Assembly (NCBI RefSeq): GCF_015706575.1 | Contig: NW_024037060.1 | Location: forward strand, 2,664,515-2,728,514 | Direction: 5' to 3' | Length of the DNA: 64,000 bases | Source: Patiria miniata | Lineage: Eukaryota | Part shown: in pieces, positions 1 through 64,000 of the stretch | Position numbering within the stretch: the stretch's first letter is position 1 | How the letters are laid out: each line of letters opens with the position of its first letter | The notes under the pieces: generated by a model | Told to the model about the DNA's origin: nothing | The model's database searches: none | What the model saw: the letters and a program-made list of their open reading frames with translations, nothing else | Translations under genes and position numbers: made by a program

Positions 1-1012
1 GAAACCCAGCGAAAAACATTTTTGTATAAACATACTTGAAATGAAGGATGTAATAACCTATTTTTACAAAAAACTATCCTCCAGTCTAGTTGTGACTGAC
101 TGATAAAAACACGCATGTAAAGAGCTACATGTACATGTAACAGCTACATCATGAATATTTATGAGGTACAGCAACAAGACATCCCCATCCTATTTCCTGT
201 GAGGTTTTCCTGTTTTTATAAGTTACCAACCACCCAACCAACTCACAAACCACATGGGCCTTGCTCACCCTGGATTGAATCTTGTTTTTGGAGAGTTTAC
301 TAGGGCACTGGGTTATTTCAAAGTAGAAACAGAAACATTTTCTCAAACTAAACAGAAAGGTTTCGGGGGGGGGGGGGGGGGGGGGGAAGCCCGCTTTATC
401 CCAACTCCATCCAAAGCAGTTAAACTGTGCCGTTTCTTTCTTTATTTATCTTCAATGGCATCCTCGCTCATACCGGTAGTAATTGTTTTCAGTTCATGTT
501 ACAGATTGACAACTGACACTCTGAAAGTACAGCCAACACCATTTTCACTTCAGACACATTTCATGTTAATCTTCAAAATTCTACACTCCATATCCTTGAT
601 CGAAAACGCCACTCAAAAACTATAAAACTAAAGCAAGTTTTCAATTGAGCGTTTTTCCTGTTCAAATCACACAGTTAGTCCATAAACCCCATATCATCAA
701 CCGAAAGTCATATTCTGAAAGAAAAGACACCACCATTTGCACTTCCAATATTTTTCCTATTAGCCTACAGGTCTTCTACAATAATTCCCATATCAATCGA
801 AACCACAAGGTAATAATATACAAGGAAGTGGTGTTTTGAACTTCAAACACCATGGGGGAAGCTACGATATATTCAAGATTTATATATAACAAGCTTGGAA
901 ACAGTTTAGCCAAATCGAAAGTGGCCTCATATTTCCTTCTAATCACGGATCCTGATCAAGTATCGCGGGCTTGGATCAATTTTGAAAGTAACCACAGATT
1001 CCTTTCACTTAC

Positions 1013-1136
1013 TTGTTGTCCTTTTTCCGGCATTTTTTCTGATAGCAGACGCATCCCACGATGACGGCAATCAGAAGAGCGCCCCCGCCCACCGCAGCTG
1101 CAATAATGACGACTAAATCTGGCCCATCCGTGTTGC
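1013..1136 (-). CDS. Isolated transmembrane-helix exon of an unidentified - strand gene (NTDGPDLVVIIAAAVGGGALLIAVIVGCVCYQKKCRKKDNK)
   Basis: The acceptor is tgtttatag| and the donor is GACAACAA|gtaagtg, which is a perfect GTAAGT. A 24-residue hydrophobic helix is followed by a basic KKCRKK stop-transfer. The frame differs from the 101-aa ORF in the track. Confidence 0.4.
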
Positions 1137-1494
1137 CTATAAACATTGTGAAAAATGGACAAAAAGTGACAATACGCATTTAACTTCGTAACAATCAGTC
1201 GCTCAAATTCATTACACTTAAGGTTTACTTTAAAAAGCTTACTAGTTATTTCATATTTCAAGCATTTTTTTTATTTACCAGTAACTCTCCATATTGTTTT
1301 TTGGGAAAACAGTGAATATTCCTTGAAACAAGATTTTTTTTTTAATCATTAACCCTAAAGTCCTAGCCATCACAATTGTACTTGGGATAAACAACTGAGT
1401 ATTACAGAATCCTATGAGTGTTGTGCACACTTATTTGCTGAAGTATTTCATACTAGTTTACTAGTACTTGGCATTTTGTAGCTTTAGGCCCCCC

Positions 1495-1824
1495 AAAAAA
1501 GTCTCCGGTTTCTGGTATGCGCGCACGTCGCCGTAGCCATGCGCGTTGGCAAAATGAAACAGTTTTTTTTTCAATGAAAGATGATGTCTCAAACCGCCAA
1601 ACTCACTGGTTTGACTGGAATCCTGCTGCTGCACAATTATAACGTGTTTTTAGATTGGGTTATGGTCGAGAATAAGCTTTATGTGGCCTCTCTGGACTCC
1701 CATATATTTGCACTAAGCTTAGTTGGGCACCATTTGCAGTCATCAGTCATCAAAACAAAAAAGCCGCGTCGCCGCACCACTTTGTGGACAAGCTCCATAC
1801 CAGAAACCGGAGACTTTTTTTTTT
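1495..1824. mobile_element. MITE-like element (~330 bp) with ~24-bp perfect TIRs (aaaaaagtctccggtttctggtat / ataccagaaaccggagactttttt)
   Basis: A perfect inverted repeat sits at 1495-1518 and 1797-1824 and encloses non-coding AT-rich sequence. The 83-aa ORF inside is not credible as a gene. Confidence 0.5.
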
Positions 1825-3488
1825 GTCCTTAGGTGAGGTTAGGGTTAAAACTGTCCAAAACTACTATTGGCTAAGCATGTTCACGTAGTTTTATGCCAAG
1901 TGCTGCATGGAGATTGAATGACAGGGGAAACTTCACTGAAAGATCGCCAAGAAGGCGAGGCTAAACAGACATCCATAAATTCACTACATGTACCTGCGTC
2001 TGTTGTCAGGCTCTTCTCACTAGGTTTTGGCTTGATCCCCGCTTCAAAATGAATGGTTGGTATTGGCATGGGGGTTGTTGGTGGCCTTGGTGTGGTTGGC
2101 TTGTTACTGAGAAAAAAAAATTAAAACTGAAAATTATTTGCATAAATCACAAACCACCTACTCGGGTGGCGGTACATTTAACATTGCAGCCGTCAATAAT
2201 AAGGGCTGAGCAGCACTCAAACTTGAATTGCCGTCAAACTTTGTGGTGTCAGTTCTTACTACTTTTACTAATTTCGATATGTTTACCGAGATACTTGAAA
2301 GAAAAGAGGTCCTCCATGTTTTGCTGATTTTAGTAATGTTGTGCAAGCCCGACCAGACTCAAAACCGACTTCGGGTCGGTTTGTCCATCATTTCAGTTGG
2401 GTCGGGTCGGTTTCAGTTTTGCGTTTGCGAAATTTGGGTCGGGTTGGTTAAGCTATTTTGGAAAAACCCGAAAATAAACCGTAATAAACCGAAACAGTTT
2501 GGAAATTCACACGGTGCAAAATTTACTGCAGAGTCACTGTGTCCGGTACGTCCAAATGCGGCCAACCTGACCTGAAGCACAACATTAGTTCTTAGCTAAA
2601 TGAGCCAATGCAATATGGCTGTGCATATATTCGATTTTTATTCCAACTTGGACTTGATCAAATACTCATATATTAGATTTTGAAATGCACTGATAAGTTA
2701 AAATGTGGAAGGCCTAAACTGCCACCGATTGGGATTTGTATTCTTTGCGTTTGTCAAAGATTTCTGAAGAACTTGTTAATATAATATAATGAACAGGTTG
2801 CCAAATGGCCTCATAATTGACCAATTTGAAGAAGAAATTAGAGGTAATATTCCTCATGGAAACTTCCAAATCATGCCAAAAGTGGCACTGAACAAAACTG
2901 TGGCATTTATAATAATAATAATAATAATAATTTGGGAGGCTAATCATCCTTACTCGCAGCTGGTATGCTGAATTGCGAAGGACGCCGCTACAATAAAACC
3001 ACACAATCAATAAACCACACAACCTGGAGACCACCCGTATTTTTTGAATATTTGACTCGAAAATATGCTATTGTGATATTTGGTTTTGATTGAATATTTA
3101 AACATGTGGTATATTCAGCACAACGCTTCAGTTAGATTTTTTTTTCCTCACTCTAGATAATCTTTAGCTAATCGCTTTTGACTAGCCAAAACGTATGCAC
3201 ACATGCAACATTCTTGAAAGACTGCCATGACTGTTATTTCTTCTAAGTCAGCCAGCTCAGTAGCTTGATGAAGTAGTCCAGTTCAAAGGATATTCGGGAT
3301 AAAATGGAAGCGTCTTGTAAATCCGACGATACGCGGACGCCCATTGTGCTCATAATCAATGCAAGAGCATCATGCGATCGTCTCCTTGCACATTCATGTG
3401 CCTTCGATGAATGTTCCATTATTCCGAATGACCTGCGACCAACATCACTGATTTGAAAATCACAGGTGTGTGGAAAAACGCACACCTG

Positions 3489-3730
3489 GATTTTTCTAGG
3501 AGTGTGATTTTTCTAGGCGTGTGATTTTTCCAGGCGTGTGATTTTTCTAGGCGTGTGATTTTTCTAGGAAGGTGATTTTTCTAGGCGTGTGATTTTTCTA
3601 GGAGTGTGATTTTTCTAGGAGTGTGATTTTTCTAGGCGTGTGATTTTTCTAGGAGTGTGATTTTTCTAGGCGTGTGATTTTTCCAGGCGTGTGATTTTTC
3701 TAGGCGTGTGATTTTTCTAGGCGTGTGATT
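3489..3730. repeat. 18-bp minisatellite (gatttttctaggcgtgtg)n, ~13 units
   Basis: Direct tandem repeats with point variants (agg/cgg, cta/cca). Confidence 0.9.
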
Positions 3731-4098
3731 CTGTGGTCCAAGCCTGGGACTGAACAATCTGGAATTGTTTTTCAAAATATTCATCTTGGTTTACAATAAA
3801 GCCATATTCTCTTCACAGACATACTTTATTTTCCACAAATTATGAAGTATAATTATGCTGTAAATGTATGCCGAGGTGTGCGGTACTGAGGGATTCAGGC
3901 GTGCAATTATTCGCACTTCTCAGGAAGCATTTAGGTGTGTGATGGCGTGAGGGTGTGATCGCACGCCTCAAAACAGAAGGACTGCTGCATGCTTGCCAGT
4001 CGAAATACCAAAATGGGTTATTGTCACAACCTGACTAGTTTTAAGAAACAAAGTTTATTCTGTGTTATCATGGGCTTTTTTTACAATGGAAAATGAAT

Positions 4099-4307
4099 TT
4101 ACGTTGAGCAGGAGCAAGTGGGGCACATATCCTCAAGCAGCATTGATGAATCAGTATTGCCAGGCCAGATGTGCACATCGCCGTTCTCTTGGGAGAAACA
4201 CACCAGGTTATTCTCCTCCGTATGTTCGCACTTTCTACACTCGCTGTCGTCATTGGTGCAGACACAAGCCACGTAGGAAGATTGATTGGGACGGCAGCGA
4301 TACACAT
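4099..4307 (-). CDS. Cys-rich exon ending in a stop (VYRCRPNQSSYVACVCTNDDSECRKCEHTEENNLVCFSQENGDVHIWPGN...CPTCSCST*) of an unidentified - strand gene
   Basis: The acceptor is ttttgacccag|. There are ten cysteines in ~65 residues. It is either the terminal exon (in-frame TAA at 4099-4101) or spliced at an AAC|gtaaat donor just before the stop. Confidence 0.4.
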
Positions 4308-4431
4308 CTGGGTCAAAAAATAATTAAAAATAAGAAGGATTTGATAATAATAATAGTAATGTGGTGCTTATAATAATGGTATCAAAGCACTTCACAATTA
4401 TTACCCCTGTTCATCATGCCATGAGACCGTT

Positions 4432-4627
4432 CAGCAGCTCGAGATCGGTGCAATCTGGTCTCTAATTCACTGGTACCCATTTATACTCCTGGGTGGAGAG
4501 AGGCAGTTTTAATAAGGTGTCTTGCCCAAGAACACCAGCACCATGTGCCCTGTCAGGGTTCGAACCCACGTACATGTACCATGGCACATGAGTCCAACAC
4601 CCTAACCATTGGACCAAGGCACAGCAC
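4432..4627 (-). mobile_element. tRNA-derived SINE, copy 1 (sense strand = minus)
   Basis: It shares the region ...cttgcccaagaacac...cagggttcgaacccacg...ccattggaccaaggcac with three other loci. The reverse complement shows a tRNA-like head (GGGGTGCTGTGGTCCAATGGTTA...GGGTTCGAATCC). Confidence 0.6.
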
Positions 4628-5138
4628 TTCAAGCTCAAGAAATGTACCGGTACTGAAGATCAAATCACCTTAACAATTTCAAAAATTTAAACTGCTAGAG
4701 AGCATCTAGTATTGGAGTAAACTGAGAAAGTTGAGGATTTATGTGCCAACAAACTGCTACATACATGTATGCAGTTTGATTCGATCATCTCACGTTATAT
4801 TAATACAAACTCAGCCTGACCTACCAAATTGTCTGTTACATTTGTACACCCAGATTTTGTACTAAAACACTGCTCCCATTCATTGTGCACATAAATGCAC
4901 CGAAGCTTCATGTTCATGGTTACCAATGTATTACGAGAGTCAACTATATTACGAGAGTCAACTTCTCGGTATTATCAGTGCAAACTACCGGTACATGTAA
5001 CTGAGAACAATTAATTGATAAAAATCTTACTGGACCGTCAAAACTTGTTGCTCGCTGGCCAATTAGCTATGTATTTTGAGTCTAGGTAGCCTACATGTAT
5101 ATGTTCAAAACAACTGGTAACCAGTCTTCTTAGCTTAC

Positions 5139-5254
5139 ATTGGTAACCCATTGCTGGGGCGTTTCTCCACTCATCGCAAGTGTCCAGAAAGTCGAAGAGA
5201 TTATTTGCCACACGGTCTACGCAGTCAGAACACCACGTTGTGCAATTTGGTAAT
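5139..5254 (-). CDS. Cys/Trp-containing exon (RLPNCTTWCSDCVDRVANNLFDFLDTCDEWRNAPAMGYQ) immediately upstream of the 4099-4307 exon
   Basis: The acceptor is tctcacttcag| and the donor is CCAAT|gtaagc. It ends in phase 1 and joins the 4307 exon in frame (T+AT gives Tyr). The domain family was not recognised. Confidence 0.35.
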
Positions 5255-8200
5255 CTGAAGTGAGAAAAAGTTACCAGTATTAACAAGAAAATGATAATGA
5301 TATTTTTTTATTTGCTTATTTCATAAAGTAAGGAAAGTCAAGCTTTCACTTACAATGCATGGTAATATTAAGTAATTCCTGAATTTCATTCCAACTTTAC
5401 AACATTTAATTTTCACATTTCCAAGTTCTTTCAAGTGAAATCTACACATGTAGTAAAACCCTAACCATGTTTAAATTTGTACTTGAAGTTGAACACCGGC
5501 CTACATGTACATGTAGTCCAAAGTCCAAACTAATACACAGCCACGTTGGACACCCACATGTAATGTATTGTAGGCAGTTCCACGTACATTTCACAGATTC
5601 AAAGAAAGAACGAAATTCCATTGTGATAAAATTACGCAAGCTGAACCTCAAAAATGTCAAGTACGTGTAGCCGATGTCAAATACTACCGACAGCACATGG
5701 GGTCATTGGGGTGTGTATACTGTCCGAATATAACGTTTCTCACCGGGTACACATAAACATCAATATAGTTCAAGTAAAATTTGCTTGTCCTACAGCATAT
5801 TAAATCTGTTTTACCTTTCAAACGGAGTTTTGGCGGAAGACACAATTTGACTCTTTTTTTAATTTACAAATAATATCAATATGCACATGCGTTAAATTCA
5901 TTTGGAGAATACCATTTACGAGTGTGTGTAAAAGTAATTGACAAAATTCTAAGAAATTAGCCCTGAAGACATTTGTTTTTTTTCACTCATCAGTTTTTCA
6001 TATGCAGTTAAAAAGATGATTTTTTTGCTAATCACTTTGATATTTCATGCACAGATAGTTTGCGATGTTGGTGAAATTGTTGACTGAGTTCCGCTGTGCA
6101 AGAAAAGCAGAGCTCTGACTCATTTTTTGTTTTGTCTTTTATTTTGTCACAATCTTTCATTTGTTTTTTTTTTTGTCTTTTATTATTTTTTTTCATTTTT
6201 ACTTTCTGTGGTGTCCTTTTAGACTGTAACAATCACAAAATGCAAAAAAAAACCACCCCAAAACAAGTAATTTCTTAACCTGGGTTAACTTTGAACAGTT
6301 TGTGGTTTAAATAAGTCAAAGTCCAAAAAGCCTAAAGAGCAGATTTTGTTAGCCCCGAGGCGTGAATATCCTTAATCAATATTCAAACTACAGCAGGTCA
6401 AGGATGAAGGGAAAGAATGGTAATTTCCTGAACCAGTGGCAGCATGGCCTTACAGAAGCGAGAACTCCGACATATGAATTATTCATCTACACTGCCTAAA
6501 AGGAATAACTGAAGGGGCCTTCCTGCTGTTTTTGTAATGATAATGGAGCTGTGGAGATTTTGCTGTCCGAGCGAATGGGCGCCATCGGGATAGCAAGGCC
6601 ATTCCTTCTCATTTGTGTAAATTGCACTGTGTCTGAATAAAAAGTATGACAACCGTCACGGTGGATGGGTTCGATCATCGGATCCGTGATAGATGACAAA
6701 CTGGCCATTTCTAGGAAAGGTGATCTGTGCTGGCTCCTGGCACAATATTCCTGAATTACTGAAATTGTCCAGGACTATATGTAATGGATACCATAGACAC
6801 ATTTTTTTTTGGGGGGGGGGGGAGAATTGTTACAGATGTCTGTGTACTTGGAGCACCATTTGAGTTGGTTGGATGAGTTGCAGAGATGTGGGATTATTTA
6901 AGAGTTTGGAATGATTCTGAAGGTACCGTATGACTGAAAGACGATAATACATGTACATGTATGAGTCACAATATGGTCAAAAATGGATCCCAAACGGAGA
7001 CAACTAAAGAAAACACACACATACCCGGTACATACGGGTAGAAGTGGAGACTATTTATAACTAAGATTGAGTGAGGGAGCTGGGGGGGGGGGGGGACGGG
7101 TAGATCATGGAGGCCGGGAAGGAAAAATCCATGAGATAAATCGGAAGTGGATTTGAGGGTCACCGAGGGATACAGTGCATTGTAGGGTCTTCTTTTGGTC
7201 TTACATGTAATTCTAAAAGGTAAAAACACTTTTAATTAAGGTATCGGTAAAACCTTAAAAATCTCATATTTCACAACTGACACAAGGAATTCTTTCAAAA
7301 AAATCCTGACCAAAACTCCTGAATTCAGAAAAAAAATCTTGACAAATCTCACCCCTGATACAAATATGTAACAAAGTCAGCCATACACGTACATATGTAC
7401 ATGTACCAGTAGTAACGTACAATTATACATGTACAATGTAGGAGGCCACAGATACAGTGAACAGGCAATAGCTATCCCTAACAGTCCTGAATCCTCCAAT
7501 TTCAATACGATTTTGCACACCCCCTAGGGAGTTAGGTTAAAACTGATGATGTACTGTAGAGTAAACATACTTCAAATTGTCTTTGTGGCCAGAATAGACA
7601 GGTGGCCACGATGGACAGGTGGCCTCATTACTCAACAGGTGATCGTGATGTTCAAAGAGATTCAGCATTCACTGAAGTTACAAAATGGTAGGCCTATATA
7701 TTTATCAATCAATTACATCAACACCATTACATCAATTACCCGGTACATTTACCAGAACAAATTACACAAATTACACACTACAACTCTCTTTACAAAAAAA
7801 ACCACCTACATGTAATTCCAAAACTTCACTTTTAGTCTTTCACTTTAGTGTTTGGGGTCAATTTTAGCGTCATGCTACTGTCATCCTCATTTTAATGGCA
7901 TTTATCAGGAAGGTTTCCTCCTACGCACAGCTGCCAAAGGGGAACAGAGTCATGAAGGAAGAAGGAACAAAGTTACAAAACAAATTGCTGCCAGCTGTGA
8001 GAGTTCAAACCCAGAGCTGAGATTTTCTAGGAAAGACTGCAGCATCCGAGCCCACACTCCTCTCAGGGGGTTGTCTAGCCATAGAAGGGTTCACCCTCGG
8101 TCAAGTCAAGGAAGATGAAGTTTTCATCTTCCAAATAAATGTCACGCAGTCATTTACTGCGTCATTTGGGGAGGATACAGTGAGTAAGTCTGACTTCCAG

Positions 8201-11200
8201 ATGGGCTCGTATATCATGGTCGTACTATCTACCTGAAGAGGCTTGCGAAATTAACCTATAAATAATTACGTGTGACTGTTTGGGGTCAAACTGACTGTGT
8301 TTTCCTGTTTTTCTCTGTTTGTGGTTTGCACAATAGTAAACCACACTACATTGGAAAATACAGTGCCCAGTCCTGACATTTCATCATAAATCACTCGACA
8401 CAATTAAGCATTTCAAATACAATTTACCAACGTGGAACCAACTCAAGAAACAATATTATTGTAAATATTCCTGAGTTCCAGCCCTGAGTAAATAAAACCT
8501 GTTGTTGATGCAATGTAGTCCAAACTTCTTTTGGTAGATTTTAAGGGGTAAAAACCTTGTCTGTATACACAAACACAGAAAAATGTGCACCAACAGCAAA
8601 GTTCATACACACGCACATTAGATAATGTACATGTAGCAATGGGTAGGCCTACGGTACACCGGGTTATAGGGAAGTTTATTATTGTAAGACAAATTCACTT
8701 TTGTCAGAGCAGACTTGCTGGATGGTTGCGTATTTCGTTCTCGATTCTTATCAGTTAATTTTCAAAGCCTGCCGCCTCCCCTTCAACTGCCTGTTTATTT
8801 CAGTCCTCACAAATACCTCGTGGCTATGAGTGTACATGTATGCCCCCACAACTACGAAACAAGAATGTGTACATACATAAAACCACACATTTATTATTTT
8901 TGTAACGTCTACCTGCTCATGCATGTACCGATACAGTGTATGTATTTCTTTTACTTCACAATGTTCAAGCGCATACTCAAAATAAAATAATTACAAATGC
9001 AATCTTTCCTTATCAGGAAATTGTCAATTCAGTCAGATGCAGCCCTCACAACAAAATTGCTCTATCAGTCTTATTATCACACCATGGCATTGCACCCTGT
9101 TTTCTAGGAATACCGTACAACGGCCCGTAATCAACTTATGCACTGCCTGATTCATATTCAGTGAAGGCCACACAGCACGAATGTAACAGTAGTATGACAA
9201 CAAGTACTGTCCTCTGGCAGTTTCAAGCACCGCTGGTTTCGCAAGATTCGACATGACAGTTTCCACAGAAATGTTTGCTTCCCAACAAAATATAATAAAT
9301 TGCTTTCCTTTCCGATTTAATTCAGCGTGGTATGCCAGAGAGCAAAGCCTCATCAAGTGTTATTGCCCTTTTTTTCCATGAAGGGGCATGCATTAAAGGT
9401 GCAATGTTGTTTCATTACATTTCTAAATTTTCACGTTTGGAATTTTTTTTTACAAAACATTTTTTTTAAGTTTCATCATGTGCTATAAAACAAAATGGCC
9501 GAATAAATTAAGCATCAGATATTTCATTTGTGTTTAATTAGGAAATCCTAATCAAAATTTGATTAGGAATTTGATTTCTCTTCAAAGAAAAAAACAGGGT
9601 TTGCTTCCAAAGTTTAACCTTTTAAATGCCTTAAAAAAAAAGGCATTTTGTTTGTCTTTTGATGATACTGGAAAAGTGGAGTGTGTAAAACAAACCACAA
9701 AAGAAGTTAGGGAGGACATTACAAGCTGATGAAAGCTCGGATTCCAGAGAAAATCATGTCCAAGCAGCTGTTTACATTTGTCAAGTGAATGTTCTGCCAC
9801 TTCTGGGCCGACATTCCAATAACATTTCTCAAGCAGAGAAAAAACAGAACGTCAGGATGCAATGCACAACATACAGATGGAGCAGTTTATTCCTGGAAAG
9901 ACATACATCAACAGTACAACAAGTATGTACGTACTGTACATGTACATACTGTACACACTTTCCCTTTTCTGTTCAAAACTTCAATTTAGCATGGAGTGTC
10001 ACGTAGGGTGATTTTCTTGTAAGTTGTAGACGTCATGTAGGGGCAGATATTACGCAAAGTTATTTCATTACATATCTATATATTTTCATAACATTGCAAA
10101 TGCTTCACAAAACATTTTTTGTACATGTAAATTAATGCCATGGAATGTACAAGTCTGATGTCCCAATGTTTGTTGTAATAGTTCCTCTCCCCATGCAATT
10201 TTTAAGTTTCACCCCGAAAGAAACATAAAATATTATTATTTTTTTACATTTTTCCAGTGATTAAAAAAAGGTCTATTTGTGCGCTATGGGCACCAAAAGC
10301 AACCCAAAATTTTCCAAAATAGAAAAGATTTATATAAAATATTACAGATTGAAAATACATATTATGGGCATTACAGAGTTATGTCAGTGACAGAGTTTTT
10401 AAGAGCTCAGTGAATAAACCTGAATATTTGTATTTTTCAAATCTTATACATTTTTTAGTAAGGCCAAATAATAAAAAAGAAACATGTTAAGCGTCCCTGC
10501 CCGCTTCCTTTTTGGAGGCCGCCGCCTCCTTTTTTGGAGGGGAAAAACAAAGGGCCTCCCGCGTCCAGGATGCAAAACATGTTTGTTTTTTTATTTGGCC
10601 TAATGGACAAAGAGATTACAGGGAGTTTGGGATCATTTCTCTGAATCATTAATTGGATAACCACGGACATGAAATTTCCTGTAACTGCCAATATCTTTAA
10701 GAGCACGAACGTAGAGCGACTTTAAAAAACCATGAAAACCAATTACGCCAATATGTGCTGTTCCATGCCTGACTAGAACTCTGAGTATGGCAAATTACTA
10801 GATGCCTGGTAAACCCATCACTTTGCGAAATGAAAGAGGACAGACATCATTTCCTTCCCAGCGTTAATGTTGACTTGGAAATGCGAACAATAACTCAATT
10901 CAATTCCCCCTGTCAGAGATTCCTGTCAGAAGTGCTCTAAATTCCACTTCCCAAATGCAGTTATACTTGAGCACATTACAGGTCATTATAATATAATGGC
11001 AGATCGTATGTCACAAGGGAGACATCAAAGCCTACTAGTCTACACAGCAGGAATATTAAAATGCCAATCTCATTCTAAGGAGGGTTAGACCATATCATTT
11101 GATGCCTACAGTGTGGTATTTTGATTTGCACGTGATGTGGTTTTATTGATATTGACTTGTTACACTGGCCCTGGCATGTATGATACTGTATCATGTTCCA

Positions 11201-14200
11201 TTTGTTTTGCATCATGTGGCATGCCCTGCAAGGAACCTTATTGTTAAGAATTGGCATAATTTGCAATTTCACAGAAACATACATCCTACTACCGATTTAT
11301 CAGGAAAATCCTTGCTCAAAGCGAAGATGCATGGTACTAAATACCCTGTGAAATTATACCGCCTGAAATGTTATCATTCGGAAGGAAACATATGTACATG
11401 TACATTATATGTATTTAAGAAAATGTACCAGTCTGTGCAGTTTTTAAGTGTGAAACCAAACAATTTTGCATACTTGTCCGTATTCTCTGTTTTCTCAACA
11501 TAAAATAGTATCCTATTTTTTTGTAATCGCCGGAAATATGTAAAAAAAAAAAAATAGTAGTTTAACAAGTAATACATTGTCATGCAGCCTTCTTAAGATT
11601 TTGAGGAATTTTGATGCTTCAAACGAAAAAAAAATGCAGAAAATAGCAAATTTATGTTCTTAATCAAATATTCATGACTTCACTCAAGACTATTGATACA
11701 CCTTGATACATGTACTATGTACATAGTCTTAACGTAAAGAAATATGTACACATAAGAAAGTCTAAAATTTAACAAGTGATTGATTTGATTTCAGTCGACA
11801 TTTACATGTAGAATGCCCTTATGTCAACACTTTCATCATGTACATGCACATAAAAATGCACAACAGCTCACCCATTAGCAAGCATGACAACAGATAAAGC
11901 CCGCCCCTTACCATCTAGCATTCATTTCTTCCCATGCCTTTTTCTCTGGCCTGGGGTAAGCTTTAATTATAATAATAATGGGTACAATGTACACCTGTAT
12001 TAGCATCCCAAAGCATGATGATAGCTAGCAGTGGATACAAGGCAGGTGCAAGGCAAGGGTTTTGCCATTTCTTATTTTTTTTTATCCTTGAAGTGTCTAA
12101 AACTTAAAAGAGCCTTTGACAGAACAACATTAAAATGAACACAATAGGGTCAACAGGTTTTTTTTAACCTGCATTCTACCGGTACTATCTTGCAGTGGCC
12201 AAACTTTTACCAAAAACCTGCATGGAAAAAGATGACAAAATAACTTGTACCATGGAGGAATATGTTTTTATTCCTCCATGCTTGTACCAAAAAAATGAAC
12301 TAATTTTTAGCTATCACATGCAGGGTTTGAAACTGCTTCACTAACTTCGGCTGTGTCCGAATTACTTGGATACGGCTTGAAATTACACACTAGTCTATGA
12401 GAAGTGGCCGCAGCCGCTACCATATAGACAAAAACATTTTTGACAGTTTGAGCACTTGGTACATGTATGTCATTTTTGCTCAGACAATATGACAGTCAGA
12501 AAATGTCAAGTGTCCATTACCCTTTATACTCTTTGACAGTAAATAAATCCTGTCGTTTCCTATTAAAACCAAAGGTTTTCAAAACAGTGTTTTGTGATTA
12601 ATATGCGATTAGTGAATGTGTGATTATTAATGAATGACAGACTACACGACACTCAGTCAATAATACATTCACTTGTGAACACATACACTGTACCAAATTG
12701 CTCATTATACTGTCTATTGCATTTCACAAACCCCCCCAATCATACACTCTTGTTCCAAAGTCCATGAATATTCCATAAAGCCAAATCTTTTTATTTTCTT
12801 TCCAATCTATTGAGGGAATAGAATACGGTAATTTATGTATGTATGTACGTGTCATTCATCACCTTTAAATTTTTTAAAAGGGTTCACAAACACGGCACAT
12901 CTGTCGTGTAGAAATTGCCATTAACAGTTAAAACAGTCTAGGGAGTCCATGTGATAATACGTGCTAGTGTATAAATATATATTTTTTTCCTACAATGTAC
13001 AAATGAAATTCCCACATGGATGGCTTTCCGCATGAATTAACTTGAATTTATCACCCATCATTAATGAAAAAAAGTAAATATCATCTACAACAAAGGTTTC
13101 CCCGGCGCTACACTTTCCCTCTCTACGGTATTAACTTACATACTCATAACGATTGACATTCACACATTGATGGCTTTCAACATAAATGTCTTTGGATTTG
13201 TCACTCGGAATCAAGGGACAAAAAATCTCCTGCAAAGACCAATGTTTCCATAGAATCAACCCCTCTCTGCATTCTGTGCAAGTTTGCAAGTTAATCTTAG
13301 GGCTTCACGGTAAGAGCCTCGTAAATCATGACTGATCCCTCTGTCACCATTTCCAAATGTCGGTTAATGGTCAATCCCCCTTCTTGCCAGCCGAGAGCAT
13401 TTCCAGAATTTTTGCCGTAAGGCATCCCGAGCATTGTCAAAATTAGTCAGGAAAGTTGACATTTTAAAAGGACTTCAGGTTCATGTATGACCACATCATG
13501 AAAAAAAGATGTGTTTAGATGGAGGTACTGGTACAGTCCTCTCGCGGCACATGAATTACATTGCGGTATGTTGCTCTTTTAACTGTAAGGACTCTGCCTT
13601 ACCAGAAACCGAAGTGCATCTCTAGAATTTGGCATTGATCAACAACATGAGTCTTGGAAATTTGTAAGCCTTAGTCATGAAATTTATCGTTTCAAAATGT
13701 TCAAACATGCGGTGACAGCATCATGAAAGCTGTGTTTTGATGATACAGATACTTCAGCAGGCTTGGATAGTCACGGGCAGGGTTCTCCCCACGTACAAAC
13801 GTGCGTATCGGCCCGATACGCTGGAATTGTGGCCCGATACGCCGACAAAAATGCCGATCACATTTTTCAGCCCCCGATACGCACAATATAATTTATTACA
13901 CAAGCCATTAAAATGCACAACATTATCGTTTCATACGCCATTATTTCATCTTGACATTCAAAATCTTGACAAAAATCCCGTATTTCTGATGCTGCATGTG
14001 TGATCAAAATGCACACGATGACGGGTCTTTCGCGACGACCGCCAGCACCCAGATATATTAGCGCATTCAGCATGGTACACTGGTTCCCTTCGCGTGCTAA
14101 CAGTATCACTGCTATGATGAAGGACCGGAACCAGTGACTACTGCCTTGTACGTGCATACATGATGATTTCGGCCGAAGGTGGATCGTAAAAACACCAAAC

Positions 14201-17092
14201 AAACATCGATGAAGAAAGAGAATTTCTGCAAATTAATTCACAGAACGTGATCTCTATTTTCTGTGTATGTATTTTCCATTAAAATGACGAGATTGCAAAG
14301 CTCGAACGTATGGCGAAACATCGTATGCGTAGCATGCTTCTTAGAAGCAGTGGTGCAAAATTTTCAGCCACATGGGATGGGCCGTACACAGTTCAGTAAT
14401 GCACACTGATGCTGCGCCGTGTCGGTGAGCACAGCGCGATGTACAGCCGGCCAGACTGAATGTTGACGGCGCCAGGGGCCATGATGTACGTTAAACATAT
14501 TGTGGAATCAACTACCTCAAATATATTTTTAATTAGGTGAGGCAAGTTTTAATCACTTTTGATGGTCAGTCTTGATAATTTTCGTGGTGCAAAGGAAAAT
14601 AATCCAGGCACAAAACTACATGATTCCTTGTTCAATATGCTCCATTCAATCAAGTGTTTTATTCCTCCATGATTCAATCAGCAGCCCAAAAAATTGGCGA
14701 AATAATTTTTCCGACTTACCGACGCTATTTTGAAAGGCATCTAATCGGAAGCAAAAGTGATATTTTTCTTCACCTTAATTTCTTAATTTGAAACTTGCTT
14801 GTTAATATAATTCATACTTTCTAGATCAGGAAGTTTTAACACAGGTTTTGAAATGTTGATTTTTTTTTTTAAGTTAAAAATTTTGATATATTTTTTTCTT
14901 TAATTACAAAAAATATCACATGATCTCCTCTAAATTTTAAGGGAAAATCTTCCTCAAAGACTCCCCAGATTTGCTCTAAAATGCACCAGAGAGCCTCTAA
15001 AGTTCAGAAGTTTTCGGGGCCCTTAAGCGGGCCCCGAACCCCACGCCATGGCTTCGCAGGTTGGTGAATCACAACAAAACTTCCCCCACAGGTTTGAAAA
15101 AATCCTGGGGAGAACCCTGGTCACGGTTATTAATTATAAACCCCCAAGGAACTAAAGTCAACAGATCTCCAGAATGTTCCCGGAATGAAGATGAGACTTG
15201 AAGTCTTGAGAATACTAAGAGTTAGTCAGTGTGGACTCTGTGACTGCATCATGACAAGTGCGATAGCTCTCATGTTTTTGTGACTGTCTGGGGACAGTAT
15301 TGAGAGTCCCAACTTTTGAGACTAGTCTAGGGCATGCAAAAGCATCTTGTAAATTTCATCAATTTGCTTCAGGAGTCGACTTGGCGTTGGAATTTGTCTT
15401 GAGTGATAAGGCATGTGCACGCAAGAAATTGAGTTGAAATACTGGAAAGAGATGTGTAGATGTGATTAAGTCACTCAACACAATACAGTCTTCTGTTGAC
15501 ATTCTAGGGGTTGCAAATTCAGATTTAAAAATTAGATATTTGTTTTTCATATGATCCTCTTTAATTTTAAGGTGTGTTTTGTTTTAATTTTATATCTGGT
15601 GTTTCTGCATATTTTATTATTTTAACACAATATATGTAAACTGTATCAAATAACAAGTTATTTATGAAGTGATGATTTTTTTTAATATTAAGTTCGTCCA
15701 TTTTTTTTTTTCATTCTTGCGGCAAATATCAGTTTACTATAGAAGGATACTATTAAGTTCAGAAATTCATTTTCTATATAAATGTTTCAGAATCTGACAG
15801 CATCGGGTCAATATCTTCAATTTTGTGTCAAAGACTTGTCGTGAAGTTGCTTTTAAAATCAAAGATTCACTTGAACAACACGTACGTAATTTTAAGAGAA
15901 AAACTAAATCAAAACATTTTTGGAAGTCTTCAGACTTTCCAATTTACCATTTAAAGTCATGGCAAGTGCTAACATTGTAATAATTATATCCTGTAATACC
16001 CATTAAAACAAAATAACAAATAATCCAAATTGTGTATGATATTTATTACTACTGATAATAACCCACTTGTTACTACCATCAAATAGCACCCTAACATGTT
16101 TTCTTTTCCACTTAGTGACTTCCTGTAGTATTTGACGTCAGATTTCAACTGTTTGTGCAGCTTGAATTACAAACATTTTAATTAACTCTGTCGACATTCA
16201 AATTAGAAAAAATGTTATGCCACTAGTTGACATGGTTAAGAAATCGGGAACATGATCTTTATATGTAGCATAACAATGTTCATTGCAACAAGATGCTTGA
16301 CTATTTAAAACAACATGAAAAACAGTTCCAGTTCACAACAGCACCAATAAAATTAAAATCAAACAGATGAATAAGCAAAAAATCAATTTCCAAATATATA
16401 AATTCATTTCACATGAAGAACTGGGTTGGGAAGTCCTTTCTTATACGCAAAATAATGTTGACGTCAATTTTCTTCATATACATGTAGGCCCCTAGACCTT
16501 CATGTTTCAGGGGTCGATTTAGAAAATAAAAGTAACATGTACAACTGAAATTTTCCTTGAAAATGGGCTGATAAACAGACAATTTTACACGCACAGAGCA
16601 GAGGTTACACACATCTGTGCATGTGAAACCCCTATCACTCCCTATCATCTGAATGAAGGTCAGTCATTGCAAAAATGTTGAAAAGAAACATGAATCTGGC
16701 ATGTCTGGGACTGAGAAACATTTCCCATTTTGGTAATCCTTACTTTTAGGACCCCGTTCCTATATAGGAAGGGAAAGACTCACCAAAACAGTTGACCAAA
16801 TGACACTCAAAATTGACATTCTGATACTTCGTGGCACATCTGAACAATTTGCAATGACACCTTCTTGACTTCTAAAGACTGCTTTAGCCTGCAAAAGTCA
16901 CTTTGGTACTGGACAGACATCTGCAAAAGTCAGTTTTGAACAGAACTCGTAAAAAATAGAGGTGTCCTAAAAGTAAGGATTACCCCAATTTTGATAGGAA
17001 TAGTACTTTTTAATGTTCTTGACTCTACATAGACTTTGTAAACAACCATTATAAGTGGCGTCTGGATACTACATTCTTTCCTCTGAAACTCA

Positions 17093-17226
17093 CAATGAGC
17101 AGATATAATCGTGCTGGTCGTTGAGCGGTGCCACGGGTCTCGGAGGGCCAGCACCACCCTTACTAGCGGTCACCGCCATGAGACCCACGCCGTACACCAG
17201 CAGCATCACACGGTAGGCATTCCCCA
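17093..17226 (-). CDS. Candidate first coding exon with a signal-anchor-like N-terminus (MGNAYRVMLLVYGVGLMAVTASKGGAGPPRPVAPLNDQHDYICSL)
   Basis: The - strand ATG has a good Kozak context (gccATGG). It is followed by a hydrophobic segment and a perfect donor CATT|gtgagt, and it lies inside a CpG-rich block (~17100-17800). The downstream exons were not found. Confidence 0.3.
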
Positions 17227-20200
17227 TGGCGCACGCTGTCGTGTGTATCAACGGGTGCTACACCAGAAGCCTACACCATGTTCAATACGGTACAGGAGTT
17301 GAATTCCAAGGTTATGAAGGTGTACTCCCTCTTTGCTGACAACATTAAATCGAACAGGTTATGCTCTAAAAACACTAAAGACTTAACACTGAGAAACTCT
17401 GAATCAGTGAATGATATTCTCTTCTCGGGCAAGACCAACGTCACCTCTGAAATAAATCACTCGTGCGATTCGCGATGCAGGATCTTCGCGGTCTTGTTTT
17501 CTTTACGCACCAATGATCATCCAAACGCAATGATCTAGAAAATGAATCATCTTCATAGTCTTGACTCAAGACGCTAGTCGTAACATCCGGCGTACGTACG
17601 TGCGTGCATCCGGATAATGATATTGAAGTGAACGTTTTGAGCAAAGACTATCATTACACAAAGCGAGCTCTTCCAGTGAAACCCCTGGCACCCGCACAAA
17701 TTCACGCTGTGTAAATTGTCGGAAAGTGATACCACGGGAATGTGGCCGATTACCAACGATATTTCCAAAATACATACATGTTTAACGCTCTAAAATTATT
17801 AGGGCAAAAAGTTTGGAGGCCCATTACTGCCACCATGCCAGAAAGCACGTACGCAAATGCTTCCCTAAAACTTCCTGAGCGTCACCAATGATGTCAAAAA
17901 CAAAATGTTTCCGACCACTAAACCGAAATTCTATATTTTTCTTCCTCTTGTTTTAAGGTCGCGGTTTTTCGAGTGGATAGGCACAAATAATATTGGGAAT
18001 GGATATTAAAAGGAAACAATACCGCGATAACTAACTCTTACCCGATTTCTTACAAAGGAATAAAACAAAAAACCAAAAAGATATTTGCCAATATGAATGT
18101 TTAATTAATGTATTAAAATTTCGAGGACCAGAGAAATTTATTTCTGAAAAAAAACCGGATCCCCCAATGCCTCTCCGGGCCTAAATCAAGATACTCGTAC
18201 AACAAAATAATTTCAAAAGACGATCAATTTAATTTTTGAGAGGTAGGCCAGTTTTTAGCCTTATTATTCATCGGGCAGGCTTTTGTCTGCTTCTTCGTCC
18301 GCCTGCTTGCTTGACATTGATAGATTAATCTATTGCTCAGCTTGCTCGTTGTTTCTCACATCACAAAGCTTTTCTCTTTACATATCATGAATGCCGTGAG
18401 TTGGGGCGTGATTAGGTGTCCACTAGCGGCTTCATCATGAATTGCAAAAGGGAATATAAGTATATATGTACACATGCATGTAATTTATATTTCTGTCTAA
18501 TTCATACCACTATTTGTGTTGCCCTTTATAAGGCCCACGCCCATGGCATATGATGAATTCGACAAATTTTACGAATAGGCGGTCAATAATCTAGCACTTT
18601 AATAGCAGTTATTTCATCGTCAAAGAATCTAAATATTGCTCATGACATTGCTTGCTCTAGATCCACTCCACCACTACCACACCCTTCATATCAATATCGA
18701 CCTTCAGTCATTTAGGTCATTTATTGCAACTGTCAAATAAAAACGACAGCGTTAACAGCTCAATACTGGGCGTCGGCAGGTGTTATGATGTATTTTACCC
18801 TTTTTGCATGTCTCGCATTACATCATTCAGCTGGATTCCTGGAAAGTGTCTAGCTGACGAATAGTGCCGAGTACTTAATTTCTGAGTCCCTGGATGGCGG
18901 AAAACCTCGTCTGTGATCATCAGCGTCCGTCCGTCGTAGTCGTTTCAGCTTATCCAACAAGAAAAAGCTAGATGCTTTTTAACGGGCGGCAAAACTAAAA
19001 TTATTACATTAAAAAAATGACAGTGGACCCCCAAACACTGGTTATTTTAAAGAAGGCATATAATGTGTTTACACATATAGGGATTTATATATATACAGAT
19101 TACGTTGATTATATGACAATGATATGATAAAGGTTTGTCCTGTACATCCAGTGCGATCGATAATTTGTCACTGAGATCGAGAGGGCGCTGTGTGCCACGC
19201 GCCAGTTGTATTTTGCAGTAAAAGTTTGATACAGAGAGGGCGCCATTGCAGGGCACATATTAGGAGAAGTCGTAGAGTTGCGCATCCTCCCCAAATGGAT
19301 ACAATAGGCTTCCCACTGCTTAGTATTCTTAGTAATGTTCCACATAAAACAATTGATTTTTGACAGACGACAGATAAATTACAGGGGCAAAATATTATTT
19401 TTTTTTTTTACTCGAGAATCACACAATTTACCCATAATTTTTTTCTGCTTTTATCTGGAAATGTGTAGGCATCTTATAAAAGCTGCTTCCATAGGATTTT
19501 CAAAGGAAACAAAAAATCTAGTCCGGTCAAAAAAGAATGATTTACTCCCATTACTCCCATGCAGGACATAAAGTTTTATGTCCTGCATGGCGCATGTTCC
19601 CCTTAAAAAGGGGCGCATGTCCCCCGTAAAAAGTTCGCCCCTAGTCGCTTCCCACTGAAAATTTGGCATTCAGAGAAAAGCACAGCTATATGAGTTACCA
19701 TAATTAGCTGGAAAAACATAATGTCCCTTTTCCCCGTGATTTTGTGCGTATTTGTCACCAAAACTCGTTTTTTTGTAACGTCCCTTGGAAAGCGAAAAGC
19801 GGTAATAATTGTCGATGTACCATAGACATAAAGAACCTATGCGATGTACGCATGATATACGTTTTGAACAGCGCCCCCATGGGAAGATGGCGTCCAGTCC
19901 CCATGCATAATAGTATGCATAATAATGGTCAGTTTTGAAGAGTGCTCGCACTTGGAAGATGAATACCAGCCCCCCCCCCCCTTCCCCCGCTTTTTGATTT
20001 TACGGAGGCTAACTGTCCGGAGAAAAAAAAAACCATGTCTACATTTCGGCGGGGAGGTGCTAGGCCCGTGCCCCCCTACCACTGCTCGTCTTGACCCAGG
20101 TGTCAGTATCTCTGGCCCATCAGAACATTGTTCTGCGGCTGAAAAATCAAGTCGTCAGTTACCCGAGAAAAATTGGGACAAGGTTGCTAAAACTTTTCAA

Positions 20201-21779
20201 AATTTAATCTTCACCCCCAAAAAATCTTCAAAAATTGGTATAATTACAATTTAATCAGTTAAGGTAATATCGTGCTAAATGCCGGTAGAATAACAAGTTC
20301 CAAAACTTCTCAAAATAAGCTTGTTGTACGTTGCAATAAAACTTGAAGTCCATATAGCCCAATGTGGTCCACCATATACCGTTGGCCCAACCATGGCCCA
20401 ACCAATTTGCACACTCGCGGCAGACGAGACTTTTTCTTAACCTTGTAATCTCGACAGGAAACAAATGTGAAGACGTCGTCTGCTTCATGTTGACAAAACA
20501 CTAAGAACACAAGTCCCCCGGATACACTTCCAATCTAATAAGCCACTATCTTCTTGCAAGCAATCCCTATATTGGTCCATCAATCTCGAATTCGCGTTGC
20601 ACACAAGGGGCCGTCCTATCTTTGGACCAGTAGCCTTGGCAGCAAATCGCTCAGAGGAACTCAAGATAAAACTCAAGTTCAAGATTAATTGTCTGTCGGG
20701 AGAGGGGTTTTGAGTTGTGAGCCCCCAGCCATGTGGACTTCACACGACGCTCTTTCTTGAATTTTTAGCAATCAGCGGAAATGTTCTAAAGCCTGATTTG
20801 ATAGAGTGGATCAAATTGTCGGAAATGAAGATTTCTCAGAGCTGATGCGCCGTTACTGACTTATTAGGTTGACTCTGGGCGAGTGAGGGCGCTGTGCTGA
20901 GGGCGTTATGGTGTCTGCAAAAAATATTCGACATCTCATTGGTCAGATCTTGCTCAACCCGTGACCTGGGGTCAACACTCGACGGGTCTGCATGTAATGC
21001 ATCAATCATGGTGGAAGATAATACCCGCAATGCTTTGCGTTTCCTTTAATGTGTGAAAGAGAGTTGTCGTTAGCGGCGTCCTTGGGTTTAGGTATATTAG
21101 AGTGAAGGTGGGGGAGGGATTTGTGTTTCATTTATCAACCATTTTGTTTTAATCAAAAAAAAAATTCTCCAAAAATAAACATTTAAGTATCAGGAATCCC
21201 CAGACTCGAAATCGAAAACTGCTCCTCAACAAAATTGTCAATATTTTCACCTAGACCAACATTTATGCTGACCAAAATGATGCAGAGCTGGGTTGTACTA
21301 AACTTGGGAATTTCGTCCTAAGACTTTTAATAAGGAAAATCTAGACTTTTGCAGATAGTTATGTCGTAGCTTATATTATAAAGGTCATATCAACTTCCCT
21401 ACAAATGCAACCTTTTACTAACACTGACTGATGTTTGGTATGAAGTGTACAGGCAATTTGTATACTTGCCTAGAAGATGTTTACCTTTAATGCGCTCAAT
21501 CGGTTATGATTCACACCAATGTCAACTAACCATCGATTTCCATATAGAGATCGGAGCTACACGTGCATTTTTTTTTAACACCACGCGGTTGACATTCAGT
21601 GTCTTTCCCACCTTGACGCGAAGCATGACATATGATTCACAGTCTATGTTCCCTTTGGGACGACCCAGAAAAAGCAAGACTCTATATTTAAAACTTCACA
21701 GACGCATTTAAAAACCGTTTGAAGGGAAAATAGCACCTCTTCCCTTGGCTCAATGACTCAAAGCATCGATTAGCCGATG

Positions 21780-22259
21780 ACATGAAATAGCCGTTGACAT
21801 TGACCGAGCAGTAGTTGGTCGTCCTGAATGCAAAAGTTAGATCTTTTCAGTGCGATATTGTTTCGCCGGCACGCGCGGTGGACAACTTCAGAATTTACAC
21901 GGAATTTAACCACGACGTGATCCATCATTTAAAACCAATTCATGTTGTTTTCTTTTATCAAACATCCTTGAGTTGGTACCAGTTTAGTACGAGGAAGTGA
22001 CCGCAGCGGATCGCGGAAGGTGGTTGTGGGTTCTGACGTGAACCAGAACATGACGTACTTCAAATATTTTTCAACACACTCGCAACACTGGCGGTCAGTT
22101 CAAGTTATGAAGACGGACGCTTCGACAGAATTTTGAGTTCTAAGGAAGTTTGCTCACTGTCAACGAATACCGATATAGACAGCGACTGGGATTCTCTTGC
22201 GCTTTGCAATTGATGGGAAAATGTGCTAAGTTGAGAAGATTGGTGGATTGTCACAAGAA
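21780..22259 (+). promoter_or_regulatory. Putative CpG-rich promoter and 5'UTR region of the MEGF/Draper-like gene
   Basis: There is a local CpG enrichment (cgccggcacgcgcgg, gcagcggatcgcggaagg) immediately upstream of the signal-peptide ATG, which has a Kozak-like gaaATGG context. No TATA box was recognised. This is inference only. Confidence 0.25.
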
Positions 22260-22378
22260 ATGGCGGGATTCAATTGGATACTTTTACTGTTCGTGTCGTC
22301 TACTTGGACGTGTTGCGTGCGGGGATCGCTGGAACCAAGTAGTCCTACTTCGTCTCAGAGTACAGCCGTTGGTTGCAG
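22260..22378 (+). CDS. Exon 1 (coding part) of MEGF10/Draper-like receptor: signal peptide MAGFNWILLLFVSSTWTCCVRGSLEPSSPTSSQSTAVGC
   Basis: An ATG in Kozak context is followed by a hydrophobic h-region (WILLLFVSS) typical of a signal peptide. A donor gcag|gtagga lies at 22378/22379. The overlapping 82-aa ORF in the track (22150-22398) is in another frame and has no signal-peptide character. Confidence 0.45.
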
Positions 22379-25300
22379 GTAGGAATGTTCTCCACTGACG
22401 TAACATTTTCTTCCCCGGTTGGAAGTTCCTAATAACACCAATTAAACCCAGAAACTGCTTGGTAACGATCGTTAAAGTGAGTATTTCGTTTCGGAACTGC
22501 TGGAAGGAAAAGAAATCTTTAGTTTTCAAAAAAAAAGATCAACCCATTTCGATTTTATATCGTAATTAACAACTTTGATTTGATCGTCAGTTTGGGTACA
22601 ATATCAATATCATCTGTTGACAGGAATTATAAATTAAATACAAATGTGTATTATTTGACACTTGTATACGTTTTTAGCCCAAAAAAGCCCCAAACCCACT
22701 AATGGCATTGACTTAGGTTGATTGGTATCATGCGCAAGAAATAAAAAAATGTATTGAATTTAAAACTTTGAAATATTTGTCTAGTCCTTAAGGAAATATA
22801 TAAATAAAATAAAATAGAATAGAAGTAGAGATATCCTAAATAAATAAGAAATGAAATGAAAATAAACAAAATGAAAATTCTAAAAACAAAACAACAAACA
22901 AACGATTCTACACACATAAACAGCTATAAATAGAATTTTATTGGATCCGTCTAAACAAATCAAAACAAGAGGAAACGTAATTGTTATAGAAACTCCATAA
23001 CAGTGTCTGCAAGCGCAATATATTTATTAGAAACATCGTTAAGGTAATGTCATGTTTTGTGTAGCAAACACCATGACGTTGACGTCTATGCCGGATATTT
23101 TGAGATTGCCAACTTCCAACAATCATGTTTATCAGTCAACTCGAGGTGAACATCCGCTGATTTATGTTGCCGGTTGATGACATTCAGGCGAGGACTTCGA
23201 GACGAAAACATCATTTGCCTTGAACCCCGAATTCAAAATGTAACTTTAAAATTGGATAAAATCGTTTCCATTCCTCTTACAAAAATATTTACTGTGACGA
23301 TGAGAAGCATGTTCTTATACATAAAATAATTGTCTCAGAAGACTTTGTTTAATTTTCTTATGTGTAACAATAACGTAAAAACCAATACAAATATATAGGC
23401 GATGTAGGAACACATTACCATATTTTGGTACAGAAACCGATATGATTCATGATTAGTTAATAAAATAGGAAAATGTAAATTAAAATCTGCAATAAAATCG
23501 ACATGTTGCAGGCCATGATAAGATTTTTCATGAAATTATTTGTTTAATTCACTTTAAAAAAAGAAAGAAAAGCCGAATCGGCAAAGAAATATAAAATACA
23601 TTGGAAAACATGCGCGACACTGTGAAAAAAATTACACTCTGCGTGTTAACAATGAGTCAAAATACAGCATTTTGTATACCTTAAAAAGTAAAAAAAATAC
23701 GGGAAAATGAATGAAAACAATACAGAATTGTTTACATTGCCCCCTATAGGATCCACTGTATGAAAACAAAGGTTCTGTCTTAATTATGCGACCTATTCGC
23801 TCTTCTGCCCGTTGTACTTACACTATCAGTCAGGAGGCAGCGCTCCATCCAGAACCTCTCATTTCCTTAGTCCCCAGACGGGGAGGGGGGGGGGGGCGTG
23901 TGGGGGGGGGGTTACTGATAGGCAATGAGATGGCTAAACACTCGCTAGCTAGACGATGATATCGGTTCAGATGGTAACGCCCACATCACTCAGTTTTCCA
24001 AATTGTCACGGAATGATAATCGAACTGCATGAAACAAAAGAAGATTGGTCTGTCAGTCATTTGATCACTTTGTTTTCCAACCCAGCGGGTGAAACTCCGG
24101 GTTTTCCTCTCAAGGCTTAGAAGGCAATGATATTTCCTTCCTTGTCTTCTGTTCGTGAGTTAGCAAAATTTGTTTGTCATTTAGCCTGTTTTGATGTATA
24201 TAGGCTTCCCAGGAAGTCCACATCGAAGCGGTGTCATAATGAAACTTGAACTCCCATAAAATCTGGTCTCTTTTACCTTATATGGACTCAAACCCACTCA
24301 CGTGACACATTATTTTTTTTAAATGAATGTCTAAGATTTTTTTTGACAGAGCTGGGGGGGGGGGGGGGTTGACCCCCAAACACCCCCCCCCCCCCCCCCC
24401 TTGATTCGCGCCTGCGCCGAGAACTGCTCGTCAGGCAGGGAAGGGCCTGACTTTTGCTATTCAAACACAATAATCAACGAGTGTGCATTTCATATAAGTC
24501 CAATGACACATCACACTGGTCACACCATGAAGAAATTAGCCCAATGGTCAGGGGTAATCATGTAAAGGCACTGTACACTATTCCAGTGTTTTTGGCAGTG
24601 CCATCGTAATATTTCATTCCAAATCCAGATATCGCGATGGATTTCCTTCTTTTCAATTAAGATAACAATTACGAGATAACTTCTGAAGTCGTTGCTTTCA
24701 TCGGAGAACAATATGAGAAAGAGTTTTGTCTTGATAAGTCGGTCATGGTACTTCCCACTTCAGATAACAAAATTTAAGATAAGTTTCAAAATATTTCCGT
24801 TTTCTATTAAATAATTAAGATTGATCGTGAGAATCCGCCCTATTATTTTCTCGACGGATGTGTTTTTCGACAACTCCATTTGAAATAACGTACAGGATCA
24901 CCCGAGAAAGACGTCGTGTATTATTATCTCAAATACAAAAATGCGTAGAGAATAACGTTCCATTATTAACGGTAATAGGCCGACCAGATTTGGTTCATGT
25001 TGCTGTGTATTTTTCTAGCAATACAAAAGTTAGGCCTATTCACCTTTATAAGAGACATCGAACAATTTGCAAATAATTTTACTTTTACAAATTTAAAATT
25101 ATTTGCAAACGAATTAATTCAGTTGTATCTTTTGTGTATACCATAAGAGTCGCAAAAGCAACCCCACTTAAAAGCTTTTTGAGACGGTTGACACCCAAAG
25201 AAGTAAAAAAAAAAGCATTTTTCGTAAAATAAAAAATAAAGTATAAAATTAAAAATGTGTTCGGTTAAAAAAAAGAGAGTTAAATAGCAGATATAGTACA

Positions 25301-26029
25301 TCTGTCAGGTCTCAAGAGAGGGTGGGGATTGGGAGTTGGGATGGTTTATATTTAGCCAAATCCCCTATAGTAACGGGTAAGAACGAACGCCTTATCAGCA
25401 AAATGACATCGTCTGAATCATAAATCTGGTCATTCGCAAGGGAAAACAAATTAATAGCTTTTAAATTGTGAAGGGGGCGAGAGATAAAGCTGTCTATCGG
25501 TAACAACGAATAGACATGATATCCAGACTTCAAGCAATCCAATGATAAGGAAAAAAGTTACTGATTTATGAATTTTGCTATTTTCTGTGAAAATCGGGCA
25601 TGACATGTAAAATTGTGTAACACTGGGTTGCGCGTCTAAAAATCATCCAAATTCACACTTTCTTGATGCATTCTGCATGATCACAATGTTTACACACATT
25701 CTAATAACAGTAGCCACCGAAACAGTCAGGCCTGCATAGGGAAAAATACTTCGCGAAGAAAAAAGAAAAATAATGTTCCCATCTATCAAAACAAAGGGAG
25801 TCACTTAATTGCTTTTATTGAAAACACAGCCAGACTCACGGAAGAGACGCACATTTACAGTCTGTTATTTTGTCAAAACAAAGACATGGGGCCTACAGAA
25901 TATTGTGTTTATTTATCTGTCATTCACAAGTTGAAATGGTAAACCGAAATGTACCTGAAAGGGAAATCCTCGTTTAGTAAATGAGAACGTTGCTAAACAA
26001 CCTGCATCCGCTGTAGACAATTAGATAGT

Positions 26030-26215
26030 GTGAGGGACGCTTTGTTCGAAGAGTGTAATGTACATCACGTGGTCTTGGTGTAGTAGACGACTGTTTCATG
26101 ATGGCTTTCATAACCAATAATATTTTTTTTATGTGGGATGGGCGCTTTGTTCGCAGAGCTGAATGATCCTCACGTGGTCTTAATAGCATATGGCTGTATA
26201 ATGATGGTATTTTTA
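26030..26215. repeat. Tandem duplication of a ~90-bp unit, each copy carrying a CACGTGGTC E-box
   Basis: gggacgctttgttcgaagagtgtaatgtacatcacgtggtcttggtgtag... is repeated as gggcgctttgttcgcagagctgaatgatcctcacgtggtcttaatag... Confidence 0.5.
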
Positions 26216-27056
26216 AACCTAAACTAAAATCTATTTAAAAAGAGCAAAACCCAATTATTGAAGTTAACTTCAATATTGTTTTGGTTCGGAATAAATCAAC
26301 TAAGCGGGGCAATTGATACCGGTATTGGTTGACATGTTCAATATGTTGAATATTTATTTCAATTGGCGTAACTGGGGTCTCATGATTTGCAGGAAGAGGG
26401 GGAAGGGCTCATTTCTTGAGAGAGAATGCCACCTTCAATGACGACATGACATAAATTATATTTGTTTTTGCTCAGCAGAACAGAACAATCTTTAAGTTTT
26501 TACTACTTAAATGAATTGCTGTCCAAAATGTGGCTGCCTAGACCTGCTTATTAGGAACGTAGGGCCTGACTTGCGTTGGTCATTACCAAGAATCAATTTT
26601 TACATAACAAACTGTTGGGCTTCATACTCTCCTAGGTTTTTGGTGTAAGGTTTTAGGTGTAATCTTAAAATTGTACATGTATTAACAAATACCCCGTCTC
26701 AACATGAAATATGTTTGCCAAAAAAAACCGCATTCAACTGAAATGGTGTGGCAAATGGTTTTGCCTTTTCTTTTTGTGGATAGATGGCCAAATTGCATCC
26801 AAGGATAAACCTTTTACGTCTAAAAACGAAACTTGAGTTTAAACTTCACCCTAAACATGTTGAACTTTACCAACCCCCGCGCGACCTTTAAGTTGCCTTC
26901 CAACATGTAGGGTTGCCGGAAGATGACGGTCTTTGTGGTTTCCTCCTGCGCTTTGGGGGAAGGGGATCACAAGCGAACTCAACGTGATCGAGGTGAAGGG
27001 ACAGCATGTGGGTCAGTTAGAGTATGTGTGGGGGAGGGGTAAGTTGGGTGCTGTGG

Positions 27057-27282
27057 TGGGGTGCTGTGGGTCAATGGTTGGAATACGGTGTTCCACTCGT
27101 GTGCCTTAGTACATGGGTTAATGAATACTGACGGGGAATATGGTGCTTGAGCTCTTGAGCAAGGCATTTTACCATTATTGCTTCGTCCTTCAGATGGGAC
27201 GTCAAGCCGTAGGTCCCGTATGCTGTGCATGTAATGCACGTTAAAGAACCCATTAACACTGATCGCTAAGAGAAGGGGTTTG
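27057..27282 (+). mobile_element. tRNA-derived SINE, copy 2 (sense strand = plus), in intron 1 of the MEGF/Draper-like gene
   Basis: It is the near-exact reverse complement of the element at 57185-57425. The tRNA-like head is GGGGTGCTGTGGGTCAATGGTTGG... Confidence 0.65.
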
Positions 27283-27854
27283 TCCTGGTGTTTCTGGCAA
27301 TGGTTACAATATGCGCTGCAGCACCTAGACCCTTATAAAGGTGCTACACATAATTGATAAGCCGGATTATTGTGATTTGTTTGTATATAATTTTTCAGGA
27401 TTTTTTTGTTAAGTTTCTTTGAAGAATGATAGCTGGATGCTAAATCGGAAGGGTTTCAACTTAAACTTCCAATCAAAAGTTTTAAAAACTGGACTCGGAC
27501 GATTTTTTTTCTCGAGTGAATTGCACCTGAAAAATCTCCAGTTCAGAAACATTAAATACAAATCTGGGAAAATAAGCTCATCTAAATAATCAAATGCTGA
27601 TGCGAAATGAATATTAAATTGTTTTTTCTATTATGCGGCCATGGATTTCACGATCGGTTCAAAGAAAATCGTACAGCATGTAATAAGATTTGGGTGCTAA
27701 ATGAGCCGAGAATGGTGAATTTTGTGTCGGAAACAATCATTATTGTTGGATCGTGGTAAAAAAAACGGATGCAGGTAACAGCACGAGTATGGAGAAAGCT
27801 GTAAAATTAACAAGACTCAAATTTTAATGTTCCTATTTCTGTTTTTTTTTTCAG

Positions 27855-27940
27855 TGATGCAGAGGTCTATCTAAAGCAAGACTGGGACACATTCACTTCC
27901 TGTTGCAAGGCGCTATATCCCAACCAAACATGTCCCATAG
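27855..27940 (+). CDS. Exon encoding the C-terminal end of an EMI domain (DAEVYLKQDWDTFTSCCKALYPNQTCPI)
   Basis: The acceptor is tttttttttcag|TGATGC and the donor is CCATAG|gtgagt. The motif CC-x3-Y-x4-C-P-I matches the 'CCPGYYESGDFCIP' end of the EMI domains of MEGF10, MEGF11, PEAR1 and Draper. The phase is compatible with the next exon. Confidence 0.6.
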
Positions 27941-28100
27941 GTGAGTTAACATTCGGACATATTGGTGAGCTAATGGATAATGTTCTCCCCTTATCATGAT
28001 GCATCCAGATCTAAAATTAAGCGTTATTTCCCTTTCATGTGTACTGGGTGAATAGCTAGCGAAAAAAGTTCTCTTCTGCTGCATATCCATAATAACGTCC

Positions 28101-28336
28101 TACTCTCTAAATTCAGAAGAGTGAAAATTCACTCCAGTCGAGTGAAGATTCACTCCCACAATCGAAAACTAGGGACTAGACGTTTAAGAGTGAAATGTCT
28201 TCAATCGTAAAGATCGAGTTTTCACTCGAGCTTCGTCCGAAGTGGTTCTTTTTCAGGCTATTTAAATCGAAAATGAGAGTGATTTTCACTCTAAAACGTC
28301 TAGTCCCTAATTTCACTCTTTGGAGTTTAGAGAGTA
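28101..28336. mobile_element. Foldback/MITE-like element (~235 bp) in intron of the MEGF/Draper-like gene; TIRs tactctctaaattcagaagagtgaaa / tttcactctttggagtttagagagta
   Basis: The 26-bp TIRs have 4 mismatches. A nested inner inverted repeat is also present (ctagggactagacgtttaagagtgaaa / ttcactctaaaacgtctagtccctaa). Confidence 0.45.
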
Positions 28337-29513
28337 CAGACGTGAAATGAAATAGGCCTGATTGTCGAGCGTAAGAGGGCGCTTTAAATGACGCCATTTG
28401 GGATATAAACATACGTGAATCCAAGGTATTTAGTGAGGAATAAACACATTTTGCAACAGTTAAAACGTAGGCTTAATTTTAAATTAAGTACTTAACTGCT
28501 TCAATAAACAGGATTGGGATTTTTGTATAGTGTTTGTATACACCCAAAAATGGCGTAGTTTCATTCAATGGCGGGTGGACCAGTGTGCAATGAGCTAGCG
28601 ATTAAAGTTTCTCCGGCCCCGGCTAAACATCTAAACCAACTGAGCTGAACACGTCTCCTTTGTGATTGTAGAGTAAGACATTGTTGAGTGAGCTGAACCC
28701 AAGAAATAAAGTTCCGTTCCGTCCTCTGGGTGGTTTACTGCGAGGTCAAACCAAGCATATCCGCATTGAATGATGGATGCTAAAATAGAAAAATAGGAAT
28801 TCCCAAATCGGGTGATTCAACCGAATGAGTCAAAGATGTCAGCACCATCCCGATCCCCGATGCATTTTAAATTGTGTGAGATCTTTGTATGGATGAAACA
28901 ATTTCAGTGAGGTTTCTTAATTCAAAACTTCGTGGAAGCATGAAAAAGACTCGGTGGAAATTCGCCACGGCAAGCACCCGTCACTTCCCGATCAACGAAC
29001 TGCATTACAATCCACACCCCGTGGTTTAATGCAATAAACATGTTACATTATGCTTTTGAGGGGAAATAGGGAACTTGAATTGCCAGCGTCATCGTGACGT
29101 CGTTGTAAATACAGCTGCGTCTGATCTAAAGAAGTTGTCGTGTTAACTCAACCTTGGTACTTTGTGTCCTCAGTTTGTATTTTGGCTAAAATTGTAATGT
29201 TCATGAAAGTTTACAATATGCATTTTTGAAGCAACAACATCCGATTCTTTGAAAACTTTTTATGAGGGCAAATTCTCTTCTGTCTTATTTGTGTTTCTTC
29301 AACCCTATTGCTCAGTCCTTCGGTCGCTTGATTGATTTTCTTTTCGTAGAATTTAGGTGGTTTCAAATTACGCATACATAATAAATGTTTTTCTATTCTC
29401 GAGGAGGACTTTGTCCCCAGTCTAACTGTTATAATTCGAATTACTGGTAAAAATTTGCAGAAATTGAATGACCAATTCTTTTGGGTGATTTTTCACTCCT
29501 CGTTTTTCGTCAG

Positions 29514-29721
29514 CTTGTCCGTGCCGAAACGGGGCCGAATGCTCGCCGAACAACCGAACCTGCGCCTGCAAACCGGGATGGGTCGGCCCCCAGTGTCAAA
29601 GGTCATGTCGGGACAGTGATAATCACACATACGGTCCGGGCTGTAAGCGGAGCTGCCGCTGTGGTCCGGACGCTACGTGCGAACCGATAACCGGCGTCTG
29701 CGAATGCGTCCATCCTGAAAA
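29514..29721 (+). CDS. EGF-like exons 1-2 (CPCRNGAECSPNNRTCACKPGWVGPQCQRSCRDSDNHTYGPGCKRSCRCGPDATCEPITGVCECVHPE)
   Basis: The acceptor is ttttcgtcag| and the donor is GAAAA|gtgagt. The cysteine pattern C-x-C-x2-GW-x-G-x2-C and YGPGC-x3-C-x-C are the laminin-type EGF repeats diagnostic of the MEGF/Draper/CED-1 family. The phase joins the flanking exons without stops. Confidence 0.75.
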
Positions 29722-30124
29722 GTGAGTTCCAATGTGGTCACGTGATTTGTCGTCCAGTATAGACATTATGCACGGCAGCCATCTTTGAGGGCGGTGCTCA
29801 GTCACTGAGTGTGTTTTGTTCAGCCCGTCATTGAAATATTTGTTTATTCTTCGTTACAATATCAGTTACGATAGTTTTCTGATACCTTTCCCCCGCATTT
29901 TCTTAATTATTTCTTTAAATAGTAATGTATTGGTTCATTTATTTATATCATGCATCTATCCTATCTTTATCGATATCTTCTGTTTTATTTATATCAACTG
30001 TTTTAAAACAATATCAATCAATAGTCAATACGCACGGAAGGCAAAAATAACTGAACGAATCGCTGATGTTCTGTTTTCGTACAGGAATAACTTTTTGCTA
30101 TATATATTTTTTTGACGGTGGCAG

Positions 30125-30234
30125 TTGTACAGCGCGTTGCTCTAGAAATCGTTATGGTCCAACATGTCGTCAAAAGTGCCGATGTAAGAAGACGGGCGAG
30201 TGTGATCAAGTGACCGGGGCATGTATCGTGACAG
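30125..30234 (+). CDS. EGF-like exon (NCTARCSRNRYGPTCRQKCRCKKTGECDQVTGACIVT)
   Basis: The acceptor is ggtggcag| and the donor is GACAG|gtatgt. It is in phase with the neighbouring exons and carries the MEGF-type YGPxC...C-x-C...G-x-C pattern. Confidence 0.75.
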
Positions 30235-30771
30235 GTATGTCCGATTCCAACTTGTGGGCGGATCCTGGTGGGAGGGTGTGGATGGGTTAATACCTGTGTA
30301 GGAGTTTAATGCTCGAAAAAAAGGGATTGGGAGAAGCGTGTCCATTCAACAGCATTGATATTACTACTGACTTAGGATTGATTTTAATCAATCCTAAGAA
30401 TATAATCTCTCCGATTTCTGATTCTTCTCCGAAGAAAATCCAAACAAGAATCTGTAAAAAAATAATGAAATATTGCAAAGTCAGTGAGTGCAGTGAAAAA
30501 TTCGGCATTGGTGTGGAACAAAGCGGCTGATGGAGTCCAACTGCAAAAGGTGCAAAAATTTGTGAAAAAGAAGGACATAAAGAGAAAAATCCTCAATCAA
30601 ATATCTTAGCTGTTGTGTCCAAAATCGGACGGAAATCAGAGTGAAGAACATGACTTTATTTTCTTTAAAAGCAAAAGGAAAAAGAAATGCCGAATGAGAT
30701 GGATTCTCATCTCTTGGAAAACAAAGATCAAATGCACAATTTTTTTTCTTCGATTTCGTCCACTGCGAATA

Positions 30772-30986
30772 GATGGCTCACCGTCGAGCTGCGGCTGTTT
30801 GAACGGCGGAACCTGCCGATCTCACGGTAAGCCGTGCCGGTGCCCGGCCGCTTGGACGGGCCGTCTTTGCGACGTTCCTTGCCCGTCGGGATACTACGGA
30901 GATGACTGCTCGATTCAGTGTGAGTGCGGAGACAACTCGACTTGCAGCCGGTCGACCGGGCTGTGTGAATGTACGACTGGAAACAA
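30772..30986 (+). CDS. EGF-like exons (DGSPSSCGCLNGGTCRSHGKPCRCPAAWTGRLCDVPCPSGYYGDDCSIQCECGDNSTCSRSTGLCECTTGN)
   Basis: The acceptor is gcgaatag| and the donor is AACAA|gtaaga. The repeat reads C-x-C-x2-AWTG-x2-C followed by a second laminin-EGF. Phase 1 entering and phase 2 leaving are both consistent with the neighbours. Confidence 0.75.
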
Positions 30987-31231
30987 GTAAGAACAGATCA
31001 ATGGCATTACTGATGAAGTGGAATTGTTTGAAGTATAGGGGAGGGGTGGAGCCTGTGGAAATCAGGGGCGCAACTCTCCGCACGTGTAGGCCTATTGACC
31101 CTACAATTTTAAGGAGTGGAGTAATATGGGAAGTAAAAAAAAGTAATATTATGGCGATTATTATATTGCTTTACTCTTAAGTATTACCCCTGGCCCTATT
31201 CATCAGGCGACGAAACCACTTTTTTTTTCTG

Positions 31232-31400
31232 CAGCAGCTCGAGATCAGCACAATCTGGTTTCTACTCTCACATATACCCATTTATAATGTACCCCTTGGT
31301 GGAGAGAGGAAATTGTAGTAAAATATCTTGCTCAAGAACACAAGCATCACGTTACCAGGCTGGGTTTGAACCAGGACCAATGGACCACGGCACTCCACAG
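31232..31400 (-). mobile_element. tRNA-derived SINE, copy 3, in the intron between EGF exons
   Basis: It has the same head and body as copy 1 (cagcagctcgagatc...ggtggagagagg...gggtttgaacc...tggaccacggcac). A T9 run on the + strand at 31222-31230 corresponds to the A-tail of the - strand element. Confidence 0.6.
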
Positions 31401-31737
31401 TCATGTTGTCCCATTATGCCGCAATTGGAAGTGGCAACATTGTCATAAAGCGACGAAATAAGAGAAAGTCATCATGACAACTCCAGTCTCCAGTTATTTA
31501 TAGTAGTGAGAGTTCATCCCCCGAAGCGTGCCGTTCGTTTGGTTTCTTCATGAGACTGTTTCCGACCCAATCCAACGACTTGTCACTCTTTTTGAAATAC
31601 TGCAACGATGTTATCTACCACAGGAATTTGAATCATCGTGACTTGACATAAGTGAAATCTCTTTGAATTTCGTCCCTGAAATACCCCAATGAAAATGATG
31701 GAAGTGAAATTTCTTAAACTTTCACTATTTTCCCCAG

Positions 31738-31892
31738 GTACTCGTGTGTGGGCCGGTGTCCGGAGGGACTGTGCGGTCCGCGGTGCTGGGACGAATGCAG
31801 ATGCCCGGCCGGTCTGGTGTGTCACCAGTGGACGGGAGATTGCGAATGTCGGACAGGCGATTGCACCAACAATCTGATTGGAGCAGCAACAG
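31738..31892 (+). CDS. EGF-like exon (KYSCVGRCPEGLCGPRCWDECRCPAGLVCHQWTGDCECRTGDCTNNLIGAAT)
   Basis: The acceptor is ttttccccag| and the donor is AACAG|gtacac. It is cysteine-rich in an EGF pattern and its phase is consistent with the neighbours. Confidence 0.75.
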
Positions 31893-32776
31893 GTACACTG
31901 GGTGATAAATAGTTGAAGGTCTTATAGTGTTGCAGACTGGTAGATAAAGTGACCTACAAACCCAAAATAACGGAAATTAAGTAAAAGAAAACATCAAATG
32001 ATAGACCCAGATCTCTGAGATGTTTAATGATGCTATAGCATGGATTTTCCGTGCTATTTTGGTTATTGAATTATTTCTTCAAACCCCCTCCCCCCCCCCC
32101 CCCCCGAATTATTGGCTACAAGACAAAAAGGCAGCAATTGTAAAAACTGCCCAAATTCGGAATAAAGTAGTTTTTCCGTTAAAACAAAACATGTAAATTC
32201 AAAATTTCGTTAGGGGAAAAATAGGCCTAATCCATTTCTTGTCGAAAACGGGGTTTGCAACTTTACGATAAAAAGTTACCATGGCTGGCTGCTCCATCCA
32301 TCACTTTCTGTTTAATTCCTAGGGGGAATGTCGTGACTGTTTGGCGATTTCCCATGCAGCGTTGGTCATCGCTAGAAAAATTCCAGAAGCTCAAACTGCA
32401 AAATCTCCTTATAAAGGTCCCTCAACTCCGAGAAAACGAGCAACCTCTTAACTCCCGGATATAGCGCCCCCTCGCGGTTCAATGAAGCTTCCGATTAGAA
32501 AACGATACAAACAGACGGATATTTCCTGCGCTATTGATTGGGCTGAATATATAGCGCCCCAATAATCATGTTTCACTTATGTGTTATACACGTATTTGAC
32601 ATGAGATATCAGTGCATGAAACAGTCGTGACCGTTGCTGCTGATGCACTGTGAAGGTGTGTGGGGTGAAGTGTGAATTATACACTCCAAAAAATTGTGTT
32701 TAGCAATTAAACACAGTCTTGCTATCATTTTTGTAGACGCTAAACATTACGCGTCCAATTCCTAAAGATCAATGTT

Positions 32777-32926
32777 CAATAGACCGAAGACATGATGACG
32801 TCACGCTTTGTTTACATGTGCGCTTTCCTATGAGAGCCATATGGAGAGCCAATCGTCTCCACCTGGCTCCCATAGGAAAGCGCACATGTGAACAAAGCGT
32901 GACGTCATCATGTCTTCGGTCTATTG
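32777..32926. repeat. 150-bp near-perfect palindrome (62-bp arms, ~26-bp spacer) containing TGACGTCA in each arm
   Basis: Left arm caatagaccgaagacatgatgacgtcacgctttgtttacatgtgcgctttcctatgagagcca. The right arm is its reverse complement with 2 mismatches. Confidence 0.7.
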
Positions 32927-35820
32927 CTAAACACCATCCAATCCATCAATACTCAAAACATGTTACTATTTAGTATTTGAACATATTTACAAAGTGATAG
33001 CAAGAAAGTGTTCGGAAATTGCTAAACATAACTTTTTGCTGAGTACCTGTTTTCCACGGTTCCGAATGGCCCTTCATTTGTGTCCGGTGCCAGTGAAAAA
33101 TAAAATATAAGTCATATATTTTATTACCAAGCAAAGAGAATTACATTATCAGAAACACTGGCTTCCATTAGCCTATGGCTTCTTTTTTTCATCGAAAACT
33201 ATTTCCATGGAGGTACAAAAAAATTTAAAACATATATCGTCGCCAAAATAATAAACATTAAAATGTTACAAAGTAATGCACACCGCCTGGAAACTCCCAT
33301 AGACCTTGACTAAGTTTTGAAAGATCGATGTCCCTTATGTGAACGCATTTTTAGAGGTTCATTAAACTCTCGGTGAGTTGACGAAACGGAAAGTGCGAAC
33401 TCTAGAAACAAAACAACAATGTGTCCAACAAAAACGAATAGAGGAAGTGGCTGGCTTGGTGCGTGAGAAATCGATCGTGAGAACGAGGCCAGAACGAATC
33501 ATGTTAAGCGGAAAGTATCTGTGTCGGACCCTGCATATTACAACAAAAAGTTTGATATCAGAGCCCCAATTAAATCAAAATTTGCAAGTAATTATGGTTA
33601 AGAGTTGGCCTACATCATCCAATGATCGCTCCTGCTAATAATTTGCATGACTTGTAGTTTCTATTCCGCTTAAGGACTAGGCCTATTAAGAATAGCAATG
33701 TATATCTATTATGTGATTAATTGGTATTTTTTTGCTAAACATGTCCATGTAGCACCTTTTGTTTGTGCATGATGACTGATGTTTACAATATTTCTTAGTG
33801 CCAACTAAAATGGAAACTTATGTCTTCCATGGTGAGATTCTGCAATGGTCTTGGATAAATATTCATTTATATATCGATTTGACCCGTTGCTTTCAAAACG
33901 AAAACTAATTACAAGTAACACCTTATATCAGCTAAGTTTTTCGTGAATGATTATAGTGGGGAAAGGCGGTAGTTGGTATAGCATCGTCGCAAAAAAAAAT
34001 GGACAGCATTTTTTGGCCACTTTGTTAGTTTTTGTCCTCGCCCAACCGAGCCAATTTTCATGAAACTGAAGTAAGTCTATATATGTTCTATGAAATTTAC
34101 TGACAACAAGGCTTCGAGAACAGATTTTTCGCTGGTTGCCTGGTTTTGCTTTGTATAAAGGTGTATAGCGAACTTGTGTGTTAAGCACGTCCCTGAACTA
34201 GGTTGACCGCTTATCCTATACGGAAGCCATGGGCGTCCGCTGAACGTTTAATAACAACTACAGTATATAGAAAACCGTACAACTCTATGCTTGCTTTCGA
34301 AGTATCTGTTTTAATAATTATCGACTGAAATTTAACAACACTTGATTTTCCAAGAAAGTGTACACGGATCCATGCAAATTGTAGTCTATGGAATATCCCC
34401 TTGGGTCTGTGATAATTTTATGCGACCAGATTCGGCGGTAAATTATGCAAAACAAGACTGCGTCTTGGCCTGGAGATTCTGACCATTCAGCGGGTGCATT
34501 TGGTAACCCGTTGTTGTATTGACATGGCGTCCTAAAGAAAAACTGACCAATCAACAGCTTAGTCCACATTTCTGATCGAAATGACGTCACAGTTTCGGGG
34601 TCGCATAAAATGTCCATGTTAGGTATATCAGAGTTGGACAGTGGCTCTGCACACGTAACTATCGGATCCTCAGACTATATGTAAATAATAATTATTGTAC
34701 GAGTGAACAGATAAATGAATACATCAGATGCCTAAAAGAATATAGTGATGGTGATATTTTTTGAAGTGCAGAAGATCGATTTGAGAGAAAGAAAAACCTT
34801 TTAGTTTGTATATGACATAAGGTTGCGGTTGCACCGTGCATTCTCGTCTGTGAAAGTCAGAATTGTTCTCTGAGAATAATTCACACCTCCGTTTATTTTC
34901 TTCAGAACTACAAGTTTTTCAAGGGAAAGATACATGTATTTCATGGTGTACCCGCATACATATACTTTATTGTGCCTGTCCACCATGCAAAGCTTCAAAT
35001 CACATTTGATACTTGTTTGTATAAGATAAGGACCTCTTTTTAAGATGACACCACATATTCACAAGTAGCGTAGGCCTACATGGCTTGGGGCGCAGTTCAA
35101 TGATTCATTACTTTTTTTAAGTAAAGGTCAGATCCTGAAAAGCCAGGGCTTTCCCCAAACATGCCGGGGAAGCTGATGAGGCAGAACAACCTCAACAGCT
35201 GTAGAGCCAGACGGTGGGGAGGGGGGGGGGGGGTGTATAATTGTACGGGACGTCCGGGGACAGGGGTAAAGAAAAGATCTGGGGATGGGTCACGTGATTG
35301 TGGTCGTTGGCAAGACTGGTCGAATCAAAAGGTGGTGTTATAATAGAGCGAGTATAGCTTATTGAACAAAGAATGCTTTCAATTGTTCCACTGTCCCTAA
35401 AACTGAATATGTTATATGATTGCACCTTAATTACCAACTATAAATGATCTTTTCCTTCCAAATTAACACAACTCAGGACAATCAGACACCTTTTCTCTGC
35501 TTGCTTGTTGTTTCTTGACATCGTCTTCCTTCCTTTTTTTTAATTATTTTTTTTAATTAAACCTGCAGGAAAAGTCAGTAAAGCAATGAGTTTCCAGAGC
35601 CCTAATTGGGCCCTCGTATAAAACGAGTGAGATTAGAAAAACAATGTTCACAAACGAGTCAGCTGAGTGCAAGTTTAACTGCTTTTAGTCAAATCTAACC
35701 AGAATATTTTTAGAATTTAAGTCTCTTAAAAAATGCCGTTATAGCTTTATAAAATGCGTCTAGACGTACATATAAGTCACCAAACTGAATCATATATTTG
35801 TATTGTTTTGTCACCAAAAG

Positions 35821-36238
35821 GCCTAGATATAAGCACAGCTACTGTCACCACACCACGTACGACCCAACCTACGCCACTAGAGACTAACGCCACAACTGGT
35901 ACGCTTCCCCCACCCACTTCAACCACCGCCCTGTCTTCACTTCACACCAAGCAGAAAACAACGGTCATCCCCACATCAACCGACGGGTCAACGACACGAC
36001 ACGCGGCCGGGAAAAGCGACGACCGGCCGGCGGCGACGGGCGAGACCGGCCCGGTAGCGGATGGGTCGCCGCAGCGGAGCGACGATGACGCAGCCAAGCC
36101 AGCGGGAAATGGGTTCTATCCGACGGCGCCGTTTTGGGGTGTGGTGGGTACCATCGCGGTGTTGCTCCTGGTCGTCGTCGTATTGCTGTTACTCATACTA
36201 AAGCGACAAGTGTCATCGTCCCGATTGGCATTGACACG
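35821..36238 (+). CDS. Exon encoding a Thr/Pro-rich mucin-like stalk, the transmembrane helix (FWGVVGTIAVLLLVVVVLLLLIL) and the basic stop-transfer KRQVSSSRLALT
   Basis: The acceptor is tcaccaaaag| and the donor is ACACG|gtaagt. A 23-residue hydrophobic stretch is followed by KRQ. The upstream T/P/S-rich segment (TTPRTTQPTPLETNATTGTLPPPTSTT) resembles an O-glycosylated stalk. The phase joins the EGF exon upstream and the cytoplasmic exon downstream. The 162-aa ORF in the track starts artificially at an internal Met. Confidence 0.7.
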
Positions 36239-39080
36239 GTAAGTCCCACATTATTTTTTTTTTTAAATAACTGGTTTACAAAGGTTTACAGAAAAAGGAA
36301 ATGGTTTAAAGAAATAAGGGAAAAACATGCTAGAAAAGTGAATCGGAGGTTTGCGGTAACACCGTGTGAATGATATCTCTTTGTGAGTTGTGTAGTTCTG
36401 AGAAGAACCAGTTAACTGACGTTTCGAAAAGTACGTCAACAGAAAAGGTTATGAAAAATGAATACGTCAGATACGAAGATGTTCACTGTTTCTGTTTTAT
36501 CAAACCACATAATGCGGCATATTGTGCCATATTGGTTCATTACAGATACACAGTGTTAATTGATCCGCGCCACAATTTTTGCATTGTTTCTTTGTTCCCT
36601 GGGTTACAAAGAAAAATCTTGTTTCTGTCAATAGGCCTAGGCATATGGAGTGTTAAAACAAGCATACAATGCACAGAAAGTGAAAGGCTATCCTTGACTT
36701 CTATTCAGTTTCGTAGCGTGCGTCATCAAATACTTTTGCCTGAATATTTAGAACACTAAAAAATGTTGGTATTTAATCGTTCAATAAAGACAACATATTC
36801 ATATAATGTAGCAAATTGAGAACATATTCTGAACCTGAATTTGAAATCTTGTTCTATGCATTTCTTTTCTGCACATGTTGATTCATTGTTCATCAAAGCC
36901 TTTAAAAAGGTTGAGGAAGCAATGACAGTTAAACAAATGCTACCCTCAATACAACCCCTGTTTTATTTGTTATAAATTTTTTTAAACAAATACTTCCCGT
37001 TAAATACAAACTGTGGCGCCGGTCAATATGGCTTGATTCGAGAAACACATGTCACATCAACAATTACAGGTGTTATGATCTTCTGTAGCATCGGTTTTGA
37101 ATCCCATATACAGGAAACGCAACAAAGTCAACACGTCTATATAAAATGGCAGACTGTTCATGCATGTTTATTTAATCAACTCATTTTTTTTCTGTACAAG
37201 TCAGACGTCATTTATATCATTCAAATTTGAAATATATAGGTGATGTCACCCAACTTTCAATTTCGGTACTTTTTTAATATTAAAGTTGCGTTTCCCGTGC
37301 TCTTCAACAAATTCGATTTTTTTCCCTTTCTGTTGAAACATTTTTCAACTTGTGTATGTTTTATGCCAAAAGAAATCCTCTGTTTTCCCCCTTAGTTGGG
37401 GGGGGGGGGGGGGGGGGGGGGGGGACCAAAACAGATCTGGCTTCCAGTCCATACATTGTCGATACCTGTTGTGGGGGAGGGGGACCAGCCTACTTCAGAG
37501 AACGGAATTATTGTCCGGCAGCCAATAAAACAAAATTGATAATAATTCAATAACTAAACACTGGCTGAATTTTTTTTTTTGGGGGGGGGTCGATGTCTCA
37601 TTCAAAGTGAATAACTTCTGCATTGCTAGAAAAATAGCAATTTAGAAAGGAAATCTGTTTTTCAGGATGATACTCTTTAATTCATTATCGGGCGACGCTC
37701 TTCTATTCTGTATAGTGCCCGAACGTGTTGATTATAGGTCATAATTTCTTTCAGATGTATTGAATTCTTCTGACGAGGTCATGATTCATTTTTGCTTCAC
37801 AATCTCATCACTTTCCGTTTCGCATCAAAATTTGACAAACATGATAGATCATGGCATACTTCAAAGCTTACATTTTGGGGAGGGGGGGGGGAGGTAGATG
37901 AGTTTTGTGTTTATTGAAACTACGACCGAATTTGAGGACCCACCGTGTTCCTCGTGCTAATTGGACTCGTGCGCAACTGCATAATAATTGATAATTTATT
38001 TTACCGGTATTTGTGTTTGTTTATTGAACCTTTGTTTCATCCTTTAAATACATGAATACGTTCTACACAATACATGCAGACTTTTACGTGAATTTTTTTT
38101 CCTTCATCTCGATTGTCAAAACTTTGAAGATTTCCCACTCGGACACGTGATAGGAGAAGTTCTGAGATAAAAAGTATAGGCCCCCTATTGTTAAGAAATT
38201 GAATTATTGGACTTTATAGATTATCAAAATTGGGTCTTCAGAGATCCCTTTTTGAGGTAATGTGGTATTTACAATGACTTGCAGTTTGGCCACATGATAA
38301 ACCGCACAACATTTGTAGAAATAGGCCAAATTTCCTTGACCAAAACATTGAAGGAAAATCCTGGGGAATTTTGTTTTATATAACTCTGGCAACGATTGTG
38401 AAATGTGACACTAATCAGCCGAACACTTACACAAGGAAATAAATTGTTCAGGAAATGTTATTTTAGTACAGTGTACGAGGGTTATAAGGGCAGTGCGATA
38501 ACGAGTTTCAATCGTACATCAATCGGATATTCGACAATCGAAGTATCGAATATCGAGAACCCCCCCCCCCCAAAAAAACCCACTAACACGCACCAACACG
38601 CACATTTTGTTTATGGTGTAAATCGAGGATTTTCTACTATTCCTCATCATCGGTCTTTTGTTTATACTTTTTTTGCAACAGTTCTCATCGGTTTTGTACA
38701 CGTTTTCTAATCGAGGTCGTCCTCGATTTGGTTCCTGTCCTCAATTACTCGATGATGCTTCACATGACTTTTTGTGTGTCCTCGATTTACACCATAAACA
38801 TGTGCACACCACACACGCACACTTTCAAAGTCATGTCAAAAAAAAAGGTTTTTCCAAGATCGACCGTCCATTTGAAAGACTGTTAATTTACATGAGGAAA
38901 ATATATACCGTATCACGCTTACATGCACGAATAACCGAATACTCGATACCCCATCTCACCATATTGCCGGTATCGAATACCCAGTATCAATCGCTTAATC
39001 GGTTTCCTGGTTGACACACATAACAATGCAACTTGTCCTGCTTATAAAAACGCCACCGCTTTGCTTTCATTTTTCAATAG

Positions 39081-39157
39081 GCAACCGAAGATTTGCCGGC
39101 AAGACAACGTTTACGAAACAGTGGAGGATCTGGGCAAAGGCGCAGCTATCGAACAAG
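39081..39157 (+). CDS. Juxtamembrane cytoplasmic exon (RQPKICRQDNVYETVEDLGKGAAIEQ)
   Basis: The acceptor is ttttcaatag| and the donor is AACAAG|gtaagc. Only this reading frame keeps phase between the TM exon (phase 2) and the terminal exon (phase 1). It contains a DNVY motif. Confidence 0.55.
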
Positions 39158-42100
39158 GTAAGCTGGACATTTTTGGATCATATTTCATTTGGGAAAACAA
39201 ACAAGATAGCAAGGTATAATAAATTTCAATTGTGAAGAGAATATGCAAAATATGACTGTAAATCTGACTCCATTGTGTGAAGGGTGTTCTGTTGGATTTA
39301 AAAGTACGCATTAAACAGCTTTTGTTTTAAATCACTTTCACCTATATCATTTCAAAAGCATTGTCTTTTATGGGTAGGTATACATTCAGACGCCACTTTT
39401 GCAGTCTGTTCAAAATTGAGCTGTATATGATTTCATGACCTGACGTGCAGGCTCATCGGGCGAATTTGAGTGGTCGCTTAAAAGCAGATAGGATCGTTTG
39501 TTTTCATAAATTTTGCGTGTCCACTAATTGCGCCACTCAAAATCCATTGAAGAGTGTTGAAAACCTAACCTGTTAAAGTTTCAGCTCAGTGGATATGACA
39601 CTTTTTCTAGAAAACAGTTTATTGGTTCATTGGTTTATTTTTCATATCATCGAACATAATTCACAAGAATCTATTTAAAGAAAAACAAAAATGATATGAG
39701 AGATCCAGATAAAAACCACGCACAACCTTTTGAGCACGAACTTCGTCCATAGCACTCTTTAGTTCCATTCAATTATTGACTGATCGTTGGAAATCACCTA
39801 CATTTCTTGATTTCTCCTAAATGACAGCAAGCCAGACGGAATTATTTCACGGGGTGTTTAGTACCAGTGCGATCTTTAATCCATTAATAATTTGATAATA
39901 ATTCGGTATACAGCCTGTCTAAAAAAAATGGTACAATCGAAAACGAGTTTTTTTCAATATTAAATCTCAACATAAGTAAGTCGTTTTGAGCATCACATTA
40001 AAGAAAAAAGACCAGGCTTTCCAATACTTTTTGTTTCATCTCATTTGCTTTTGTCAATCCAGAGATAACTCCAGTTTACTGCGGAACACAAAAATCGAGT
40101 TTGTTTCTTTTGCCAAGTTGCAATCTTTTGTGAGCTTCAAGACAGCATAGCACAGTACTCGAAACAACTCTGCCCATGCATAAAAGTGGCACAAAATCGA
40201 TTTTGGTGTATCGCACTAAATTGATTATATCTCTGAATTTACAAAAGCAAATAAGATCAAACAAACGCTATTGGAAAGCCCAGTCTTTGTTCTTTAATAT
40301 TATGCCAAGTAAGAATGACTTATTTTGAAATTTCATATTTAACCATTTTTTTTTCTGATTGTACCATTTTTTTTTTGACAGGCTGTTACATTTGTGATAA
40401 ATGCAAATGATCCTATATAGATGCCTTTAAAACCCACAGTCGACTTAAGATTGTAGTCTGCAAGATTTCGTTTGCAAAAATAAAAAAAGTCCTCAAGCTC
40501 GAAAAAAGGGGACCAATGCAATTGCAAGACAGTGATTACAACACTGCCAAAAGTTGGTTCAATGAAAACCATCTCTACTGATTCAATAATGACAGAAGAG
40601 ACTCACAATGGTGGGCTTTGTTGCACTACAGTGGTTAAAGATCAAAGATGGTTCTCCGTGGCGTTATTTTCGAGTTTCACGTCGAAAAGTTGATTTTTTT
40701 TCTTTCAAACTGTTGTTTCCTTAGCAAATTAAAAGTTATTCACTTTTGAATGAGGCATCGAACGAAACATTCCACCGACTCATAGTCATGGAATTAATTC
40801 TTCCTACAGATTCGAATGATTGACTGCCAGACAATGATTCGGCTCTAGCAGGGCGGGTTCATTTTTTGCGCAAAATGAAAGTCCTTTTTCAGAGGGTTGC
40901 AGACGCCCAAAATCAAAATAATATAGCTTTATTTGAATTAAAAAAACTAAACAAACAGTCAAAATTGAACATTCGTTAGGAGGAAATATTCCCGTTTTTT
41001 TTTAGGAGCACAAGGTTCGTAACTTGAATGCCACGTTGCAGTAATGTTCTTTTATCAATGTTCAGTGTCACCAAAAAAAACCCCCGTGCAATTTTTAGAT
41101 GAATGTGGCGGCGGATGTTATGATAATTTCTGAAAAGAAAAACACCGATATTCCATCGGAGTTCTCTTTCAAAGAAGGAAAAATGTACTCACAAAAATGT
41201 TTATTTCTGTGTCTGATGTGTCATGTTACCACAGCAATACCTTTCAAAAGAGGAAGAACTTTGACAAAATATTTATCAATTTCGGTATGGATGTTTATGC
41301 ATTGAAATTGACACCGATCAACTTTCTCTTCGAACGATGAATGGTGTTTTTTTCCATCGTCAGCAGTAATATCAGAACAAAAAGGCGATATACTGTACAT
41401 TATGCAACATTCGAATTAAAGGCATATAATATCATTTGCATTTATCCCAAAAGTAAGCTGGCGATACGATTTACTATCAAAAAGTGTACTTGGATTAAAG
41501 ATCGCACTGGTATAAACACCCCGTCACATTCTTCCATCTAGCTCTCTGTCCTTTATAAGAAATCAAGAAATGTATCATGATTTCCAAAGATCAGTCAGCT
41601 GACCGATCGTTGGAAATAAAGAGTTATATTTATATTGCCGAGAATGGTACGTTGTGCACAAACGTTTTCAAACTTTCATGACTCCTATAACCCCTATTTT
41701 ACCTTATCCTACCCCCACCAGTTTGGGTACATTTGTGTTTTGGACCACCAGCAATCGATCTAGCCTATTTGCGACATTTAAAATGTTGCCTCTAAATAGG
41801 AGTGTGGCATTGGGAGACATTAAAATGTGTCCTTAATCTACCAGTCGCCCTATAAGGTATAACATTATGACGAAAAAATATCTCGTTAAGGGTACTCATT
41901 CACAGGAATTAATGAAATCAAAAGCATGTGCGTGGTTTCCTCAAAATATGTAATATCCATGAGCTGAAACTTGAACAGTGGAATAGTTTTGGAACATTCT
42001 TTTTTGGATTTTGAGTGGTGTTATTGTTGGAAACGAAGAACAGGCATGAAAAGCAAATGATCCTGTAAGCCCAAAACGTTCGTGTCACTAGACCTTCGTG

Positions 42101-42420
42101 CGCAAACCGCAGGACTATCGACCTGAAAAGACCGACTTTAGAGCAAGATGCCAACCACGCGAACAGTCTGTGGCTTGGTCGCTGACGTGACTTTTAACGC
42201 TGATGATTCTCAGTAGAATCCAACAGGATGTTCGATTTGTCAGCACAGTTCGTGGGGTTTTGCTGAATGCTTTAAAAATAGAATCGGGATAGTATATAGT
42301 CTGTGCCTTACATGAGCAGTTCATGCATTATCAACATTAATCGTTTCAGAACACTTCCGCACTTAGTTTGGAGAAATAACTAGTTAAAAGTGCCATTTCT
42401 TCTATTGTTTGTTTCAAAAG

Positions 42421-44078
42421 TTATCAAGACACCTCCACCGCTACCAGACATGTTTCAACGAGGAGGCAGCACGAGATCTAGCGTGCACAGCTACCACCAC
42501 AGGCCGTTATCCGTGCATTCACCACTGCCGACCATGGACGCCCCACTGCCGGCCAGCGTGGCGGCCATGGTGTGCAACTACGGTGGTGGCCCGCCGGTAC
42601 CGGGCGGTACATCGCGCCGGAGTCTCATGGCCGAGTGGCGTCCCCACGGAGTGCGGGACTCGCAATCAAATCTTATAGATGACCCCAAGACCCAGAATCG
42701 CAGTGGCAAAGCGCTGAGCTGTATCTACAACGGTGGTATTATGATCGAGGATGATTACGCAGATCCTTTTGATACGATCGCACCGACCGGTAACACGGGG
42801 AACCGACCAGCTGGCTACTTACCGATGATTCTAGGACAAGACCAAAGACGGAGCCAATCCCCGGTTCCGAGGAGCAGGACACCGCCAAACCTCTCACGGG
42901 GAAGTTCTCCTGTGACAGTACCTAGGAGTGACTCTCCCATGGGGGTTCAACGATGCGATTCTCCAATGGCGGTACAACGATCTGATTCCCCGATGACGGT
43001 TCAACGATCCGATTCCCCGATGACGGTTCAACGCTGCGAGTCCCCGATGTCTACCCAGCGAAGCTCGTCTCTCATGAACGTCCAACAAAGGTCTGCCTCC
43101 CCCATGACTGTTCACCAAAGTGAACCCAATTTGCATCTCCAGCAGACTGACTCCAACATGAACTTCCATCCCAGTAACTCTTCTGTAGATCTCCGTAAGG
43201 GATTCATGGGAAGTCCATCCAGCTCTCCTCAGAGACAGAGTGCATCCGGATCCCCAAGCTTCGATCCATTTTACTTTACCCTCGAGCAGGGAGCCAAGCC
43301 AGACAGCCCCAAGGGTCCTGATGATGATTACGATGAGCTGGAGCCACAGTCACCCATCAACTCTCCAGCAGGAGGGTTACCATTCGACGGCCGGTCTGCA
43401 TCATCTCGTACAAGCAGCGAGCGCTCCAGGGCGTCATCTCATGCTTCGTCTCGAGGCTCCCTCTCCGCCAACTCCCCCACCTTAGCGTCTTCCTTCGGCT
43501 CTAGCCCGCGCGATGCCGAGATGTTCGCGGTGTTAGACCGCAGACCGGAGACACCCATCAGGCCGGATCTGCCGCGGCGACTTGTGTCCAGCAACGTGTA
43601 CGCGTCCTGCGGGCCTCCCAAGACGTCCTCCACACCGGCGGACGATGGGATCTACTCCAGGTTGAACAGGACCCCATCCCAACGGATGGAGCTACCGACC
43701 GCTCCGCGTGGAGTAGCGGACCTGGACATGAGTACCTACGGTAGGCTGCAGCGTAGCTACTCGGCCAAAATTCCCGCCCGTAACACCACCGATGGCCCGT
43801 ACGGGAAGCTTCCCCAGCGTAGCAGGTCAGCGATGGTTAAGAGTCATCAAAACGTGAGCGGATCGGCGTCGGCCGTGGATTGCGAAGCGGGAGAATGGGT
43901 GCCTGCCGAACTGCACCCACGCCTCGGGCCCCGGAGAACCAAACCGCCTAACGTGACGGAACCACGGAAGAAATCTCGCTGGAGTATCAAGGGCAAGCTG
44001 GGCAAAAAATCGCCAGCGGAGATGGATTTTGACTGCCCATCATCGACGGCAACTCTGCCCTACCCTGGTGATTGGTAG
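42421..44078 (+). CDS. Terminal exon: ~550-aa Ser/Pro-rich disordered cytoplasmic tail with 6-7 tandem nonapeptide repeats (S/C-D-S-P-M-x-V-Q-R) and three YxxL motifs; stop codon at 44076-44078
   Basis: The 562-aa ORF in the track is this exon. The acceptor gtttcaaaag| at 42420 falls inside the ORF and is in phase with the preceding exon (g+tt gives Val). The composition is typical of MEGF10/PEAR1/Draper tails (S/P-rich with multiple tyrosines). The tandem repeats and the YSRL, YGRL and YGKL motifs are read directly from the sequence. Confidence 0.75.
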
Positions 44079-46424
44079 GGACAGTAACAATGCTCGCGCG
44101 GTGGTTTAATGAAGCAAACAAATTCTCACTGCTCAGTAGAGCTTTGCTAAGCGAGAGGGTGGCGAGTGAAGTGGTGTGGTGGGCAAGAGCTCAAAACCAT
44201 TTGTCATTTTAACACTGACACCAAATTTAAACAAGTTATACTTTAAGTATTTTTTATATTAAGAAAAATCCTCTTTCTGAGACAGATTCCGGGCGAAATT
44301 GAAACGTCAGGAGCTCCATCTTTTGTGATAATTTTCGTACTTAAGCATTCCATCAAATTTCAAAGTAACCGTGCGTATGAATACTTTCCCCACAGAAAGA
44401 TGAGTGGCGTGGTTTAAACAACTTCCTTTTGACTTTGGATATTTTAATAATTATACTCTACCCATAATCCAGACATTATTTTAAGAACTTAACATAAAAT
44501 ACAATAACTTATACGAATACGATAAACACTTTGAGGTATATACCTGTATAGGGAAAGGTTTCAAGATAAGGTATAGTGCCTATGCGTTGGAAAAAGACTA
44601 GCCTCTTTTGAGGGAATCCAATATGTCTTGAAGAATTTTTTTAACCGGACTATCAGGGCTTATGAAAAAGAGGACTCTACACCATCCGATCTCATTGTTT
44701 AACTATACTTTTCTAGAAAATGCCTGTATCATAACTTGAACTCTTTGTAGCGTTTGGAGTAAGAGTTAGGATAAAATAAGGTTAACAAGATAATTGTCAG
44801 CAACCGGACGGAATATGGTAACGTCCGTTAGATCGGGAGCAGATGGAGAGGTTTCCGTTATTTGGCGGTGTAGCGGAAAACCACATCAAGCTGAAGGAGG
44901 AAGTCTGCCTTATGCATACCATCCAAGAGAACCATGTACTTTTACTGTATGGATATTTAATAACGACCTTGTATACGTGTTTTTGCAAAAGGCATGGAAG
45001 GTTTTGAAAACATAGACCTTGTCTCCGGTTCGGCTTGAGAATACAGTTTTACGATGTTTGGCCCTTGACCTGGAGATTTATGTTCAAGATTGGATCTATT
45101 TTCTGTCACTGATCATAGAATCTAATAGTCTGTCGCCAAACATAATAATGTTCATTCGGTTCGAGGAATAAATGCTCCTGAATAATTCAAGAACCGGAGA
45201 CGAACCGAAGCCGAACGCAGACGAAGCACAGGTTGAGAAAATTGCTTTGACATTTTTGGATACTAAACATTGTGTACATAACGTTTGAGACGAAGGTGTG
45301 GCCATTGAAAGCGCATTCGACGACTGTTTCCTTTCATCTTGGATGAGAGTTCTTCATAAGATGAAAACTCCTCCATGCTCGGACCGCCTGCGCATACTGC
45401 ACAAGGAACTAACGGTTTCCTTCTAATACTCGTGCATACTGTTTTGGGAGAGGTTGGTTGATTTCGAGAAATAGATTTGAGACATATAATTTATTAAAAG
45501 AATACTATTCTGGTTCGGGACTGCAAAGATTGAAATTTAATTGTCGAGGCGTAAGATATCTCTCCATTTTTAAGGGGAGGGGCGATGAATAAGTTCACTG
45601 AATCTTGTATAATACTGAATAACTATTTTGTTGCCTTTTTGTGATACTTTATCAAGATTGTAAAAGACCTAAGCCTATTTTCAGTAAAGATTTACTTGTT
45701 GGAAAACCCTTTATATTATTGTAGAATTTCTGCATATTTGGTTATCTAGAGCTACTCTATATGTGACAAAGACAAACTAACAAAAATAGCAAGAAATGTT
45801 CAATGCATTTTTAAACAGCATCCGCTGCTTTATTTCAAGTATATATTTTCATACTTCTCTTCCAAAAGGAATAAGCTATACTCACAACTATACCATAAAT
45901 ATAGGAATTCACAATATTTCCTAAAAGCCTGTACACTGAATACATATTATTTATAATAGTCACTCGCATATAAAATAGACGCTTTGCATTACAAAAGATT
46001 AGGATTGTAAATAATAATAATAACGTACACGCTGCTTTTTTGTATATATCTTGTAATAAAAAAAAATGGAATTTAAAAAATAAAAGTTTTTGAATACAAA
46101 TATACAAGAATAGTTGCAGCCAACTTTAATGCTGTTTATATAAATATAATTTAAATATGCCGGTGGAATTTTCATTCATCTGAAAAGAATACAAACATTT
46201 TTTCTTTAAATTTTTTTTTTTTTTTGGAAGTACATTTCTTGGGGTAAATTATCAGGACGTGATTCGTAAGAACTTTAAACTAACCTCTGATTGCAAACTC
46301 ACATTTTTAGAGCATAGCTAATTTCTTAGACAATCCATGCTTTACGATTATTTCAATTGAATTTCTTTACTTTCATTCAATTTCATGGTCATTTTCCTAT
46401 ACCCAATGTGCTAGCCTATTGTCG

Positions 46425-46500
46425 TCTGATTGACTGACTCCCGACTGACTGACTATATGACTGACTGACTCCCCGACTTTGTGACTGACTACACCCGGTA
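46425..46500. repeat. (GACT)n-based microsatellite (gactgactgactcccgactgactgact...)
   Basis: Imperfect tetranucleotide repeat read directly from the sequence. Confidence 0.7.
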
Positions 46501-46593
46501 TGACCGATTGCATGATTGAATGTATGTTTGACCCCAGCCCTATGGTTCTGGTTACTGACCTGTGCACAAACAATAGGCAGGATTCCCACAGAA

Positions 46594-47078
46594 ATCTTTA
46601 ACCCTAAAGGGGCCGGGGGGGGGGCGGAATCCCCCCCCCCCTTCAACATTTTCCGCGATAGCCTCTAAAAAATTTTTTTTCGTGACCCAAGCTGTTATGA
46701 CTTTTTAGCCTCGAGCTTTGCGCATCTTTTGATACCAAAAACATAATAATCAGACCACAGGTTGCCGCGTAGCGAAACATTTTCCGGCGCTACGCGCCGT
46801 GAAAACTGAATTTTCGCATATACGTCGTGTACACTGAGCAGAATTGCCATTTGTCCATATGAATAATTAATTAGCCATAATTCCAAAACCCTTTGACCTA
46901 TAGTAATGAAATTTCTTGGGTTTGTTTAGGAAGAGTTGCTCTATGCATGTGCTGAGTTTCAACATTTTTCGTCACTCGATGGCCGAGATCTTAGGGGGGG
47001 GGGCGGGGGGGGGGGGGGGGCGGAATCCCCCCGGCTGAGAGATGGTCAAAATAACCCGGCCCATTTAGGGTTAAATTA
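46594..47078. mobile_element. piggyBac-like MITE (~480 bp): TIRs CCCTAAAGGGGCCGGG / CCCGGCCCATTTAGGG flanked by TTAA on both sides
   Basis: The ~16-bp imperfect terminal inverted repeats begin with CCC and end with GGG, and a TTAA lies immediately outside each end (ttTTAAccctaaa...tttagggTTAAat). There is no ORF inside. The internal sub-terminal direct repeats are gggggcggaatcccc. Confidence 0.55.
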
Positions 47079-47382
47079 AAAGATATTCCATGACCAATTC
47101 CTAAGCTGGACTGGCACCCTAGGAGCCTATACACTGGCCAGTCATCATCATGAGGCAAGGGACGCCACTCCCTTTTCAGTCTACCAGTTTTGACACAAGA
47201 CCACTGCGCAGCACAAAAGCATCAGAATGGTGCATTAAACATGCAATGAGTATAGAGCAGACATTATGAAGAGGAAGTATAGTAAAGTGGAATGCAAACT
47301 GGAAGACTGTCATTGCCAAATATTACGCATCATCACTATGGGTTGTGCAGGATTCCATGACTTTTCCATTACTTTTTTCCTT

Positions 47383-47493
47383 GTAATATCAACTTTCCAT
47401 GACTCCTTGTAAAATCACAAAATATTACATGACTTTTCCCATGAATTTTTCCCTTGCAATATCAACTTTCCATGACTCCTTGTACAATCACAA
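47383..47493. repeat. 57-bp minisatellite (catgacttttcc...ttgcaatatcaactttccatgactccttgtacaatcacaaaat), 2 units; 2 further units at 48048-48160 beyond the LINE insertion
   Basis: The same unit appears on both sides of the LINE fragment. Confidence 0.75.
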
Positions 47494-47516
47494 AATAATA
47501 ATAATAATAATAATAA

Positions 47517-48048
47517 GACAGTCTTATATAGCGCAAAACATAACCGAGGGAAATCTCAATGCGCTTAACAAAGCAAACATAGGTAAGCAAAAATTACAGT
47601 GAATGAGAGTAGGCCAATTGAAACAGATGGGATTTGAGGTTAGATTTGAAGTTGTCTATGGTTGGAGCTGTTCGAAGTGGGGATGGAAGGGCATTCCACA
47701 ACTTGGGAGAGACGTGTGAGAATGCCTTTGAGCCGTATGATTTGGTCCTTGGTATAGTTGTTGTGAGGAATCCCTGGGAAGATGAACGGAGAGATCTGGG
47801 AGGATGGTGTGGTTGTAGCAGCTCAGTAATGTAGCTTGGAGCAGTTCCGTTTAGGGCCTTGAAAGTAAGCAGAAGGGTTTTGTAGCGAATGCGCTGCCGG
47901 ATGGGCAGCCAGTGGAGGGATTTGAGGGTTGGAGTGATGTGGTTGCATTTCTTGGAAAGGGATACCAGACGGGCAGCGGAGTTTTGGATGCGTTGGAGTT
48001 TGTCAATTTCTTTGTCTGGGAGGCCAGTAAGTAGGCAGTTGCAGTTAT
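47517..48048 (-). mobile_element. 5'-truncated CR1/L2-type LINE 3' fragment (ORF2 C-terminal tail and 3'UTR) with a (TAT)n tail at 47494-47516
   Basis: The 176-aa - strand ORF contains the conserved LINE ORF2 C-terminal signature LHWLPIRQRIRYKTLLLTFKALNGTAPSYITELL...RSLRSS...SKAFS...PKLWNALP...FKSNLKSHLF. The element ends in a trinucleotide microsatellite, as CR1/L2 elements do, and it is inserted precisely between units of a 57-bp minisatellite. Confidence 0.7.
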
Positions 48049-48918
48049 TACATGACTTTTCCCAATGATTTTTCCCTTGCAATATCAACTTTCCATGACT
48101 CCTTGTACAATCACAAAATTCCATGACTTTTCCTGATACATTGTAGCTTCAAATTTCAGGATTTTCCCATGTCTGTGGGATAGGACATTCCAACAAGTTG
48201 AGAGTGATTAAGTAGAGTCCATTGCGAGTCCTCACAATTCCAACAATTTCTCACAAGTCCATCACGAGTCATCCAGGATCAAGTCAACTCACAAGCTAAT
48301 CACATGAACTGTGAAAGACCGATTCCTTTGTTACTGTACATCCCCTGTTTCTTGTGAGCTGACTTGTAATTTAACTGGATTTGCGATGGCCAACTTCAAC
48401 ACTGCAAATTAAAATCTACAATGTATAATTACAAGAAATAAAAGCAAGGACTGTAGTTATAAATATACAAAAATAATTATAGGTGGGTAGGTGGAGCGGG
48501 TCGGCTTTTTGTTCCCTTCATTGTTCCGACACTGTCTCAAAACGCTTGAAGCATGACCATGCTTAAAGGCTCATTTGCATTTATCCAAAAGTAACGTACC
48601 AAATTATTATCAAAAGCTTACTTGGATAAAAGATTGTACTTGTATTAAGCACCCCATGAAATTACTCCGTCTGGCTTGCTGTCATTAAGAAGAAATCAAG
48701 AAATGTAGGTGATTTCCAACGATCAGTCAATTGACTGACTTTTGGAACGAGGTACACACTGACCAAATCGTGTTTCGAGATCACAAAGTTGTGCATGGTT
48801 TTTCACTGTTTCCTCGAAAAGTGGAATATCCACCAAGCTGAAACGTCAACAGTTTAGGCTTTGAAGAATCTTCTTTGGATTTGAGTGGGTTTTGGTATTG
48901 GAAATGAACAAATTGCAT

Positions 48919-49256
48919 GAACACGATCCTACACTTCCAATGAACACAATCCTACACTTCCAATGAACACGATCCTACACTTTCAATGAACACGATCGTA
49001 CACTTTCAATGAACACGATCCTACACTTCCAATGAACACGATCCTACACTTCCAATGAACACGATCCTACACTTCCAATGAACACGATCCTACACTTCCA
49101 ATGAACACGATCCTACACTTCCAATGAACACGATCCTACACTTCCAATGAACACGATCTTACACTTCCAATAAACACGATCCAACACTTCCAATGAACAC
49201 GATCCTACACTTCCAATGAACACGATCCTACACTTCCAATGAACACGGTCCTACAT
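48919..49256. repeat. 23-bp minisatellite (gaacacgatcctacacttccaat)n, ~15 units
   Basis: Direct tandem repeats with few variants. Confidence 0.9.
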
Positions 49257-50473
49257 GTACATGCCTTTAACACTAGGTTTTGGTGGAGAAAAAAATAGCT
49301 TAACATGTCATTGTTTCTGGTAATAGTTCCAGATCAGTATGAGTTATAACACACACAAATCTTCAAAAAACCACAGCGCTGTAATGTCAGACGTCATTCT
49401 CTATCTTACAATATACAAACCCCAAATACATTTACATGAAATACGTTTACTCTTAAAACAAACTTCCTCTGATTTCAGATGATATTAATGAATACATTTT
49501 GCAATTCCAAAGATCGATTGTTTGCATTAAAACAAACAGTGAAGGCATATATTTTGCATGAAAGTAAAACCAAAGTCTCAAAGCAAAACCAAAACCAGAT
49601 GTAGCAATCTACAGAGACACAGTGAAGAAACCATGGCAGTTATTTTTCTGTGACGTTCTCCAAAAAGGGTTCCCTGAAATGCCAAAGGATGTGAACTTGC
49701 AGTGTGTGTTCTGCCCTACTTCCTGCTTAAAGGGGTCCACGGCATTAATTCACACTGCAATATATTTTGTGCTCATTCCCATTTCTCTGAAACGTATGTA
49801 AACTAACAGACATCCCTCTCTGGATAATGTTTTTTGCATTGTGCACTTTTTTGGAAACATATAAAGTAGAGTTCACATTTTAGTTTATTCCTCTGGACAA
49901 TTTTAAAGGCATATAGGATCATTTTCGTTTACCCCAAAAGTAACCTGCCCAATTATTATCAAAAAGCTTTTACTTGCATTAAAGATCGCACTGGAACAAA
50001 ACACCCTGTAAAATGATTCTGTGTGGCTTGTTGTCATTTCAAAGAAATCAAACAATGTAGGTGATTTCCAACGATCAGTCATTTGACCGATTTTTGAAAT
50101 ACAGAGATATAATGAGGAAGTCGTGTTTCGTGATAAAATGTTGAGCATGGGTTTTTCACTGTTTTCTCGAATGGTTTTCCACTGTTTACTCCAATAGTGT
50201 GGTTTCCACTGAGCTGAAACTTCAACAGGTTAGGTTTTGAACGTTCCTCTTTGGATTTTGAGTGGTGTTATTATTAGAAATGAACAAAATGCATGAACAG
50301 TAAAATTATTATCCGACATGCCTGGAAAGGATTCCTATATGCCTTTAAAATATTTCTATCGAAATGTGTCTTTCACGGAATTGGTAATGGTTAATTACCT
50401 TCCACTGCTATGACCCGAGTTCAGATGTGGCCAATGTGTGGATTGTGGTTTTTAGTCTCTAGCTGAACTCTTA

Positions 50474-50475
<2 letters not shown>

Positions 50476-50513
<38 letters not shown>
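50476..50513. repeat. C38 homopolymer (G38 on the - strand) in the putative 3' flank of the ankyrin/coiled-coil gene
   Basis: An uninterrupted run. There are many further G/C runs of 12-27 nt elsewhere (361-386, 6811-6822, 23876-23920, 24354-24400, 32086-32104, 35218-35232, 37398-37424, 46612-46640, 46996-47020, 63481-63504, 63948-63961). Confidence 0.9.
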
Positions 50514-50515
<2 letters not shown>

Positions 50516-50955
50516 AATGTCATGGGGTTTTCCCTCCCTCCGGTAAAACTTTTATTTCCTTCCTTGTCTTCTACCAATGATCCTAACTGGATATTTAGTT
50601 GAAACACTCTGTGGAATGACAAATGATAATAAACAAAAGGGGGAGGACACAGCAACAAAATATACAGTACCGAAGTCAATACATTAAGATATGTTAAAAT
50701 TGTTCAAGGTTTGAAGCAACTCACAACATTTGGCAACATTTTCTCATTGATGATTGTTCTCACAATTTTTAAAATCAAAATTAAATTGAAAGGATTAATA
50801 ATAAATTGTATCAAGAAGGGAATGTAAGCAATTAAAAAAAAAAGGAATTCAGCCCGAGTCTTAACATCAAGCCCATGTACAGTTCAAGTATCTGAGCTCT
50901 ACAAAATTCAGCAAACTCATATAAAATGTGAGAACAACAAATACCTAGCAGCTTT

Positions 50956-51052
50956 CATAGGTAGCAGATGTGTCGTTCAAAGCCACTGGAAGACTCAGCG
51001 TGGAATGGTAGATTGTCGTTTGGATCATCTTCATCGTCAGAACTCTCATACC
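50956..51052 (-). CDS. Candidate last coding exon (WYESSDDEDDPNDNLPFHAESSSGFERHICYL*), with the stop at 50956-50958
   Basis: The acceptor is tctgtttag|, the exon is in phase, and it carries an acidic Ser/Asp tail. A - strand AATAAA-like signal lies at about 50553, followed by a C38 run (G38 on the transcript strand). Confidence 0.45.
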
Positions 51053-51427
51053 TAAACAGATAACGGATGCAATTACCAACAATAGAAATCTGTATTTCTG
51101 TTACTGTAAACAATTTAGTACAGGTCTTTCGTTCTGAGAAATTCTCGTGTATGTATTCAGCTCTGTAAACCTTACATCAGAGATTTATTGCAGCTTTGTG
51201 TGTGTATGTTGCAGAATCCAAAACTGGCATAAACACAACAGAGAGAGTATTTACTTAGGTTGTTTAAAGGTGATATACAACATTTGCTTTTGTTGTAATT
51301 TTCAGAAATGGATGGATTTGGGGGTTAGTATTTTATAGCAAATTTTGTTACACTGACCTGTTTAAAGTTTAAAGGGGGAAGAAACAATGAGTCAAAGTTG
51401 TGATAATATCAATAACTTCTGAACTTA

Positions 51428-51516
51428 CCAGAGTTTCTCCTGACTGTCATCTTTACAGCGACTGCTGGTTTCGCCATTGCTATCGATTCCATTAAATTCC
51501 ATACTTACAATGTCAG
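51428..51516 (-). CDS. Candidate penultimate exon (TDIVSMEFNGIDSNGETSSRCKDDSQEKL)
   Basis: The acceptor is ttttttacag| and the donor is ACTCTG|gtaagtt. The frame is open and in phase with 52012. Confidence 0.45.
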
Positions 51517-52011
51517 TCTGTAAAAAAACAACAAGTACTCTTACTACAGTTTCCTACAAATTCTTTCCGTTAATGGACATTACGACTTTTCCTTTTTGAA
51601 TGTTCCTGTGTGTCAAAATAGCTCCAGCCATGGAAAAAGGGTTAATAAAAGATTAATATTTTGGCTTAAAAGATCTACTCTTGAACTAGCAAGGGTACAG
51701 TGTCATTTCTCCAGCCCTACATTATGGACTTCAGAATCCCAAAAGTGCTGCAAAAAGGTCCAGTCTGGAACGATTTCAGAAAATCAGAACAAATACTCAC
51801 ATATTTTTTCTCATACTACCACTTTTTAAAAATAAGGGGGTCAAAAATATTATATTAGATTAAAAAGAAATATTCAGCCATTACTGGAGTTGGTTTGAAC
51901 TAGTTGAAAAACAGCTTTGTGTACATTAAACATGACTTTTCCTCATTGTCATCTCTGAATTTGGTATGTGCTAAACTGCACAAAATGAGCTCACAAAAAA
52001 AAAAACCTTAC

Positions 52012-53593
52012 CAGGTCCTTTGGAAAACTGCTGTTCTCTTCCTCATGTTGTGGTATTGCTTTCCTCATTTTGTGGCTGTCCGATCCTTCGTGGTCACCCT
52101 CATCACTGCTGTAGCTGAACAGGCGGAAATTCCTGCCACCGAGTGGCGATTTGTCATCAGGACTCATAGAGTCCTTAGACTTCTTGGCATCTGCCTCGCG
52201 TGAGCTTGCTTCTCTTTTGTCACTCTTCTGAGTATCTTTCTTCTGACTCTTGGAATCATCTTTGGTGGACTTCACCAAATCGGGAGCCTCGTAGATGGGC
52301 GATAAGTCCCGGCGTTTGTTAAGCGGAGGCTTTGCGTTGGTTGAAGGTGCTACCGGATCGGATTTAGCCTCTTTGTTGTCTAGGGCAAACGTGATATGCT
52401 TCTCTTGAGACTTTTTGGTCTGGGACTTCTTGGAGAGGATGCCTCCTCGAGGAGGCTGCCTGACGGGGCGGGGAGACTCATCAGCATCGCTCTCCGACCA
52501 AGGGATGTCTGAGGACAAGCTACTGACGCTGGAGTTGGACCCGACCCGCTGGTGAGCAGACAGCTCCTGGGTCTTGCTGGTTGCCGGGGAGGGCAGGAGC
52601 TCTAACTCCTCCCGGTTGCTGATCTTGACGATAACCTTCCCTGATTCGGGCTCTCCGAACTCATTAGTGGGCTGAACCTTCCTCATGAAGCCGGGCAAGG
52701 CCTGCTGGCAGTGCTTGGGATTCTGCGAGTAAAGCTTAGCTGAGATCTGGTGAAGGTTATCAGAGATCTGCGGGAGTTTTTCGAATGTTGGAAGCAGGTA
52801 AGGCATGGGGCTTCCTTGCTGCTCCCATCCCAATGGTACCGTCCTATCCTGGGATGTATTCGGATCAGTTTTGTCCATACAGTGTGGCTCCTCATCTTGG
52901 TTCCTCAGGACAGTGTCTGGTTTCTTGGCCTTGTCCTCTGCCCCGATGGAAGACTCAACTCTGAGGGAACTCTTGGAGTGTTTTGAGCAAAACTGCTCGT
53001 AAGAAGGTGGAGAGGTGACAATACGTGCACTATCTCCTGAAGACCTGAATTGTTCATGGAGGGTTTTTTCGACAGTCGACTTAACACTGAGACCTTGTTG
53101 CAAAGGCTCACTGTACTCAATAGACGCCTGAACATGGTGAACATTCGCCTTAGACTGCGGCAGTTTTGGATTTTTACCGTCGTTCCTTGATCCAGTAATG
53201 CCTCCTGTCATATATTGCACACTTGGGTTATCCTTCGTTTGGAAGTCTAGTGAGTGGGGAAGACTAAACCTTTGATCTTGAGTGTCTCTCAAAGGGTCAC
53301 TGGGTTTAGATCCAAGTAAAGAATTCTGTGTTACAGGTTGTGCCGTTTCCATTTTGCCTTCATTTGCAGACATCCCCCTTGGTGATAGTTCCTCGTTCCA
53401 CGATGTCTTGCATTTCTTAGCTGAGTGACCCGGGGAGGACTGTACCACTCCCGTTTGTAGGGAGGATGAGGATGAGCTGAGGGATGAGGTGTAACTGCTG
53501 CTCAGGCTGAGGGTGTCTAGGTTGTCAGAGGCCAGACTAGGGCTGGGGTGATGGAGGGTGGATATCTGCTGGTTGACCTCACTCAAACGAGCT
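52012..53593 (-). CDS. Very large Ser-rich low-complexity exon (~527 aa) of the ankyrin/coiled-coil gene
   Basis: This is the interior of the 599-aa - strand ORF in the track. The acceptor is ttactatttcag| at 53593, and a strong donor GACCTG|gtaagg lies at 52012. Alternatively, read-through to the in-frame stop at 51991 would make this the last exon. Confidence 0.65.
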
Positions 53594-54047
53594 CTGAAAT
53601 AGTAATTATAGTAACTCATAAAAAAGGAAACTTGGTTCATGAGTTCAAAACCTGATGGGGAACATGATGATTGTGTCCTTGGGAAAGACACTTTACTAGA
53701 ATTGCATCTTTCAACCCAAGAGTATAAATAGGTACCTGTGAGGGTAGAGACCAGATTGCATTGCTCTTGGCTGCAGGTAAGTGGTCTCATGGCCTGATGA
53801 ACAGGGGTAATAACTGTAAAGCGCTTTGAGACCTACCTTTGGTGGAGAGTGCTCAAGCAACACACATTATTATTATTATCAAATCTCTTGTCTAGAGCTA
53901 CTGTCTCAGTCTGCGACTATTACAAATACATGGGTGCATGCTGACAGTAGACATAGCCATAGCACTGGAAGCCTGTGGACACGGCCTCTTGATGAACAAA
54001 CAGAAAAGTTAACTACAAGTCTGAACTGAAATTGAAAATACAAATCC

Positions 54048-54272
54048 TACCGTACCTCATAGAGTCCAATGCCAGACCCGTCCTTAACTCCGTGGGAGGG
54101 GCAGGCCATATCGGACTGGTCGGTAGCGGCTGCAATCTGCTCAATCGTCTCTCTATCTCTTGCAGCTGGTCTCTGTTAGCTTCCAGCTCCTGCCGTTGGT
54201 CTAGCTCTAGCAGCTCTGAGCAGGCCTGCTCCAGTTGATCGGCCTTCTGCTTGGATACTAACAAGTCATCCC
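54048..54272 (-). CDS. Coiled-coil exon (DDLLVSKQKADQLEQACSELLELDQRQELEANRDQLQEIERRLSRLQPLPTSPIWPAPPTELRTGLALDSMRYG region)
   Basis: The acceptor is ttgactgcag| and the donor is CTATGAG|gtacgg. It is in phase with the 55215 exon only if no intervening micro-exon is used. It matches the 83-aa - strand ORF in the track. Confidence 0.65.
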
Positions 54273-55214
54273 TGCAGTCAAAACGGTTAATGATGTGGAG
54301 TCGTTATCAGGCAGGAAATCCTTGAGAAAAATTAAAGTAGACTTTGCACATTTCATTGAAGGAGCAAATGAATGGAGAGAATGCACCCCTTTGGCTGAAA
54401 CATGTTCACCAAGACGATAATAGTTGAAAAAGTTGGTTAAATCCTGTAGCACCAGCTCGTTGGAAAGATGTCTACTATAAATTTCTGCTAAATTTCACTC
54501 GGGAGGTAACACACTGTGTATACAGTGTTTATACGTCGGTGAAGGGCAAAAAACCTAAATTTGATTTACATCACCCGATGCAAAATTCCATCTTATGTAT
54601 GAATTAATAGTTTTTAAATTGGTCCATTTCATGAAACTACCACAAATGCATGATCCTCTTTAACACCTGCTAGCTACCAGACTAGCTGGCTTGCACCCAT
54701 TCAGGTATGTGTAACTGATTGCAAACAAAATGTGGACTAAGTAAATTCTGTTTACCTGTTCAATGGACATGGAGCTACTTAGCAGAAAAAAAATACTCCT
54801 TGAGCAGTAGAATGATGGACGCCGTGTGCCAACAGTAGAGAACGCTTTTTAACCGCTTTCAAACTCCAGAGGAGGGACATATTGCATGTGCGTACCGTTT
54901 CGTGCGCGTATGGAGTGAAGTAGGCACCATTATTATTATTCCGAATGTGTACAAAACAATGGTGTTCTTCGCGTGAATGGTAGATGTATGCCATCATCAA
55001 TGCGTTTGTATGTCCCTCACAGTGGTCTTCCCCAACTCTCTCTTTGCAACCGTTGAGGGGGTACTTGTGCATAAAGTCTATTGGCTAAGCACGAATCTGC
55101 TGACTACTACTCATGAGCAATTTATATTGCATGGCAACATTGTTGATAACATGTTTTGCTACGCAAATAACTACTGCAATTTAAAGCAGATTTCTGACTG
55201 ACAAGTATTTTTAC

Positions 55215-55387
55215 CTGGATGTGGTGGATCCTGACTGGTTTCCCGCATCAGTCTGGTGCCGGTGCATCTGGTCAAGCTGACGGACCAACAGGTTGGTCAG
55301 GTCGACGTACTCCCCCTGGATTTGCTCAATACGCTGGGTGAGGTCCGTCTTCTGCGTGTGGACCAGGGCATCGGTGCAGGACATGGC
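55215..55387 (-). CDS. Coiled-coil exon (AMSCTDALVHTQKTDLTQRIEQIQGEYVDLTNLLVRQLDQMHRHQTDAGNQSGSTTS)
   Basis: The acceptor is tacctcaag| and the donor is ATCCAG|gtaaaaa. The heptad-like composition suggests coiled coil. Confidence 0.65.
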
Positions 55388-56042
55388 CTTGAGGTATTTG
55401 TAGAGAGATCAAAATTATTTGAGATGATCAAAAATGATTCCCCCCCCCCAGGAACAGCCCCCAATTCCAACTGTTGTATTTTATATGGAGCATATCCCTG
55501 GACACAAGACCCTGTATAACATTTCATAGCTTTTGATCAATTTCCCGAAAAGTATTGACATATTGACAGACTGCCAACATAATAATCATGTATTAACTAG
55601 CTATGAGGTCACTAGTATGCATCTATTTCCCCTCTGGAACTGCAAGAGAAATAGGCCTCGGGAAATAGAACTATCTTGTGGTCACTCACAGGTCTAGGGG
55701 GCGGGGGAAGGGTAGGCATAGATGTGTACTAGTGACGGAAGAATGCAATCACTACGTTTTGAGAGTCTTACCACCTTGCATGCACATGACACTTGACACA
55801 TGTCTAGTTCACACTCTATGTAACTGCCATACACTACCCTACAATAGTGAAGCCCACGTGACCATGTTTTTAGCTAACCAAGACAACAACAAACAGGTGT
55901 GATTGAATCGTAGACTGCTCAGTTAGTACAGCACTCCGACAGAAGTCAAAAGGTCATGGGTTCAGGGTCTGCTCTAGTCCTGCTAAGCTCATTCTTAAAG
56001 GCATGTAGTGATTTATGAGCAATATATGACTACGATCTCACC

Positions 56043-56085
56043 TCTCTCAGCTTTTTGGCCAATACGTCTTTCTCCTGTTGACTTC
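56043..56085 (-). CDS. Small coiled-coil exon (ESQQEKDVLAKKLRE)
   Basis: The acceptor is gtttaatacag| and the donor is GAGAG|gtgagatc. Only this frame is open and in phase with both neighbours. Confidence 0.5.
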
Positions 56086-56793
56086 TGTATTAAACACAAA
56101 ATAGTACAACAGAAAATATGAATTCCAAATTGGTTTGCATTTTCTTTTTAACAATACTGTATTAAAGGAAATAATGCAAACAATCTTTACGACACAAAAT
56201 GAGATAACTAAAAATAACTTGTGGAAACAATTGTTATCCTGGATTAAAAATTGAATTGTACGCTATTTTGGGGGTTGATTGTGTGTGGCTTTTAAAAAGA
56301 TCCACATGAAAATTTACAGACAATTATGTAAAATCACACAGCTTTCACAAGACTCCTATATTAATTCTGCAATGTTAATTATGTTTGAAAAGTTACCAAA
56401 TTAATTAACCCTAACCCTGCCAGACACAACACAGTGCATCAGGTGGAAAAGAACTGGTGCACTTTGATGCATTCAGCTACCAACACCAGTGCATGAATGA
56501 CCAGCTCTGAAACAATGAGAGCTAAGTCCTATTGATCAATGCCACAGGTGTCTCCTGCTGCATTCAGTGACCACAGACTCTGAGGCAGTTTGGCCTTGAG
56601 ACTTTTGACCTGATGGATCTTGCTACATTTGGCAGGCTTGTCACTTAGTCAAGTGTTGTATGTTGCTACGTTTGGCAGGGTTAGGATTTCATTGTAAACT
56701 AAAATTTACAATTCTTAACTGCGTTATAATTATTCTTTTCTGATCAAGTTAGCAGAATATGGTAATGAGAACGGTATGCTAAAAGCAGCTTAC

Positions 56794-56963
56794 TCTCTCA
56801 GTTTCCTCTGCGTAACGGTCAGCTCATTGGACAGTTTGATGCAGGTTTCCACGACGACCAGATACTGAGCACAGGGGTGGTGGTGGTACCTGGTGGCCAA
56901 CGTGCACGGCGATTGCTTCTTCTTGTTGAGTAGAGTCACGTCGGAATTGAATTCAACCAGAGT
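56794..56963 (-). CDS. Exon after the ankyrin domain (TLVEFNSDVTLLNKKKQSPCTLATRYHHHPCAQYLVVVETCIKLSNELTVTQRKLR)
   Basis: The acceptor is gacttcag| and the donor is GAGAGA|gtaagc. It is in phase with the previous exon at 58092-58330 and with the next exon at 56043-56085. Confidence 0.6.
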
Positions 56964-57184
56964 CTGAAGTCATGAAGGAGACAAAAAAAAAAATAATACC
57001 GGAGTCTGATATAGCGCACGTATCTACTAACAATTAGGTACTCAAGGCGCTGGAAATTACATGTATGTCTATTTTTAAAGACAGGTAAATGAACTGTGTG
57101 AGAAAATGTGAGCTCCATTATGCAGCACCTTAATAAGGGTTTACAAGGTGCTGCGGGGAATATTGCAGCCACTGCCATAAACAC

Positions 57185-57425
57185 CGGGGCAAACCCCTTC
57201 TCTTAGCGATAGGTGTTACTGGGTTCTTTAATGTGCATTACACAACACACACGGGACCTACGGCTTTACGTCTCATCCGAAGGACGGAGCAATAATGGTA
57301 AAGTGCCTTGCTTAAGAGCACAACACCATGTTCCCCATCAGGATTCGAACCCATGTACCACGGCACATGAGCCAAACACCGTAACCATTGGACCACAGCA
57401 CCCCACGATGCAGGTTTCCACTGCA
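57185..57425 (-). mobile_element. tRNA-derived SINE, copy 4, in an intron of the ankyrin/coiled-coil gene
   Basis: It is a full-length match to copy 2 in the opposite orientation, and the short ORFs overlapping both are nearly identical in translation. Confidence 0.65.
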
Positions 57426-58091
57426 TGCCTTTACGTACAGACTAGCACCACAAATAAACACATTGAAACAACATAATCTGTGGACTCTGTGCGCAAGTAC
57501 CCCCTCAACGGTAAGAAAGGGAGAGTTGTAGGAGACCACTGGGGAGCCATTTGAACGTATTGCCGACGACGCCTGCTATGGCTTTGTGAACCTTCATGAA
57601 TAAACTTAGTCGTGCATACTTCGCGCTATACACGCGCGGACCAGAACGAGCACATTGTGTGTCCGGTCCACTGGGCTCTCAAAAGTAGTCGAGGGCGCTC
57701 TCTCTCTTTGCAAACGGAGCCCATAGTAATCCACCTGTTGTCTGTACAAACACAGACAGTCCAAACTTCAGTCGACTTCCCTAAGCATGCCTTTATGTAC
57801 AGACTTACACCAACAGTCACATCACACTTCTAATAAGCACTATAAATTCCATCAACAGACAACCGCAAGTCACTGGTAGAGCTGGCTCACAGATCTTCTA
57901 CAGTCAAGGCAAAGCTAAGTGATGTTACTAATAACAGTCACAGCCTATCAATCAAACACTGTGGATGGACCAATCAGATCAAGACTAGGTCAGGTGACTA
58001 TGGTGGCTCAGTCAAAGTCACAAGCACTGTGAGAAATGTACACGAACCAAAGGTGGGCGGAGCTTATGGTCAAATCAGAAACGGTCCATAC

Positions 58092-58330
58092 CTGTAGGCA
58101 GGAGAGATGCCCATATTTGGCAGCCAGGTGGGCGGGGCTATTGTTGCTATGGTCTGTCTGATCCAATGTGATATCTTGCATCTGCATGTGTTCTAGCAGC
58201 CAGCGTAGGCAGGTTTCCTGGCCGAATCGGGCGGCGAGGTGAAGCAGTGACCAGCGGTGGTCCTGGGTGTGTAGCTCCGAGGCCGAGCCGGGAAGCTCAG
58301 CTAGGCACTTGACGCAGTCCACCTGACCAT
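58092..58330 (-). CDS. Ankyrin-repeat exon (HGQVDCVKCLAELPGSASELHTQDHRWSLLHLAARFGQETCLRWLLEH...SPAHLAAKYGHLSCLQ)
   Basis: The acceptor is tcaatcacag| and the donor is CCTACAG|gtatgga. It contains two ankyrin repeats and overlaps the 104-aa - strand ORF in the track. Confidence 0.7.
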
Positions 58331-58840
58331 GCTGTGATTGAGAAAAAAAATGTCATAATTGGTTTCACTGTAACTCCTCCTTCCTTCAAAATCCAACTCT
58401 GGGTATTGAACATAGGGGGCCTATTTCATAGCAATGCTTATGCATATATGCTATGTTAATTATAGCTGAAAAAAAAACTTGTGTTAAATTTAGATGCATT
58501 TCATGGTACGCATAATGGTCCAAACATCAGAAAAATTTGACCAATATCCTTCAACTTTTGTTACAATGTGACCTGAAGGTTAAATGTGACCTCAAGGTTA
58601 AATCTGACCTCAATGTTAAATCTAACCTCAAGGTGACTTTTAACATAAATTTGCTCCATATTTTATGGGATTAGCCCCCAAACTTCCTTAGTAAAAATCA
58701 AGGAACTTACAACAAGGGCCACACAGAACACATGAAAAAGGTTTAACCAATGCTCTTAATCAACTTTGCTTCTTGATTCTAAGAGGAAAGCCACTCACTC
58801 TCTTCAACTCTTCATGTCAGAGATTGTTTTCTATTCTCAC

Positions 58841-59026
58841 CTTGACAGCCAAGGCAGCGGCTGTGAAGCAGTCATCATTCTCAACTGACAGCATCCCGGC
58901 ACAGGGTCCTGCGGCCAGCCAGGCTAGGCAATCAACGTGGCCCCGCCTGGCCACAGCGTGGAGCAAGGTGTTACCACGATTGTCACGGACTTCTGATAAA
59001 CCTTCATTGGCCGCTAGAAGAAACTC
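58841..59026 (-). CDS. Ankyrin-repeat exon (EFLLAANEGLSEVRDNRGNTLLHAVARRGHVDCLAWLAAG...)
   Basis: The acceptor is ttttcccgtag| and the donor is GTCAAG|gtgagaat. It carries the canonical ankyrin consensus G-NTLLH-A-GH---LL. Confidence 0.7.
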
Positions 59027-59904
59027 CTACGGGAAAAACAGAAATTATACATGATGCTTAGGGAGTGTCTCAAAACGAAGAATATTTGAGTGTTCAAAAG
59101 AGATTTTTTTGATACATATACGTCACATATATAATTTTTTTTGCGAACCAGTTGTTGGAAAAGAATGGGTTGGCCATCATCCCGAAATGAAGAAACAATT
59201 AAAAAATTTTAATAAAAAAATTCAATTTCAATAATAACATAAACAAAAAATAACTTACAAAATATTCTTAAATCTAAATAAATACCATCTCTTTATATTT
59301 GCAATTATTGCAAATTCCATGGTTTACTTGACAAGTTTTCAAATAAACATCAGGTAGTTCTTAAATGACTGACTAGAAAAAGTGCTACTTTATTTGATTT
59401 TGTGTGACGGCTGCCCACCACTTTTTGAAAAGTTTTGTCAACCATAAAGCAGAAAAAGAATGCTAACCATAATACATACATATATACGTGTACGTATTTC
59501 ATGGAATGGATGTGCAAAGGCTTGTCAGCACATGCTATTTCCATTGTTGTGTTGCCATCTCATATCGGAAAATTTTATGTATTACTTCAAGAGCATGGAC
59601 TAATCAGTTGATTTTATTGTTATACCTCTAAGAATGCAGAAAAGTAGATAGATTACAAAGTGGGGGACATGGCTTCTACGTTCACCCTTCTGAAACACGC
59701 AATATCCACCACAAAGTAATTCCTGAGATTTCACTGATTTGGGCATATATTCAGGGTCCTTTTGCTACCCCTGTTTTATTAAGATTTTGTTGGATAGATC
59801 TGGTTGGATCCAAGAATTATAGGGTTAACAACCATTTGTCAAATACACCTACTGATAAAGTTTCTGTTATGCAATCAGCAAATACCGCAAATCTGACAAC
59901 TCAC

Positions 59905-60877
59905 CAGGACCTGCCGGTCGCCACGTGCTGCAGCTTGTATGAGTTGTTTATGCAAGGTGTTGTCCCTAGCCCCGGGGCTAAGAGGTGTCGCTACAGCAAC
60001 GGATGACATCTGACCTCTAGGCTGTGCATTATTGTCTGGTACCCTGTCTCTTTGTTGCTGTAATGATGTTTCGGCTACAGTTTTGCTGGACGAGGATGCC
60101 GAGCTCATTTGAGTCTTCAAAATCTTGGCCTGCTGTTTGGCAATTCGTTCCCTGTCTCTGTCCTCTTTGTCTCGCTTCTTGTTCCGGTCTTTCAGTCTGG
60201 TTAGGGTTCTCTTAGCGTCCTTATTGTCTTCGTCCGATCCTGAAGCTCGGCTTGTGAGGTGATGCTGGGCCTTGTTGTTCCTCAGAAGATTAGACATGAG
60301 AAAGCGGACGCTCTTCCCTCTCGGGACCTTCTGTTTGGTCCTGATTGGGGAAAGGTCGCTAGACGCCAGACTGGACGTCAGGCTGCCGTCGCGGGACTCT
60401 GTCGTGCTAATCGATGAATTCAGACTTTCTTGATCCTCACTTGGGCACTGTACATGATTGACTGCGATACTCTGTTTTGCCGTTGCGCAAGTTGAGATGT
60501 CGTTGGGTTTATCCCCATTTCCTTCTCCATTCGCTTCAAACGCCAAGATAAACTGCATGAGCTCCTCCGAGTTAACGTCAATGCACAGCTCCTCGTCCGA
60601 TAGCACAGCATCCGAGGACTCCCCCTGAACAAAAGCATCCAGCAGGGCTTCGTTTTGGGCCACCTTGGCGTCCGAGAACCCCTCAGTTTCTCGAGGGTCC
60701 TTTTCCCATGTGACATTGTTGTTGTTGCGCCCACGGCTGGGTTCCAGTTCCTGCGATTTATTCTTGGATGATTTGGAAGACAGCAGCAGCTTTTTGAAAT
60801 CTTCCTCCAAGGATGATTTCCGAGGCCCTTGCTTTGATTGGTTGCTCCCTGATGTCGCATTTCTTTGCTTGTGGCCA
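59905..60877 (-). CDS. Large low-complexity exon (Ser/Lys/Asp/Glu-rich, KDRNKKRDKEDRDRERIAKQQAKILK) ending in the start of ankyrin repeat 1 (LHKQLIQAAARGDRQVL)
   Basis: This corresponds to the 311-aa - strand ORF in the track, whose 'M' is a TTG. The true exon begins at the acceptor tttttctaag| at 60877 and ends at the donor GTCCTG|gtgagt. The phase joins exon 2. The 172-aa ORF in the alternate frame is rejected. Confidence 0.7.
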
Positions 60878-61484
60878 CCTTAGAAAAATACAAATCCAGT
60901 CTTGATATTTTACAAGTGAATATGAATATTTTTGTCAAGAATGATACAGATCATTACTGGTTCCAATTTATGAATCTCCTAAGCACATAATTAGCAATAT
61001 TATAATGGTATTTAATATGATGTCAAAAGCCAGGTGTTTCTGCAGCTTTTTCAATACTAAGGCCAAAAAAAAAAATATTTGGTCTCTGGTCAGACCAAAG
61101 TTCCGGAATTGACACGGGGACGCGGCTTTTTTTTTTTTCCCAAGCTTGGATTGTACAGACAAGGTGGGGTACTATTTTGCTATTTGGTGTCCTCATGTAC
61201 ATTGGTGTCTTCCATAATTTGCCTAGGTGCTCTCGATCATTTGCCTTGGTGCAATTTCCCATTCCTTGGTGCTCTTTGGTAAAAAAAATTGAGGAGGTGC
61301 GGCAATAGAGGGCGCTGTTGGAGCTACCGCAGAACATTTTGAAAAAAAGAAAGATTGACGCGCATGATTAAAATCGACACGCGCGCTGACCAGAGACCGA
61401 CTTATTTTTTTTTTTGGCCTAACTCATGAAAACTATTTTTCGGGGAAATTATGCAATGGTTATGCAAAACAGTTTTATACAAAC

Positions 61485-61609
61485 CTTGCACTGACGTACT
61501 GTTGTGCGATTGTGATCTTGATGCCAACTTGGTTGGGTCAGGGTCTAGTGGCGTCCCTCCTTCGTTGGGGAAATTCTCAAAGTCATACTCTTCTGCGTCC
61601 TGCTGTTCC
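61485..61609 (-). CDS. Exon 2 of ankyrin/coiled-coil gene (EQQDAEEYDFENFPNEGGTPLDPDPTKLASRSQSHNSTSVQ)
   Basis: The acceptor is ctttgccag| and the donor is GTGCAAG|gtttgtat on the - strand. Phase continuity with the flanking exons gives no stops. Confidence 0.55.
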
Positions 61610-62144
61610 TGGCAAAGTTTCAGAAAATTAAAAAAAAACTCGAACTTTACTAGAAATGCTCTCAAAATGTGAAACTCTTGACTTCATATCTATCAAGTCA
61701 AGGAAAATTTAAGAAGGCATCGTACAAAATTACAGGATGGGGTGGGATAAGAAATTGGGATAAGGTGAGTATGAGAATGTGGGATAGGGTTCAAGTGTTT
61801 GTATTTAGTTTTGGGCTGTTCTTAGCATGTTAGTTCCTGAACTGAATCGTATTACATTGTGTTTATTCACTGAGGAATCAATATTTCAATAGAATAGCTG
61901 ACAGTTTCGGGCATTACGATTAAAAAGTAAACATAAGAAGTGTTTATAAGAGAACACATTACTGCTTACATGCTGCGCATGTGTTGTGCATGTGCTGTGA
62001 GCAGTAATCTTGATCTTGGCATTACTATGGATTTGGTCATAAATTTTAATGATGAATTTTTCCCTCGGTTTGTGGTAGAGTATCCAGCCCAAGGACACAA
62101 GTACTGGATGCTGACTTTTGACCTCTGACATCAACATGACTTAC

Positions 62145-62201
62145 CACAGGTGTTGAAGATCCCAAAAGGTCATCAATATCAATGACCTCTGCCTCCTCCA
62201 T
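62145..62201 (-). CDS. Candidate first coding exon of the ankyrin/coiled-coil gene (MEEAEVIDIDDLLGSSTPV)
   Basis: On the - strand an ATG at 62201 is followed by an acidic peptide and the donor CCTGTG|gtaagtc. It is in phase 0 with the next exon downstream. Alternative start sites cannot be excluded. Confidence 0.4.
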
Positions 62202-64000
62202 TGCTAGTCTCCATTCAAGCAGTTACAAAATGCTAGGTTTGTATTTTTGGTGCCATGGCACACCATATATCCCGTTGAAGAGTGCGTGTTTTTTTTTAAA
62301 CAGCAGTCATGTCTGGATAAAGATGAAAAAAAGTAGAAGATCAACTGGTCAAAGGTGCATGTTCAATGCCCCTCGACAAAAAAAACCCTGCACTCTGCAG
62401 ACTGCAGTCATTTCAGACAAACTCTCTTCAAATTTCCAATGAAAACTATACTCCTAGAAATATGATGCTCCGCATGAGGCTCCGCCTGAGCACAGAGATC
62501 ATAAACTCTGCGTGCACATTTCAAGTGTCAGGTTGGCTCTATTTTCATCATTTTGGCCTCAACACCGACAGAATCCAGCGATGTTTGTTAATATGTGCAA
62601 CTTAAGCGAGTATGTCAATGTCTATTGACATAGGTAGGCCTATTGTACGGAGTTTAGGGGCAAACTGTGCAGCGGTTCTGTGGGAAATTTTTGTGGTTTG
62701 ATGGACGTTTTTGTACTTAATTGGTGTTTCGTGCTGCAAACAATTTTGCGGGGTTCTGTGTGTATGACTTTGTGTGTATACGAGTACGAGCATCATAGTT
62801 CTAGGAGTATGAAAATTATACAGGCTAAGCTTGACCCACACTCGCTACAGTAAATAGTCGCATTACAAAAACAACAATAGTCATGATGATCGATACTGAT
62901 AGTCATATGAAAATTATGATAGTAGAAACAGAATCTATTTTTTCCTGTAATCAAGTAAGTAGGTCTACATTACAAGTTGAAGTTGTAAAGTAAGGTTCAC
63001 CTAGTCCAAGTAACTTGGACATGTTGGACCCAACTTATCGCCTTAGTTTAACATGTCCGAATGTTAAAAAGGCGATAAGTTCAAGTTGGGTCCAAGTTAC
63101 TCGGACTAGGTTCCACCAAAGGCACTAGTCAATTCCATACTCCATAGGCCTAGTAATATTAAATTCTGTTTCTGTAGGTGTTTAGTTTTCCTTTAATTTT
63201 GAGGCAAAATTTGAAGTGAATAAAATACACTGCAAACTTAAAAAGACAAAAATTAATAGCAATACTTACGGTCAGTTCAGTGTTTTCGCTAGAAAAGTGC
63301 GCACTCTACCGTCAACATTAATCACTGGTTTCCGTCGTTATGGACCCACTAAATTAATGTTGTGGTTGTCGGATACCAGTATTTTTTATTAACAATCCCA
63401 AGGGGGCGCTCTAACCAAAATAAGATAGCATCCGAATCGTGTTCCGCGTTACGTACAAGACGGGACATAGGCTACGTAGGGGGGAGGTGGGGGGGGGGGG
63501 GGGCTTCATATAAGTAGCAGTCAGATGATAAGGGGAGGGGGAAGGTTACTAATAACTAATAGATTCAAGCAAGGCAAAGGCCCTAAGGCTATATAGGATT
63601 TGAACGCGAAGAAGTGACTGCTAAAATGGCATTCTCAGTGGGTGAACGTGGGCGGGTTCGAATCCACATATGGTGTCCTTTCAGATTTCAATTCGCGCGC
63701 CTCCGATTATCTGTTGAACAGATTTGATTCACCATCATAAGATACATTATTTAGCATCATTGCTTAGCTATATGCTGCTGGGACTGTCCGCGAAGTCCGT
63801 GTTAGCATCTGCGGCGTACAGGATCAGGTCATCTGCAAGTGGTCTACTCGGTCGGAGACCAGGGCTAACCGTGCCGGCCTTGTTTCCTCCTTGGCCCAAC
63901 GGTTAGAAGGAAGTGGGTGCAAGGGCGGATCAAGAACACATTTTTTTTGGGGGGGGGGGGGCCAAAAAAATTTGGTCCCCCCAAAAGTGGATCAAAAAAT

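What the first reader, a model, noticed from the sequence alone, without database searches (positions are those of the whole stretch)
22260..44078. Compact MEGF10/Draper/CED-1-family receptor gene reconstructed across 9+ exons
Hand-splicing gives one open, phase-consistent product across nine exons. In order these are a signal peptide, the EMI-domain end (CCKALYPNQTCPI), four laminin-type EGF repeats (CxCxxGWxGxxC, YGPxC), a T/P-rich stalk, a TM helix, and a ~580-aa Ser/Pro-rich tail. The EMI plus MEGF-type EGF plus single TM combination is the hallmark of the engulfment-receptor family (CED-1, Draper, MEGF10/11, PEAR1, Jedi). This member has far fewer EGF repeats than vertebrate MEGF10 (~15 or more) and replaces them with a mucin-like stalk. 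This could be a short paralogue in the Nimrod/Draper style or a lineage-specific variant.
Basis: partly seen in the sequence, partly recalled or inferred. Interest (0 to 1): 0.6.

Follow-up and report, generated by a model that had tools for sequence, protein, structure and literature searches.

The report
Sea-star EGF-repeat receptor lacking EMI
This is a real nine-exon sea-star gene, already annotated as "uncharacterized", that encodes a membrane receptor related to the MEGF10/Draper cell-engulfment receptors but lacks their defining N-terminal EMI domain and adaptor-binding NPxY motif, and it belongs to a subfamily found here only in echinoderms.

Summary
The gene is real. After a one-base correction (exon 5 starts at 30773, not 30772), the nine exons give a 1014-aa ORF. 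It is 100% identical over its full length to NCBI's Patiria miniata LOC119729553, named "uncharacterized protein".

Architecture:
- signal peptide
- 43-aa N-terminal module
- Thr/Pro-rich stalk
- transmembrane helix
- 589-aa cytoplasmic tail

Collinear orthologues exist in two other sea stars, two sea urchins and a crinoid. All score 330–420 bits on the ectodomain profile; every other protein scores 130 or less.

The MEGF10/Draper/CED-1 reading is partly right:
- The nearest non-echinoderm relatives are MEGF10/11, PEAR1 and Draper proteins.
- The tail's juxtamembrane motif DNVYETVEDL matches the first half of the Syk-binding ITAM of vertebrate MEGF10/PEAR1 (ENPYATIKDL).
- The claimed "EMI end" is not EMI. 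It failed three sequence tests with positive controls, and the window holds no EMI exon.
- NPxY and a canonical ITAM are absent in sea stars and urchins.

Best reading: an echinoderm-restricted, EMI-less variant of the MEGF/class-F scavenger receptor superfamily, probably signalling through conserved Yxx[L/V] sites. Function is untested. Interest is modest.

The parts
22260..22378 (+). Exon 1 (CDS aa 1-40). Start codon with A at -3 and G at +4; signal peptide aa 1-22 (22260-22325); start of the N-terminal module including C39.
   Evidence: An in-frame stop lies 33 nt upstream. The hydrophobic N-terminus is conserved in orthologues.
27855..27940 (+). Exon 2 (aa 40-69). Conserved N-terminal module SDAEVYLKQDWDTFTSCCKALYPNQT, with the CC doublet at 27901-27906 and the first Cys of EGF1. 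This is not an EMI domain.
   Evidence: AG/GT sites. The motif is conserved in sea stars, urchins and a crinoid. EMI tests were negative.
29514..29721 (+). Exon 3 (aa 69-138). EGF1 (loosely NIM-like: CPIACPCRNGAECSPNNRTCACKPGW), the linker CRDSDNHTYGPGC, and EGF2.
   Evidence: (111.8 bits to the echinoderm ectodomain HMM).
30125..30234 (+). Exon 4 (aa 138-175). Linker CSRNRYGPTC and the truncated EGF3 (four Cys only).
30773..30986 (+). Exon 5 (aa 175-246). EGF4, the linker CPSGYYGDDC, and EGF5.
   Evidence: 30773 was the only AG acceptor tested in 30740-30799 that gives an open frame. Also.
31738..31892 (+). Exon 6 (aa 246-298). Linker and EGF6; start of the stalk.
35821..36238 (+). Exon 7 (aa 298-437). 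Thr/Pro-rich mucin-like stalk; the conserved SPQR…FYPTAPFWGVV juxtamembrane segment; TM helix aa 403-425 (36135-36203); stop-transfer KRQ.
   Evidence: The stalk is the least conserved region (51% / 26% identity).
39081..39157 (+). Exon 8 (aa 437-463). Juxtamembrane tyrosine motif DNVYETVEDL (NVYETVEDL = 39106-39132), similar to the first half of the MEGF10/PEAR1 ITAM.
42421..44078 (+). Exon 9 (aa 463-1014 plus TAG). Ser/Pro-rich tail with conserved blocks: PPPLPDMF (42432-42455), GGTSRRSLMAEWRP (42603-42644), EDDYADPFD (42747-42773), DPFYFTLEQ (43263-43289), DDDYDEL (43320-43340), DDGIYSRLNR (43641-43670), TYGRLQRSYSA (43734-43766), PQRSRSAMVK (43812-43841), EWVPAE (43893-43910), and a basic cluster (43956-44009).
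   Evidence: GC is 0.55 over 42001-44000.
42944..43049 (+). 27-nt tandem repeat (3.9 copies, 86% matches) encoding the [SC][DE]SPM[TAGS]VQR nonapeptide repeats. Copy number differs between the sea-star species.

Best explanation
The locus is the protein-coding gene LOC119729553 of the bat star Patiria miniata. It encodes a type I single-pass surface receptor. The protein belongs to an echinoderm-restricted subfamily (found in sea stars, sea urchins and crinoids) of the MEGF10/11-PEAR1-Draper and class F scavenger receptor superfamily of multiple-EGF receptors.

Shown here:
- The exon structure.
- The domain order: signal peptide, 43-aa Cys-poor N-module, six MEGF-type EGF units, O-glycosylation-type Thr/Pro stalk, TM helix, 589-aa tail.
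- The phyletic spread.
- The absence of EMI and, in sea stars and urchins, of NPxY.
- A tail that is as conserved as the ectodomain.

Inferred mechanism:
- The stalk holds the rigid EGF array away from the membrane, and the array binds a ligand or a partner on another cell.
- Clustering exposes the tail to Src-family kinases, which phosphorylate the conserved acidic Yxx[L/V] sites: NVYETV at TM+25, DDYADPF, DDYDEL, DGIYSRL and YGRL.
- These sites recruit SH2 proteins (Syk/Shark-type kinases or phosphatases).
- The membrane-proximal YETV and the two DPF motifs could also drive AP-2/clathrin uptake.

On this reading it works like a Draper/MEGF10-type adhesion or engulfment receptor that has lost the EMI module and the CED-6/GULP (NPxY) arm.
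For: Gene model:
- 100% identity over 100% of the length to the NCBI model.
- AG/GT at every junction after the 1-nt correction.
- Exon GC 0.58 against intron GC 0.377.
- Orthologue alignment runs through all junctions with only 1-2-residue gaps near two of them.

A distinct clade:
- Patiria, Acanthaster, Asterias, Diadema (two species) and Antedon score 330-420 bits as one collinear domain.
- Every other protein scores 130 or less.

Superfamily:
- 1354 relatives at E<=1e-3.
- The named top hits are MEGF10/11, Draper and PEAR1 from eight phyla.
- PDB hits are SCARF1 and the Tie2 EGF region.

Tail under constraint:
- 80% / 60% identity for aa 427-600 and 74% / 52% for aa 701-1014.
- This compares with 73% / 62% for the EGF region and 51% / 26% for the stalk.

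Tyrosine motifs:
- Five Yxx[L/V] sites are conserved in all three sea stars.
- The order NxY[EA][TI]V, then DDYA[DE]P, then DYDEL, then DGxYSxLNR is kept in Diadema.

ITAM-half match:
- A PWM built from seven vertebrate MEGF10/PEAR1 windows (ENPYATIKDL) picks the juxtamembrane site as the best site in 5 of 5 orthologues.
- Against 2000 shuffles the counts reaching the real score were 0, 1, 10 and 11 for four of them.
- That vertebrate tyrosine corresponds by its 18-residue spacing to Jedi-1 Y923, an ITAM residue where Syk binds (PMC4055271).
Against: - There is no experimental or expression evidence for any function. No paper mentions the locus, and the Patiria single-cell atlas supplements held as text do not list it.
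- The ITAM-half match was noticed post hoc. It fails a 20-residue HMM test, is not significant in Diadema, and is absent from the invertebrate Draper and MEGF11 tails, so it could be convergent.
- No canonical ITAM spacing is present, and NPxY is absent in sea stars and urchins.
- Overall tail similarity between echinoderm classes is not significant by BLAST.
- The protein hits no Pfam EGF_laminin or EGF_PEAR1L model above threshold.
- The AlphaFold model of the ectodomain was unusable, with mean pLDDT 43.
- Only one SCARF sequence was available for comparison.
Confidence: 0.6

Rival explanations
1. It is the genuine echinoderm orthologue of CED-1/Draper/MEGF10, with only the EGF number reduced. 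It would then work through the canonical EMI-dependent ligand or adhesion function and the NPxY-CED-6/GULP plus ITAM-Syk pathways.
For: - The top named relatives are MEGF10/11, Draper and PEAR1.
- The domain order (short module, loosely NIM-like EGF1, then MEGF-type EGFs, TM, Tyr-rich tail) mirrors Draper.
- The crinoid orthologue P0031 has an NPIY.
- The ITAM-half motif matches.
- NCBI names the looser crinoid relative P0117 'MEGF10'.
Against: - EMI is absent by four tests with positive controls, and the window has no EMI exon.
- NPxY and ITAM are absent in sea stars and urchins.
- The clade is separated from all MEGF/Draper proteins by about 200 bits or more.
- The tail has no detectable similarity to any non-echinoderm protein beyond a 10-residue motif.
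Confidence: 0.12
2. It is an echinoderm class F scavenger receptor (SCARF1/2-like): an EMI-less EGF-repeat endocytic receptor with a long Ser/Pro-rich tail that binds polyanionic ligands and internalises them.
For: - The gross layout is the same.
- The human SCARF1 N-terminal fragment aligns collinearly from the CC doublet (query 32-120 to chain 22-111; E = 7.8e-8 and 2.4e-4).
- The CC-x8-C-x3-C skeleton resembles SCARF1's CC-x9-C-x4-C.
- The asteroid tail is 27% Ser+Pro.
- A membrane-proximal Yxxφ and two DPF motifs suit endocytosis.
- The scavenger-receptor nomenclature groups MEGF10 with SCARF1/2 (PMC11563577).
Against: - Fish SCARF1 scores only 45 bits as a single domain, ranking 162 of 184 sequences held, against 107-130 bits for PEAR1, MEGF11 and Draper.
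- SCARF1's CCxGW segment matches the end of the EMI profile at +10 to +16 bits, while the echinoderm module scores -17 to -0.8.
- BLASTP shows no tail similarity to SCARF1.
- Ser/Pro richness drops to 20% in the urchin and 17% in the crinoid, so it is not a family trait.
Confidence: 0.15
3. It is mainly a non-signalling adhesion or mucin-type surface protein, or a contact receptor like NimA. The EGF array and stalk would mediate cell-cell or cell-matrix contact, and the tail would serve as a Ser/Thr-phosphorylated scaffold instead of a tyrosine-signalling platform.
For: - A mucin-like stalk is present.
- The tail has many invariant SP, RRxS and RSxS sites and a basic cluster.
- NimA, the short Draper-like fly protein, acts in adhesion and not in phagocytosis (PMC13076899).
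Against: - NimA and PEAR1 adhesion need the EMI domain, which is absent here.
- The conserved acidic Yxx[L/V] sites and the ITAM-half match point to tyrosine signalling.
Confidence: 0.1

Closest known systems
MEGF10 / MEGF11 / PEAR1 (Jedi-1) of vertebrates; Draper of insects; CED-1 of C. elegans (Draper-type Nimrod / SR-F3 receptors)
   Same: - Type I single-pass receptor.
- An array of MEGF-type EGF units (CxCx5Cx6CxC joined by Cx3-8[YFW]GxxC).
- These are the best-scoring non-echinoderm relatives among those whose names I looked up.
- Tyr-rich tail with YxxL sites.
- The juxtamembrane DNVYETVEDL resembles ENPYATIKDL, the first half of the Syk-binding ITAM of PEAR1/MEGF10.
   Different: - No EMI domain: a 43-aa, 3-Cys module replaces the roughly 75-aa, 6-7-Cys domain, with no CCxGY.
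- Only six EGF units.
- A roughly 100-aa mucin-like stalk.
- No NPxY in sea stars or urchins, and no canonical ITAM.
- The tail is 2-4 times longer than the PEAR1/MEGF10-type tails I extracted (589 aa against 133-256 aa) and otherwise unrelated in sequence.
SCARF1 / SCARF2 (SREC-I/II, class F scavenger receptors)
   Same: - EMI-less layout: signal peptide, a short Cys module with a CC doublet directly ahead of EGF1, EGF repeats, TM, and a long low-complexity Ser/Pro-rich tail.
- The PDB SCARF1 fragment aligns collinearly from the CC doublet.
   Different: - SCARF1 keeps CCxGW; this protein does not.
- The EGF array scores much lower against SCARF1 than against MEGF/PEAR1.
- There is no tail similarity.
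- I know of no stalk in SCARF1 (from my own knowledge, not tested here).
Nimrod C-type receptors of insects (NimC1, Eater)
   Same: - EMI-less, short N-terminal module with a CC doublet before the first repeat.
- Repeat array, Ser/Thr-rich stalk (known for Eater; from my own knowledge), single TM.
- Phagocyte receptors.
   Different: - The defining CCxGY motif and the NIM consensus CxPxCxxxCxNGxCxxPxxCxCxxGY (PMC4073527) are not met.
- Only EGF1 fits a relaxed NIM pattern; the other units are MEGF-type.
- Nimrod C tails are short (from my own knowledge).
Antedon mediterranea XP_071942564 (P0189) and Anneissia japonica XP_033096471 (P0117): looser echinoderm relatives
   Same: - EGF-repeat single-pass proteins of echinoderms.
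- The P0189 tail shares NSYTEVE, PPALP, DDDYD, NYGRLQ and YGSLNR with the Patiria tail.
   Different: - P0189 keeps a true CCNGY short module.
- P0117 lacks the CC doublet and has a 147-aa tail.
- Both score well below the collinear orthologues.

Membership tests
CED-1 / Draper / MEGF10-11 / PEAR1 | N-terminal EMI domain (about 70-75 aa, 6-7 Cys, ending in CCxG[YWF]…C) | tested here: not met
   - Only 43 aa and 3 Cys lie upstream of EGF1.
- A 44-sequence EMI HMM scores the six echinoderm modules -17 to -0.8 bits; 300 shuffles gave a 95th percentile of -0.7 and a maximum of 2.9.
- hhalign probability is 0.1%.
- Pfam PF07546 finds nothing at E<=10, while the controls P0068, P0185 and P0186 score 33-57 bits.
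- No EMI exon occurs in the six-frame translation of the window.
CED-1 / Draper / MEGF10-11 / PEAR1 | Array of MEGF/laminin-type EGF repeats following the N-terminal module | tested here: met
   - Five complete CxCx5Cx6CxC units plus one truncated unit, joined by Cx[YFW]GxxC linkers.
- The best non-echinoderm profile hits are MEGF10/11, Draper and PEAR1.
- Caveat: the protein reaches no Pfam EGF_laminin or EGF_PEAR1L threshold.
CED-1 / Draper / MEGF10-11 / PEAR1 | Single transmembrane helix, type I topology | tested here: met
   One hydrophobic peak at aa 403-425 (Kyte-Doolittle 3.46), followed by KRQ. An N-terminal hydrophobic signal sequence is present.
CED-1 / Draper / MEGF10-11 / PEAR1 | Cytoplasmic NPxY motif (binding site for the CED-6/GULP PTB domain) | tested here: not met
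   - No NP.Y in Patiria, Acanthaster, Asterias or Diadema. One NPIY occurs in the crinoid P0031.
- For comparison, 48 of 93 non-echinoderm tails in the hit set have NPxY.
CED-1 / Draper / MEGF10-11 / PEAR1 | Cytoplasmic YxxL or ITAM (YxxL/I-x6-12-YxxL/I) for Syk/Shark | tested here: inconclusive
   - There is no canonical ITAM.
- Five Yxx[L/V] sites are conserved in the three sea stars.
- The juxtamembrane motif matches the first ITAM half of vertebrate MEGF10/PEAR1 in the PWM test but not in the HMM test.
CED-1 / Draper / MEGF10-11 / PEAR1 | Function in engulfment or adhesion; binding of CED-6/GULP or Syk | not testable with these tools
   No expression or functional data were found.
SCARF1 / SCARF2 (class F scavenger receptors) | Short N-terminal Cys module with CCxGW directly before the EGF repeats (no full EMI) | tested here: inconclusive
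   - The CC-x8-C-x3-C skeleton aligns collinearly with the SCARF1 fragment.
- The GW is missing, and the module gets no score on the segment of the EMI profile where SCARF1 scores +10 to +16.
SCARF1 / SCARF2 (class F scavenger receptors) | Closest sequence relationship of the EGF ectodomain and tail to SCARF proteins | tested here: not met
   - Fish SCARF1 reaches 45 bits as its best single domain and ranks 162 of 184.
- BLASTP similarity is 30-34% and confined to the EGF region, with none in the tail.
- Only one full-length SCARF sequence was available.
Nimrod superfamily (NimC/Eater type) | [quoted passage not shown] | tested here: not met
   There is no CCxG[YWF] and no strict NIM match. 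Only EGF1 fits a relaxed NIM pattern. The consensus is taken from PMC4073527.

The most novel reading that the evidence does not exclude
Echinoderms, the phylum in which phagocytosis was first described in sea-star larvae (my own knowledge), may carry their own lineage-specific engulfment or immune receptor family, derived from a Draper/MEGF10-like ancestor. On this reading the family discarded the EMI domain and the NPxY-GULP arm. It retained the first ITAM tyrosine next to the membrane and multiplied acidic YxxL docking sites, including a hemITAM-like DDGxYSxLN, along a 590-aa tail that is as constrained as the ectodomain. That would be an independent route to hemITAM/Syk-type signalling from an EGF-repeat receptor.
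Probability: 0.15. Interest if true: 0.6.

Novelty: new variant of a known kind. Interest (0 to 1): 0.3.

Why it matters
If the proposed mechanism holds, this gives echinoderm immunology and developmental biology a concrete, conserved candidate for a Draper/MEGF10-like adhesion or engulfment receptor. It would operate without EMI and without the CED-6/GULP site.

That separates two arms of the pathway that are bundled together in flies, worms and mammals. It would also make the roles of EMI and NPxY testable by natural deletion.

The result also flags an annotation gap. The clade is named "uncharacterized" in the sea-star, urchin and crinoid records I looked up, while a looser crinoid relative is labelled "MEGF10".

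As it stands, this is a correctly predicted but ordinary uncharacterised EGF-repeat receptor gene in a phylum where I would expect many such genes (my own knowledge).

Tried and rejected
- **Pfam scan as an EMI test.** Not usable at first, because bona fide EMI proteins (PEAR1, Draper, MEGF11) also gave no EMI hit. I repeated it with working positive controls and added my own EMI HMM and hhalign tests.
- **AlphaFold2 of the ectodomain with a 3-sequence alignment.** Mean pLDDT was 43, so I did not run a fold search.
- **Word-indexed protein searches with the ectodomain alone (42 candidates) and with an EMI alignment (19 candidates).** Both were too insensitive. The second was meant to find a separate full-EMI MEGF10/Draper gene in echinoderms, and that question stays open.
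- **The look-up of encoding contigs for P0001.** The protein is not on record, so I got no annotated gene neighbourhood.
- **Marginal EMI-profile hits on the opposite strand (15770-15943 and 20570-20650).** These are non-coding chance matches in the wrong order, and I rejected them.
- **BLASTP between tails of different echinoderm classes.** Not significant; only the motif order is shared.
- **A 20-residue HMM of the vertebrate ITAM-half window.** No signal. The ungapped 10-residue PWM did give a signal, so the result depends on the method.
- **PDB search with the tail.** No hit.
- **Literature and supplement searches for the locus and the skeletal proteome paper.** Nothing could be mapped to this gene.
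- **AATAAA scan.** The signal is not enriched, so I could not define the 3' end of the transcript.
- **Identity of the best PDB hit, 6u11_A.** I could not establish what this protein is.

Full report
**1. Observation**

Eight have AG acceptors and GT donors exactly as given. The acceptor of exon 5 at 30772 is preceded by TA and shifts the frame. Starting exon 5 at 30773 uses a true AG and was the only AG acceptor tested in 30740-30799 that yields an open frame. The result is a 3045-nt CDS and a 1014-aa product ending in TAG.

This product is 100% identical over 100% of its length to NCBI's "uncharacterized protein LOC119729553 [Patiria miniata]". So the window comes from the bat star, an echinoderm, and an independent annotation pipeline reached the same model.

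Further support for the model:
- Exon GC is 0.58 against 0.377 for introns.
- The last exon is a 562-aa open frame in a genome of about 40% GC.
- The start codon has A at -3 and G at +4, with an in-frame stop 33 nt upstream.
- The alignment with the Acanthaster planci (70-74% identity) and Asterias amurensis (51-56%) orthologues runs through all eight junctions, with only 1-2-residue gaps near two of them.
- No further EGF-like segment occurs in any of the six frames of the window.

**2. Anatomy**

- aa 1-22: hydrophobic signal sequence.
- aa 23-65: N-terminal module with only three cysteines (C39, C56, C57) and the conserved core SDAEVYLKQDWDTFTSCC.
- aa 66-288: six EGF-like units. Five are complete CxCx5Cx6CxC units and one is truncated. 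They are joined by Cx3-8[YFW]GxxC linkers.
- aa 291-395: stalk, 24% Thr and 11% Pro.
- aa 403-425: transmembrane helix.
- aa 426-1014: tail of 589 aa, 15% Ser and 12% Pro. It includes a 27-nt tandem repeat (3.9 copies, 42944-43049) that encodes SDSPMTVQR-type nonapeptides.

The tail is not a free-drifting low-complexity region. Its identity between sea stars is 80% / 60% for aa 427-600 and 74% / 52% for aa 701-1014. That equals the EGF region (73% / 62%) and far exceeds the stalk (51% / 26%). Conservation is concentrated in blocks: NVYETV, PPPLPDMFQRGG, GGTSRRSLMAEWRP, EDDYADPFD, DPFYFTLEQ, DDYDEL, YSRLNR, YGRLQRSYSA, PQRSRSAMVK, EWVPAE and a basic cluster.

**3. Relatives**

An exhaustive HMMER search with the three-sea-star profile found 1354 proteins at E<=1e-3.

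Besides the sea-star cluster, three proteins align as one collinear stretch from the N-module through the TM helix. All are named "uncharacterized":
- Diadema setosum and D. antillarum (sea urchins)
- Antedon mediterranea (a crinoid)

On a profile of five echinoderm ectodomains these score 330-420 bits as a single domain, and everything else scores 130 or less. The gene therefore represents a discrete subfamily present in at least three echinoderm classes.

Looser echinoderm relatives exist:
- Anneissia P0117, which NCBI labels MEGF10.
- Antedon P0189, which keeps a true CCNGY short module and shares several tail motifs with Patiria (NSYTEVE, PPALP, DDDYD, NYGRLQ, YGSLNR).

Outside echinoderms, the best-scoring proteins whose names I looked up are MEGF10, MEGF11, Draper or PEAR1. 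They come from an annelid, a crayfish, a sea spider, amphioxus, a bivalve, a nemertean, a sponge, insects, ticks and vertebrates. About a quarter of the top hits carry a full EMI domain.

**4. The EMI claim**

A first Pfam scan found no EMI, but I then saw that real EMI proteins (PEAR1, MEGF11, Draper) also got no EMI hit. That negative result was therefore uninformative. I ran five further tests:
- Pfam with working positive controls. PF07546 is called in P0068, P0185 and P0186 at 33-57 bits. Nothing is called in the Patiria, Diadema or Antedon N-termini at E<=10.
- My own 78-position EMI HMM, built from 44 EMI domains of the hit set. Two independent proteins it recovered carry precomputed PF07546. 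The echinoderm modules score -17 to -0.8 bits. Three hundred shuffles gave a 95th percentile of -0.7 and a maximum of 2.9. Fish SCARF1 scores +10.5 and human SCARF1 +16.4 on the CCxGW…C segment.
- Profile-profile comparison, which gave a probability of 0.1%.
- The motif CCxG[YWF], which is absent from all six echinoderm members and present in 77 of 186 proteins held.
- A six-frame scan of the window with the EMI HMM. It found nothing on the gene's strand, and two marginal opposite-strand hits were non-coding.

EMI is therefore absent. What remains is a CC doublet eight residues before EGF1. That skeleton also occurs in SCARF1, whose solved N-terminal fragment aligns collinearly from the CC onward.

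**5. Cytoplasmic hallmarks**

The literature defines the CED-1/Draper/MEGF10 family by three features (PMC8092387; PMC4055271):
- an EMI domain followed by EGF repeats outside the cell
- NPxY in the tail, which binds CED-6/GULP
- YxxL or an ITAM in the tail, which binds Syk or Shark

The sea-star and urchin proteins have no NPxY and no canonical ITAM. The crinoid orthologue has one NPIY. Five Yxx[L/V] sites are conserved in all three sea stars.

Across classes the tails are not significantly similar by BLAST. But the order of acidic tyrosine motifs is kept in the urchin, and partly in the crinoid:
- N-x-Y-[EA]-[TI]-V at TM+22 to +27
- DDYA[DE]P at about +150
- DYDEL
- DGxYSxLNR

The first of these resembles ENPYATIKDL of vertebrate MEGF10/PEAR1. 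The pattern N.Y[AE]T[IV] occurs in 8 of 93 non-echinoderm tails, against 0.05 expected, and all 8 are vertebrate MEGF10/PEAR1-type tails. One stingray variant reads ENVYATIQDL. The 18-residue spacing to the next tyrosine identifies that residue as Jedi-1 Y923, a Syk-binding ITAM tyrosine.

Because I noticed this post hoc, I tested it in two ways:
- A 20-residue HMM gave no signal.
- An ungapped 10-residue PWM, built from vertebrate sequences only, picked the juxtamembrane site as the top site in all five collinear orthologues. The number of 2000 shuffles reaching the real score was 0 for Patiria, 1 for Asterias, 10 for Acanthaster and 11 for Antedon. It was not significant in Diadema or in the invertebrate Draper and MEGF11 tails.

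I treat this as suggestive of shared ancestry with the MEGF10/PEAR1 tail. Convergence is not excluded.

**6. SCARF and Nimrod alternatives**

The SCARF reading fits the EMI-less layout, the CC skeleton and the Ser/Pro-rich tail. Against it:
- The only full SCARF1 I had scores 45 bits as a single domain (rank 162 of 184), against 107-130 for PEAR1, MEGF11 and Draper.
- It shares nothing with the tail.
- Ser/Pro richness is a sea-star trait and not a clade trait: 27% in sea stars, 20% in the urchin, 17% in the crinoid.

The Nimrod C hallmarks are CCxGY and the NIM consensus (PMC4073527). Neither is met; only EGF1 fits a relaxed NIM pattern.

**7. Mechanism**

Shown here: a secreted-pathway type I protein with a rigid EGF array on a mucin-like stalk, and a long tail under purifying constraint that is studded with conserved acidic tyrosine motifs, SP sites, RRxS/RSxS sites and two DPF motifs.

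Inferred: ligand or partner binding by the EGF array clusters the receptor. Src-type kinases then phosphorylate the Yxx[L/V] sites, which recruit SH2 proteins. The membrane-proximal YETV (a Yxxφ motif) and the DPF motifs may couple the receptor to AP-2 and clathrin.

It would thus work like a Draper/MEGF10-type adhesion or engulfment receptor that lacks both the EMI-dependent function and the GULP arm. In NimA and PEAR1, the EMI-dependent function is needed for adhesion (PMC13076899).

I found no expression or functional data. The ectodomain structure prediction was unusable, and the tail has no solved relative.

**8. Verdict**

- The gene is already annotated but uncharacterised.
- I classify it as a new variant of a known kind: an echinoderm-restricted, EMI-less, NPxY-less, long-tailed MEGF/SR-F receptor.
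- Interest is modest at 0.3. It would rise if a role in phagocytes and hemITAM-type signalling were shown.

Noticed in passing
window 47594-48124 (- strand): A 176-aa ORF (…LQRIQNSAARLV…LHWLPIRQRIRYKTLLLTFKALNG…) looks like the C-terminal part of a non-LTR retrotransposon reverse transcriptase. That resemblance is from memory. It has no Pfam hit.
   Followed up: partly
window 51991-53790 and 59875-60810 (- strand): Two long ORFs (599 aa and 311 aa) lie in a GC-richer stretch (0.44-0.49). They are Ser/Lys/Asp-rich and have no Pfam hit. They are probably exons of a neighbouring gene transcribed convergently with the receptor gene.
   Followed up: partly
window 1012-1179 (- strand): An open segment encodes a transmembrane-like stretch followed by a basic stop-transfer (DLVVIIAAAVGGGALLIAVIVGCVCYQKKCRKKDNK). 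It may be an exon of an upstream gene.
   Followed up: no
method: Pfam PF07546 (EMI) against P0014, P0015, P0022, P0029, P0052: The Pfam EMI model misses plain EMI domains of Draper, MEGF11 and PEAR1, while it calls those of P0068, P0185 and P0186. A Pfam-negative result alone is therefore weak evidence that EMI is absent.
   Followed up: yes
P0189 (Antedon mediterranea XP_071942564), aa 1-60 and the last 260 aa: This second crinoid EGF-repeat receptor has a SCARF/Nimrod-style short module (C-x9-CCNGY-x6-C). Its tail shares NSYTEVE, PPALP, DDDYD, NYGRLQ and YGSLNR with the Patiria tail. That hints at a wider echinoderm family, and that the Patiria N-module is a further-degenerated CCxGY module.
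   Followed up: partly
window 31772-31774 (Cys258, exon 6): Patiria has an extra cysteine in the last linker (CPEGLCGPRC). Acanthaster has CPQGLFGPRC and Asterias has CPPGVYGPRC.
   Followed up: no
P0002 (Acanthaster planci LOC110974573 isoform X2), N-terminus: This isoform starts MNDNNIESDAEVYL and lacks the signal peptide and C39. That implies an alternative first exon or an incomplete model in that species.
   Followed up: no
window 22221-22229 (+ strand): A two-codon upstream ORF (ATG TGC TAA) lies in frame with the main start codon and ends 30 nt before it.
   Followed up: no
window 43641-43670 (aa 870-879, DDGIYSRLNR): This motif resembles the hemITAM of C-type lectin receptors (DEDGYxxL; from memory) with one extra residue. 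It is conserved as DDGVYSRL in Acanthaster and NDGQYSHLNR in Diadema.
   Followed up: partly
PDB 6u11_A: The best solved-structure match of the ectodomain (E = 3.7e-12) is an entry named only 'EGF-like domain-containing protein'. I could not establish its identity from the literature library.
   Followed up: partly

What the first reader, a model, noticed from the sequence alone, without database searches (positions are those of the whole stretch)
32777..32926. 150-bp near-perfect palindrome with paired CRE-like TGACGTCA sites inside a receptor-gene intron
The 62-bp arms show only 2 mismatches, which implies a recent origin or selective maintenance. Each arm contains the palindromic octamer TGACGTCA, the consensus cAMP-response element (ATF/CREB site). 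The structure could be a foldback-transposon remnant, a long-hairpin RNA or endo-siRNA source, or a cruciform-forming regulatory element. It is too long for a canonical miRNA precursor.
Basis: seen in the sequence. Interest (0 to 1): 0.55.

Follow-up and report, generated by a model that had tools for sequence, protein, structure and literature searches.

The report
Young palindromic insert inside an old transposon
The 150-bp palindrome is real, but it is most likely an ordinary short non-coding transposon-type insertion sitting inside an older miniature transposon in a sea-star gene intron, and its two "cAMP-response" sites are mirror images of one motif.

Summary
Bases 32777-32926 form a palindrome with 71-nt arms, 4 mismatches and an 8-nt loop. 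Counted as 62-nt arms there are 2 mismatches. TGACGTCA occurs once in each arm.

The palindrome lies in a 3.9-kb phase-1 intron (31893-35820) of a + strand gene for a transmembrane protein with EGF-like repeats. That gene's nearest relative is an Asterias amurensis protein, so the organism is an echinoderm, probably a sea star.

The palindrome (GC 49%) is embedded in an AT-rich (30-33% GC), TA-flanked 366-bp inverted-repeat element (32680-33045). The terminal repeats of that outer element match both ends of a 332-bp TA-flanked element in another sea-star contig, so the outer element belongs to a real MITE family.

No relative of the inner palindrome was found anywhere I could search. There is no Rfam family, no coding signal, and no conservation in the A. 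amurensis orthologous intron.

My best reading (confidence about 0.55) is a young Made1-like palindromic MITE or foldback insertion nested in an older MITE, with no dedicated host function. The main rival is a local inverted duplication.

Copy number in the source genome could not be tested, because that genome is not in any searchable collection. Interest is low.

The parts
32777..32926 (.). Inner near-perfect palindrome (150 bp, GC 0.49)
32777..32847 (.). Left arm (71 nt)
   Evidence: Mismatches to the right arm are at 32813, 32833 and 32840-41.
32848..32855 (.). Central 8-nt spacer (loop)
32856..32926 (.). Right arm (71 nt)
32796..32803 (.). TGACGTCA octamer, left arm
32900..32907 (.). TGACGTCA octamer, right arm. 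It is the mirror image of the left one.
32780..32781 (.). TA on the left, a candidate 2-bp target-site duplication. The element proper would then be 32782-32921. This is weak evidence, because any self-complementary dinucleotide inside a palindrome is mirrored.
   Evidence: reasoning in the report
32922..32923 (.). TA on the right, the candidate target-site duplication partner
32680..33045 (.). Outer, older TA-flanked MITE (366 bp including the insert, about 224 bp without it; flanks 30-33% GC)
32680..32731 (.). Outer left terminal inverted repeat, TA|CACTCCAAAAAATTGTGTTTAGCAATTAAACAC...
   Evidence: It is 84% identical over 37 nt to the TIR of L003:831-1162.
32991..33045 (.). Outer right terminal inverted repeat, ...GTGTTCGGAAATTGCTAAACATAACTTTTTGCTGAG|TA
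32697..32714 (+). Family motif TGTTTAGCAATTAAACAC, dyad-symmetric and repeated 4 times in the L003 element
32739..32779 (+). Subrepeat X1 of the outer MITE (GCTAAACA...TCAA), abutting the palindrome on the left
   Evidence: 15 of 500 shuffles reach the score
32926..32957 (+). Subrepeat X2 of the outer MITE (GCTAAACA...TCAA), abutting the palindrome on the right
31893..35820 (+). Host intron (phase 1) of the gene for a transmembrane protein with EGF-like repeats

Best explanation
The 150-bp palindrome is a young, non-coding, palindromic DNA-transposon derivative. It is a Made1-type MITE or foldback element made of two long terminal inverted repeats back to back around a few unique bases.

Inferred mechanism: a transposase supplied in trans bound the two arms, excised the element, and integrated it at a TA (or AT) dinucleotide inside an older, AT-rich Tc1/mariner-like MITE. 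That older MITE was already sitting in the intron of a sea-star gene for a transmembrane protein with EGF-like repeats.

The two TGACGTCA octamers are one motif of the arm seen twice because the arms are mirror images. They may be a fortuitous site or a promoter or binding-site remnant of the parent element.

The insert has no demonstrated host function. As a by-product, the pre-mRNA carries a 71-bp perfect-like dsRNA stem that Dicer or ADAR could act on, and the DNA could extrude a cruciform.

Shown here: the palindrome itself, its nesting in a real MITE family, the compositional break, and the absence of coding capacity, of any RNA-family match and of conservation. Inferred: transposition as the origin, TA as the target, and the lack of function.
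For: (1) The inverted symmetry is layered, not graded. The outer about 50 nt match at 83-86%, the middle (45 vs 64 nt) does not align, and the inner 150 bp match at 94-97%. That points to two separate events.

(2) The outer layer is a genuine TE. Its TA-flanked TIR is 84% identical over 37 nt (E = 3e-4) to both TIRs of a 332-bp TA-flanked element in another asteroid contig, L003:831-1162. It shares that element's repeated 18-bp motif. The rest of the two orthologous introns is unalignable.

(3) The inner segment is compositionally foreign, with GC 0.49 against 0.33 and 0.30 for the host MITE on either side. It has no significant similarity to the L003 family member.

(4) The inner segment sits exactly between two adjacent GCTAAACA...TCAA subrepeats of the host MITE. 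It is bounded by TA on both sides. Joining the flanks gives ATGTTCAA(TA)TTGCTAAACA, which resembles the host's repeated motif: 16/18 to GTGTTTAATTGCTAAACA.

(5) The base rate is high. The window has at least 6 short IR-flanked elements. The A. amurensis ortholog of this gene carries two copies of a fully palindromic foldback MITE of about 390 bp in its introns.

(6) No ORF in the intron has a Pfam domain. No Rfam family reaches threshold. There is no conservation in Asterias.

(7) The anatomy matches Made1, which is two 37-bp TIRs plus 6 bp (PMC1784062).
Against: No second copy was found anywhere: the 64-kb window, three other asteroid loci, viral contigs, metagenome contigs (one chance hit in a GC-rich bacterial gene), prokaryote genomes, or ORF-level proteins. 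None of these collections holds the source genome, so this is absence of a test rather than a negative result.

The TA...TA flank is not independent evidence, because any self-complementary dinucleotide in a palindrome is mirrored.

The motif reconstitution is weak once the right flank is taken as given: 778 of 5000 random left flanks do as well.

The termini (TA|GACCGAAG...) do not look like the classical CAGT-type ends of Tc1/mariner. That comparison rests on my own knowledge.
Confidence: 0.55

Rival explanations
1. Local inverted duplication, not transposition. A roughly 70-nt stretch already present inside the old MITE was copied in reverse next to itself by replication template switching or fold-back repair of a break. 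This gave a unique, recent palindrome with a short asymmetric centre.
For: It is a single copy in everything searchable. The arms are 94-97% identical, as expected for a recent event. All mismatches lie in the inner half of the arms, which fits centre-destabilising changes in young palindromes. The TA flank carries no weight, because it is forced by the symmetry.
Against: The segment has 49% GC inside a 30-33% GC element, so the source arm would itself have to be foreign to the MITE. The palindrome sits exactly between two subrepeats and is removable without leaving a remnant. A duplication would be expected to leave one arm continuous with its original context.
Confidence: 0.22
2. Functional hairpin-RNA locus. 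The intronic 71-bp stem is excised and diced into endo-siRNAs (hpRNA-like) or a non-canonical miRNA that regulates the host gene or another gene.
For: The hairpin is extremely stable on either strand. It lies in a transcribed intron. Made1 MITEs gave rise to the miR-548 family in this way (PMC1784062), and hpRNAs are known siRNA sources in Drosophila (PMC10317233).
Against: No Rfam family reaches threshold, and the sub-threshold hits are equal on both strands, meaning generic hairpin matches. The stem is about twice the length of a pri-miRNA stem and the loop is only 8 nt. The arm matches no gene that could be a target. It is not conserved in Asterias. The four arm differences give one wobble and unpaired positions on each strand, so no strand is favoured.
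Confidence: 0.07
3. cis-regulatory element. Two CREB/ATF sites presented on a cruciform or as a paired enhancer confer cAMP-responsive control of the host gene.
For: The consensus TGACGTCA is present twice, 104 bp apart. The octamer is rare: 0.86 are expected per 64 kb and 5 are observed, two of them here.
Against: The two sites are one motif mirrored by the palindrome. There is no conservation of the intron. The site lies in a nested transposon. The other three octamers in the window have unrelated contexts.
Confidence: 0.05
4. Remnant of a parvovirus or densovirus-like terminal hairpin. Such viral telomeres are palindromes of 100 nt and more and can carry ATF/CRE sites, and densoviruses infect sea stars. 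Both statements are from my own knowledge.
For: Only the resemblance: a hairpin of about 150 nt with a CRE octamer.
Against: There were no exact matches of three arm patterns in 2.9 million viral contigs. No ORF with any Pfam domain lies in the surrounding intron. The hairpin is solitary.
Confidence: 0.02
5. Assembly or sequencing artefact, such as a chimeric fold-back read.
For: Nothing specific. The window does hold many long G/C homopolymers.
Against: The arms differ at 4 positions and have an asymmetric 8-nt centre. The flanks are continuous with a coherent MITE structure on both sides. Fold-back artefacts are usually kilobase-scale and perfect, which I state from my own knowledge.
Confidence: 0.03

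Closest known systems
Made1 (Hsmar1-derived MITE, source of the hsa-mir-548 family; PMC1784062)
   Same: It is an almost fully palindromic, non-coding element built of two TIRs around a few bases. It is often intronic and forms a very stable hairpin when read through on either strand.
   Different: Made1 is 80 bp (2 x 37 + 6) with thousands of copies and a known autonomous parent. This element is 140-150 bp (2 x 66-71 + 8). No other copy and no parent were found, and there is no small-RNA evidence.
Stowaway-like / Tc1-mariner MITEs with TA target-site duplication
   Same: The outer element (32680-33045) has TA flanks, TACACT... termini like the TACAATG/TACACTG ends of the L003 element, an AT-rich body, and repeated internal motifs shared with a member in a second species. 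The inner element is also bracketed by TA.
   Different: The inner element's termini (GACCGAAG...) are not CAGT-like. Its TA flank is uninformative because of the symmetry.
Foldback MITE family seen in the Asterias amurensis ortholog (L002:8028-8413 and 24790-25095)
   Same: These are near-complete palindromes with a 2-4 nt centre, lying in introns of the orthologous gene, and they are multi-copy.
   Different: Their sequence is unrelated, with 151-192-nt arms at 85-89% identity. Two copies are demonstrably present there, which is not shown for the palindrome studied here.
Drosophila hpRNA loci (PMC10317233)
   Same: They are long inverted repeats transcribed into a hairpin with an extended perfect stem.
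   Different: hpRNAs derive from and target specific genes, and their siRNAs are documented. No target homology and no expression data exist here.

Membership tests
MITE (non-autonomous class II element) | Short (<800 bp) and non-coding | tested here: met
   The element is 150 bp. The one open frame across it has no Pfam hit and no relatives.
MITE (non-autonomous class II element) | Terminal inverted repeats | tested here: met
   The arms are 71 nt and 94% complementary.
MITE (non-autonomous class II element) | Target-site duplication of a superfamily-typical kind | tested here: inconclusive
   TA is at 32780-81 and 32922-23, but the palindrome forces this. No longer direct repeat fits. The motif reconstitution reaches p of about 0.16 given the right flank.
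MITE (non-autonomous class II element) | Multiple dispersed copies in the genome | not testable with these tools
   The source genome is absent from all collections: the best protein hit is 51% identical. There is no copy in the window, in L002-L004, or in the viral, metagenome or prokaryote scans.
MITE (non-autonomous class II element) | Autonomous partner with matching TIRs | not testable with these tools
   No transposase ORF is visible near the element. There is no access to a genome-wide search or a Repbase/Dfam search.
Outer element: Tc1/mariner-like MITE family | TA-flanked TIRs shared with other members at non-homologous flanks | tested here: met
   The window TIR against both TIRs of L003:831-1162 is 84% identical over 37 nt, E = 3e-4. 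The flanks are unalignable.
Canonical animal miRNA precursor | Stem of about 33-35 bp with a loop of at least 10 nt and single-stranded flanks; membership of a described family | tested here: not met
   The stem is 71 bp and the loop 8 nt. Rfam best hits are 56.5 bits against a gathering score of 76, with equal scores on both strands.
hpRNA / endo-siRNA locus | Long transcribed inverted repeat | tested here: met
   The hairpin folds at -129 kcal/mol inside an intron of a + strand gene. Transcription itself is inferred.
hpRNA / endo-siRNA locus | Small RNAs from both arms; homology to a target gene | not testable with these tools
   No small-RNA data are available. No homology of the arm to anything was found.
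CRE (CREB/ATF) enhancer | Consensus TGACGTCA | tested here: met
CRE (CREB/ATF) enhancer | Evolutionary conservation or factor occupancy | tested here: not met
   The orthologous introns of A. amurensis (L002) and of the L003 species show no similarity to the palindrome. Occupancy is not testable.
Parvovirus/densovirus terminal hairpin | Sequence relatives in viruses; adjacent NS/VP remnants | tested here: not met

The most novel reading that the evidence does not exclude
The palindrome is truly single-copy and is maintained by selection. In this reading it is a lineage-specific intronic long-hairpin RNA, acting as an endo-siRNA source or an ADAR or dsRNA-sensor substrate, and/or a cruciform-presented pair of CREB sites. 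It would tune the host transmembrane gene with EGF-like repeats, having been exapted from a very recent insertion into an old MITE.
Probability: 0.05. Interest if true: 0.45.

Novelty: new member of a known kind. Interest (0 to 1): 0.15.

Why it matters
It matters little on present evidence. Short palindromic MITEs and foldback inserts in introns are commonplace in echinoderm-type genomes, and the CRE pair is a geometric consequence of the palindrome.

The locus has minor value in two ways. It is a clean example of nested MITE insertion. It also exposes a Tc1/mariner-like MITE family whose TIR and internal 18-bp dyad motif are recognisable in two sea stars whose introns are otherwise saturated with change.

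If small RNAs were shown to come from the stem, it would be an echinoderm parallel to Made1 and miR-548.

Tried and rejected
(1) Rfam. Nothing reaches gathering scores in the whole window. The permissive scan gives only generic miRNA-hairpin hits below threshold on both strands, so I rejected it as a known RNA.

(2) Exact-pattern scans for arm sequences. Viral contigs were scanned three times with 0 hits. Metagenome contigs gave one hit, a chance 20-mer in a GC-rich bacterial coding region. Prokaryote genomes gave 0 hits.

(3) ORF trick. I searched the open frame through the palindrome against 5.8 billion proteins to catch ORF calls on other copies. No candidate was found.

(4) Orthologous loci. 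A. amurensis L002 and two further asteroid contigs, L003 and L004, show no similarity to the palindrome.

(5) Similarity of the inner arm to the outer MITE family member in L003 is not significant: 38 of 500 shuffles reach the score.

(6) CpG content as an age or methylation clue is uninformative. The palindrome has o/e 1.02 against 0.83 for the intron, and 11% of 150-nt windows have at least as many CpGs.

(7) The 'reconstituted motif at the empty site' looked striking: 1 of 5000 random deletions does as well. It is weak once the right flank is fixed, at 778 of 5000, so I use it only as supporting evidence.

(8) The direct repeat X1/X2 as a long target-site duplication is rejected. X1 and X2 align only with several gaps and are clearly more diverged than the arms, so they are older subrepeats of the host MITE.

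(9) Other TSD lengths (3-10 bp), P-element-like CATGATGA ends and Helitron-like A|T insertion were checked by eye. None fits.

(10) Other TGACGTCA sites in the window (16133, 16459, 34582) have unrelated contexts.

(11) ARAGORN finds no tRNA-like feature.

(12) Pfam on all intronic ORFs gives nothing above threshold.

Full report
OBSERVATION. The palindrome exists exactly where stated. The repeat finder gives arms at 32777-32847 and 32856-32926: 71 nt, 94% complementary, 8 nt between them (sequence; gapped arm alignment). Two further mismatches (32840-41/32862-63) lie beside the loop.

As RNA the structure folds at -128.9 kcal/mol on the + strand (z = -25.5) and -130.2 on the - strand (z = -22.9). 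As DNA it folds at -80.5 kcal/mol (z = -20.2). No shuffle came near any of these values.

TGACGTCA is at 32796-32803 and 32900-32907. That octamer is its own reverse complement, so a single occurrence in one arm must reappear in the other. The 'pair' is one independent event. Its chance probability is roughly 1e-3 per arm, given 0.86 expected per 64 kb, and it was picked out after the fact.

CONTEXT. The 562-aa ORF at 42390-44078 is 49-51% identical to three proteins. One is an Asterias amurensis 'uncharacterized protein' of 982 aa (P0002). P0002 has a signal peptide-like start, EGF/laminin-EGF-type cysteine repeats, a Thr/Pro-rich stalk, one transmembrane helix and a long Ser/Pro-rich tail.

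tblastn of P0002 maps eight collinear + strand exons from 27853 to 44048. The palindrome lies between the exons at 31736-31892 and 35821-36239. The donor is CAG|GTACAC at 31892/31893, and the acceptor at 35820/35821 keeps phase 1. So 'inside an intron of a receptor-like gene' holds. 'Receptor' rests on architecture only, because the Pfam EGF hits are below threshold.

The organism is an echinoderm, probably an asteroid. Its own proteins are not in the protein collection: the best identity is 51%.

ANATOMY BEYOND THE STATED COORDINATES. Self-BLAST shows that 32680-33045 as a whole is self-complementary (72% over 391 columns, E = 3e-51). The symmetry is layered, not graded:
- The outer about 50 nt (32680-32731 against 32991-33045) match at 83-86%.
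- The intermediate stretches (45 nt on the left, 64 nt on the right) do not align as inverted repeats.
- The inner 150 bp match at 94-97%.

The inner block has GC 0.49. The outer flanks have 0.33 and 0.30.

THE OUTER LAYER IS A REAL TRANSPOSON FAMILY. I fetched the loci that encode the three homologous proteins. The only significant similarity between the window's intron and the corresponding intron in contig L003 (another asteroid) is the outer terminal repeat:
- Window 32679-32715 matches L003 1162-1127 at 84% over 37 nt (E = 3e-4).
- It also matches, more weakly, L003 814-864.

Those two L003 sites are themselves the TA-flanked inverted termini of a 332-bp element:
- L003 left end: TA|CAATGTAAAAATGCTGTTTAGAATTTAAACAC
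- L003 right end: GTGTTTAAATTCTAAACACCATTTTTACAGTG|TA
- Window left end: TA|CACTCCAAAAAATTGTGTTTAGCAATTAAACAC

The L003 element carries four copies of the 18-bp dyad motif TGTTTAG(A/C)A(A/T)TTAAACAC. The window element carries it in the left TIR (32697-32714) and, with an indel, in the right TIR. The half-motif TTGCTAAACA occurs three times in the element.

Internal sequences of the two elements do not align, and the surrounding introns are saturated with change. The shared ends therefore reflect a transposon family, not orthologous neutral DNA. The outer structure is a Tc1/mariner-style (TA-target) MITE.

THE INNER PALINDROME AS AN INSERT. The palindrome sits precisely between two adjacent subrepeats of the host MITE. 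These are X1 at 32739-32779 and X2 at 32926-32957, both of the form GCTAAACA...ATCAATnnTCAA (15 of 500 shuffles reach the score). It is bracketed by TA at 32780-81 and 32922-23.

Removing it and one TA gives ATGTTCAATATTGCTAAACA. Counting AT once instead gives ATGTTCAATTGCTAAACA, which is 16/18 identical to the host's own motif GTGTTTAATTGCTAAACA.

I treat this only as supporting evidence, for three reasons:
- A random 150-bp deletion does as well in 1 of 5000 trials. Once the right flank, which is an exact half-motif, is fixed, 778 of 5000 random left flanks do as well.
- The TA...TA bracket is uninformative, because any self-complementary dinucleotide inside a palindrome is mirrored.
- The extra 3-7 nt of pairing outside the putative element (CAA/TTG, TGTT/AACA) is explained by the dyad symmetry of the host motif.

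The inner arm has no significant similarity to the L003 family member (38 of 500 shuffles). It therefore does not belong to the host MITE's consensus.

SEARCH FOR RELATIVES OF THE INNER PALINDROME. All searches were negative:
- the window itself;
- asteroid loci L002-L004;
- viral contigs, with three patterns including a gapped palindromic one;
- metagenome contigs, where the single hit is a chance 20-mer in a GC-rich bacterial gene;
- prokaryote genomes;
- a protein-level search with the frame that is open across the palindrome, intended to catch ORF calls on other copies.

None of these collections contains the source genome. The decisive copy-number test therefore remains undone.

WHAT IT IS NOT. 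It is not a described RNA family. Rfam finds nothing at gathering scores, and the permissive scan gives only generic hairpin hits (mir-4716 at 56.5 against 76 bits, and others) of equal strength on both strands. It is not coding, and it is not next to transposase or viral genes. It is not conserved in the A. amurensis orthologous intron.

The four arm differences give each strand one G·U wobble and otherwise unpaired positions, so neither strand shows RNA-level compensation. CpG content is uninformative.

BASE RATE. The window holds at least six other short elements flanked by inverted repeats, and a 454-bp foldback. The A. amurensis ortholog of this very gene carries two copies of a fully palindromic foldback MITE of about 390 bp (L002 8028-8413 and 24790-25095). 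It also carries several copies of another MITE. Palindromic non-autonomous elements in introns are therefore routine in these genomes.

MOST LIKELY EXPLANATION (about 0.55). The palindrome is a young Made1-like palindromic MITE or foldback element, two long TIRs around about 8 nt. It would have been mobilised in trans and integrated at a TA (or AT) in the centre of a dyad motif of an older Tc1/mariner-like MITE in the intron. Made1 (two 37-bp TIRs plus 6 bp, stable hairpins from either strand, origin of miR-548) is the closest described anatomy (PMC1784062).

The nesting, the compositional break and the TE nature of the host element are shown. Transposition, the target dinucleotide and the absence of host function are inferred.

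Expected by-products, from general knowledge rather than tests here, are a 71-bp intronic dsRNA stem available to Dicer or ADAR, and cruciform or instability potential at the DNA level.

RIVALS:
- A local inverted duplication (about 0.22) fits the single copy seen. It has to explain why a 49% GC segment sits cleanly between subrepeats of a 30-33% GC element.
- A selected hairpin-RNA gene (about 0.07) and a CRE enhancer (about 0.05) have no positive evidence beyond structure and motif.
- A parvovirus-like terminal hairpin (about 0.02) and an assembly artefact (about 0.03) are disfavoured and by the imperfect, asymmetric centre.

VERDICT. The finding is a new member of a known kind, and interest is low (0.15). 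The decisive test is a whole-genome search with one arm, plus an empty-site or presence/absence comparison.

Noticed in passing
window, 15 sites, e.g. 365-386 (G22), 37398-37424 (G27), 50476-50513 (C38), 32090-32105 (C16), 35221-35233 (G13): There are 15 homopolymer G or C runs of 12-38 nt in 64 kb, two of them in the same intron as the palindrome. They could be natural echinoderm 'G-strings' or sequencing or polishing artefacts.
   Followed up: no
L003:831-1162 and window 32680-33045: A Tc1/mariner-like MITE family with TA flanks, TACA(A/C)TG-type ends and a repeated 18-bp dyad motif TGTTTAG(A/C)A(A/T)TTAAACAC is recognisable in two asteroid species. In both it lies in the same intron of the orthologous gene, 2.3-3.1 kb upstream of the transmembrane exon. 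The flanks are unalignable, so I favour independent insertions, but an ancient shared insertion is not excluded.
   Followed up: partly
L002:8028-8413 and L002:24790-25095: Two copies of a fully palindromic foldback MITE of about 390 bp (arms 192 and 151 nt, 85-89% complementary, 2-4 nt centre) lie in introns of the Asterias amurensis ortholog.
   Followed up: partly
L002:3853-4239, 16814-17185, 33134-33524, 1106-1499, 12446-12818: At least four or five copies of a MITE of about 385 bp with TIR TTAAAGGCAGTGGACACTATTGGTAATT occur in 36 kb of A. amurensis DNA.
   Followed up: no
window 39921-40374: A 454-bp foldback (184-nt arms, 77% complementary, 86-nt centre) has flanks related to repeats at 48623-48731 and 49975-50081.
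   Followed up: no
window 4378-4627, 31232-31372, 53633-53833, 57146-57406: A dispersed SINE-like repeat family carries a GGTTCGAACC box. ARAGORN calls no tRNA in the window.
   Followed up: no
window 3489-3730 and 48917-49255: Two minisatellites: a 17-bp unit repeated 14 times (93% matches) and a 23-bp unit repeated 14.7 times (95% matches).
   Followed up: no
window 28101-28336, 62448-62810, 1495-1820, 38608-38800, 16727-16989: Further short elements bounded by 22-30-nt inverted repeats at 88-100% complementarity, two of them with TA-C... ends. These are probable MITEs.
   Followed up: no
window 47594-48124 (-): A 176-aa ORF has a tail typical of non-LTR retrotransposon ORF2 proteins (...LHWLPIRQRIxYK...). 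That recognition is from my own knowledge. There is no Pfam hit.
   Followed up: no
window 51991-60810 (-): A neighbouring gene or genes lie on the minus strand: long Ser-rich ORFs of 599 and 311 aa without Pfam hits, and an ankyrin-repeat exon at 58008-58322 (Ank_2, E = 6e-10).
   Followed up: no
window 42944-43049: A 27-bp coding tandem repeat (3.9 copies) in the cytoplasmic-tail exon encodes the reiterated SPM(T/A)VQR(S/C)D motif, which is also present in the Asterias proteins.
   Followed up: no

What the first reader, a model, noticed from the sequence alone, without database searches (positions are those of the whole stretch)
42924..43130. Tandem 27-bp/nonapeptide repeat array in the cytoplasmic tail (SDSPMxVQR x 6-7)
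The coding sequence of the tail contains near-identical 27-nt units (gattccccgatgacggttcaacgatcc). They encode RSDSPMGVQ-RCDSPMAVQ-RSDSPMTVQ-RSDSPMTVQ-RCESPMSTQ-RSSSLMNVQ-QRSASPMTVHQ. Each unit carries an S-P (proline-directed kinase) site and an acidic/Ser cluster. I do not know of such an internal repeat array in MEGF10/Draper tails. It may be a recently expanded, copy-number-variable phospho-regulatory or docking module.
Basis: seen in the sequence. Interest (0 to 1): 0.6.

Follow-up and report, generated by a model that had tools for sequence, protein, structure and literature searches.

The report
Conserved Ser-Pro nonapeptide repeats, receptor tail
The 27-base repeat is real and codes for about eight copies of a nine-residue Arg-x-x-Ser-Pro motif in the disordered cytoplasmic tail of a sea-star EGF-repeat receptor that resembles class F scavenger receptors; the array is old, kept by selection and only slightly variable in copy number, so it is a tidy but fairly ordinary likely phosphorylation module.

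Summary
An in-frame 27-nt tandem repeat lies at 42924-43115, with three decayed units upstream from 42849. It encodes R-[S/C]-[D/E/S]-S-P-M-x-V-Q seven times.

It sits in the last exon (42421-44078) of a nine-exon, 1019-aa type I membrane protein gene at 22260-44078 on the + strand. The nearest named relative is Acanthaster planci 'uncharacterized protein LOC110974573', so the window comes from a sea-star-like echinoderm.

The gene is not MEGF10/Draper-like. It has six EGF-like modules, no EMI domain, no NPxY and no ITAM. Its architecture and best solved-structure match point to SCARF1-type class F scavenger receptors.

The array is not a recent expansion. All three comparison sequences carry it. 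Synonymous sites between units are saturated (pS 0.77) while the peptide is kept (pN 0.26), and the tail evolves at dN/dS about 0.12. Only one unit pair (42978-43031, one synonymous difference) is a recent duplication. Acanthaster instead triplicated a different unit.

Best reading: a disordered multisite array of proline-directed phospho-acceptor sites with Arg at -3. Phosphorylation itself is untested. Interest is low to moderate.

The parts
22260..22359 (+). Exon 1: start codon and signal peptide (MAGFNWILLLFVSSTW...)
   Evidence: tblastn of A. planci XP_022082005.1 (P0024) against the window; splice model. The donor of this exon is the least certain junction.
27815..27940 (+). Exon 2: N-terminal Cys-containing segment (SDAEVYLKQDWDTFTSCCKALYPNQTC); not an EMI domain
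   Evidence: 63% identity to P0024 residues 24-64; no Pfam EMI match.
29514..31892 (+). Exons 3-6 (29514-29721, 30125-30234, 30773-30986, 31738-31892): six EGF-like modules of the C-x-C-x-N-G...G-x-C-x-C type
   Evidence: Cys-pattern scan; weak Pfam EGF matches; 61-79% identity to P0024; GT/AG junctions; best PDB sequence match is SCARF1, 8hna_B, E 9.5e-11.
35827..36238 (+). Exon 7: Thr/Pro-rich mucin-like stalk and transmembrane segment (FWGVVGTIAVLLLVVVVLLLLIL, about 36132-36200) followed by KRQ
   Evidence: Translation; conserved in L001 and P0024.
39081..39157 (+). Exon 8: 77-nt cytoplasmic micro-exon encoding QPKICRQDNVYETVEDLGKGAAIEQ (conserved Y-E-T-V)
   Evidence: Conserved block against L001 5500-5640 and P0024 residues 438-462; splice sites.
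42421..44078 (+). Exon 9: 552-codon cytoplasmic tail, stop TAG at 44076-44078. 16% Ser, 12% Pro, predicted disordered.
   Evidence: Open frame. 72% amino-acid identity to A. planci in the BLASTP pair and 76% in alignment A2; 59% and 55% to the two metagenome sequences in A1, 60% and 56% in A2. dN/dS 0.10-0.15. AlphaFold2 mean pLDDT 39 with no secondary structure. Composition.
42849..42923 (+). Decayed 5' units of the array: RSQSPVP(RS), RSRTPPNLS, RGSSPVTVP
   Evidence: Register and translation. RGSSPVTVP aligns with SSPVTL units in L001 and L002 and with RCSSPMTVQ in A. planci.
42924..43115 (+). Core array: six 27-nt units in register (42924-43085), one extra codon (43086-43088), seventh unit at 43089-43115. 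Consensus R-[S/C]-[D/E/S]-S-P-M-x-V-Q.
   Evidence: consensus over 26 units from four taxa.
42978..43031 (+). Young duplicate pair: two RSDSPMTVQ units that differ by one synonymous base (TCT / TCC)
   Evidence: 26 of 27 nt identical; sd 1, nd 0. A. planci has only one such unit and instead three RCESPMSVQ units.
43059..43085 (+). Unit with Ser-Leu in place of Ser-Pro (RSSSLMNVQ). The loss is shared with A. planci (RSSSLMNIP); L001 and L002 keep the proline.
   Evidence: 24 of 27 nt identical to the A. planci unit at L003 19651-19677; alignment.

Best explanation
The repeat is a genuine coding tandem array of about eight to ten nonapeptides (R-x-x-S-P-hydrophobic-x-hydrophobic-Q). It lies in the intrinsically disordered cytoplasmic tail of a sea-star type I membrane receptor. 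The receptor has six EGF-like modules, a mucin-like stalk, one transmembrane helix and a 580-residue Ser/Pro-rich tail, which is the architecture of class F scavenger receptors (SCARF/SREC).

The array arose before the four available lineages split and has been kept by purifying selection on the peptide. Its middle units turn over by occasional single-unit duplication or loss.

The most likely function is a multisite phospho-acceptor module. Each unit offers one Ser-Pro site with Arg at -3 and hydrophobic residues after the proline. This context is preferred by Arg-directed CMGC kinases such as DYRK and is acceptable to other proline-directed kinases. Eight or so sites at a fixed 9-residue pitch would let the tail integrate kinase activity in graded steps, or bind phospho-Ser-Pro readers multivalently. 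That in turn would modulate the neighbouring conserved endocytic and signalling motifs (two DPF, several YxxL).

Shown here: the anatomy, the reading frame, the conservation, the selection, the predicted disorder and the motif enrichment. Inferred: that the serines are phosphorylated, by which kinase, and with what consequence.

The confidence of 0.55 is for the whole statement including the phosphorylation function. For the anatomy alone (real, coding, conserved, selected array in a SCARF-like receptor tail) I put it at about 0.95.
For: Reality and frame:
- lag-27 identity 0.64 against 0.33 +/- 0.016 in shuffles, unique in the window.

Gene and topology:
- a nine-exon model with GT/AG junctions giving 1019 aa. 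It is collinear with A. planci XP_022082005.1 (1017 aa).
- synteny with L001 on both sides.

Conservation of the array:
- all four tails carry it.
- The odd extra residue before the last unit (Q or E) is shared by the window, L001 and L002.
- the 3' units are positional orthologues of A. planci units (24/27 and 20/27 nt).

Selection:
- between units within the window, pS 0.77 and pN 0.26.
- window against A. planci, whole tail dN/dS 0.12; repeat region pS 0.55 and pN 0.16.

Motif:
- across 26 units, S4 26/26, P5 24/26, R1 24/26, hydrophobic at position 6 26/26.
- R-x-x-[ST]-P occurs 10, 8, 7 and 7 times per tail against about 1.1 expected; 0-2 of 20000 shuffles reach the observed count.

Disorder:
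- AlphaFold2 mean pLDDT 39, no secondary structure.

Kinase context:
- PMC3677093: DYRKs were first described as preferring Pro at P+1 and Arg at P-3. DYRK1A prefers Arg at P-2 to P-4, and the P-3 Arg sits in an acidic pocket.

Receptor class:
- best PDB sequence match is SCARF1.
- PMC6028831: SCARF1 and SCARF2 have several EGF-like domains and an unusually long Ser/Pro-rich tail of unknown signalling role.
Against: - There are no phosphorylation or expression data for this protein. The A. planci entry is a computed RefSeq model named 'uncharacterized'.
- One unit has lost its proline (Ser-Leu) in both the window and A. planci and has still been retained. So something other than the Ser-Pro site, such as spacing or the hydrophobic positions, is also constrained.
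- Ser-Pro sites in disordered regions are common and kinase consensus matches are weak predictors. PMC3677093 itself stresses that DYRK specificity is loose.
- The disorder prediction rests on a four-sequence alignment.
- The SCARF resemblance rests on promiscuous EGF-like similarity and on architecture. The tail has no detectable homologue outside these four sequences, and MEGF10 and Draper ectodomains did not appear among the PDB hits, so that comparison cannot discriminate between the families.
Confidence: 0.55

Rival explanations
1. The array is a passive disordered spacer. It is low-complexity filler that sets the distance between the membrane-proximal and distal tail motifs. The unit similarity would be a by-product of duplication and gene conversion, not of selection on a motif.
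For: The tail is predicted to be fully disordered. Unit number differs among taxa with no obvious cost. One unit lacks Ser-Pro yet persists. Tandem repeats are common in disordered regions (general knowledge).
Against: Synonymous sites between units are saturated while R1, S4, P5 and the hydrophobic positions 6 and 8 are nearly invariant across 26 units from four taxa. In L001 and L002 the DNA repeat is no longer detectable but the peptide repeat is. Gene conversion would leave the DNA similar, whereas here the peptide is kept and the DNA is not. The repeat region is as constrained as the rest of the tail (pN 0.16 against 0.12).
Confidence: 0.2
2. The units are phosphorylation-independent docking motifs. 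For example, R-x4-hydrophobic-x-hydrophobic resembles the basic-hydrophobic core of MAPK D-motifs. An array of them would recruit several copies of a partner.
For: R-x4-[ILVM]-x-[ILVF] occurs 7, 7, 4 and 3 times within the array in the four tails. The hydrophobic positions 6 and 8 are about as conserved as Ser-Pro, and they are retained in the Ser-Leu unit.
Against: The stricter ELM-style D-motif pattern, which needs two basic residues, is not met by the units (at most one incidental hit per tail). The loose pattern is very degenerate. Ser at position 4 is the only fully invariant residue (26/26), which a pure docking motif does not explain.
Confidence: 0.15
3. One reading: a recently expanded, copy-number-variable module in a MEGF10/Draper tail.
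For: One unit pair is nearly identical (26/27 nt). A. planci has three near-identical RCESPMSVQ units (23-24/27 nt). Window and A. planci carry about two more central units than L001 and L002.
Against: The array as a whole pre-dates the split of all four taxa (dS of 2 or more between the window and L001/L002). Units are mutually saturated at synonymous sites. The gene fails the MEGF10/Draper features tested: no EMI, six rather than about 15-17 EGF-like modules, no NPxY, no ITAM.
Confidence: 0.1
4. Assembly artefact or non-coding minisatellite.
For: None found. It is considered only because two adjacent units are nearly identical.
Against: The array spans under 300 nt, and only 54 nt of it are near-identical. 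It is in frame within a 552-codon open frame in 40% GC DNA. It is present in three independent assemblies of other taxa and evolves under dN/dS of about 0.1-0.15.
Confidence: 0.01

Closest known systems
Class F scavenger receptors SCARF1/SREC-I and SCARF2/SREC-II
   Same: Type I membrane protein with several EGF-like modules, one transmembrane helix and an unusually long Ser/Pro-rich cytoplasmic tail of unknown signalling role (PMC6028831). The ectodomain's best solved-structure sequence match is SCARF1 (8hna_B, E 9.5e-11).
   Different: No sequence similarity between the tails was detected. The exhaustive profile search found whole-tail homologues only in A. planci and one metagenome cluster. 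As far as I know, no regular nonapeptide array has been described in SCARF tails. A mucin-like stalk is present here. Orthology was not established.
MEGF10 / Draper / CED-1 engulfment receptors
   Same: The same style of EGF-like module (C-x-C-x-x-G...G-x-C-x-C), type I topology, and Tyr-x-x-Leu motifs in the tail.
   Different: No EMI domain. Six rather than about 15-17 EGF-like modules. No NPxY and no ITAM. Total length 1019 aa, of which 580 aa are tail.
Tandem proline-directed phosphorylation repeats in disordered regions: neurofilament-H/M KSP repeats and the RNA polymerase II CTD heptads (own knowledge)
   Same: Short units repeated head to tail, each with one Ser-Pro, in a region without fixed structure. 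Unit number drifts between species while the motif is kept.
   Different: A different unit (9 residues, with Arg at -3 and Met/Val after the proline), far fewer copies (7-10), and a location in a receptor tail. Phosphorylation here is unproven.
DYRK-type substrate consensus R-x-x-S/T-P (PMC3677093)
   Same: Arg at P-3 and Pro at P+1 in 22 of the 26 units compiled. A small or hydrophobic residue follows the proline, as in the consensus peptide RARPGTPALRE.
   Different: This is only a motif match. P-2 is not Pro, and many other proline-directed kinases could use the same sites.
14-3-3 mode I site R-S-x-pS-x-P
   Same: R-S-x-S begins many of the units.
   Different: Pro is at +1, not +2. The regex finds no mode I site in any of the four tails.

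Membership tests
MEGF10 / Draper / CED-1 | N-terminal EMI domain | tested here: not met
   A Pfam scan of the exon translations, the reconstructed ectodomain and A. planci P0024 at E up to 1 gives no EMI match. The N-terminal segment has only three Cys outside the signal peptide.
MEGF10 / Draper / CED-1 | About 15-17 EGF-like repeats | tested here: not met
   Six modules in exons 3-6. No further Cys-pattern segments anywhere in the 64 kb. The A. planci orthologue has the same count.
MEGF10 / Draper / CED-1 | NPxY (PTB-binding) motif in the tail | tested here: not met
   The regex finds none in any of the four tails, including the juxtamembrane exons.
MEGF10 / Draper / CED-1 | YxxL motifs / ITAM (YxxI/L-x6-12-YxxL) | tested here: inconclusive
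   Five conserved YxxL/V motifs (YETV, YFTL, YDEL/V, YSR/KL, YGRL), but no pair has ITAM spacing.
SCARF (class F scavenger receptor) | Type I protein with several EGF-like modules and a single transmembrane segment | tested here: met
   Signal peptide, six EGF-like modules, and a transmembrane segment followed by KRQ.
SCARF (class F scavenger receptor) | Very long Ser/Pro-rich cytoplasmic tail | tested here: met
   About 580 residues after the transmembrane segment. The tail exon is 16% Ser and 12% Pro. The family description is in PMC6028831.
SCARF (class F scavenger receptor) | Sequence relationship to SCARF1/2 closer than to other EGF-repeat receptors | tested here: inconclusive
   SCARF1 is the top PDB sequence hit (E 9.5e-11), ahead of Tie2 and an unnamed EGF-like protein. 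MEGF10 and Draper did not appear among the PDB hits. The large protein search with the ectodomain returned nothing.
SCARF (class F scavenger receptor) | Ligand binding (modified LDL, apoptotic cells) | not testable with these tools
   Needs binding assays.
Tandem proline-directed phosphosite arrays | Head-to-tail short units, each with S/T-P | tested here: met
   Ser-Pro in 24 of 26 units across four taxa at a 9-residue pitch.
Tandem proline-directed phosphosite arrays | Located in an intrinsically disordered segment | tested here: met
   AlphaFold2 pLDDT of 32-37 across the array and no secondary structure. Caveat: shallow alignment.
Tandem proline-directed phosphosite arrays | The serines are phosphorylated in vivo | not testable with these tools
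   Needs phosphoproteomics or kinase assays.
14-3-3 mode I binding site | R-S-x-pS-x-P | tested here: not met
   No match in any tail. Pro is at +1.

The most novel reading that the evidence does not exclude
The array is an echinoderm-restricted, evolvable phospho-rheostat on a SCARF-like phagocytic receptor. It offers eight to ten equally spaced R-x-x-S-P sites, and their number, changed by single-unit gain and loss between species, sets the kinase threshold at which the receptor's DPF/YxxL endocytic and signalling motifs are engaged. That would give class F-type scavenger receptor tails, whose signalling role is still unknown, a concrete and dissectable regulatory element.
Probability: 0.2. 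Interest if true: 0.4.

Novelty: new member of a known kind. Interest (0 to 1): 0.27.

Why it matters
It matters modestly. If the sites are phosphorylated, this would be a clean natural example of a short linear motif array in a receptor tail where age, selection and unit turnover can all be read from the sequence. It would also offer a handle on the unexplained long Ser/Pro-rich tails of SCARF-type receptors, in an animal group used for studies of innate immunity and regeneration. It does not bear on a long-standing open question, and tandem Ser-Pro repeats in disordered regions are a familiar kind of feature. The main practical gains are two corrections: the gene is SCARF-like rather than MEGF10/Draper-like, and the array is ancient rather than recent.

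Tried and rejected
- **Large protein search, three queries.** The whole tail gave only two metagenome proteins and missed the 72%-identical A. planci protein. The ectodomain and the non-repetitive first third of the tail returned nothing. So I could not get a wider panel of sea-star orthologues, or named MEGF/SCARF hits, from that tool.
- **Exact look-up of the window's tail protein.** It is not on record.
- **Naming the two metagenome relatives.** Paper searches for GCA_014845345 and JACSEG found nothing. The genome-contig scan found no relative. The metagenome scan only re-found JACSEG010002394.1, which shows that record is a metagenome contig.
- **Other database scans.** Rfam over the whole window gave no match. 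Pfam on the tail gave no family.
- **The 20 weaker hits of the exhaustive profile search (P0004-P0023).** They match only the repeat part of the profile. All are unrelated proteins, and nearly all carry 9- or 18-residue tandem repeats of their own. I rejected them as homologues.
- **Motifs considered and rejected by regex.** 14-3-3 mode I, NPxY, ITAM, PP1 RVxF, the full CDK site S/T-P-x-K/R, the MAPK P-x-S/T-P site and the strict MAPK D-motif are absent from the units.
- **PEST degron.** I considered it and dropped it from my knowledge of the motif rule (no test run), because each unit is bounded by Arg every 9 residues.
- **The 91-codon minus-strand ORF over the repeat (42894-43169).** It is a by-product of the repeat having no stop codons on that strand. 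All conservation is in the + frame.
Full report
**1. The observation**

The stretch 42924-43130 reads as reported. In the frame of the long open reading frame 42390-44078, six 27-nt units lie in perfect register from 42924 to 43085. They encode RSDSPMGVQ, RCDSPMAVQ, RSDSPMTVQ, RSDSPMTVQ, RCESPMSTQ and RSSSLMNVQ. One extra codon follows (CAA, 43086-43088), then a seventh unit, RSASPMTVH, at 43089-43115.

Three decayed units precede them: RSQSPVP(RS) from 42849, RSRTPPNLS at 42870-42896 and RGSSPVTVP at 42897-42923. This gives ten S/T-P sites spaced about nine residues apart.

The periodicity is far beyond chance:
- Tandem Repeats Finder gives period 27, 3.9 copies, 86% matches and score 149 for the best-preserved core.
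- The repeat finder shows 27-nt spacing.
- Identity at lag 27 is 0.64. The maximum over all lags in 5000 codon shuffles averaged 0.33 +/- 0.016, and none reached the observed value.
- No other place in the 64 kb reaches lag-27 identity of 0.6.

**2. The gene**

The window is eukaryotic DNA with 40% GC.

An exhaustive profile search with the tail found one annotated relative. It is Acanthaster planci (crown-of-thorns sea star) 'uncharacterized protein LOC110974573', XP_022082005.1 / XP_022082006.1.

Mapping that protein onto the window and choosing GT/AG junctions gives a nine-exon gene on the + strand:

| Exon | Coordinates | Content |
|---|---|---|
| 1 | 22260-22359 | signal peptide |
| 2 | 27815-27940 | N-terminal segment |
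| 3-6 | 29514-29721, 30125-30234, 30773-30986, 31738-31892 | six EGF-like modules |
| 7 | 35827-36238 | Thr/Pro-rich stalk and transmembrane helix, followed by KRQ |
| 8 | 39081-39157 | micro-exon, ...RQDNVYETVEDLGKG... |
| 9 | 42421-44078 | 552-codon tail |

The product is 1019 aa, against 1017 aa in A. planci. The tail is cytoplasmic by topology: signal peptide, a single transmembrane helix, and basic residues after it. The tail is 72% identical to the A. planci tail.

Two further relatives come from metagenome assemblies. They are P0001 on ENA ERZ26222911 (L001) and P0002 on JACSEG010002394.1 (L002). JACSEG010002394.1 was also re-found in the metagenome collection. They are 59% and 55% identical to the window tail.

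L001 shares the transmembrane exon, the micro-exon, the tail exon and downstream minus-strand exons with the window, all in the same order. It is therefore an orthologous locus of another echinoderm-like animal. The species of the window itself could not be named.

**3. Not MEGF10/Draper**

- Pfam finds only sub-threshold EGF matches and no EMI domain.
- There are six EGF-like modules and no others anywhere in the window.
- The tails contain no NPxY and no ITAM.
- The best match among solved structures is human SCARF1 (8hna_B, E 9.5e-11).

The architecture is several EGF-like modules, one transmembrane helix and a very long tail with 16% Ser and 12% Pro. This is how SCARF1 and SCARF2 are described, and the signalling role of their tails is still unknown (PMC6028831).

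I therefore call the gene SCARF-like in architecture. I do not claim orthology, for two reasons. EGF-like similarity is promiscuous. The tail also has no detectable homologue outside these four sequences among 1.84 billion representative proteins.

**4. Age and evolution of the array**

All four tails carry the array at the same place, between the conserved GY(L/F) segment and the conserved D-x-N-M-N segment.

The ends of the array are positionally orthologous:
- The window's RSSSLMNVQ matches A. planci RSSSLMNIP at 24 of 27 nt.
- The last unit matches at 20 of 27 nt.
- RCESPMSTQ matches the A. planci RCESPMSVQ units at 22-23 of 27 nt.
- The irregular extra residue before the last unit (Q or E) is shared by the window, L001 and L002.

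The middle of the array differs between lineages:
- The window has two RSDSPMTVQ units that differ by one synonymous base (42978-43031).
- A. planci has one such unit but three RCESPMSVQ units, with a two-codon insertion.
- L001 and L002 have about two fewer central units and lack two of the decayed 5' units.

The array is therefore old, and its centre turns over by single-unit duplication and loss.

Within the window, units differ at 77% of synonymous sites, which is saturation, but at only 26% of non-synonymous sites. In L001 and L002 the DNA periodicity is no longer detectable although the peptide repeat is plain. Gene conversion would keep the DNA alike. Here the peptide is kept while the DNA has drifted, which points to selection on the motif.

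Between species the whole tail evolves at dN/dS 0.10-0.15. The repeat region is about as constrained as the rest: pS 0.55 and pN 0.16, against 0.60 and 0.12, for window against A. planci. This also settles that the exon is coding in this frame.

**5. What is conserved in a unit**

Counts over 26 units from the four taxa:

| Position | Residues |
|---|---|
| 1 | R 24/26 |
| 2 | S 12, C 6 |
| 3 | D/E 13, S 7 |
| 4 | S 26/26 |
| 5 | P 24/26 |
| 6 | M 18, V/L/I 8 |
| 7 | T/S 19 |
| 8 | V 18 |
| 9 | Q 18 |

R-x-x-[ST]-P occurs 10, 8, 7 and 7 times per tail, against about 1.1 expected from shuffling. Between 0 and 2 of 20000 shuffles reach the observed count.

AlphaFold2 on the four-sequence alignment gives mean pLDDT 39, with 32-37 over the array, and no secondary structure. 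This is consistent with intrinsic disorder, with the caveat that the alignment is shallow.

Around the array the tails conserve two DPF motifs and five YxxL/V motifs: YETV, YFTL, YDEL/V, YSR/KL and YGRL. From general knowledge, DPF motifs bind the AP-2 appendage and YxxL/V motifs serve as sorting or SH2-docking sites.

**6. Mechanism**

The best-supported reading is a multisite phospho-acceptor array.
- Pro at +1 restricts the site to proline-directed (CMGC) kinases.
- Arg at -3 together with Pro at +1 is the context first described for DYRKs. DYRK1A prefers Arg at P-2 to P-4, and the P-3 Arg binds an acidic pocket (PMC3677093).
- Eight to ten such sites at a constant pitch in a disordered tail would allow graded charging or multivalent engagement of phospho-Ser-Pro readers, next to the endocytic and docking motifs.

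These steps are inferred. No phosphorylation or expression data were available.

A point against a pure Ser-Pro explanation is that one unit became Ser-Leu in the common ancestor of the window species and A. planci, and it has been kept since. So spacing or the hydrophobic positions 6 and 8 are also constrained.

Rivals:
- A passive spacer. This is disfavoured by the pattern of conserved peptide with diverged DNA.
- A phosphorylation-independent docking array. The loose R-x4-hydrophobic-x-hydrophobic pattern fits, but the stricter D-motif pattern does not.
This is true for one unit pair only.
- An artefact, which is excluded by conservation in three independent assemblies.

**7. Comparison with known features, and novelty**

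The feature works like the known tandem Ser-Pro phosphorylation repeats of disordered regions, such as the neurofilament KSP repeats and the Pol II CTD (own knowledge). It has its own nonapeptide unit and sits in a receptor tail.

The profile search returned no other protein with a homologous tail. Its weaker hits are unrelated proteins, nearly all with 9- or 18-residue repeats of their own.

I rate it a new member of a known kind. It is real, conserved and neatly analysable, but not surprising to a specialist. Interest is about 0.27.

Noticed in passing
window 39081-39157: A 77-nt cytoplasmic micro-exon encodes ...RQDNVYETVEDLGKG... The R-Q-D-N-V-Y-E-T-V core is identical in the window, A. 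planci and L001. It looks like a conserved tyrosine motif (pY-E-T-V type SH2 or sorting site) set apart on its own exon.
   Followed up: partly
window 43959-44009: A polybasic segment lies near the C-terminus (EPRKKSRWSIKGKLGKK). It is conserved as PRKKFR[WF]SL[KR]GKK in the other three tails. It resembles PKC-substrate or membrane-binding basic effector segments.
   Followed up: no
window 42753-42776 and 43263-43286: Two DPF motifs (EDDYADPFD and DPFYFTLEQ) are invariant in all four tails. An acidic Y-D-E-L/V motif (DDDYDELEPQSP) is also conserved. These are candidate AP-2 or sorting signals flanking the repeat array.
   Followed up: partly
window 47594-48124 (-): A 176-aa ORF (...LQRIQNSAARLV...LHWLPIRQRIRYK...) looks like the C-terminal part of a retrotransposon protein. 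A 45%-identical copy lies in L001 2625-2972, upstream of its transmembrane exon. Pfam gives no match.
   Followed up: partly
window 4466-4599 and 53641-53804; L001 19135-19521: A short interspersed repeat (translating as ...GTHLYSWVERG... in one frame) occurs twice in the window, in opposite orientations, and once in the metagenome locus L001. It is probably a SINE-like element shared among these echinoderm genomes.
   Followed up: no
window 50954-51520 (-) and 51991-53790, 58008-58322, 59875-60810 (-): There is a downstream gene or genes on the minus strand. Two small exons are conserved in the same order in L001 (18579-18792 and 19620-19712). The window also has a 599-codon Ser-rich ORF, an ankyrin-repeat-like ORF (...LHLAARFGQETCLRWLLEH...AHLAAKYGHLSCLQ...) and a 311-codon ORF. 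I did not analyse these further.
   Followed up: no
protein search tools: The word-indexed protein search missed the 72%-identical A. planci protein, although that protein is in the collection. It also returned nothing for two non-repetitive queries. Negative results from that tool for eukaryotic queries should not be trusted.
   Followed up: yes

What the first reader, a model, noticed from the sequence alone, without database searches (positions are those of the whole stretch)
43640..43815. Three YxxL motifs (YSRL, YGRL, YGKL) near the C-terminus plus a juxtamembrane DNVY: ITAM/hemITAM-like signalling potential
Draper signals through an ITAM-like YxxI/L pair and an NPxY, and MEGF10 through multiple tail tyrosines. 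Here three YxxL motifs are spaced ~28 and ~19 residues apart (DDGIYSRLN ... MSTYGRLQ ... DGPYGKLP). A DNVYETV motif sits 15 residues after the TM. This is consistent with Syk/Shark-type or PTB-adaptor docking and supports the functional assignment to an engulfment-receptor-like protein.
Basis: partly seen in the sequence, partly recalled or inferred. Interest (0 to 1): 0.5.

Follow-up and report, generated by a model that had tools for sequence, protein, structure and literature searches.

The report
Conserved tyrosine motifs in sea-star receptor tail
The three YxxL motifs are real, translated and mostly conserved docking-type motifs in the long disordered tail of a sea-star-only multi-EGF membrane receptor, but they are not an ITAM and the protein is not a Draper/CED-1/MEGF10 family member.

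Summary
The window is sea-star DNA (Patiria miniata). The finding lies in the last of nine coding exons (22260-44078, + strand) of LOC119729553, an uncharacterised 1014-aa type I membrane protein. It has a signal peptide, about seven MEGF/SCARF-type EGF modules, a Thr-rich stalk, a TM helix and a 590-aa Ser/Pro-rich tail.

YSRL, YGRL and YGKL sit exactly where stated. The tail holds five YxxL against 0.8 expected (P=6e-4) and three Yx[RK]L against 0.09 (P about 2e-4). Acidic residues are enriched upstream (P=3e-4). Tyrosine is the best-conserved residue type in the tail (10/13 invariant against 37% overall). The exon is under purifying selection (dN/dS 0.15).

YSRL and YGRL are invariant in five sea stars. 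YGKL is lost in three. None of the five tails has a canonical ITAM (spacer 6-12), a strict hemITAM or an NPxY, and none of the three full-length orthologues has an EMI domain. A profile search of 1.84 billion proteins found the tail only in sea stars.

Best reading: these are acidic-context, hemITAM-like phosphotyrosine docking sites, and they also fit AP-2 YxxΦ sorting signals. This is an ordinary kind of feature in a lineage-specific receptor, of modest interest.

The parts
22260..22378 (+). Coding exon 1: start codon and signal peptide (residues 1-39 plus 2 bases)
   Evidence: tblastn of the P0001 N-terminus gives 100% identity. The donor is AG|GTAGGA.
27855..27940 (+). Coding exon 2: short Cys-containing N-terminal segment (SDAEVYLKQDW...NQTCPI). 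Too short for an EMI domain.
   Evidence: Pfam finds no EMI.
29514..31892 (+). Four EGF exons (29514-29721, 30125-30234, 30773-30986, 31738-31892). They encode about seven MEGF/SCARF-type EGF modules, with 47 Cys in residues 24-300.
   Evidence: Splice-consistent model. Cys count. PDB sequence matches to SCARF1 8hna at E 2.6e-10, then 6u11 and Tie2. Named EGF relatives are MEGF10-like and MEGF11.
35821..36238 (+). Exon with the Thr/Ser/Pro-rich stalk (residues 297-401) and the transmembrane helix (residues 402-424, 36132-36200)
   Evidence: The helix at 401-429 is the only confidently modelled element.
39081..39157 (+). Juxtamembrane exon with DNVYETV (39103-39123; Y448 codon at 39112-39114)
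   Evidence: Invariant in the 3 orthologues that cover it.
42421..44078 (+). Last coding exon: 552 residues of the Ser/Pro-rich cytoplasmic tail plus the stop codon (44076-44078)
   Evidence: dN/dS is 0.15 against L001. No secondary structure is predicted.
42747..42779 (+). Invariant island EDDYADPFDTI (Y575): YxxP overlapping a DPF motif
43263..43340 (+). Invariant DPFYFTLEQ (Y747, YxxL plus a second DPF) and [DE]DDYDE[LV] (Y766, triacidic run directly before Tyr; YDEL or YDEV). The spacer is 15-19 residues.
43641..43664 (+). DDGIYSRL: first YxxL of the finding (Y874). DD-x(2-3)-YS[RK]L is conserved in 5/5 sea stars.
43737..43766 (+). YGRLQRSYSA: second YxxL of the finding (Y902, plus Y909). 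YGRL.RSYSA is invariant in 5/5.
43800..43832 (+). YGKLPQRSRSA: third YxxL of the finding (Y923). It looks like an internal duplicate of the previous module. Tyr and Leu are present only in Patiria and Acanthaster.

Best explanation
The three YxxL motifs belong to a set of at least eight conserved, tyrosine-centred short linear motifs in the roughly 590-residue cytoplasmic tail. The tail is Ser/Pro-rich and probably disordered. The protein is a sea-star-restricted type I receptor: signal peptide, about seven MEGF/SCARF-type EGF modules, mucin-like stalk, TM helix, tail.

Most likely mechanism: ligand-driven clustering lets Src- or Syk-type kinases phosphorylate acidic-context tyrosines. These include DD..YS[RK]L and YGRL, and in valvatid sea stars YGKL. 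The single phospho-YxxL units would then recruit SH2 proteins in a hemITAM-like way, one YxxL per chain with pairing through receptor clustering, rather than as a classical two-tyrosine ITAM. Neighbouring invariant tyrosines could recruit other SH2 adaptors that link to actin: YADP resembles a Crk/Abl-type YxxP, [DE]DDYDE[LV] resembles an Nck-type YDxV, and there are two NVYE sites. Unphosphorylated, the same Yx[RK]L motifs match the AP-2 mu2 YxxΦ signal, so they may also drive internalisation.

Shown here: the motifs exist, are translated, are statistically enriched, sit in an acidic context and are under selection. Inferred: phosphorylation, the identity of the partners, and any role in engulfment.
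For: - The gene model equals NCBI protein LOC119729553.
- Purifying selection on the exon: dN/dS 0.15.
- YxxL enrichment P=6e-4 and Yx[RK]L P about 2e-4, repeated in all orthologues.
- Tyr is the most conserved residue type: 10/13 invariant against 37% overall, Fisher P=0.0036.
- D/E occupy 8 of 20 positions at -1 to -4 of the YxxL tyrosines against a 9.5% background, P=3e-4.
- Several motifs lie in conserved islands separated by variable linker, the usual signature of linear motifs.
- The number of YxxL per tail is kept at 4-5 despite turnover. YGKL is lost while FAVL becomes YDAL or YAAL in the other clade.
- No secondary structure is predicted anywhere in the tail, and S+P+R+G make up 43% of it.
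- Literature: triacidic-plus-YxxL hemITAM signalling through Syk (PMC3576117); non-ITAM tyrosines also matter in Draper (PMC6219719); YDxV motifs recruit Nck (PMC7040068).
Against: - No canonical ITAM, strict hemITAM, NPxY, ITSM, Grb2 (YxN) or conserved p85 (YxxM) motif occurs in any orthologue.
- One of the three motifs is not conserved.
- The tail has no homologue with known function, so nothing transfers by homology.
- Yx[RK]L with Arg or Lys at Y+2 is equally a classical sorting signal (PMC4161167).
- There is no expression, phosphorylation or binding data. No paper mentions the gene.
- The AlphaFold model is low-confidence throughout, including the EGF region, so disorder rests mainly on composition.
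Confidence: 0.45

Rival explanations
1. The motifs are purely trafficking signals. Unphosphorylated Yx[RK]L (YSRL, YGRL, YGKL) and YFTL would be YxxΦ signals read by the mu2 subunit of AP-2 or other AP complexes. The two invariant DPF motifs would add AP-2 appendage contacts. Together they would drive constitutive or ligand-induced clathrin uptake and recycling of a scavenger-type receptor, with no phosphotyrosine signalling.
For: - Three Yx[RK]L against 0.09 expected.
- YGRL is identical to the syntaxin-6 plasma-membrane retrieval signal and close to TGN38 YQRL and furin YKGL (PMC4161167).
- Two DPF motifs are invariant in 5/5 tails.
- The ectodomain is closest by sequence to the scavenger receptor SCARF1 among solved structures. 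SCARF1 mediates ligand internalisation (PMC11563577).
Against: - The conserved islands extend well beyond a four-residue core (YGRL.RSYSA, DD..YS.L.R.PSQ).
- The acidic enrichment upstream of the tyrosines is not a stated requirement of YxxΦ signals.
- Several invariant tyrosines are not YxxΦ at all (YADP, NVYA/NVYE, YSAK, YNGG).
- DPF motifs are typical of endocytic accessory proteins rather than of cargo (my own knowledge, not tested).
- The motifs lie 450-500 residues from the membrane.
Confidence: 0.3
2. The protein would be a Draper/CED-1/MEGF10-type engulfment receptor, whose YxxL motifs form an ITAM that recruits a Syk/Shark kinase through tandem SH2 domains, and whose DNVY is the counterpart of the NPxY that docks CED-6/GULP.
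For: - MEGF-type EGF repeats. The named EGF relatives are MEGF10-like and MEGF11.
- A tail with multiple tyrosines.
- CED-1 itself has only a single YxxL (PMC8092387).
Against: - No EMI domain.
- Only about seven EGF modules.
- No NPxY in any orthologue. DNVY has N at -2.
- No YxxL/I pair with a 6-12 spacer (definition in PMC6219719).
- The tail profile finds no Draper, MEGF10, PEAR1 or SCARF tail among 1.84 billion representatives.
Confidence: 0.07
3. The tyrosines are conserved for reasons unrelated to the known YxxL readers. Examples are contacts with a lineage-specific partner, local folding on binding, or composite Ser/Thr-kinase or 14-3-3 modules (YG[RK]L followed by QRS.SA). The YxxL pattern would then be incidental.
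For: - The QRS.SA half of the duplicated module stays invariant even where Tyr and Leu are lost.
- The most conserved tail block, residues 500-539, has no known motif.
- The tail is lineage-specific.
Against: - Enrichment of YxxL specifically, with Leu at +3 invariant at Y747, Y874 and Y902.
- The YxxL count is maintained through gain and loss.
- The upstream context is acidic.
Confidence: 0.18

Closest known systems
Scavenger receptor class F (SCARF1/SREC-I, SCARF2)
   Same: [quoted passage not shown] SCARF1 is the best single-sequence match among solved structures, at E 2.6e-10 over several EGF modules.
   Different: The similarity is confined to generic EGF modules. With a profile query, an unnamed EGF-like protein (6u11) ranks above SCARF1, and Tie2 is close behind. 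The sea-star protein has a Thr-rich stalk. Its tail has no detectable similarity to any non-sea-star protein.
Draper / CED-1 / MEGF10 / Jedi-1 (PEAR1) engulfment receptors
   Same: They share MEGF-type EGF repeats (named relatives), a single TM helix and a tyrosine-bearing tail with YxxL motifs. In Draper, tyrosines outside the ITAM are also functional (PMC6219719).
   Different: The sea-star protein has no EMI domain, far fewer EGF modules, no NPxY, no ITAM with a 6-12 spacer, and no tail homology.
hemITAM of CLEC-2, Dectin-1 and CLEC9A
   Same: Both have a single YxxL preceded by acidic residues. Here these are DDGIYSRL (D at -3 and -4) and DDDYDEL (D at -1 to -3). Clustering could pair single motifs for a tandem-SH2 kinase (PMC3576117).
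   Different: The defining acidic triad at -2, -3 and -4 is not matched in register. hemITAM receptors are type II C-type lectins with short N-terminal tails. Here the motifs sit 340-500 residues into a long C-terminal tail.
Tyrosine-based YxxΦ sorting signals (TGN38 YQRL, syntaxin-6 YGRL, furin YKGL)
   Same: YGRL is identical. YSRL and YGKL have the same form, with a basic residue at Y+2 and Leu at Y+3 (PMC4161167).
   Different: Those signals lie in short tails or near defined domains. Here there are extended conserved flanks and an acidic upstream context. Function is untested.
Nephrin YDxV motifs (Nck docking)
   Same: [DE]DDYDEV in three sea stars matches the YDEV motifs of nephrin that recruit Nck when phosphorylated (PMC7040068).
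   Different: In Patiria and Acanthaster the motif is YDEL. There is one copy, not three. The protein is unrelated.

Membership tests
Draper/CED-1/MEGF10 engulfment receptors | N-terminal EMI domain | tested here: not met
   Pfam scan of three full-length orthologues at E up to 10 finds no EMI (PF07546), only sub-threshold hEGF. Only about 45 residues lie between the signal peptide and the first EGF module.
Draper/CED-1/MEGF10 engulfment receptors | Long array of atypical (MEGF-type) EGF repeats | tested here: inconclusive
   MEGF-type signatures (C.C...C...G.C.C) are present, but there are only about seven modules (47 Cys). The EGF relatives named by their sources are MEGF10-like and MEGF11.
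Draper/CED-1/MEGF10 engulfment receptors | NPxY motif in the tail (CED-6/GULP PTB docking) | tested here: not met
   Regex over five orthologous tails finds no NP.Y and no N..Y. DNVY and SNVY have N at -2.
Draper/CED-1/MEGF10 engulfment receptors | Tail homologous to family tails | tested here: not met
   An HMMER profile of the tail against 1.84 billion representatives returns only sea-star clusters. All other hits align only to the SPMTVQR repeats.
Canonical ITAM | YxxI/L - 6 to 12 residues - YxxI/L (PMC6219719) | tested here: not met
   No match in any of five tails. The spacers are 15-19 (Y747-Y766), 24 (Y874-Y902) and 17 (Y902-Y923).
hemITAM | Single YxxL with acidic residues at -2, -3 and -4 (PMC3576117) | tested here: not met
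   [DE]{3}.Y..L is absent in all five tails. The nearest are DDGIYSRL (acidic at -3 and -4) and DDDYDEL (acidic at -1 to -3).
hemITAM | Syk-dependent signalling after receptor dimerisation | not testable with these tools
   Needs binding and cell assays.
Scavenger receptor class F (SCARF) | Type I topology: signal peptide, tandem EGF-like modules, TM helix, large cytoplasmic portion (PMC11563577) | tested here: met
   Architecture from the gene model and protein.
Scavenger receptor class F (SCARF) | Specific sequence relationship to SCARF1/2 beyond generic EGF similarity | tested here: inconclusive
   SCARF1 is the top single-sequence PDB hit (E 2.6e-10). It comes second to 6u11 with a profile query, and Tie2 is close behind. 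There is no tail similarity.
YxxΦ AP-2 sorting signal | Y-x-x-bulky hydrophobic in a cytosolic, accessible segment | tested here: met
   YSRL, YGRL, YGKL, YFTL and YDEL lie in a tail with no predicted structure.
YxxΦ AP-2 sorting signal | Binding to mu2 and Tyr-dependent internalisation | not testable with these tools
   Needs biochemical and cell assays.

The most novel reading that the evidence does not exclude
Sea stars may have evolved their own phagocytic or scavenger receptor. It would combine a SCARF/MEGF-type EGF ectodomain with a de novo disordered tail that independently converged on Draper-like logic: several acidic-context YxxL units plus Crk- and Nck-type tyrosines, instead of an inherited ITAM and NPxY. 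YxxL sites turn over between clades while their number is kept. If so, it would be a clean natural example of convergent assembly of an immunoreceptor-style signalling tail in a non-chordate deuterostome.
Probability: 0.2. Interest if true: 0.5.

Novelty: new variant of a known kind. Interest (0 to 1): 0.3.

Why it matters
Echinoderm cellular immunity is classic biology, since Metchnikoff first saw phagocytosis in sea-star larvae, but its receptors are poorly defined. A sea-star-restricted multi-EGF receptor whose tail keeps a selected set of tyrosine motifs is a reasonable candidate for a coelomocyte or mesenchyme-cell uptake receptor. It also gives a concrete set of Y-to-F mutants to test. 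As a sequence feature it is ordinary. Short tyrosine motifs in disordered receptor tails are common, and nothing here changes the understanding of ITAM signalling.

Tried and rejected
- A word-index search with the ectodomain found nothing, not even the protein itself. I treat this as a tool limitation on Cys-rich sequence. A repeat with a 3-sequence alignment gave only generic MEGF-type EGF hits.
- The non-sea-star hits of the tail profile (E 2e-14 to 1e-3) were inspected and rejected. They align only to profile positions 175-260, the S-P-M-T-V-Q-R tandem repeats, and are unrelated repeat proteins.
- AlphaFold2 on the full length with a 5-sequence alignment gave mean pLDDT 34, with only the TM helix confident. 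The model is too poor for a fold search, so none was run. The absence of secondary structure in the tail is used only as weak support for disorder.
- The Acanthaster locus could not be fetched. dN/dS was computed instead against the ENA contig that carries P0003.
- Motifs considered and rejected as not present or not conserved: ITIM (S.Y..L in 3/5 only), ITSM, Grb2 YxN, p85 YxxM (YLPM in valvatids only), dileucine, FxDxF, RVxF.
- The tail profile finds nothing in the PDB.
- No paper mentions LOC119729553.
- A literature check for Syk in echinoderms was not informative.

Full report
**What is at the coordinates.** The window is eukaryotic DNA with 40% G+C. The finding lies in a 564-codon stop-free stretch on the + strand. 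I built a gene model from reading frames and splice signals. All its introns have GT/AG and consistent phases. The coding exons are 22260-22378, 27855-27940, 29514-29721, 30125-30234, 30773-30986, 31738-31892, 35821-36238, 39081-39157 and 42421-44078. The translation is identical to the 1014-aa NCBI protein 'uncharacterized protein LOC119729553 [Patiria miniata]' (P0001). The window is therefore bat-star genome, and the whole coding sequence lies inside it.

Y874 (DDGIYSRLN) has its codon at 43653, Y902 (MSTYGRLQ) at 43737 and Y923 (DGPYGKLP) at 43800. Small corrections apply:
- Tyr-to-Tyr distances are 28 and 21.
- DNVYETV, in a separate 77-bp exon with Y448 at 39112, begins 21 residues after the TM helix, not 15.
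- Two more YxxL were missed: YFTL at Y747 and YDEL at Y766.

**Is it more than chance?** The 590-residue tail has 14 Tyr and 5.8% Leu. Shuffling gives 0.80 YxxL on average against 5 observed (P=6e-4). It gives 0.09 Yx[RK]L against 3 observed (P=2.5e-4). Three YxxL within 53 residues has P=8.5e-4. The enrichment recurs in each orthologous tail. Acidic residues fill 8 of the 20 positions at -1 to -4 of the five YxxL tyrosines, against a 9.5% background (P=3e-4).

**Is the tail translated and constrained?** Four other sea-star proteins match the tail: Acanthaster planci at 72% identity, Asterias amurensis at 50%, and two partial sequences. I fetched the DNA of one of them (L001). Against it, the exon has dN/dS of 0.15 and codon-position identities of 68, 77 and 45%. 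That is clear purifying selection on this frame. The refutation 'the tail is untranslated' fails.

**Conservation of the tyrosines.**
- In the five-way alignment, YS[RK]L (Y874) and YGRL (Y902) are invariant.
- DNVYETV is invariant in the three sequences that reach it.
- YGKL (Y923) is present only in the two valvatid species. It reads Q-G-R-V or Q-G-N-Q in the other three.
- Tyr is the most conserved residue type of the tail, with 10 of 13 invariant against 37% for all residues (Fisher P=0.0036).
- Six of the tyrosines lie in conserved islands separated by variable linker: EDDYADPFDTI, DPFYFTLEQ, [DE]DDYDE[LV]..PQS, YGRL.RSYSA and the CNYG tyrosine of the 500-539 block. DD..YS.L.R.PSQ is a weaker island that falls below that call's threshold.
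- Where the valvatids have EMFAVLD, the other clade has EMYDALD or EMYAALD. Each tail therefore keeps four or five YxxL despite turnover.

**What the protein is.** It has, in order:
- a signal peptide;
- a short Cys-containing N-terminal segment;
- about seven MEGF/SCARF-type EGF modules (47 Cys in residues 24-300, four clear C.C...C...G.C.C signatures);
- a 105-residue stalk that is 45% Thr, Ser or Pro;
- a TM helix at residues 402-424;
- the tail.

Pfam finds only sub-threshold hEGF and no EMI domain in three full-length orthologues. Among solved structures, the ectodomain's best single-sequence match is SCARF1 (8hna, E 2.6e-10), followed by an unnamed EGF-like protein (6u11) and Tie2. With a profile query the order changes, so the relationship is generic to this EGF type. 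The few named EGF relatives recovered are MEGF10-like and MEGF11.

I searched a profile of the tail with HMMER against 1.84 billion representative proteins. It returned only the sea-star clusters. Every other hit aligned solely to the S-P-M-T-V-Q-R tandem repeats and is unrelated. The PDB holds nothing similar. As far as sequence can show, the tail is restricted to Asteroidea.

An ITAM is YxxI/L-x6-12-YxxI/L, and Draper also carries an NPxY (PMC6219719). The family has EMI plus EGF domains (PMC8092387). A hemITAM is a single YxxL with acidic residues at -2, -3 and -4 (PMC3576117). Regular-expression scans of all five tails find:
- no canonical ITAM (spacers are 15-19, 24 and 17);
- no NPxY (DNVY has Asn at -2);
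- no strict hemITAM. The nearest are DDGIYSRL, acidic at -3 and -4, and DDDYDEL, acidic at -1 to -3.

Membership in the Draper/CED-1/MEGF10 family is therefore not supported. The weaker claim does fit the evidence: the tail carries functional tyrosine motifs of the YxxL kind in an acidic, kinase-substrate-like context.

**Mechanism.** I favour phosphotyrosine docking (confidence 0.45). Clustering would allow phosphorylation of acidic-context tyrosines. Single phospho-YxxL units would act in a hemITAM-like manner. The invariant YADP matches a Crk/Abl-type YxxP by my own knowledge. [DE]DDYDE[LV] matches the Nck-binding YDxV of nephrin (PMC7040068). These could couple the receptor to actin regulators.

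The main rival (0.30) is that the motifs are sorting signals. Yx[RK]L is the classic YxxΦ form, YGRL is literally the syntaxin-6 retrieval signal (PMC4161167), and two DPF motifs are invariant. The two readings are not exclusive, because the same motif can bind AP-2 when unphosphorylated and SH2 domains when phosphorylated. The canonical ITAM/Draper reading gets 0.07. The reading 'conserved for other reasons' gets 0.18. The QRS.SA half of the duplicated YG[RK]L-QRS.SA module stays invariant even where Tyr and Leu are lost.

**Novelty and interest.** The gene is already predicted in NCBI but is uncharacterised. No paper in the searched library names it. It is a lineage-specific variant of a well-known kind of molecule, a multi-EGF type I receptor with a motif-bearing disordered tail. 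The motifs themselves are ordinary. Interest is modest, at 0.3. The most novel reading not excluded is convergent assembly of an immunoreceptor-style tail in sea stars (probability about 0.2).

**Limits.**
- The structure prediction was low-confidence throughout, so I ran no fold search.
- The ectodomain word-index search failed.
- Sequences of Draper, MEGF10, SCARF and PEAR1 tails could not be retrieved for direct alignment. Non-homology rests on the exhaustive profile search.
- Phosphorylation, partners and expression are untested.

Noticed in passing
window 42944-43049 (wider: about 42900-43110), + strand: A 27-bp tandem repeat of 3.9 copies is the core of about seven degenerate 9-aa units S[DE]SPM[TS]VQR in the tail. 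These are proline-directed Ser sites. Copy number differs between sea stars. This repeat alone produced all the non-sea-star hits of the profile search.
   Followed up: partly
window 43737-43766 and 43800-43832, + strand: The second and third YxxL belong to a duplicated composite module, YGRL-QRSYSA and YGKLPQRSRSA. In three sea stars the second copy has lost Tyr and Leu, but QRSRSAM stays invariant. RS.SA looks like a basophilic-kinase or 14-3-3-type site.
   Followed up: partly
window 43524-43535, + strand: Motif turnover. Patiria and Acanthaster EMFAVLD is EMYDALD or EMYAALD in the other three sea stars. A YxxL is present there in the clade that lacks YGKL, so each tail keeps 4-5 YxxL.
   Followed up: yes
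window 42531-42650, + strand: The most conserved block of the tail covers residues 500-539 (TMDAPLPASVAAMVCNYGGGPPVPGGTSRRSLMAEWRPHG). It is nearly invariant in five sea stars and has no Pfam or PDB match and no recognisable motif.
   Followed up: partly
window 43947-44015, + strand: A conserved basic-aromatic cluster, EPRKK[SF]R[WF]S[IL]KGK..KKS, lies near the C-terminus. It is reminiscent of membrane- or calmodulin-binding PKC-substrate segments. That resemblance is from memory and was not tested.
   Followed up: no
window 42438-42470, + strand: A conserved proline motif PP[PA]LPDMFQRGG begins the last exon and may be an SH3 ligand. The two partial database proteins (P0003, P0005) start at the Met of this motif, probably because their gene calls captured only the last exon.
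   Followed up: no
window 51994-60879, - strand: A neighbouring gene appears on the opposite strand. It has long stop-free exon-like stretches at 51994-53832 (613 codons, Ser-rich), 54016-54303, 58011-58352 (ankyrin-repeat-like HLAA...GH..CL units) and 59878-60879.
   Followed up: no
window 47597-48148, - strand: A 184-codon stop-free stretch has a retroelement-like C-terminal sequence (…LKSLHWLPIRQRIRYK…) in the intergenic region downstream of the receptor gene.
   Followed up: no

What the first reader, a model, noticed from the sequence alone, without database searches (positions are those of the whole stretch)
46594..47078. Non-autonomous piggyBac-like MITE with TTAA target-site duplication
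The termini CCCTAAAGGGG...CCCATTTAGGG (CCC...GGG) are flanked on each side by TTAA. This is exactly the piggyBac insertion signature. The ~480-bp interior has no ORF but has G/C-homopolymer-rich subterminal repeats (gggggcggaatcccc). This suggests a piggyBac-superfamily transposase has been, or still is, active in this genome.
Basis: partly seen in the sequence, partly recalled or inferred. Interest (0 to 1): 0.5.

Follow-up and report, generated by a model that had tools for sequence, protein, structure and literature searches.

The report
piggyBac-type miniature transposon in echinoderm DNA
This is a 469-base, non-coding "cut-and-paste" transposon of the piggyBac type, sitting between two genes of an echinoderm (probably sea star) genome; it is a well-formed but ordinary member of a well-known class of mobile DNA.

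Summary
The element spans window 46602-47070 (469 bp) and is flanked by TTAA at 46598-46601 and 47071-47074. It has 16-bp terminal inverted repeats with 15 of 16 matches (CCCTAAAGGGGCCGGG / CCCTAAATGGGCCGGG) and 5'-CCC...GGG-3' termini. It has no meaningful ORF. A G-run/CGGAAT/C-run motif lies next to each end.

None of 200 simulated windows gave such a TTAA-flanked 16-bp TIR.

TTAA duplications are made by two superfamilies, piggyBac and Kolobok. Kolobok ends are 5'-RR...YY-3'. This element has CC...GG, so it fits piggyBac. A Kolobok-type MITE family (TTAA|AGGCA...) has four copies in the same window.

The motifs lie at unequal distances from the two TIRs (overlapping the left one, 22 nt from the right one), recalling piggyBac's 3/31-bp asymmetry. 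They are direct repeats, not inverted.

A second, degenerate TTAA|CCCTAAAG...TTAGGG|TTAA element lies at 1349-1848.

I found no transposase partner, no further full copies and no empty site. The source genome is not in any searchable collection. Copy number, and therefore "MITE" in the strict sense, and current activity remain untested.

Verdict: a new member of a known kind, of low to moderate interest.

The parts
46598..46601 (.). Left copy of the TTAA target-site duplication
   Evidence: Read directly. It is identical to the right copy. The reconstructed empty site is ...CAGAAATCT-TTAA-ATTAAAAGA...
46602..47070 (+). The whole non-autonomous element (469 bp). The + orientation is assigned by analogy with piggyBac: the end whose motif abuts the TIR is called the left end.
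   Evidence: There is no ORF longer than 76 codons and no protein homologue. There is no Rfam match at gathering score.
46602..46617 (+). Left terminal inverted repeat, CCCTAAAGGGGCCGGG
   Evidence: It pairs at 15/16 with the reverse complement of 47055-47070.
47055..47070 (-). Right terminal inverted repeat, read inwards as CCCTAAATGGGCCGGG
   Evidence: I6: 21 nt including TTAA, 95% complementary.
46615..46641 (+). Left subterminal motif G10-CGGAAT-C11, which can form a hairpin. It overlaps the last 3 nt of the TIR.
   Evidence: (D6).
46994..47032 (+). Right subterminal motif G10-C-G16-CGGAAT-C6, in the same orientation as the left one. It is separated from the right TIR by the 22-nt spacer 47033-47054.
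   Evidence: D6: 26/28 direct match to 46609-46636.
46642..46655 (+). Short direct repeat TTCAACATTTTCCG. Its second copy, TTCAACATTTTTCG, is at 46958-46971.
   Evidence: D15, 13/14. Its significance is unknown.
46766..46796 (.). Internal palindrome CGCGTAGCG-13 nt-CGCTACGCG
   Evidence: Read directly. The surrounding 56 nt fold with z = -2.66.
47071..47074 (.). Right copy of the TTAA target-site duplication
   Evidence: Read directly.
1349..1848 (+). Candidate second, degenerate piggyBac-like element: TTAA|CCCTAAAGTCC...GGTTAGGG|TTAA. It has a 492-bp interior, or 147 bp once a nested Tourist/Harbinger-like MITE (1487-1828, TTA duplication) is removed.
   Evidence: TTAACCCTAA occurs 5 times against 0.22 expected. 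The pair is correctly inverted and matches at 8/10. Its first 8 nt are identical to the left end of the main element.

Best explanation
This is a non-autonomous, internally deleted or MITE-type transposon of the piggyBac superfamily. It inserted into a TTAA site about 2.5 kb downstream of a gene in an echinoderm genome.

Inferred mechanism, from the established piggyBac pathway: a piggyBac (DDE_Tnp_1_7) transposase encoded elsewhere in the genome binds the 16-bp TIRs, and probably the G-run/CGGAAT/C-run subterminal motifs. It nicks at the TTAA/CCC junctions, forms and opens hairpins on the transposon ends, and excises the element precisely, restoring a single TTAA. It then inserts the element at another TTAA, which becomes duplicated.

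Shown here: the TTAA duplication, the CCC...GGG termini, the 16-bp TIR, the lack of coding capacity, the unequally spaced subterminal repeats, and the non-random nature of the structure.

Inferred: the identity of the transposase, its action in trans, the role of the subterminal motifs, and whether the element is one of many copies.
For: - Perfect TTAA on both sides, a 15/16 TIR and CCC/GGG ends.
- 0 of 200 simulated windows reproduce the 16-bp TIR. Pairs with 8 or more of 10 matches number 2 here against 0.038 expected.
- The family definition is met. It requires a TTAA TSD, a TIR of 12-19 bp, TIRs usually starting CCC, and asymmetric subterminal repeats 3 and 31 bp from the TIRs in the type element (Bouallegue et al. 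2017, PMC5381638; PMC10813416).
- Here the subterminal motif abuts the left TIR and lies 22 nt from the right TIR.
- Kolobok, the only other TTAA-specific superfamily, has RR..YY termini (PMC9587614; PMC13565253). These are not met here, but they are met by a different four-copy MITE family in the same window.
- A second TTAA|CCCTAAAG...TTAGGG|TTAA element at 1349-1848, and the enrichment of TTAACCCTAA (5 against 0.22 expected), suggest more than one insertion with this end.
- TIR/TSD-bounded piggyBac elements with 16-bp TIRs are documented in echinoderms, in Lytechinus.
Against: - There is only one full copy in 64 kb.
- No piggyBac transposase remnant was found in the window or in 73 kb of related sea-star DNA, by tblastn or by a profile HMM built from insect piggyBac proteins.
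- No related sequence turned up in the viral, metagenome or prokaryote collections beyond two isolated chance matches: one inside a viral contig with no partner end nearby, one in a bacterial genome.
- No empty site could be recovered. The syntenic loci of other sea stars do not align in this interval, and the flanks have no paralogue.
- The subterminal repeats are direct, whereas those of the type element are inverted.
- Because TTAA is a palindrome, a TA duplication with a 17-bp TIR (ACCC...GGGT) is formally possible.
Confidence: 0.85

Rival explanations
1. It is a Kolobok-superfamily MITE. Kolobok also integrates specifically at TTAA, and Kolobok-type MITEs are common in this genome.
For: Kolobok makes a TTAA TSD. 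Four copies of a TTAA|AGGCA...TGCCT|TTAA family lie in the window, and at least five copies of a similar family lie in the Asterias amurensis locus L004.
Against: The Kolobok signature is 5'-RR...YY-3' termini. This element has 5'-CC...GG-3'. It shows no sequence similarity to the Kolobok-type copies in the window.
Confidence: 0.04
2. It is a Tc1/mariner-type (Stowaway-like) MITE with a TA duplication and a 17-bp TIR ACCCTAAAGGGGCCGGG. The outer T and A would match by coincidence.
For: TTAA contains TA. The inverted repeat can be read through the palindrome (I6, extends even one base beyond TTAA).
Against: This reading requires the outer T...A to match by chance (about 1 in 16). It leaves the CCC...GGG/CCCTA start unexplained, which is typical of piggyBac TIRs. 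The second element at 1349-1848 is also flanked by a full TTAA.
Confidence: 0.04
3. It is a PIF/Harbinger (Tourist-like) MITE with a 3-bp TTA or TAA duplication.
For: TTA (or TAA) can be read on both sides. A Tourist-like MITE with a TTA duplication does exist in the window at 1487-1828.
Against: A 3-bp reading puts the two TIRs out of register by one base (ACCC... against CCC...). The symmetric solutions are 4 bp or 2 bp.
Confidence: 0.02
4. It is a chance inverted repeat in AT-rich DNA and not a mobile element.
For: TTAA is common, at 433 sites in the window. TTAACCC/GGGTTAA 7-mers are not enriched, at 10 against 9.9 expected.
Against: 0 of 200 simulations gave a TTAA-flanked 16-bp TIR. An analytic expectation is about 1e-4 per window. 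The 14-nt subterminal motif occurs only at the two ends.
Confidence: 0.01

Closest known systems
piggyBac (IFP2) of Trichoplusia ni, the type element of the superfamily
   Same: Both have a TTAA duplication and a TIR starting CCCTA (type element CCCTAGAAAGATA, from my own knowledge; here CCCTAAAGGGG). Both have a short TIR (13 against 16 bp) and subterminal repeats at unequal distances from the two TIRs (3/31 bp against 0/22 nt).
   Different: This element has no transposase gene and is 469 bp against 2475 bp. Its subterminal repeats are direct G-run/CGGAAT/C-run motifs rather than 19-bp inverted repeats. There is no sequence similarity beyond the first 5 nt.
piggyBac-derived MITEs, such as human MER85/MER75 and the Xenopus Uribo-associated MITEs (named from my own knowledge, not tested here)
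   Same: These are also short non-coding elements that keep piggyBac TIRs and TTAA duplications and are mobilised in trans.
   Different: Those are demonstrated multi-copy families with known autonomous or domesticated relatives. Copy number and partner are unknown here.
PiggyBac-1_Lvar / PiggyBac-1_Lpic of the sea urchins Lytechinus variegatus and L. pictus (PMC10813416)
   Same: They come from the same phylum and have 16-bp TIRs starting CCC. PiggyBac-1_Lvar is listed with TTAA on both sides; PiggyBac-1_Lpic is listed as TAAA/TTAA.
   Different: Those are 4.6-4.8 kb autonomous elements whose TIRs start CCCAT. The host is a different echinoderm class.
Kolobok-type MITEs (window 49907-50344 and three more copies; Asterias amurensis L004 family)
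   Same: They have a TTAA duplication, a size of 380-440 bp and no coding capacity, and they occur in the same genomes.
   Different: Their termini are AG...CT (RR..YY), against CC...GG here. There is no sequence similarity.

Membership tests
piggyBac superfamily (non-autonomous member) | 4-bp target-site duplication with the sequence TTAA | tested here: met
   TTAA at 46598-46601 and 47071-47074, immediately abutting the TIRs.
piggyBac superfamily (non-autonomous member) | Termini 5'-CCC...GGG-3' (more loosely C[C/A/T][C/A/T]) | tested here: met
   CCCTAAAG... / ...CATTTAGGG. The criterion comes from PMC5381638 and PMC10813416.
piggyBac superfamily (non-autonomous member) | Short terminal inverted repeats of about 12-19 bp | tested here: met
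   16 bp with 15/16 matches. 0 of 200 simulations reproduce this.
piggyBac superfamily (non-autonomous member) | Subterminal repeats placed asymmetrically at the two ends (3 and 31 bp in the type element) | tested here: inconclusive
   The motif overlaps the left TIR and lies 22 nt from the right TIR, so the spacing is asymmetric. However, the two copies are direct repeats, not inverted. This rests on a single element.
piggyBac superfamily (non-autonomous member) | A cognate DDE_Tnp_1_7 transposase encoded by an autonomous element with the same TIRs | not testable with these tools
   None was found in the window or in 73 kb of related DNA. The source genome is absent from the searchable collections. 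All 120 listed best hits of the T. ni piggyBac protein search that carried a name were insect proteins.
piggyBac superfamily (non-autonomous member) | Precise excision, or an empty site with a single TTAA | tested here: inconclusive
   The syntenic loci L002 and L004 bracket the site but do not align between the conserved anchors. The flanks have no paralogue.
MITE (as a class) | Many near-identical short copies in one genome | not testable with these tools
   There is one full copy in 64 kb plus one degenerate element sharing the first 8 nt. External scans were empty.
Kolobok superfamily | TTAA target-site duplication | tested here: met
Kolobok superfamily | Termini 5'-RR...YY-3' | tested here: not met
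   The element has 5'-CC...GG-3'. The criterion comes from Kojima & Bao 2022.
Tc1/mariner (Stowaway-like MITE) | TA target-site duplication directly abutting the TIRs | tested here: inconclusive
   This reading is formally compatible, because TTAA contains TA. It needs an extra coincidental T...A and an atypical ACCC start.
PIF/Harbinger (Tourist-like MITE) | 3-bp TWA duplication with the TIRs in register | tested here: not met
   A 3-bp reading shifts the two TIRs out of register by one base.

The most novel reading that the evidence does not exclude
The element would be evidence of evolutionarily recent piggyBac transposition in a sea-star lineage. A published survey of six echinoderm genomes, which included the sea star Patiria miniata, reported TIR/TSD-bounded piggyBac elements only in Lytechinus sea urchins. 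On this reading the direct, hairpin- and G-quadruplex-prone G10-CGGAAT-C11 subterminal motifs would be an unusual kind of piggyBac subterminal binding site, rather than incidental homopolymers of a genome rich in G/C runs.
Probability: 0.25. Interest if true: 0.35.

Novelty: new member of a known kind. Interest (0 to 1): 0.2.

Why it matters
The element is a clean example of a piggyBac-type non-autonomous transposon in an echinoderm, probably an asteroid. Echinoderm piggyBac elements are sparsely documented. If the family is multi-copy and its intact ends and duplication reflect youth, an active piggyBac transposase may exist in the lineage. That would be of some use for transgenesis tools and for annotating TEs in sea-star genomes.

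It also illustrates a practical point. In these genomes most TTAA-flanked MITEs are Kolobok-type, so TTAA alone does not identify piggyBac. Beyond that it is ordinary repeat annotation.

Tried and rejected
- **Other copies in the window.** blastn with word size 7 found only G/C homopolymer matches.
- **External DNA scans.** I scanned for TTAA+TIR and for TIR+motif. Metagenomes gave 0 and 0. The viral collection gave one hit, judged a chance match because it lies inside a viral contig with no partner end nearby. Prokaryote genomes gave one hit, in a Pseudooceanicola genome, taken as chance on expectation alone; the locus was not opened.
- **Spurious ORF as a handle.** I used the 76-codon frame inside the element to look for other copies in the protein collection. 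There was no candidate.
- **Autonomous partner.** tblastn with the T. ni piggyBac protein gave nothing. A profile HMM built from 92 of the piggyBac proteins returned by that search (the named ones are all insect) also gave nothing in the window, L002, L003 or L004. The best tblastn hit, at 1176-1331 (E = 0.026), looks like chance on inspection, and the same ORF (1170-1349) reaches only E = 0.68 with the profile.
- **Protein search for echinoderm piggyBac proteins.** The 120 hits listed were insect proteins wherever they carried a name, so no sea-star partner could be examined.
- **Empty-site test.** I tried the orthologous loci of three other sea-star sequences. Synteny is conserved but the interval does not align. 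There is no paralogous empty site.
- **ncRNA content.** Rfam gave only sub-threshold hits driven by GC hairpins. There are no tRNAs.
- **Literature search for the terminal sequence.** The seven papers returned have titles unrelated to transposons; I did not open them.
- **The TTAACCCTAA site at 56405.** I considered it as the end of a 3.4-kb element reaching 59828. I rejected this because the TIR matches only 6/10 and the interval contains ankyrin-repeat coding exons.

Full report
**Observation.** A TTAA at 46598-46601 is followed by CCCTAAAGGGGCCGGG. At the other end, CCCGGCCCATTTAGGG (47055-47070) is followed by TTAA at 47071-47074. The element proper is therefore 46602-47070, 469 bp. Its terminal inverted repeats are 16 bp with one mismatch. 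The motif GGGGCGGAATCCCC occurs exactly twice in the 64-kb window, both times inside the element, against 0.06 expected from shuffles. The longest stop-to-stop reading frame inside is 76 codons. It shares no words with any of 5.8 billion database proteins. Rfam and tRNA scans find nothing above threshold.

**More than chance.** TTAA is frequent, with 433 sites. The 7-mers TTAACCC and GGGTTAA are not enriched, at 10 against 9.9 expected. The full structure, however, is far from random. In 200 Markov-1 simulations of the window, no TTAA pair 80-3000 bp apart enclosed a 16-bp inverted repeat with at most 1 mismatch. With a looser rule (TTAA|CCC on both sides, at least 8/10 matches), the window has two such pairs, against a simulated mean of 0.038. 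Only 1 of 1000 simulations reached two.

**Anatomy.** Reading inwards from the left end, the 16-bp TIR runs straight into G10-CGGAAT-C11 (46615-46641). The G-run overlaps the last three bases of the TIR.

From the right end, the 16-bp TIR is followed by a 22-nt spacer (47033-47054). Only then comes the same motif, G10-C-G16-CGGAAT-C6 (46994-47032).

The two motif copies lie on the same strand. They match 26/28 as direct repeats and about 73% as inverted ones (D6 against I5/I10). Each can fold into a G-run/C-run hairpin, though no better than shuffled sequence of the same composition.

The interior also holds a 14-nt direct repeat, TTCAACATTTT(C/T)CG, at 46642 and 46958. It has a 9-bp-stem palindrome at 46766-46796. 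Nothing in the interior resembles anything else in the window.

**Which superfamily.** TTAA duplications are not unique to piggyBac. Kolobok is also TTAA-specific, and its termini are 5'-RR...YY-3' (Kojima & Bao 2022, PMC9587614; PMC13565253). This matters here, because Kolobok-type MITEs are abundant in these genomes.
- A family with ends TTAA|AGGCATA...TATGCCT|TTAA has four copies in the window: 49907-50344, about 48567-49266, about 41420-42057 and about 39503-40426.
- A similar family, TTAA|AGGCAGTGGACAC, has at least five copies in 50 kb of Asterias amurensis.

The element under study has 5'-CC...GG-3'. It fails the Kolobok signature and meets the piggyBac one. The piggyBac definition is a TTAA TSD, a TIR of 12-19 bp, and TIRs that mostly begin CCC (PMC5381638; PMC10813416).

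The unequal spacing of the subterminal motif (0 against 22 nt) recalls the 3/31-bp asymmetry of the subterminal repeats of the type element. With a single copy and direct rather than inverted repeats, I count that feature as inconclusive.

Because TTAA is palindromic, two other readings are formally possible. A TA duplication (Tc1/mariner) needs a coincidental outer T...A and an atypical ACCC start. A 3-bp TTA/TAA duplication (Harbinger) puts the TIRs out of register. Both are much less parsimonious.

**Other copies and a partner.**
- *Within the window.* There is no second full copy. The 10-mer TTAACCCTAA occurs five times against 0.22 expected. Two occurrences are the ends of this element. 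Two more form a correctly inverted pair at 1349 and 1848. One is solitary, at 56405, in a telomere-repeat-like CCCTAACCCT context among ankyrin-coding exons.
- *The pair at 1349-1848.* It encloses 492 bp. Of these, 1487-1828 is a nested Tourist/Harbinger-like MITE with a TTA duplication, which has relatives in another sea-star contig. Removing it leaves a 147-bp element, TTAA|CCCTAAAGTCC...GGTTAGGG|TTAA. Its TIR matches 8/10, and its first 8 nt equal the left end of the main element. I regard it as a probable older relative. It gives partial support to the idea that a transposase recognising this end acted more than once.
- *Transposase remnants.* None appears in the window or in 73 kb of related sea-star DNA. 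I searched by tblastn with the T. ni piggyBac protein and by a profile HMM built from 92 of the piggyBac proteins returned by the protein search.
- *Public collections.* Scans for the TSD+TIR and for the TIR+motif returned nothing from metagenomes. They returned one isolated match in a viral contig, with no partner end nearby, and one in a Pseudooceanicola genome; I take both as chance.
- *Protein search.* Wherever the 120 listed hits to piggyBac carried a name, they were insect proteins. No sea-star autonomous element could be inspected.

**Host and context.** The 562-codon ORF at 42390-44078 is the last exon of a gene whose other exons lie at 27853-39165 on the + strand. This gene is the orthologue of a 982-residue uncharacterised protein of Asterias amurensis, at 49% identity. 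The three database relatives are 63-84% identical to each other and about 50% identical to the window. The source is therefore an echinoderm, most likely a sea star outside the Asterias group, and it is not in the searchable collections.

Synteny holds. The Asterias locus has a convergent ankyrin-repeat gene downstream, as does the window. The element lies about 2.5 kb past the stop codon, in the 3' flank or intergenic region.

Conserved anchors at 45898-46022 and 50955-51053 bracket the site in the related contig L002; only the second anchor also aligns directly to the Asterias locus L004. The interval between them does not align. The flanks have no paralogue. No empty site could be recovered.

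**How it most likely works.** By analogy with the established piggyBac pathway (my own knowledge of the family), a transposase supplied in trans binds the TIRs and subterminal sites. It cuts at the TTAA/CCC junctions through hairpin intermediates and excises the element precisely. It then reinserts it at another TTAA, which is duplicated. Only the footprint of the last step is shown here, namely the duplication together with the intact matching ends. The intact TSD and the 15/16 TIR are consistent with a fairly young insertion, but I could not date it.

**Verdict.** Strict 'MITE' status (copy number), the autonomous partner and current activity remain open for lack of the source genome.

This is a new member of a known kind. 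A survey of six echinoderm genomes reported bounded piggyBac elements only in Lytechinus, so a sea-star example is mildly noteworthy, but it is not surprising to a specialist. Interest 0.2; confidence in the piggyBac assignment 0.85.

Noticed in passing
window 49903-50348; also about 48563-49270, about 41416-42057 and about 39503-40430 (reverse strand): A four-copy MITE family flanked by TTAA, with ends AGGCATA...TATGCCT (5'-RR..YY-3'). These are Kolobok-type rather than piggyBac-type. Copies are 74-84% identical.
   Followed up: partly
L004 (Asterias amurensis CP134956.1): 776-1163, 4168-4551, 10853-11239, 12578-12951, 40134-40524: At least five copies of a roughly 380-bp MITE, TTAA|AGGCAGTGGACAC...GTGTCCACTGCCT|TTAA, in 50 kb. 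This is a Kolobok-type family whose first bases resemble those of the window's family.
   Followed up: partly
window 1487-1828 (TTA duplications at 1484-1486 and 1829-1831); L002 about 5908-5975 and about 18440-18520: A Tourist/Harbinger-like MITE with TIR GG(C/A)C...AAAAAAGTCTCCGGTTTCTGGTATG. It is nested inside the candidate second piggyBac-like element. Its end sequence is about 82-84% conserved in a contig from another sea star.
   Followed up: partly
window-wide, e.g. 365-386 (G22), 37398-37424 (G27), 50476-50513 (C38), 24354-24400 (G15...C18): There are 22 G or C homopolymers of at least 8 nt in 64 kb, where roughly 0.3 would be expected from base composition. Related sea-star loci also carry them, at 1-5 per 10 kb. 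Several form G-run/C-run palindromes. Their origin is unknown: TE-borne, slippage, or assembly error.
   Followed up: partly
window 48917-49255: A tandem array of a 23-nt unit (ATGAACACGATCCTACACTTCCA), 14.7 copies at 95% identity. It has expanded inside one copy of the Kolobok-type MITE.
   Followed up: no
window 27853-44078 (+) and about 51991-59800 (-): Two convergent genes. One is the orthologue of a 982-residue uncharacterised Asterias amurensis protein, whose last exon is 42390-44078. The other is an ankyrin-repeat gene. The gene order matches that of A. amurensis. The 599-codon ORF at 51991-53790 has no Pfam match.
   Followed up: partly
window 45898-46022 and 50955-51053: Short stretches conserved at 70-77% with other sea-star sequences: L002 14571-14695 (and, via L002, L004 43244-43391), and L002 18649-18750 / L004 47561-47661. 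The second coincides with the end of the ankyrin gene in L004. The first may be a conserved non-coding element.
   Followed up: no
window 47352-47497 and 48047-48158: 73-74-nt repeat units (ATTACATGACTTTTCCC...) flank the 176-codon ORF at 47594-48124, which has no Pfam match. This may be another repeat element.
   Followed up: no
window 46426-46490: An imperfect (GACT)n / 16-nt microsatellite about 110 bp upstream of the element.
   Followed up: no
window 56405-56418: TTAACCCTAACCCT, which is 2.3 units of the telomere-type repeat CCCTAA preceded by TTAA. It is a solitary match to the TTAACCCTAA end motif, probably unrelated to transposition.
   Followed up: partly
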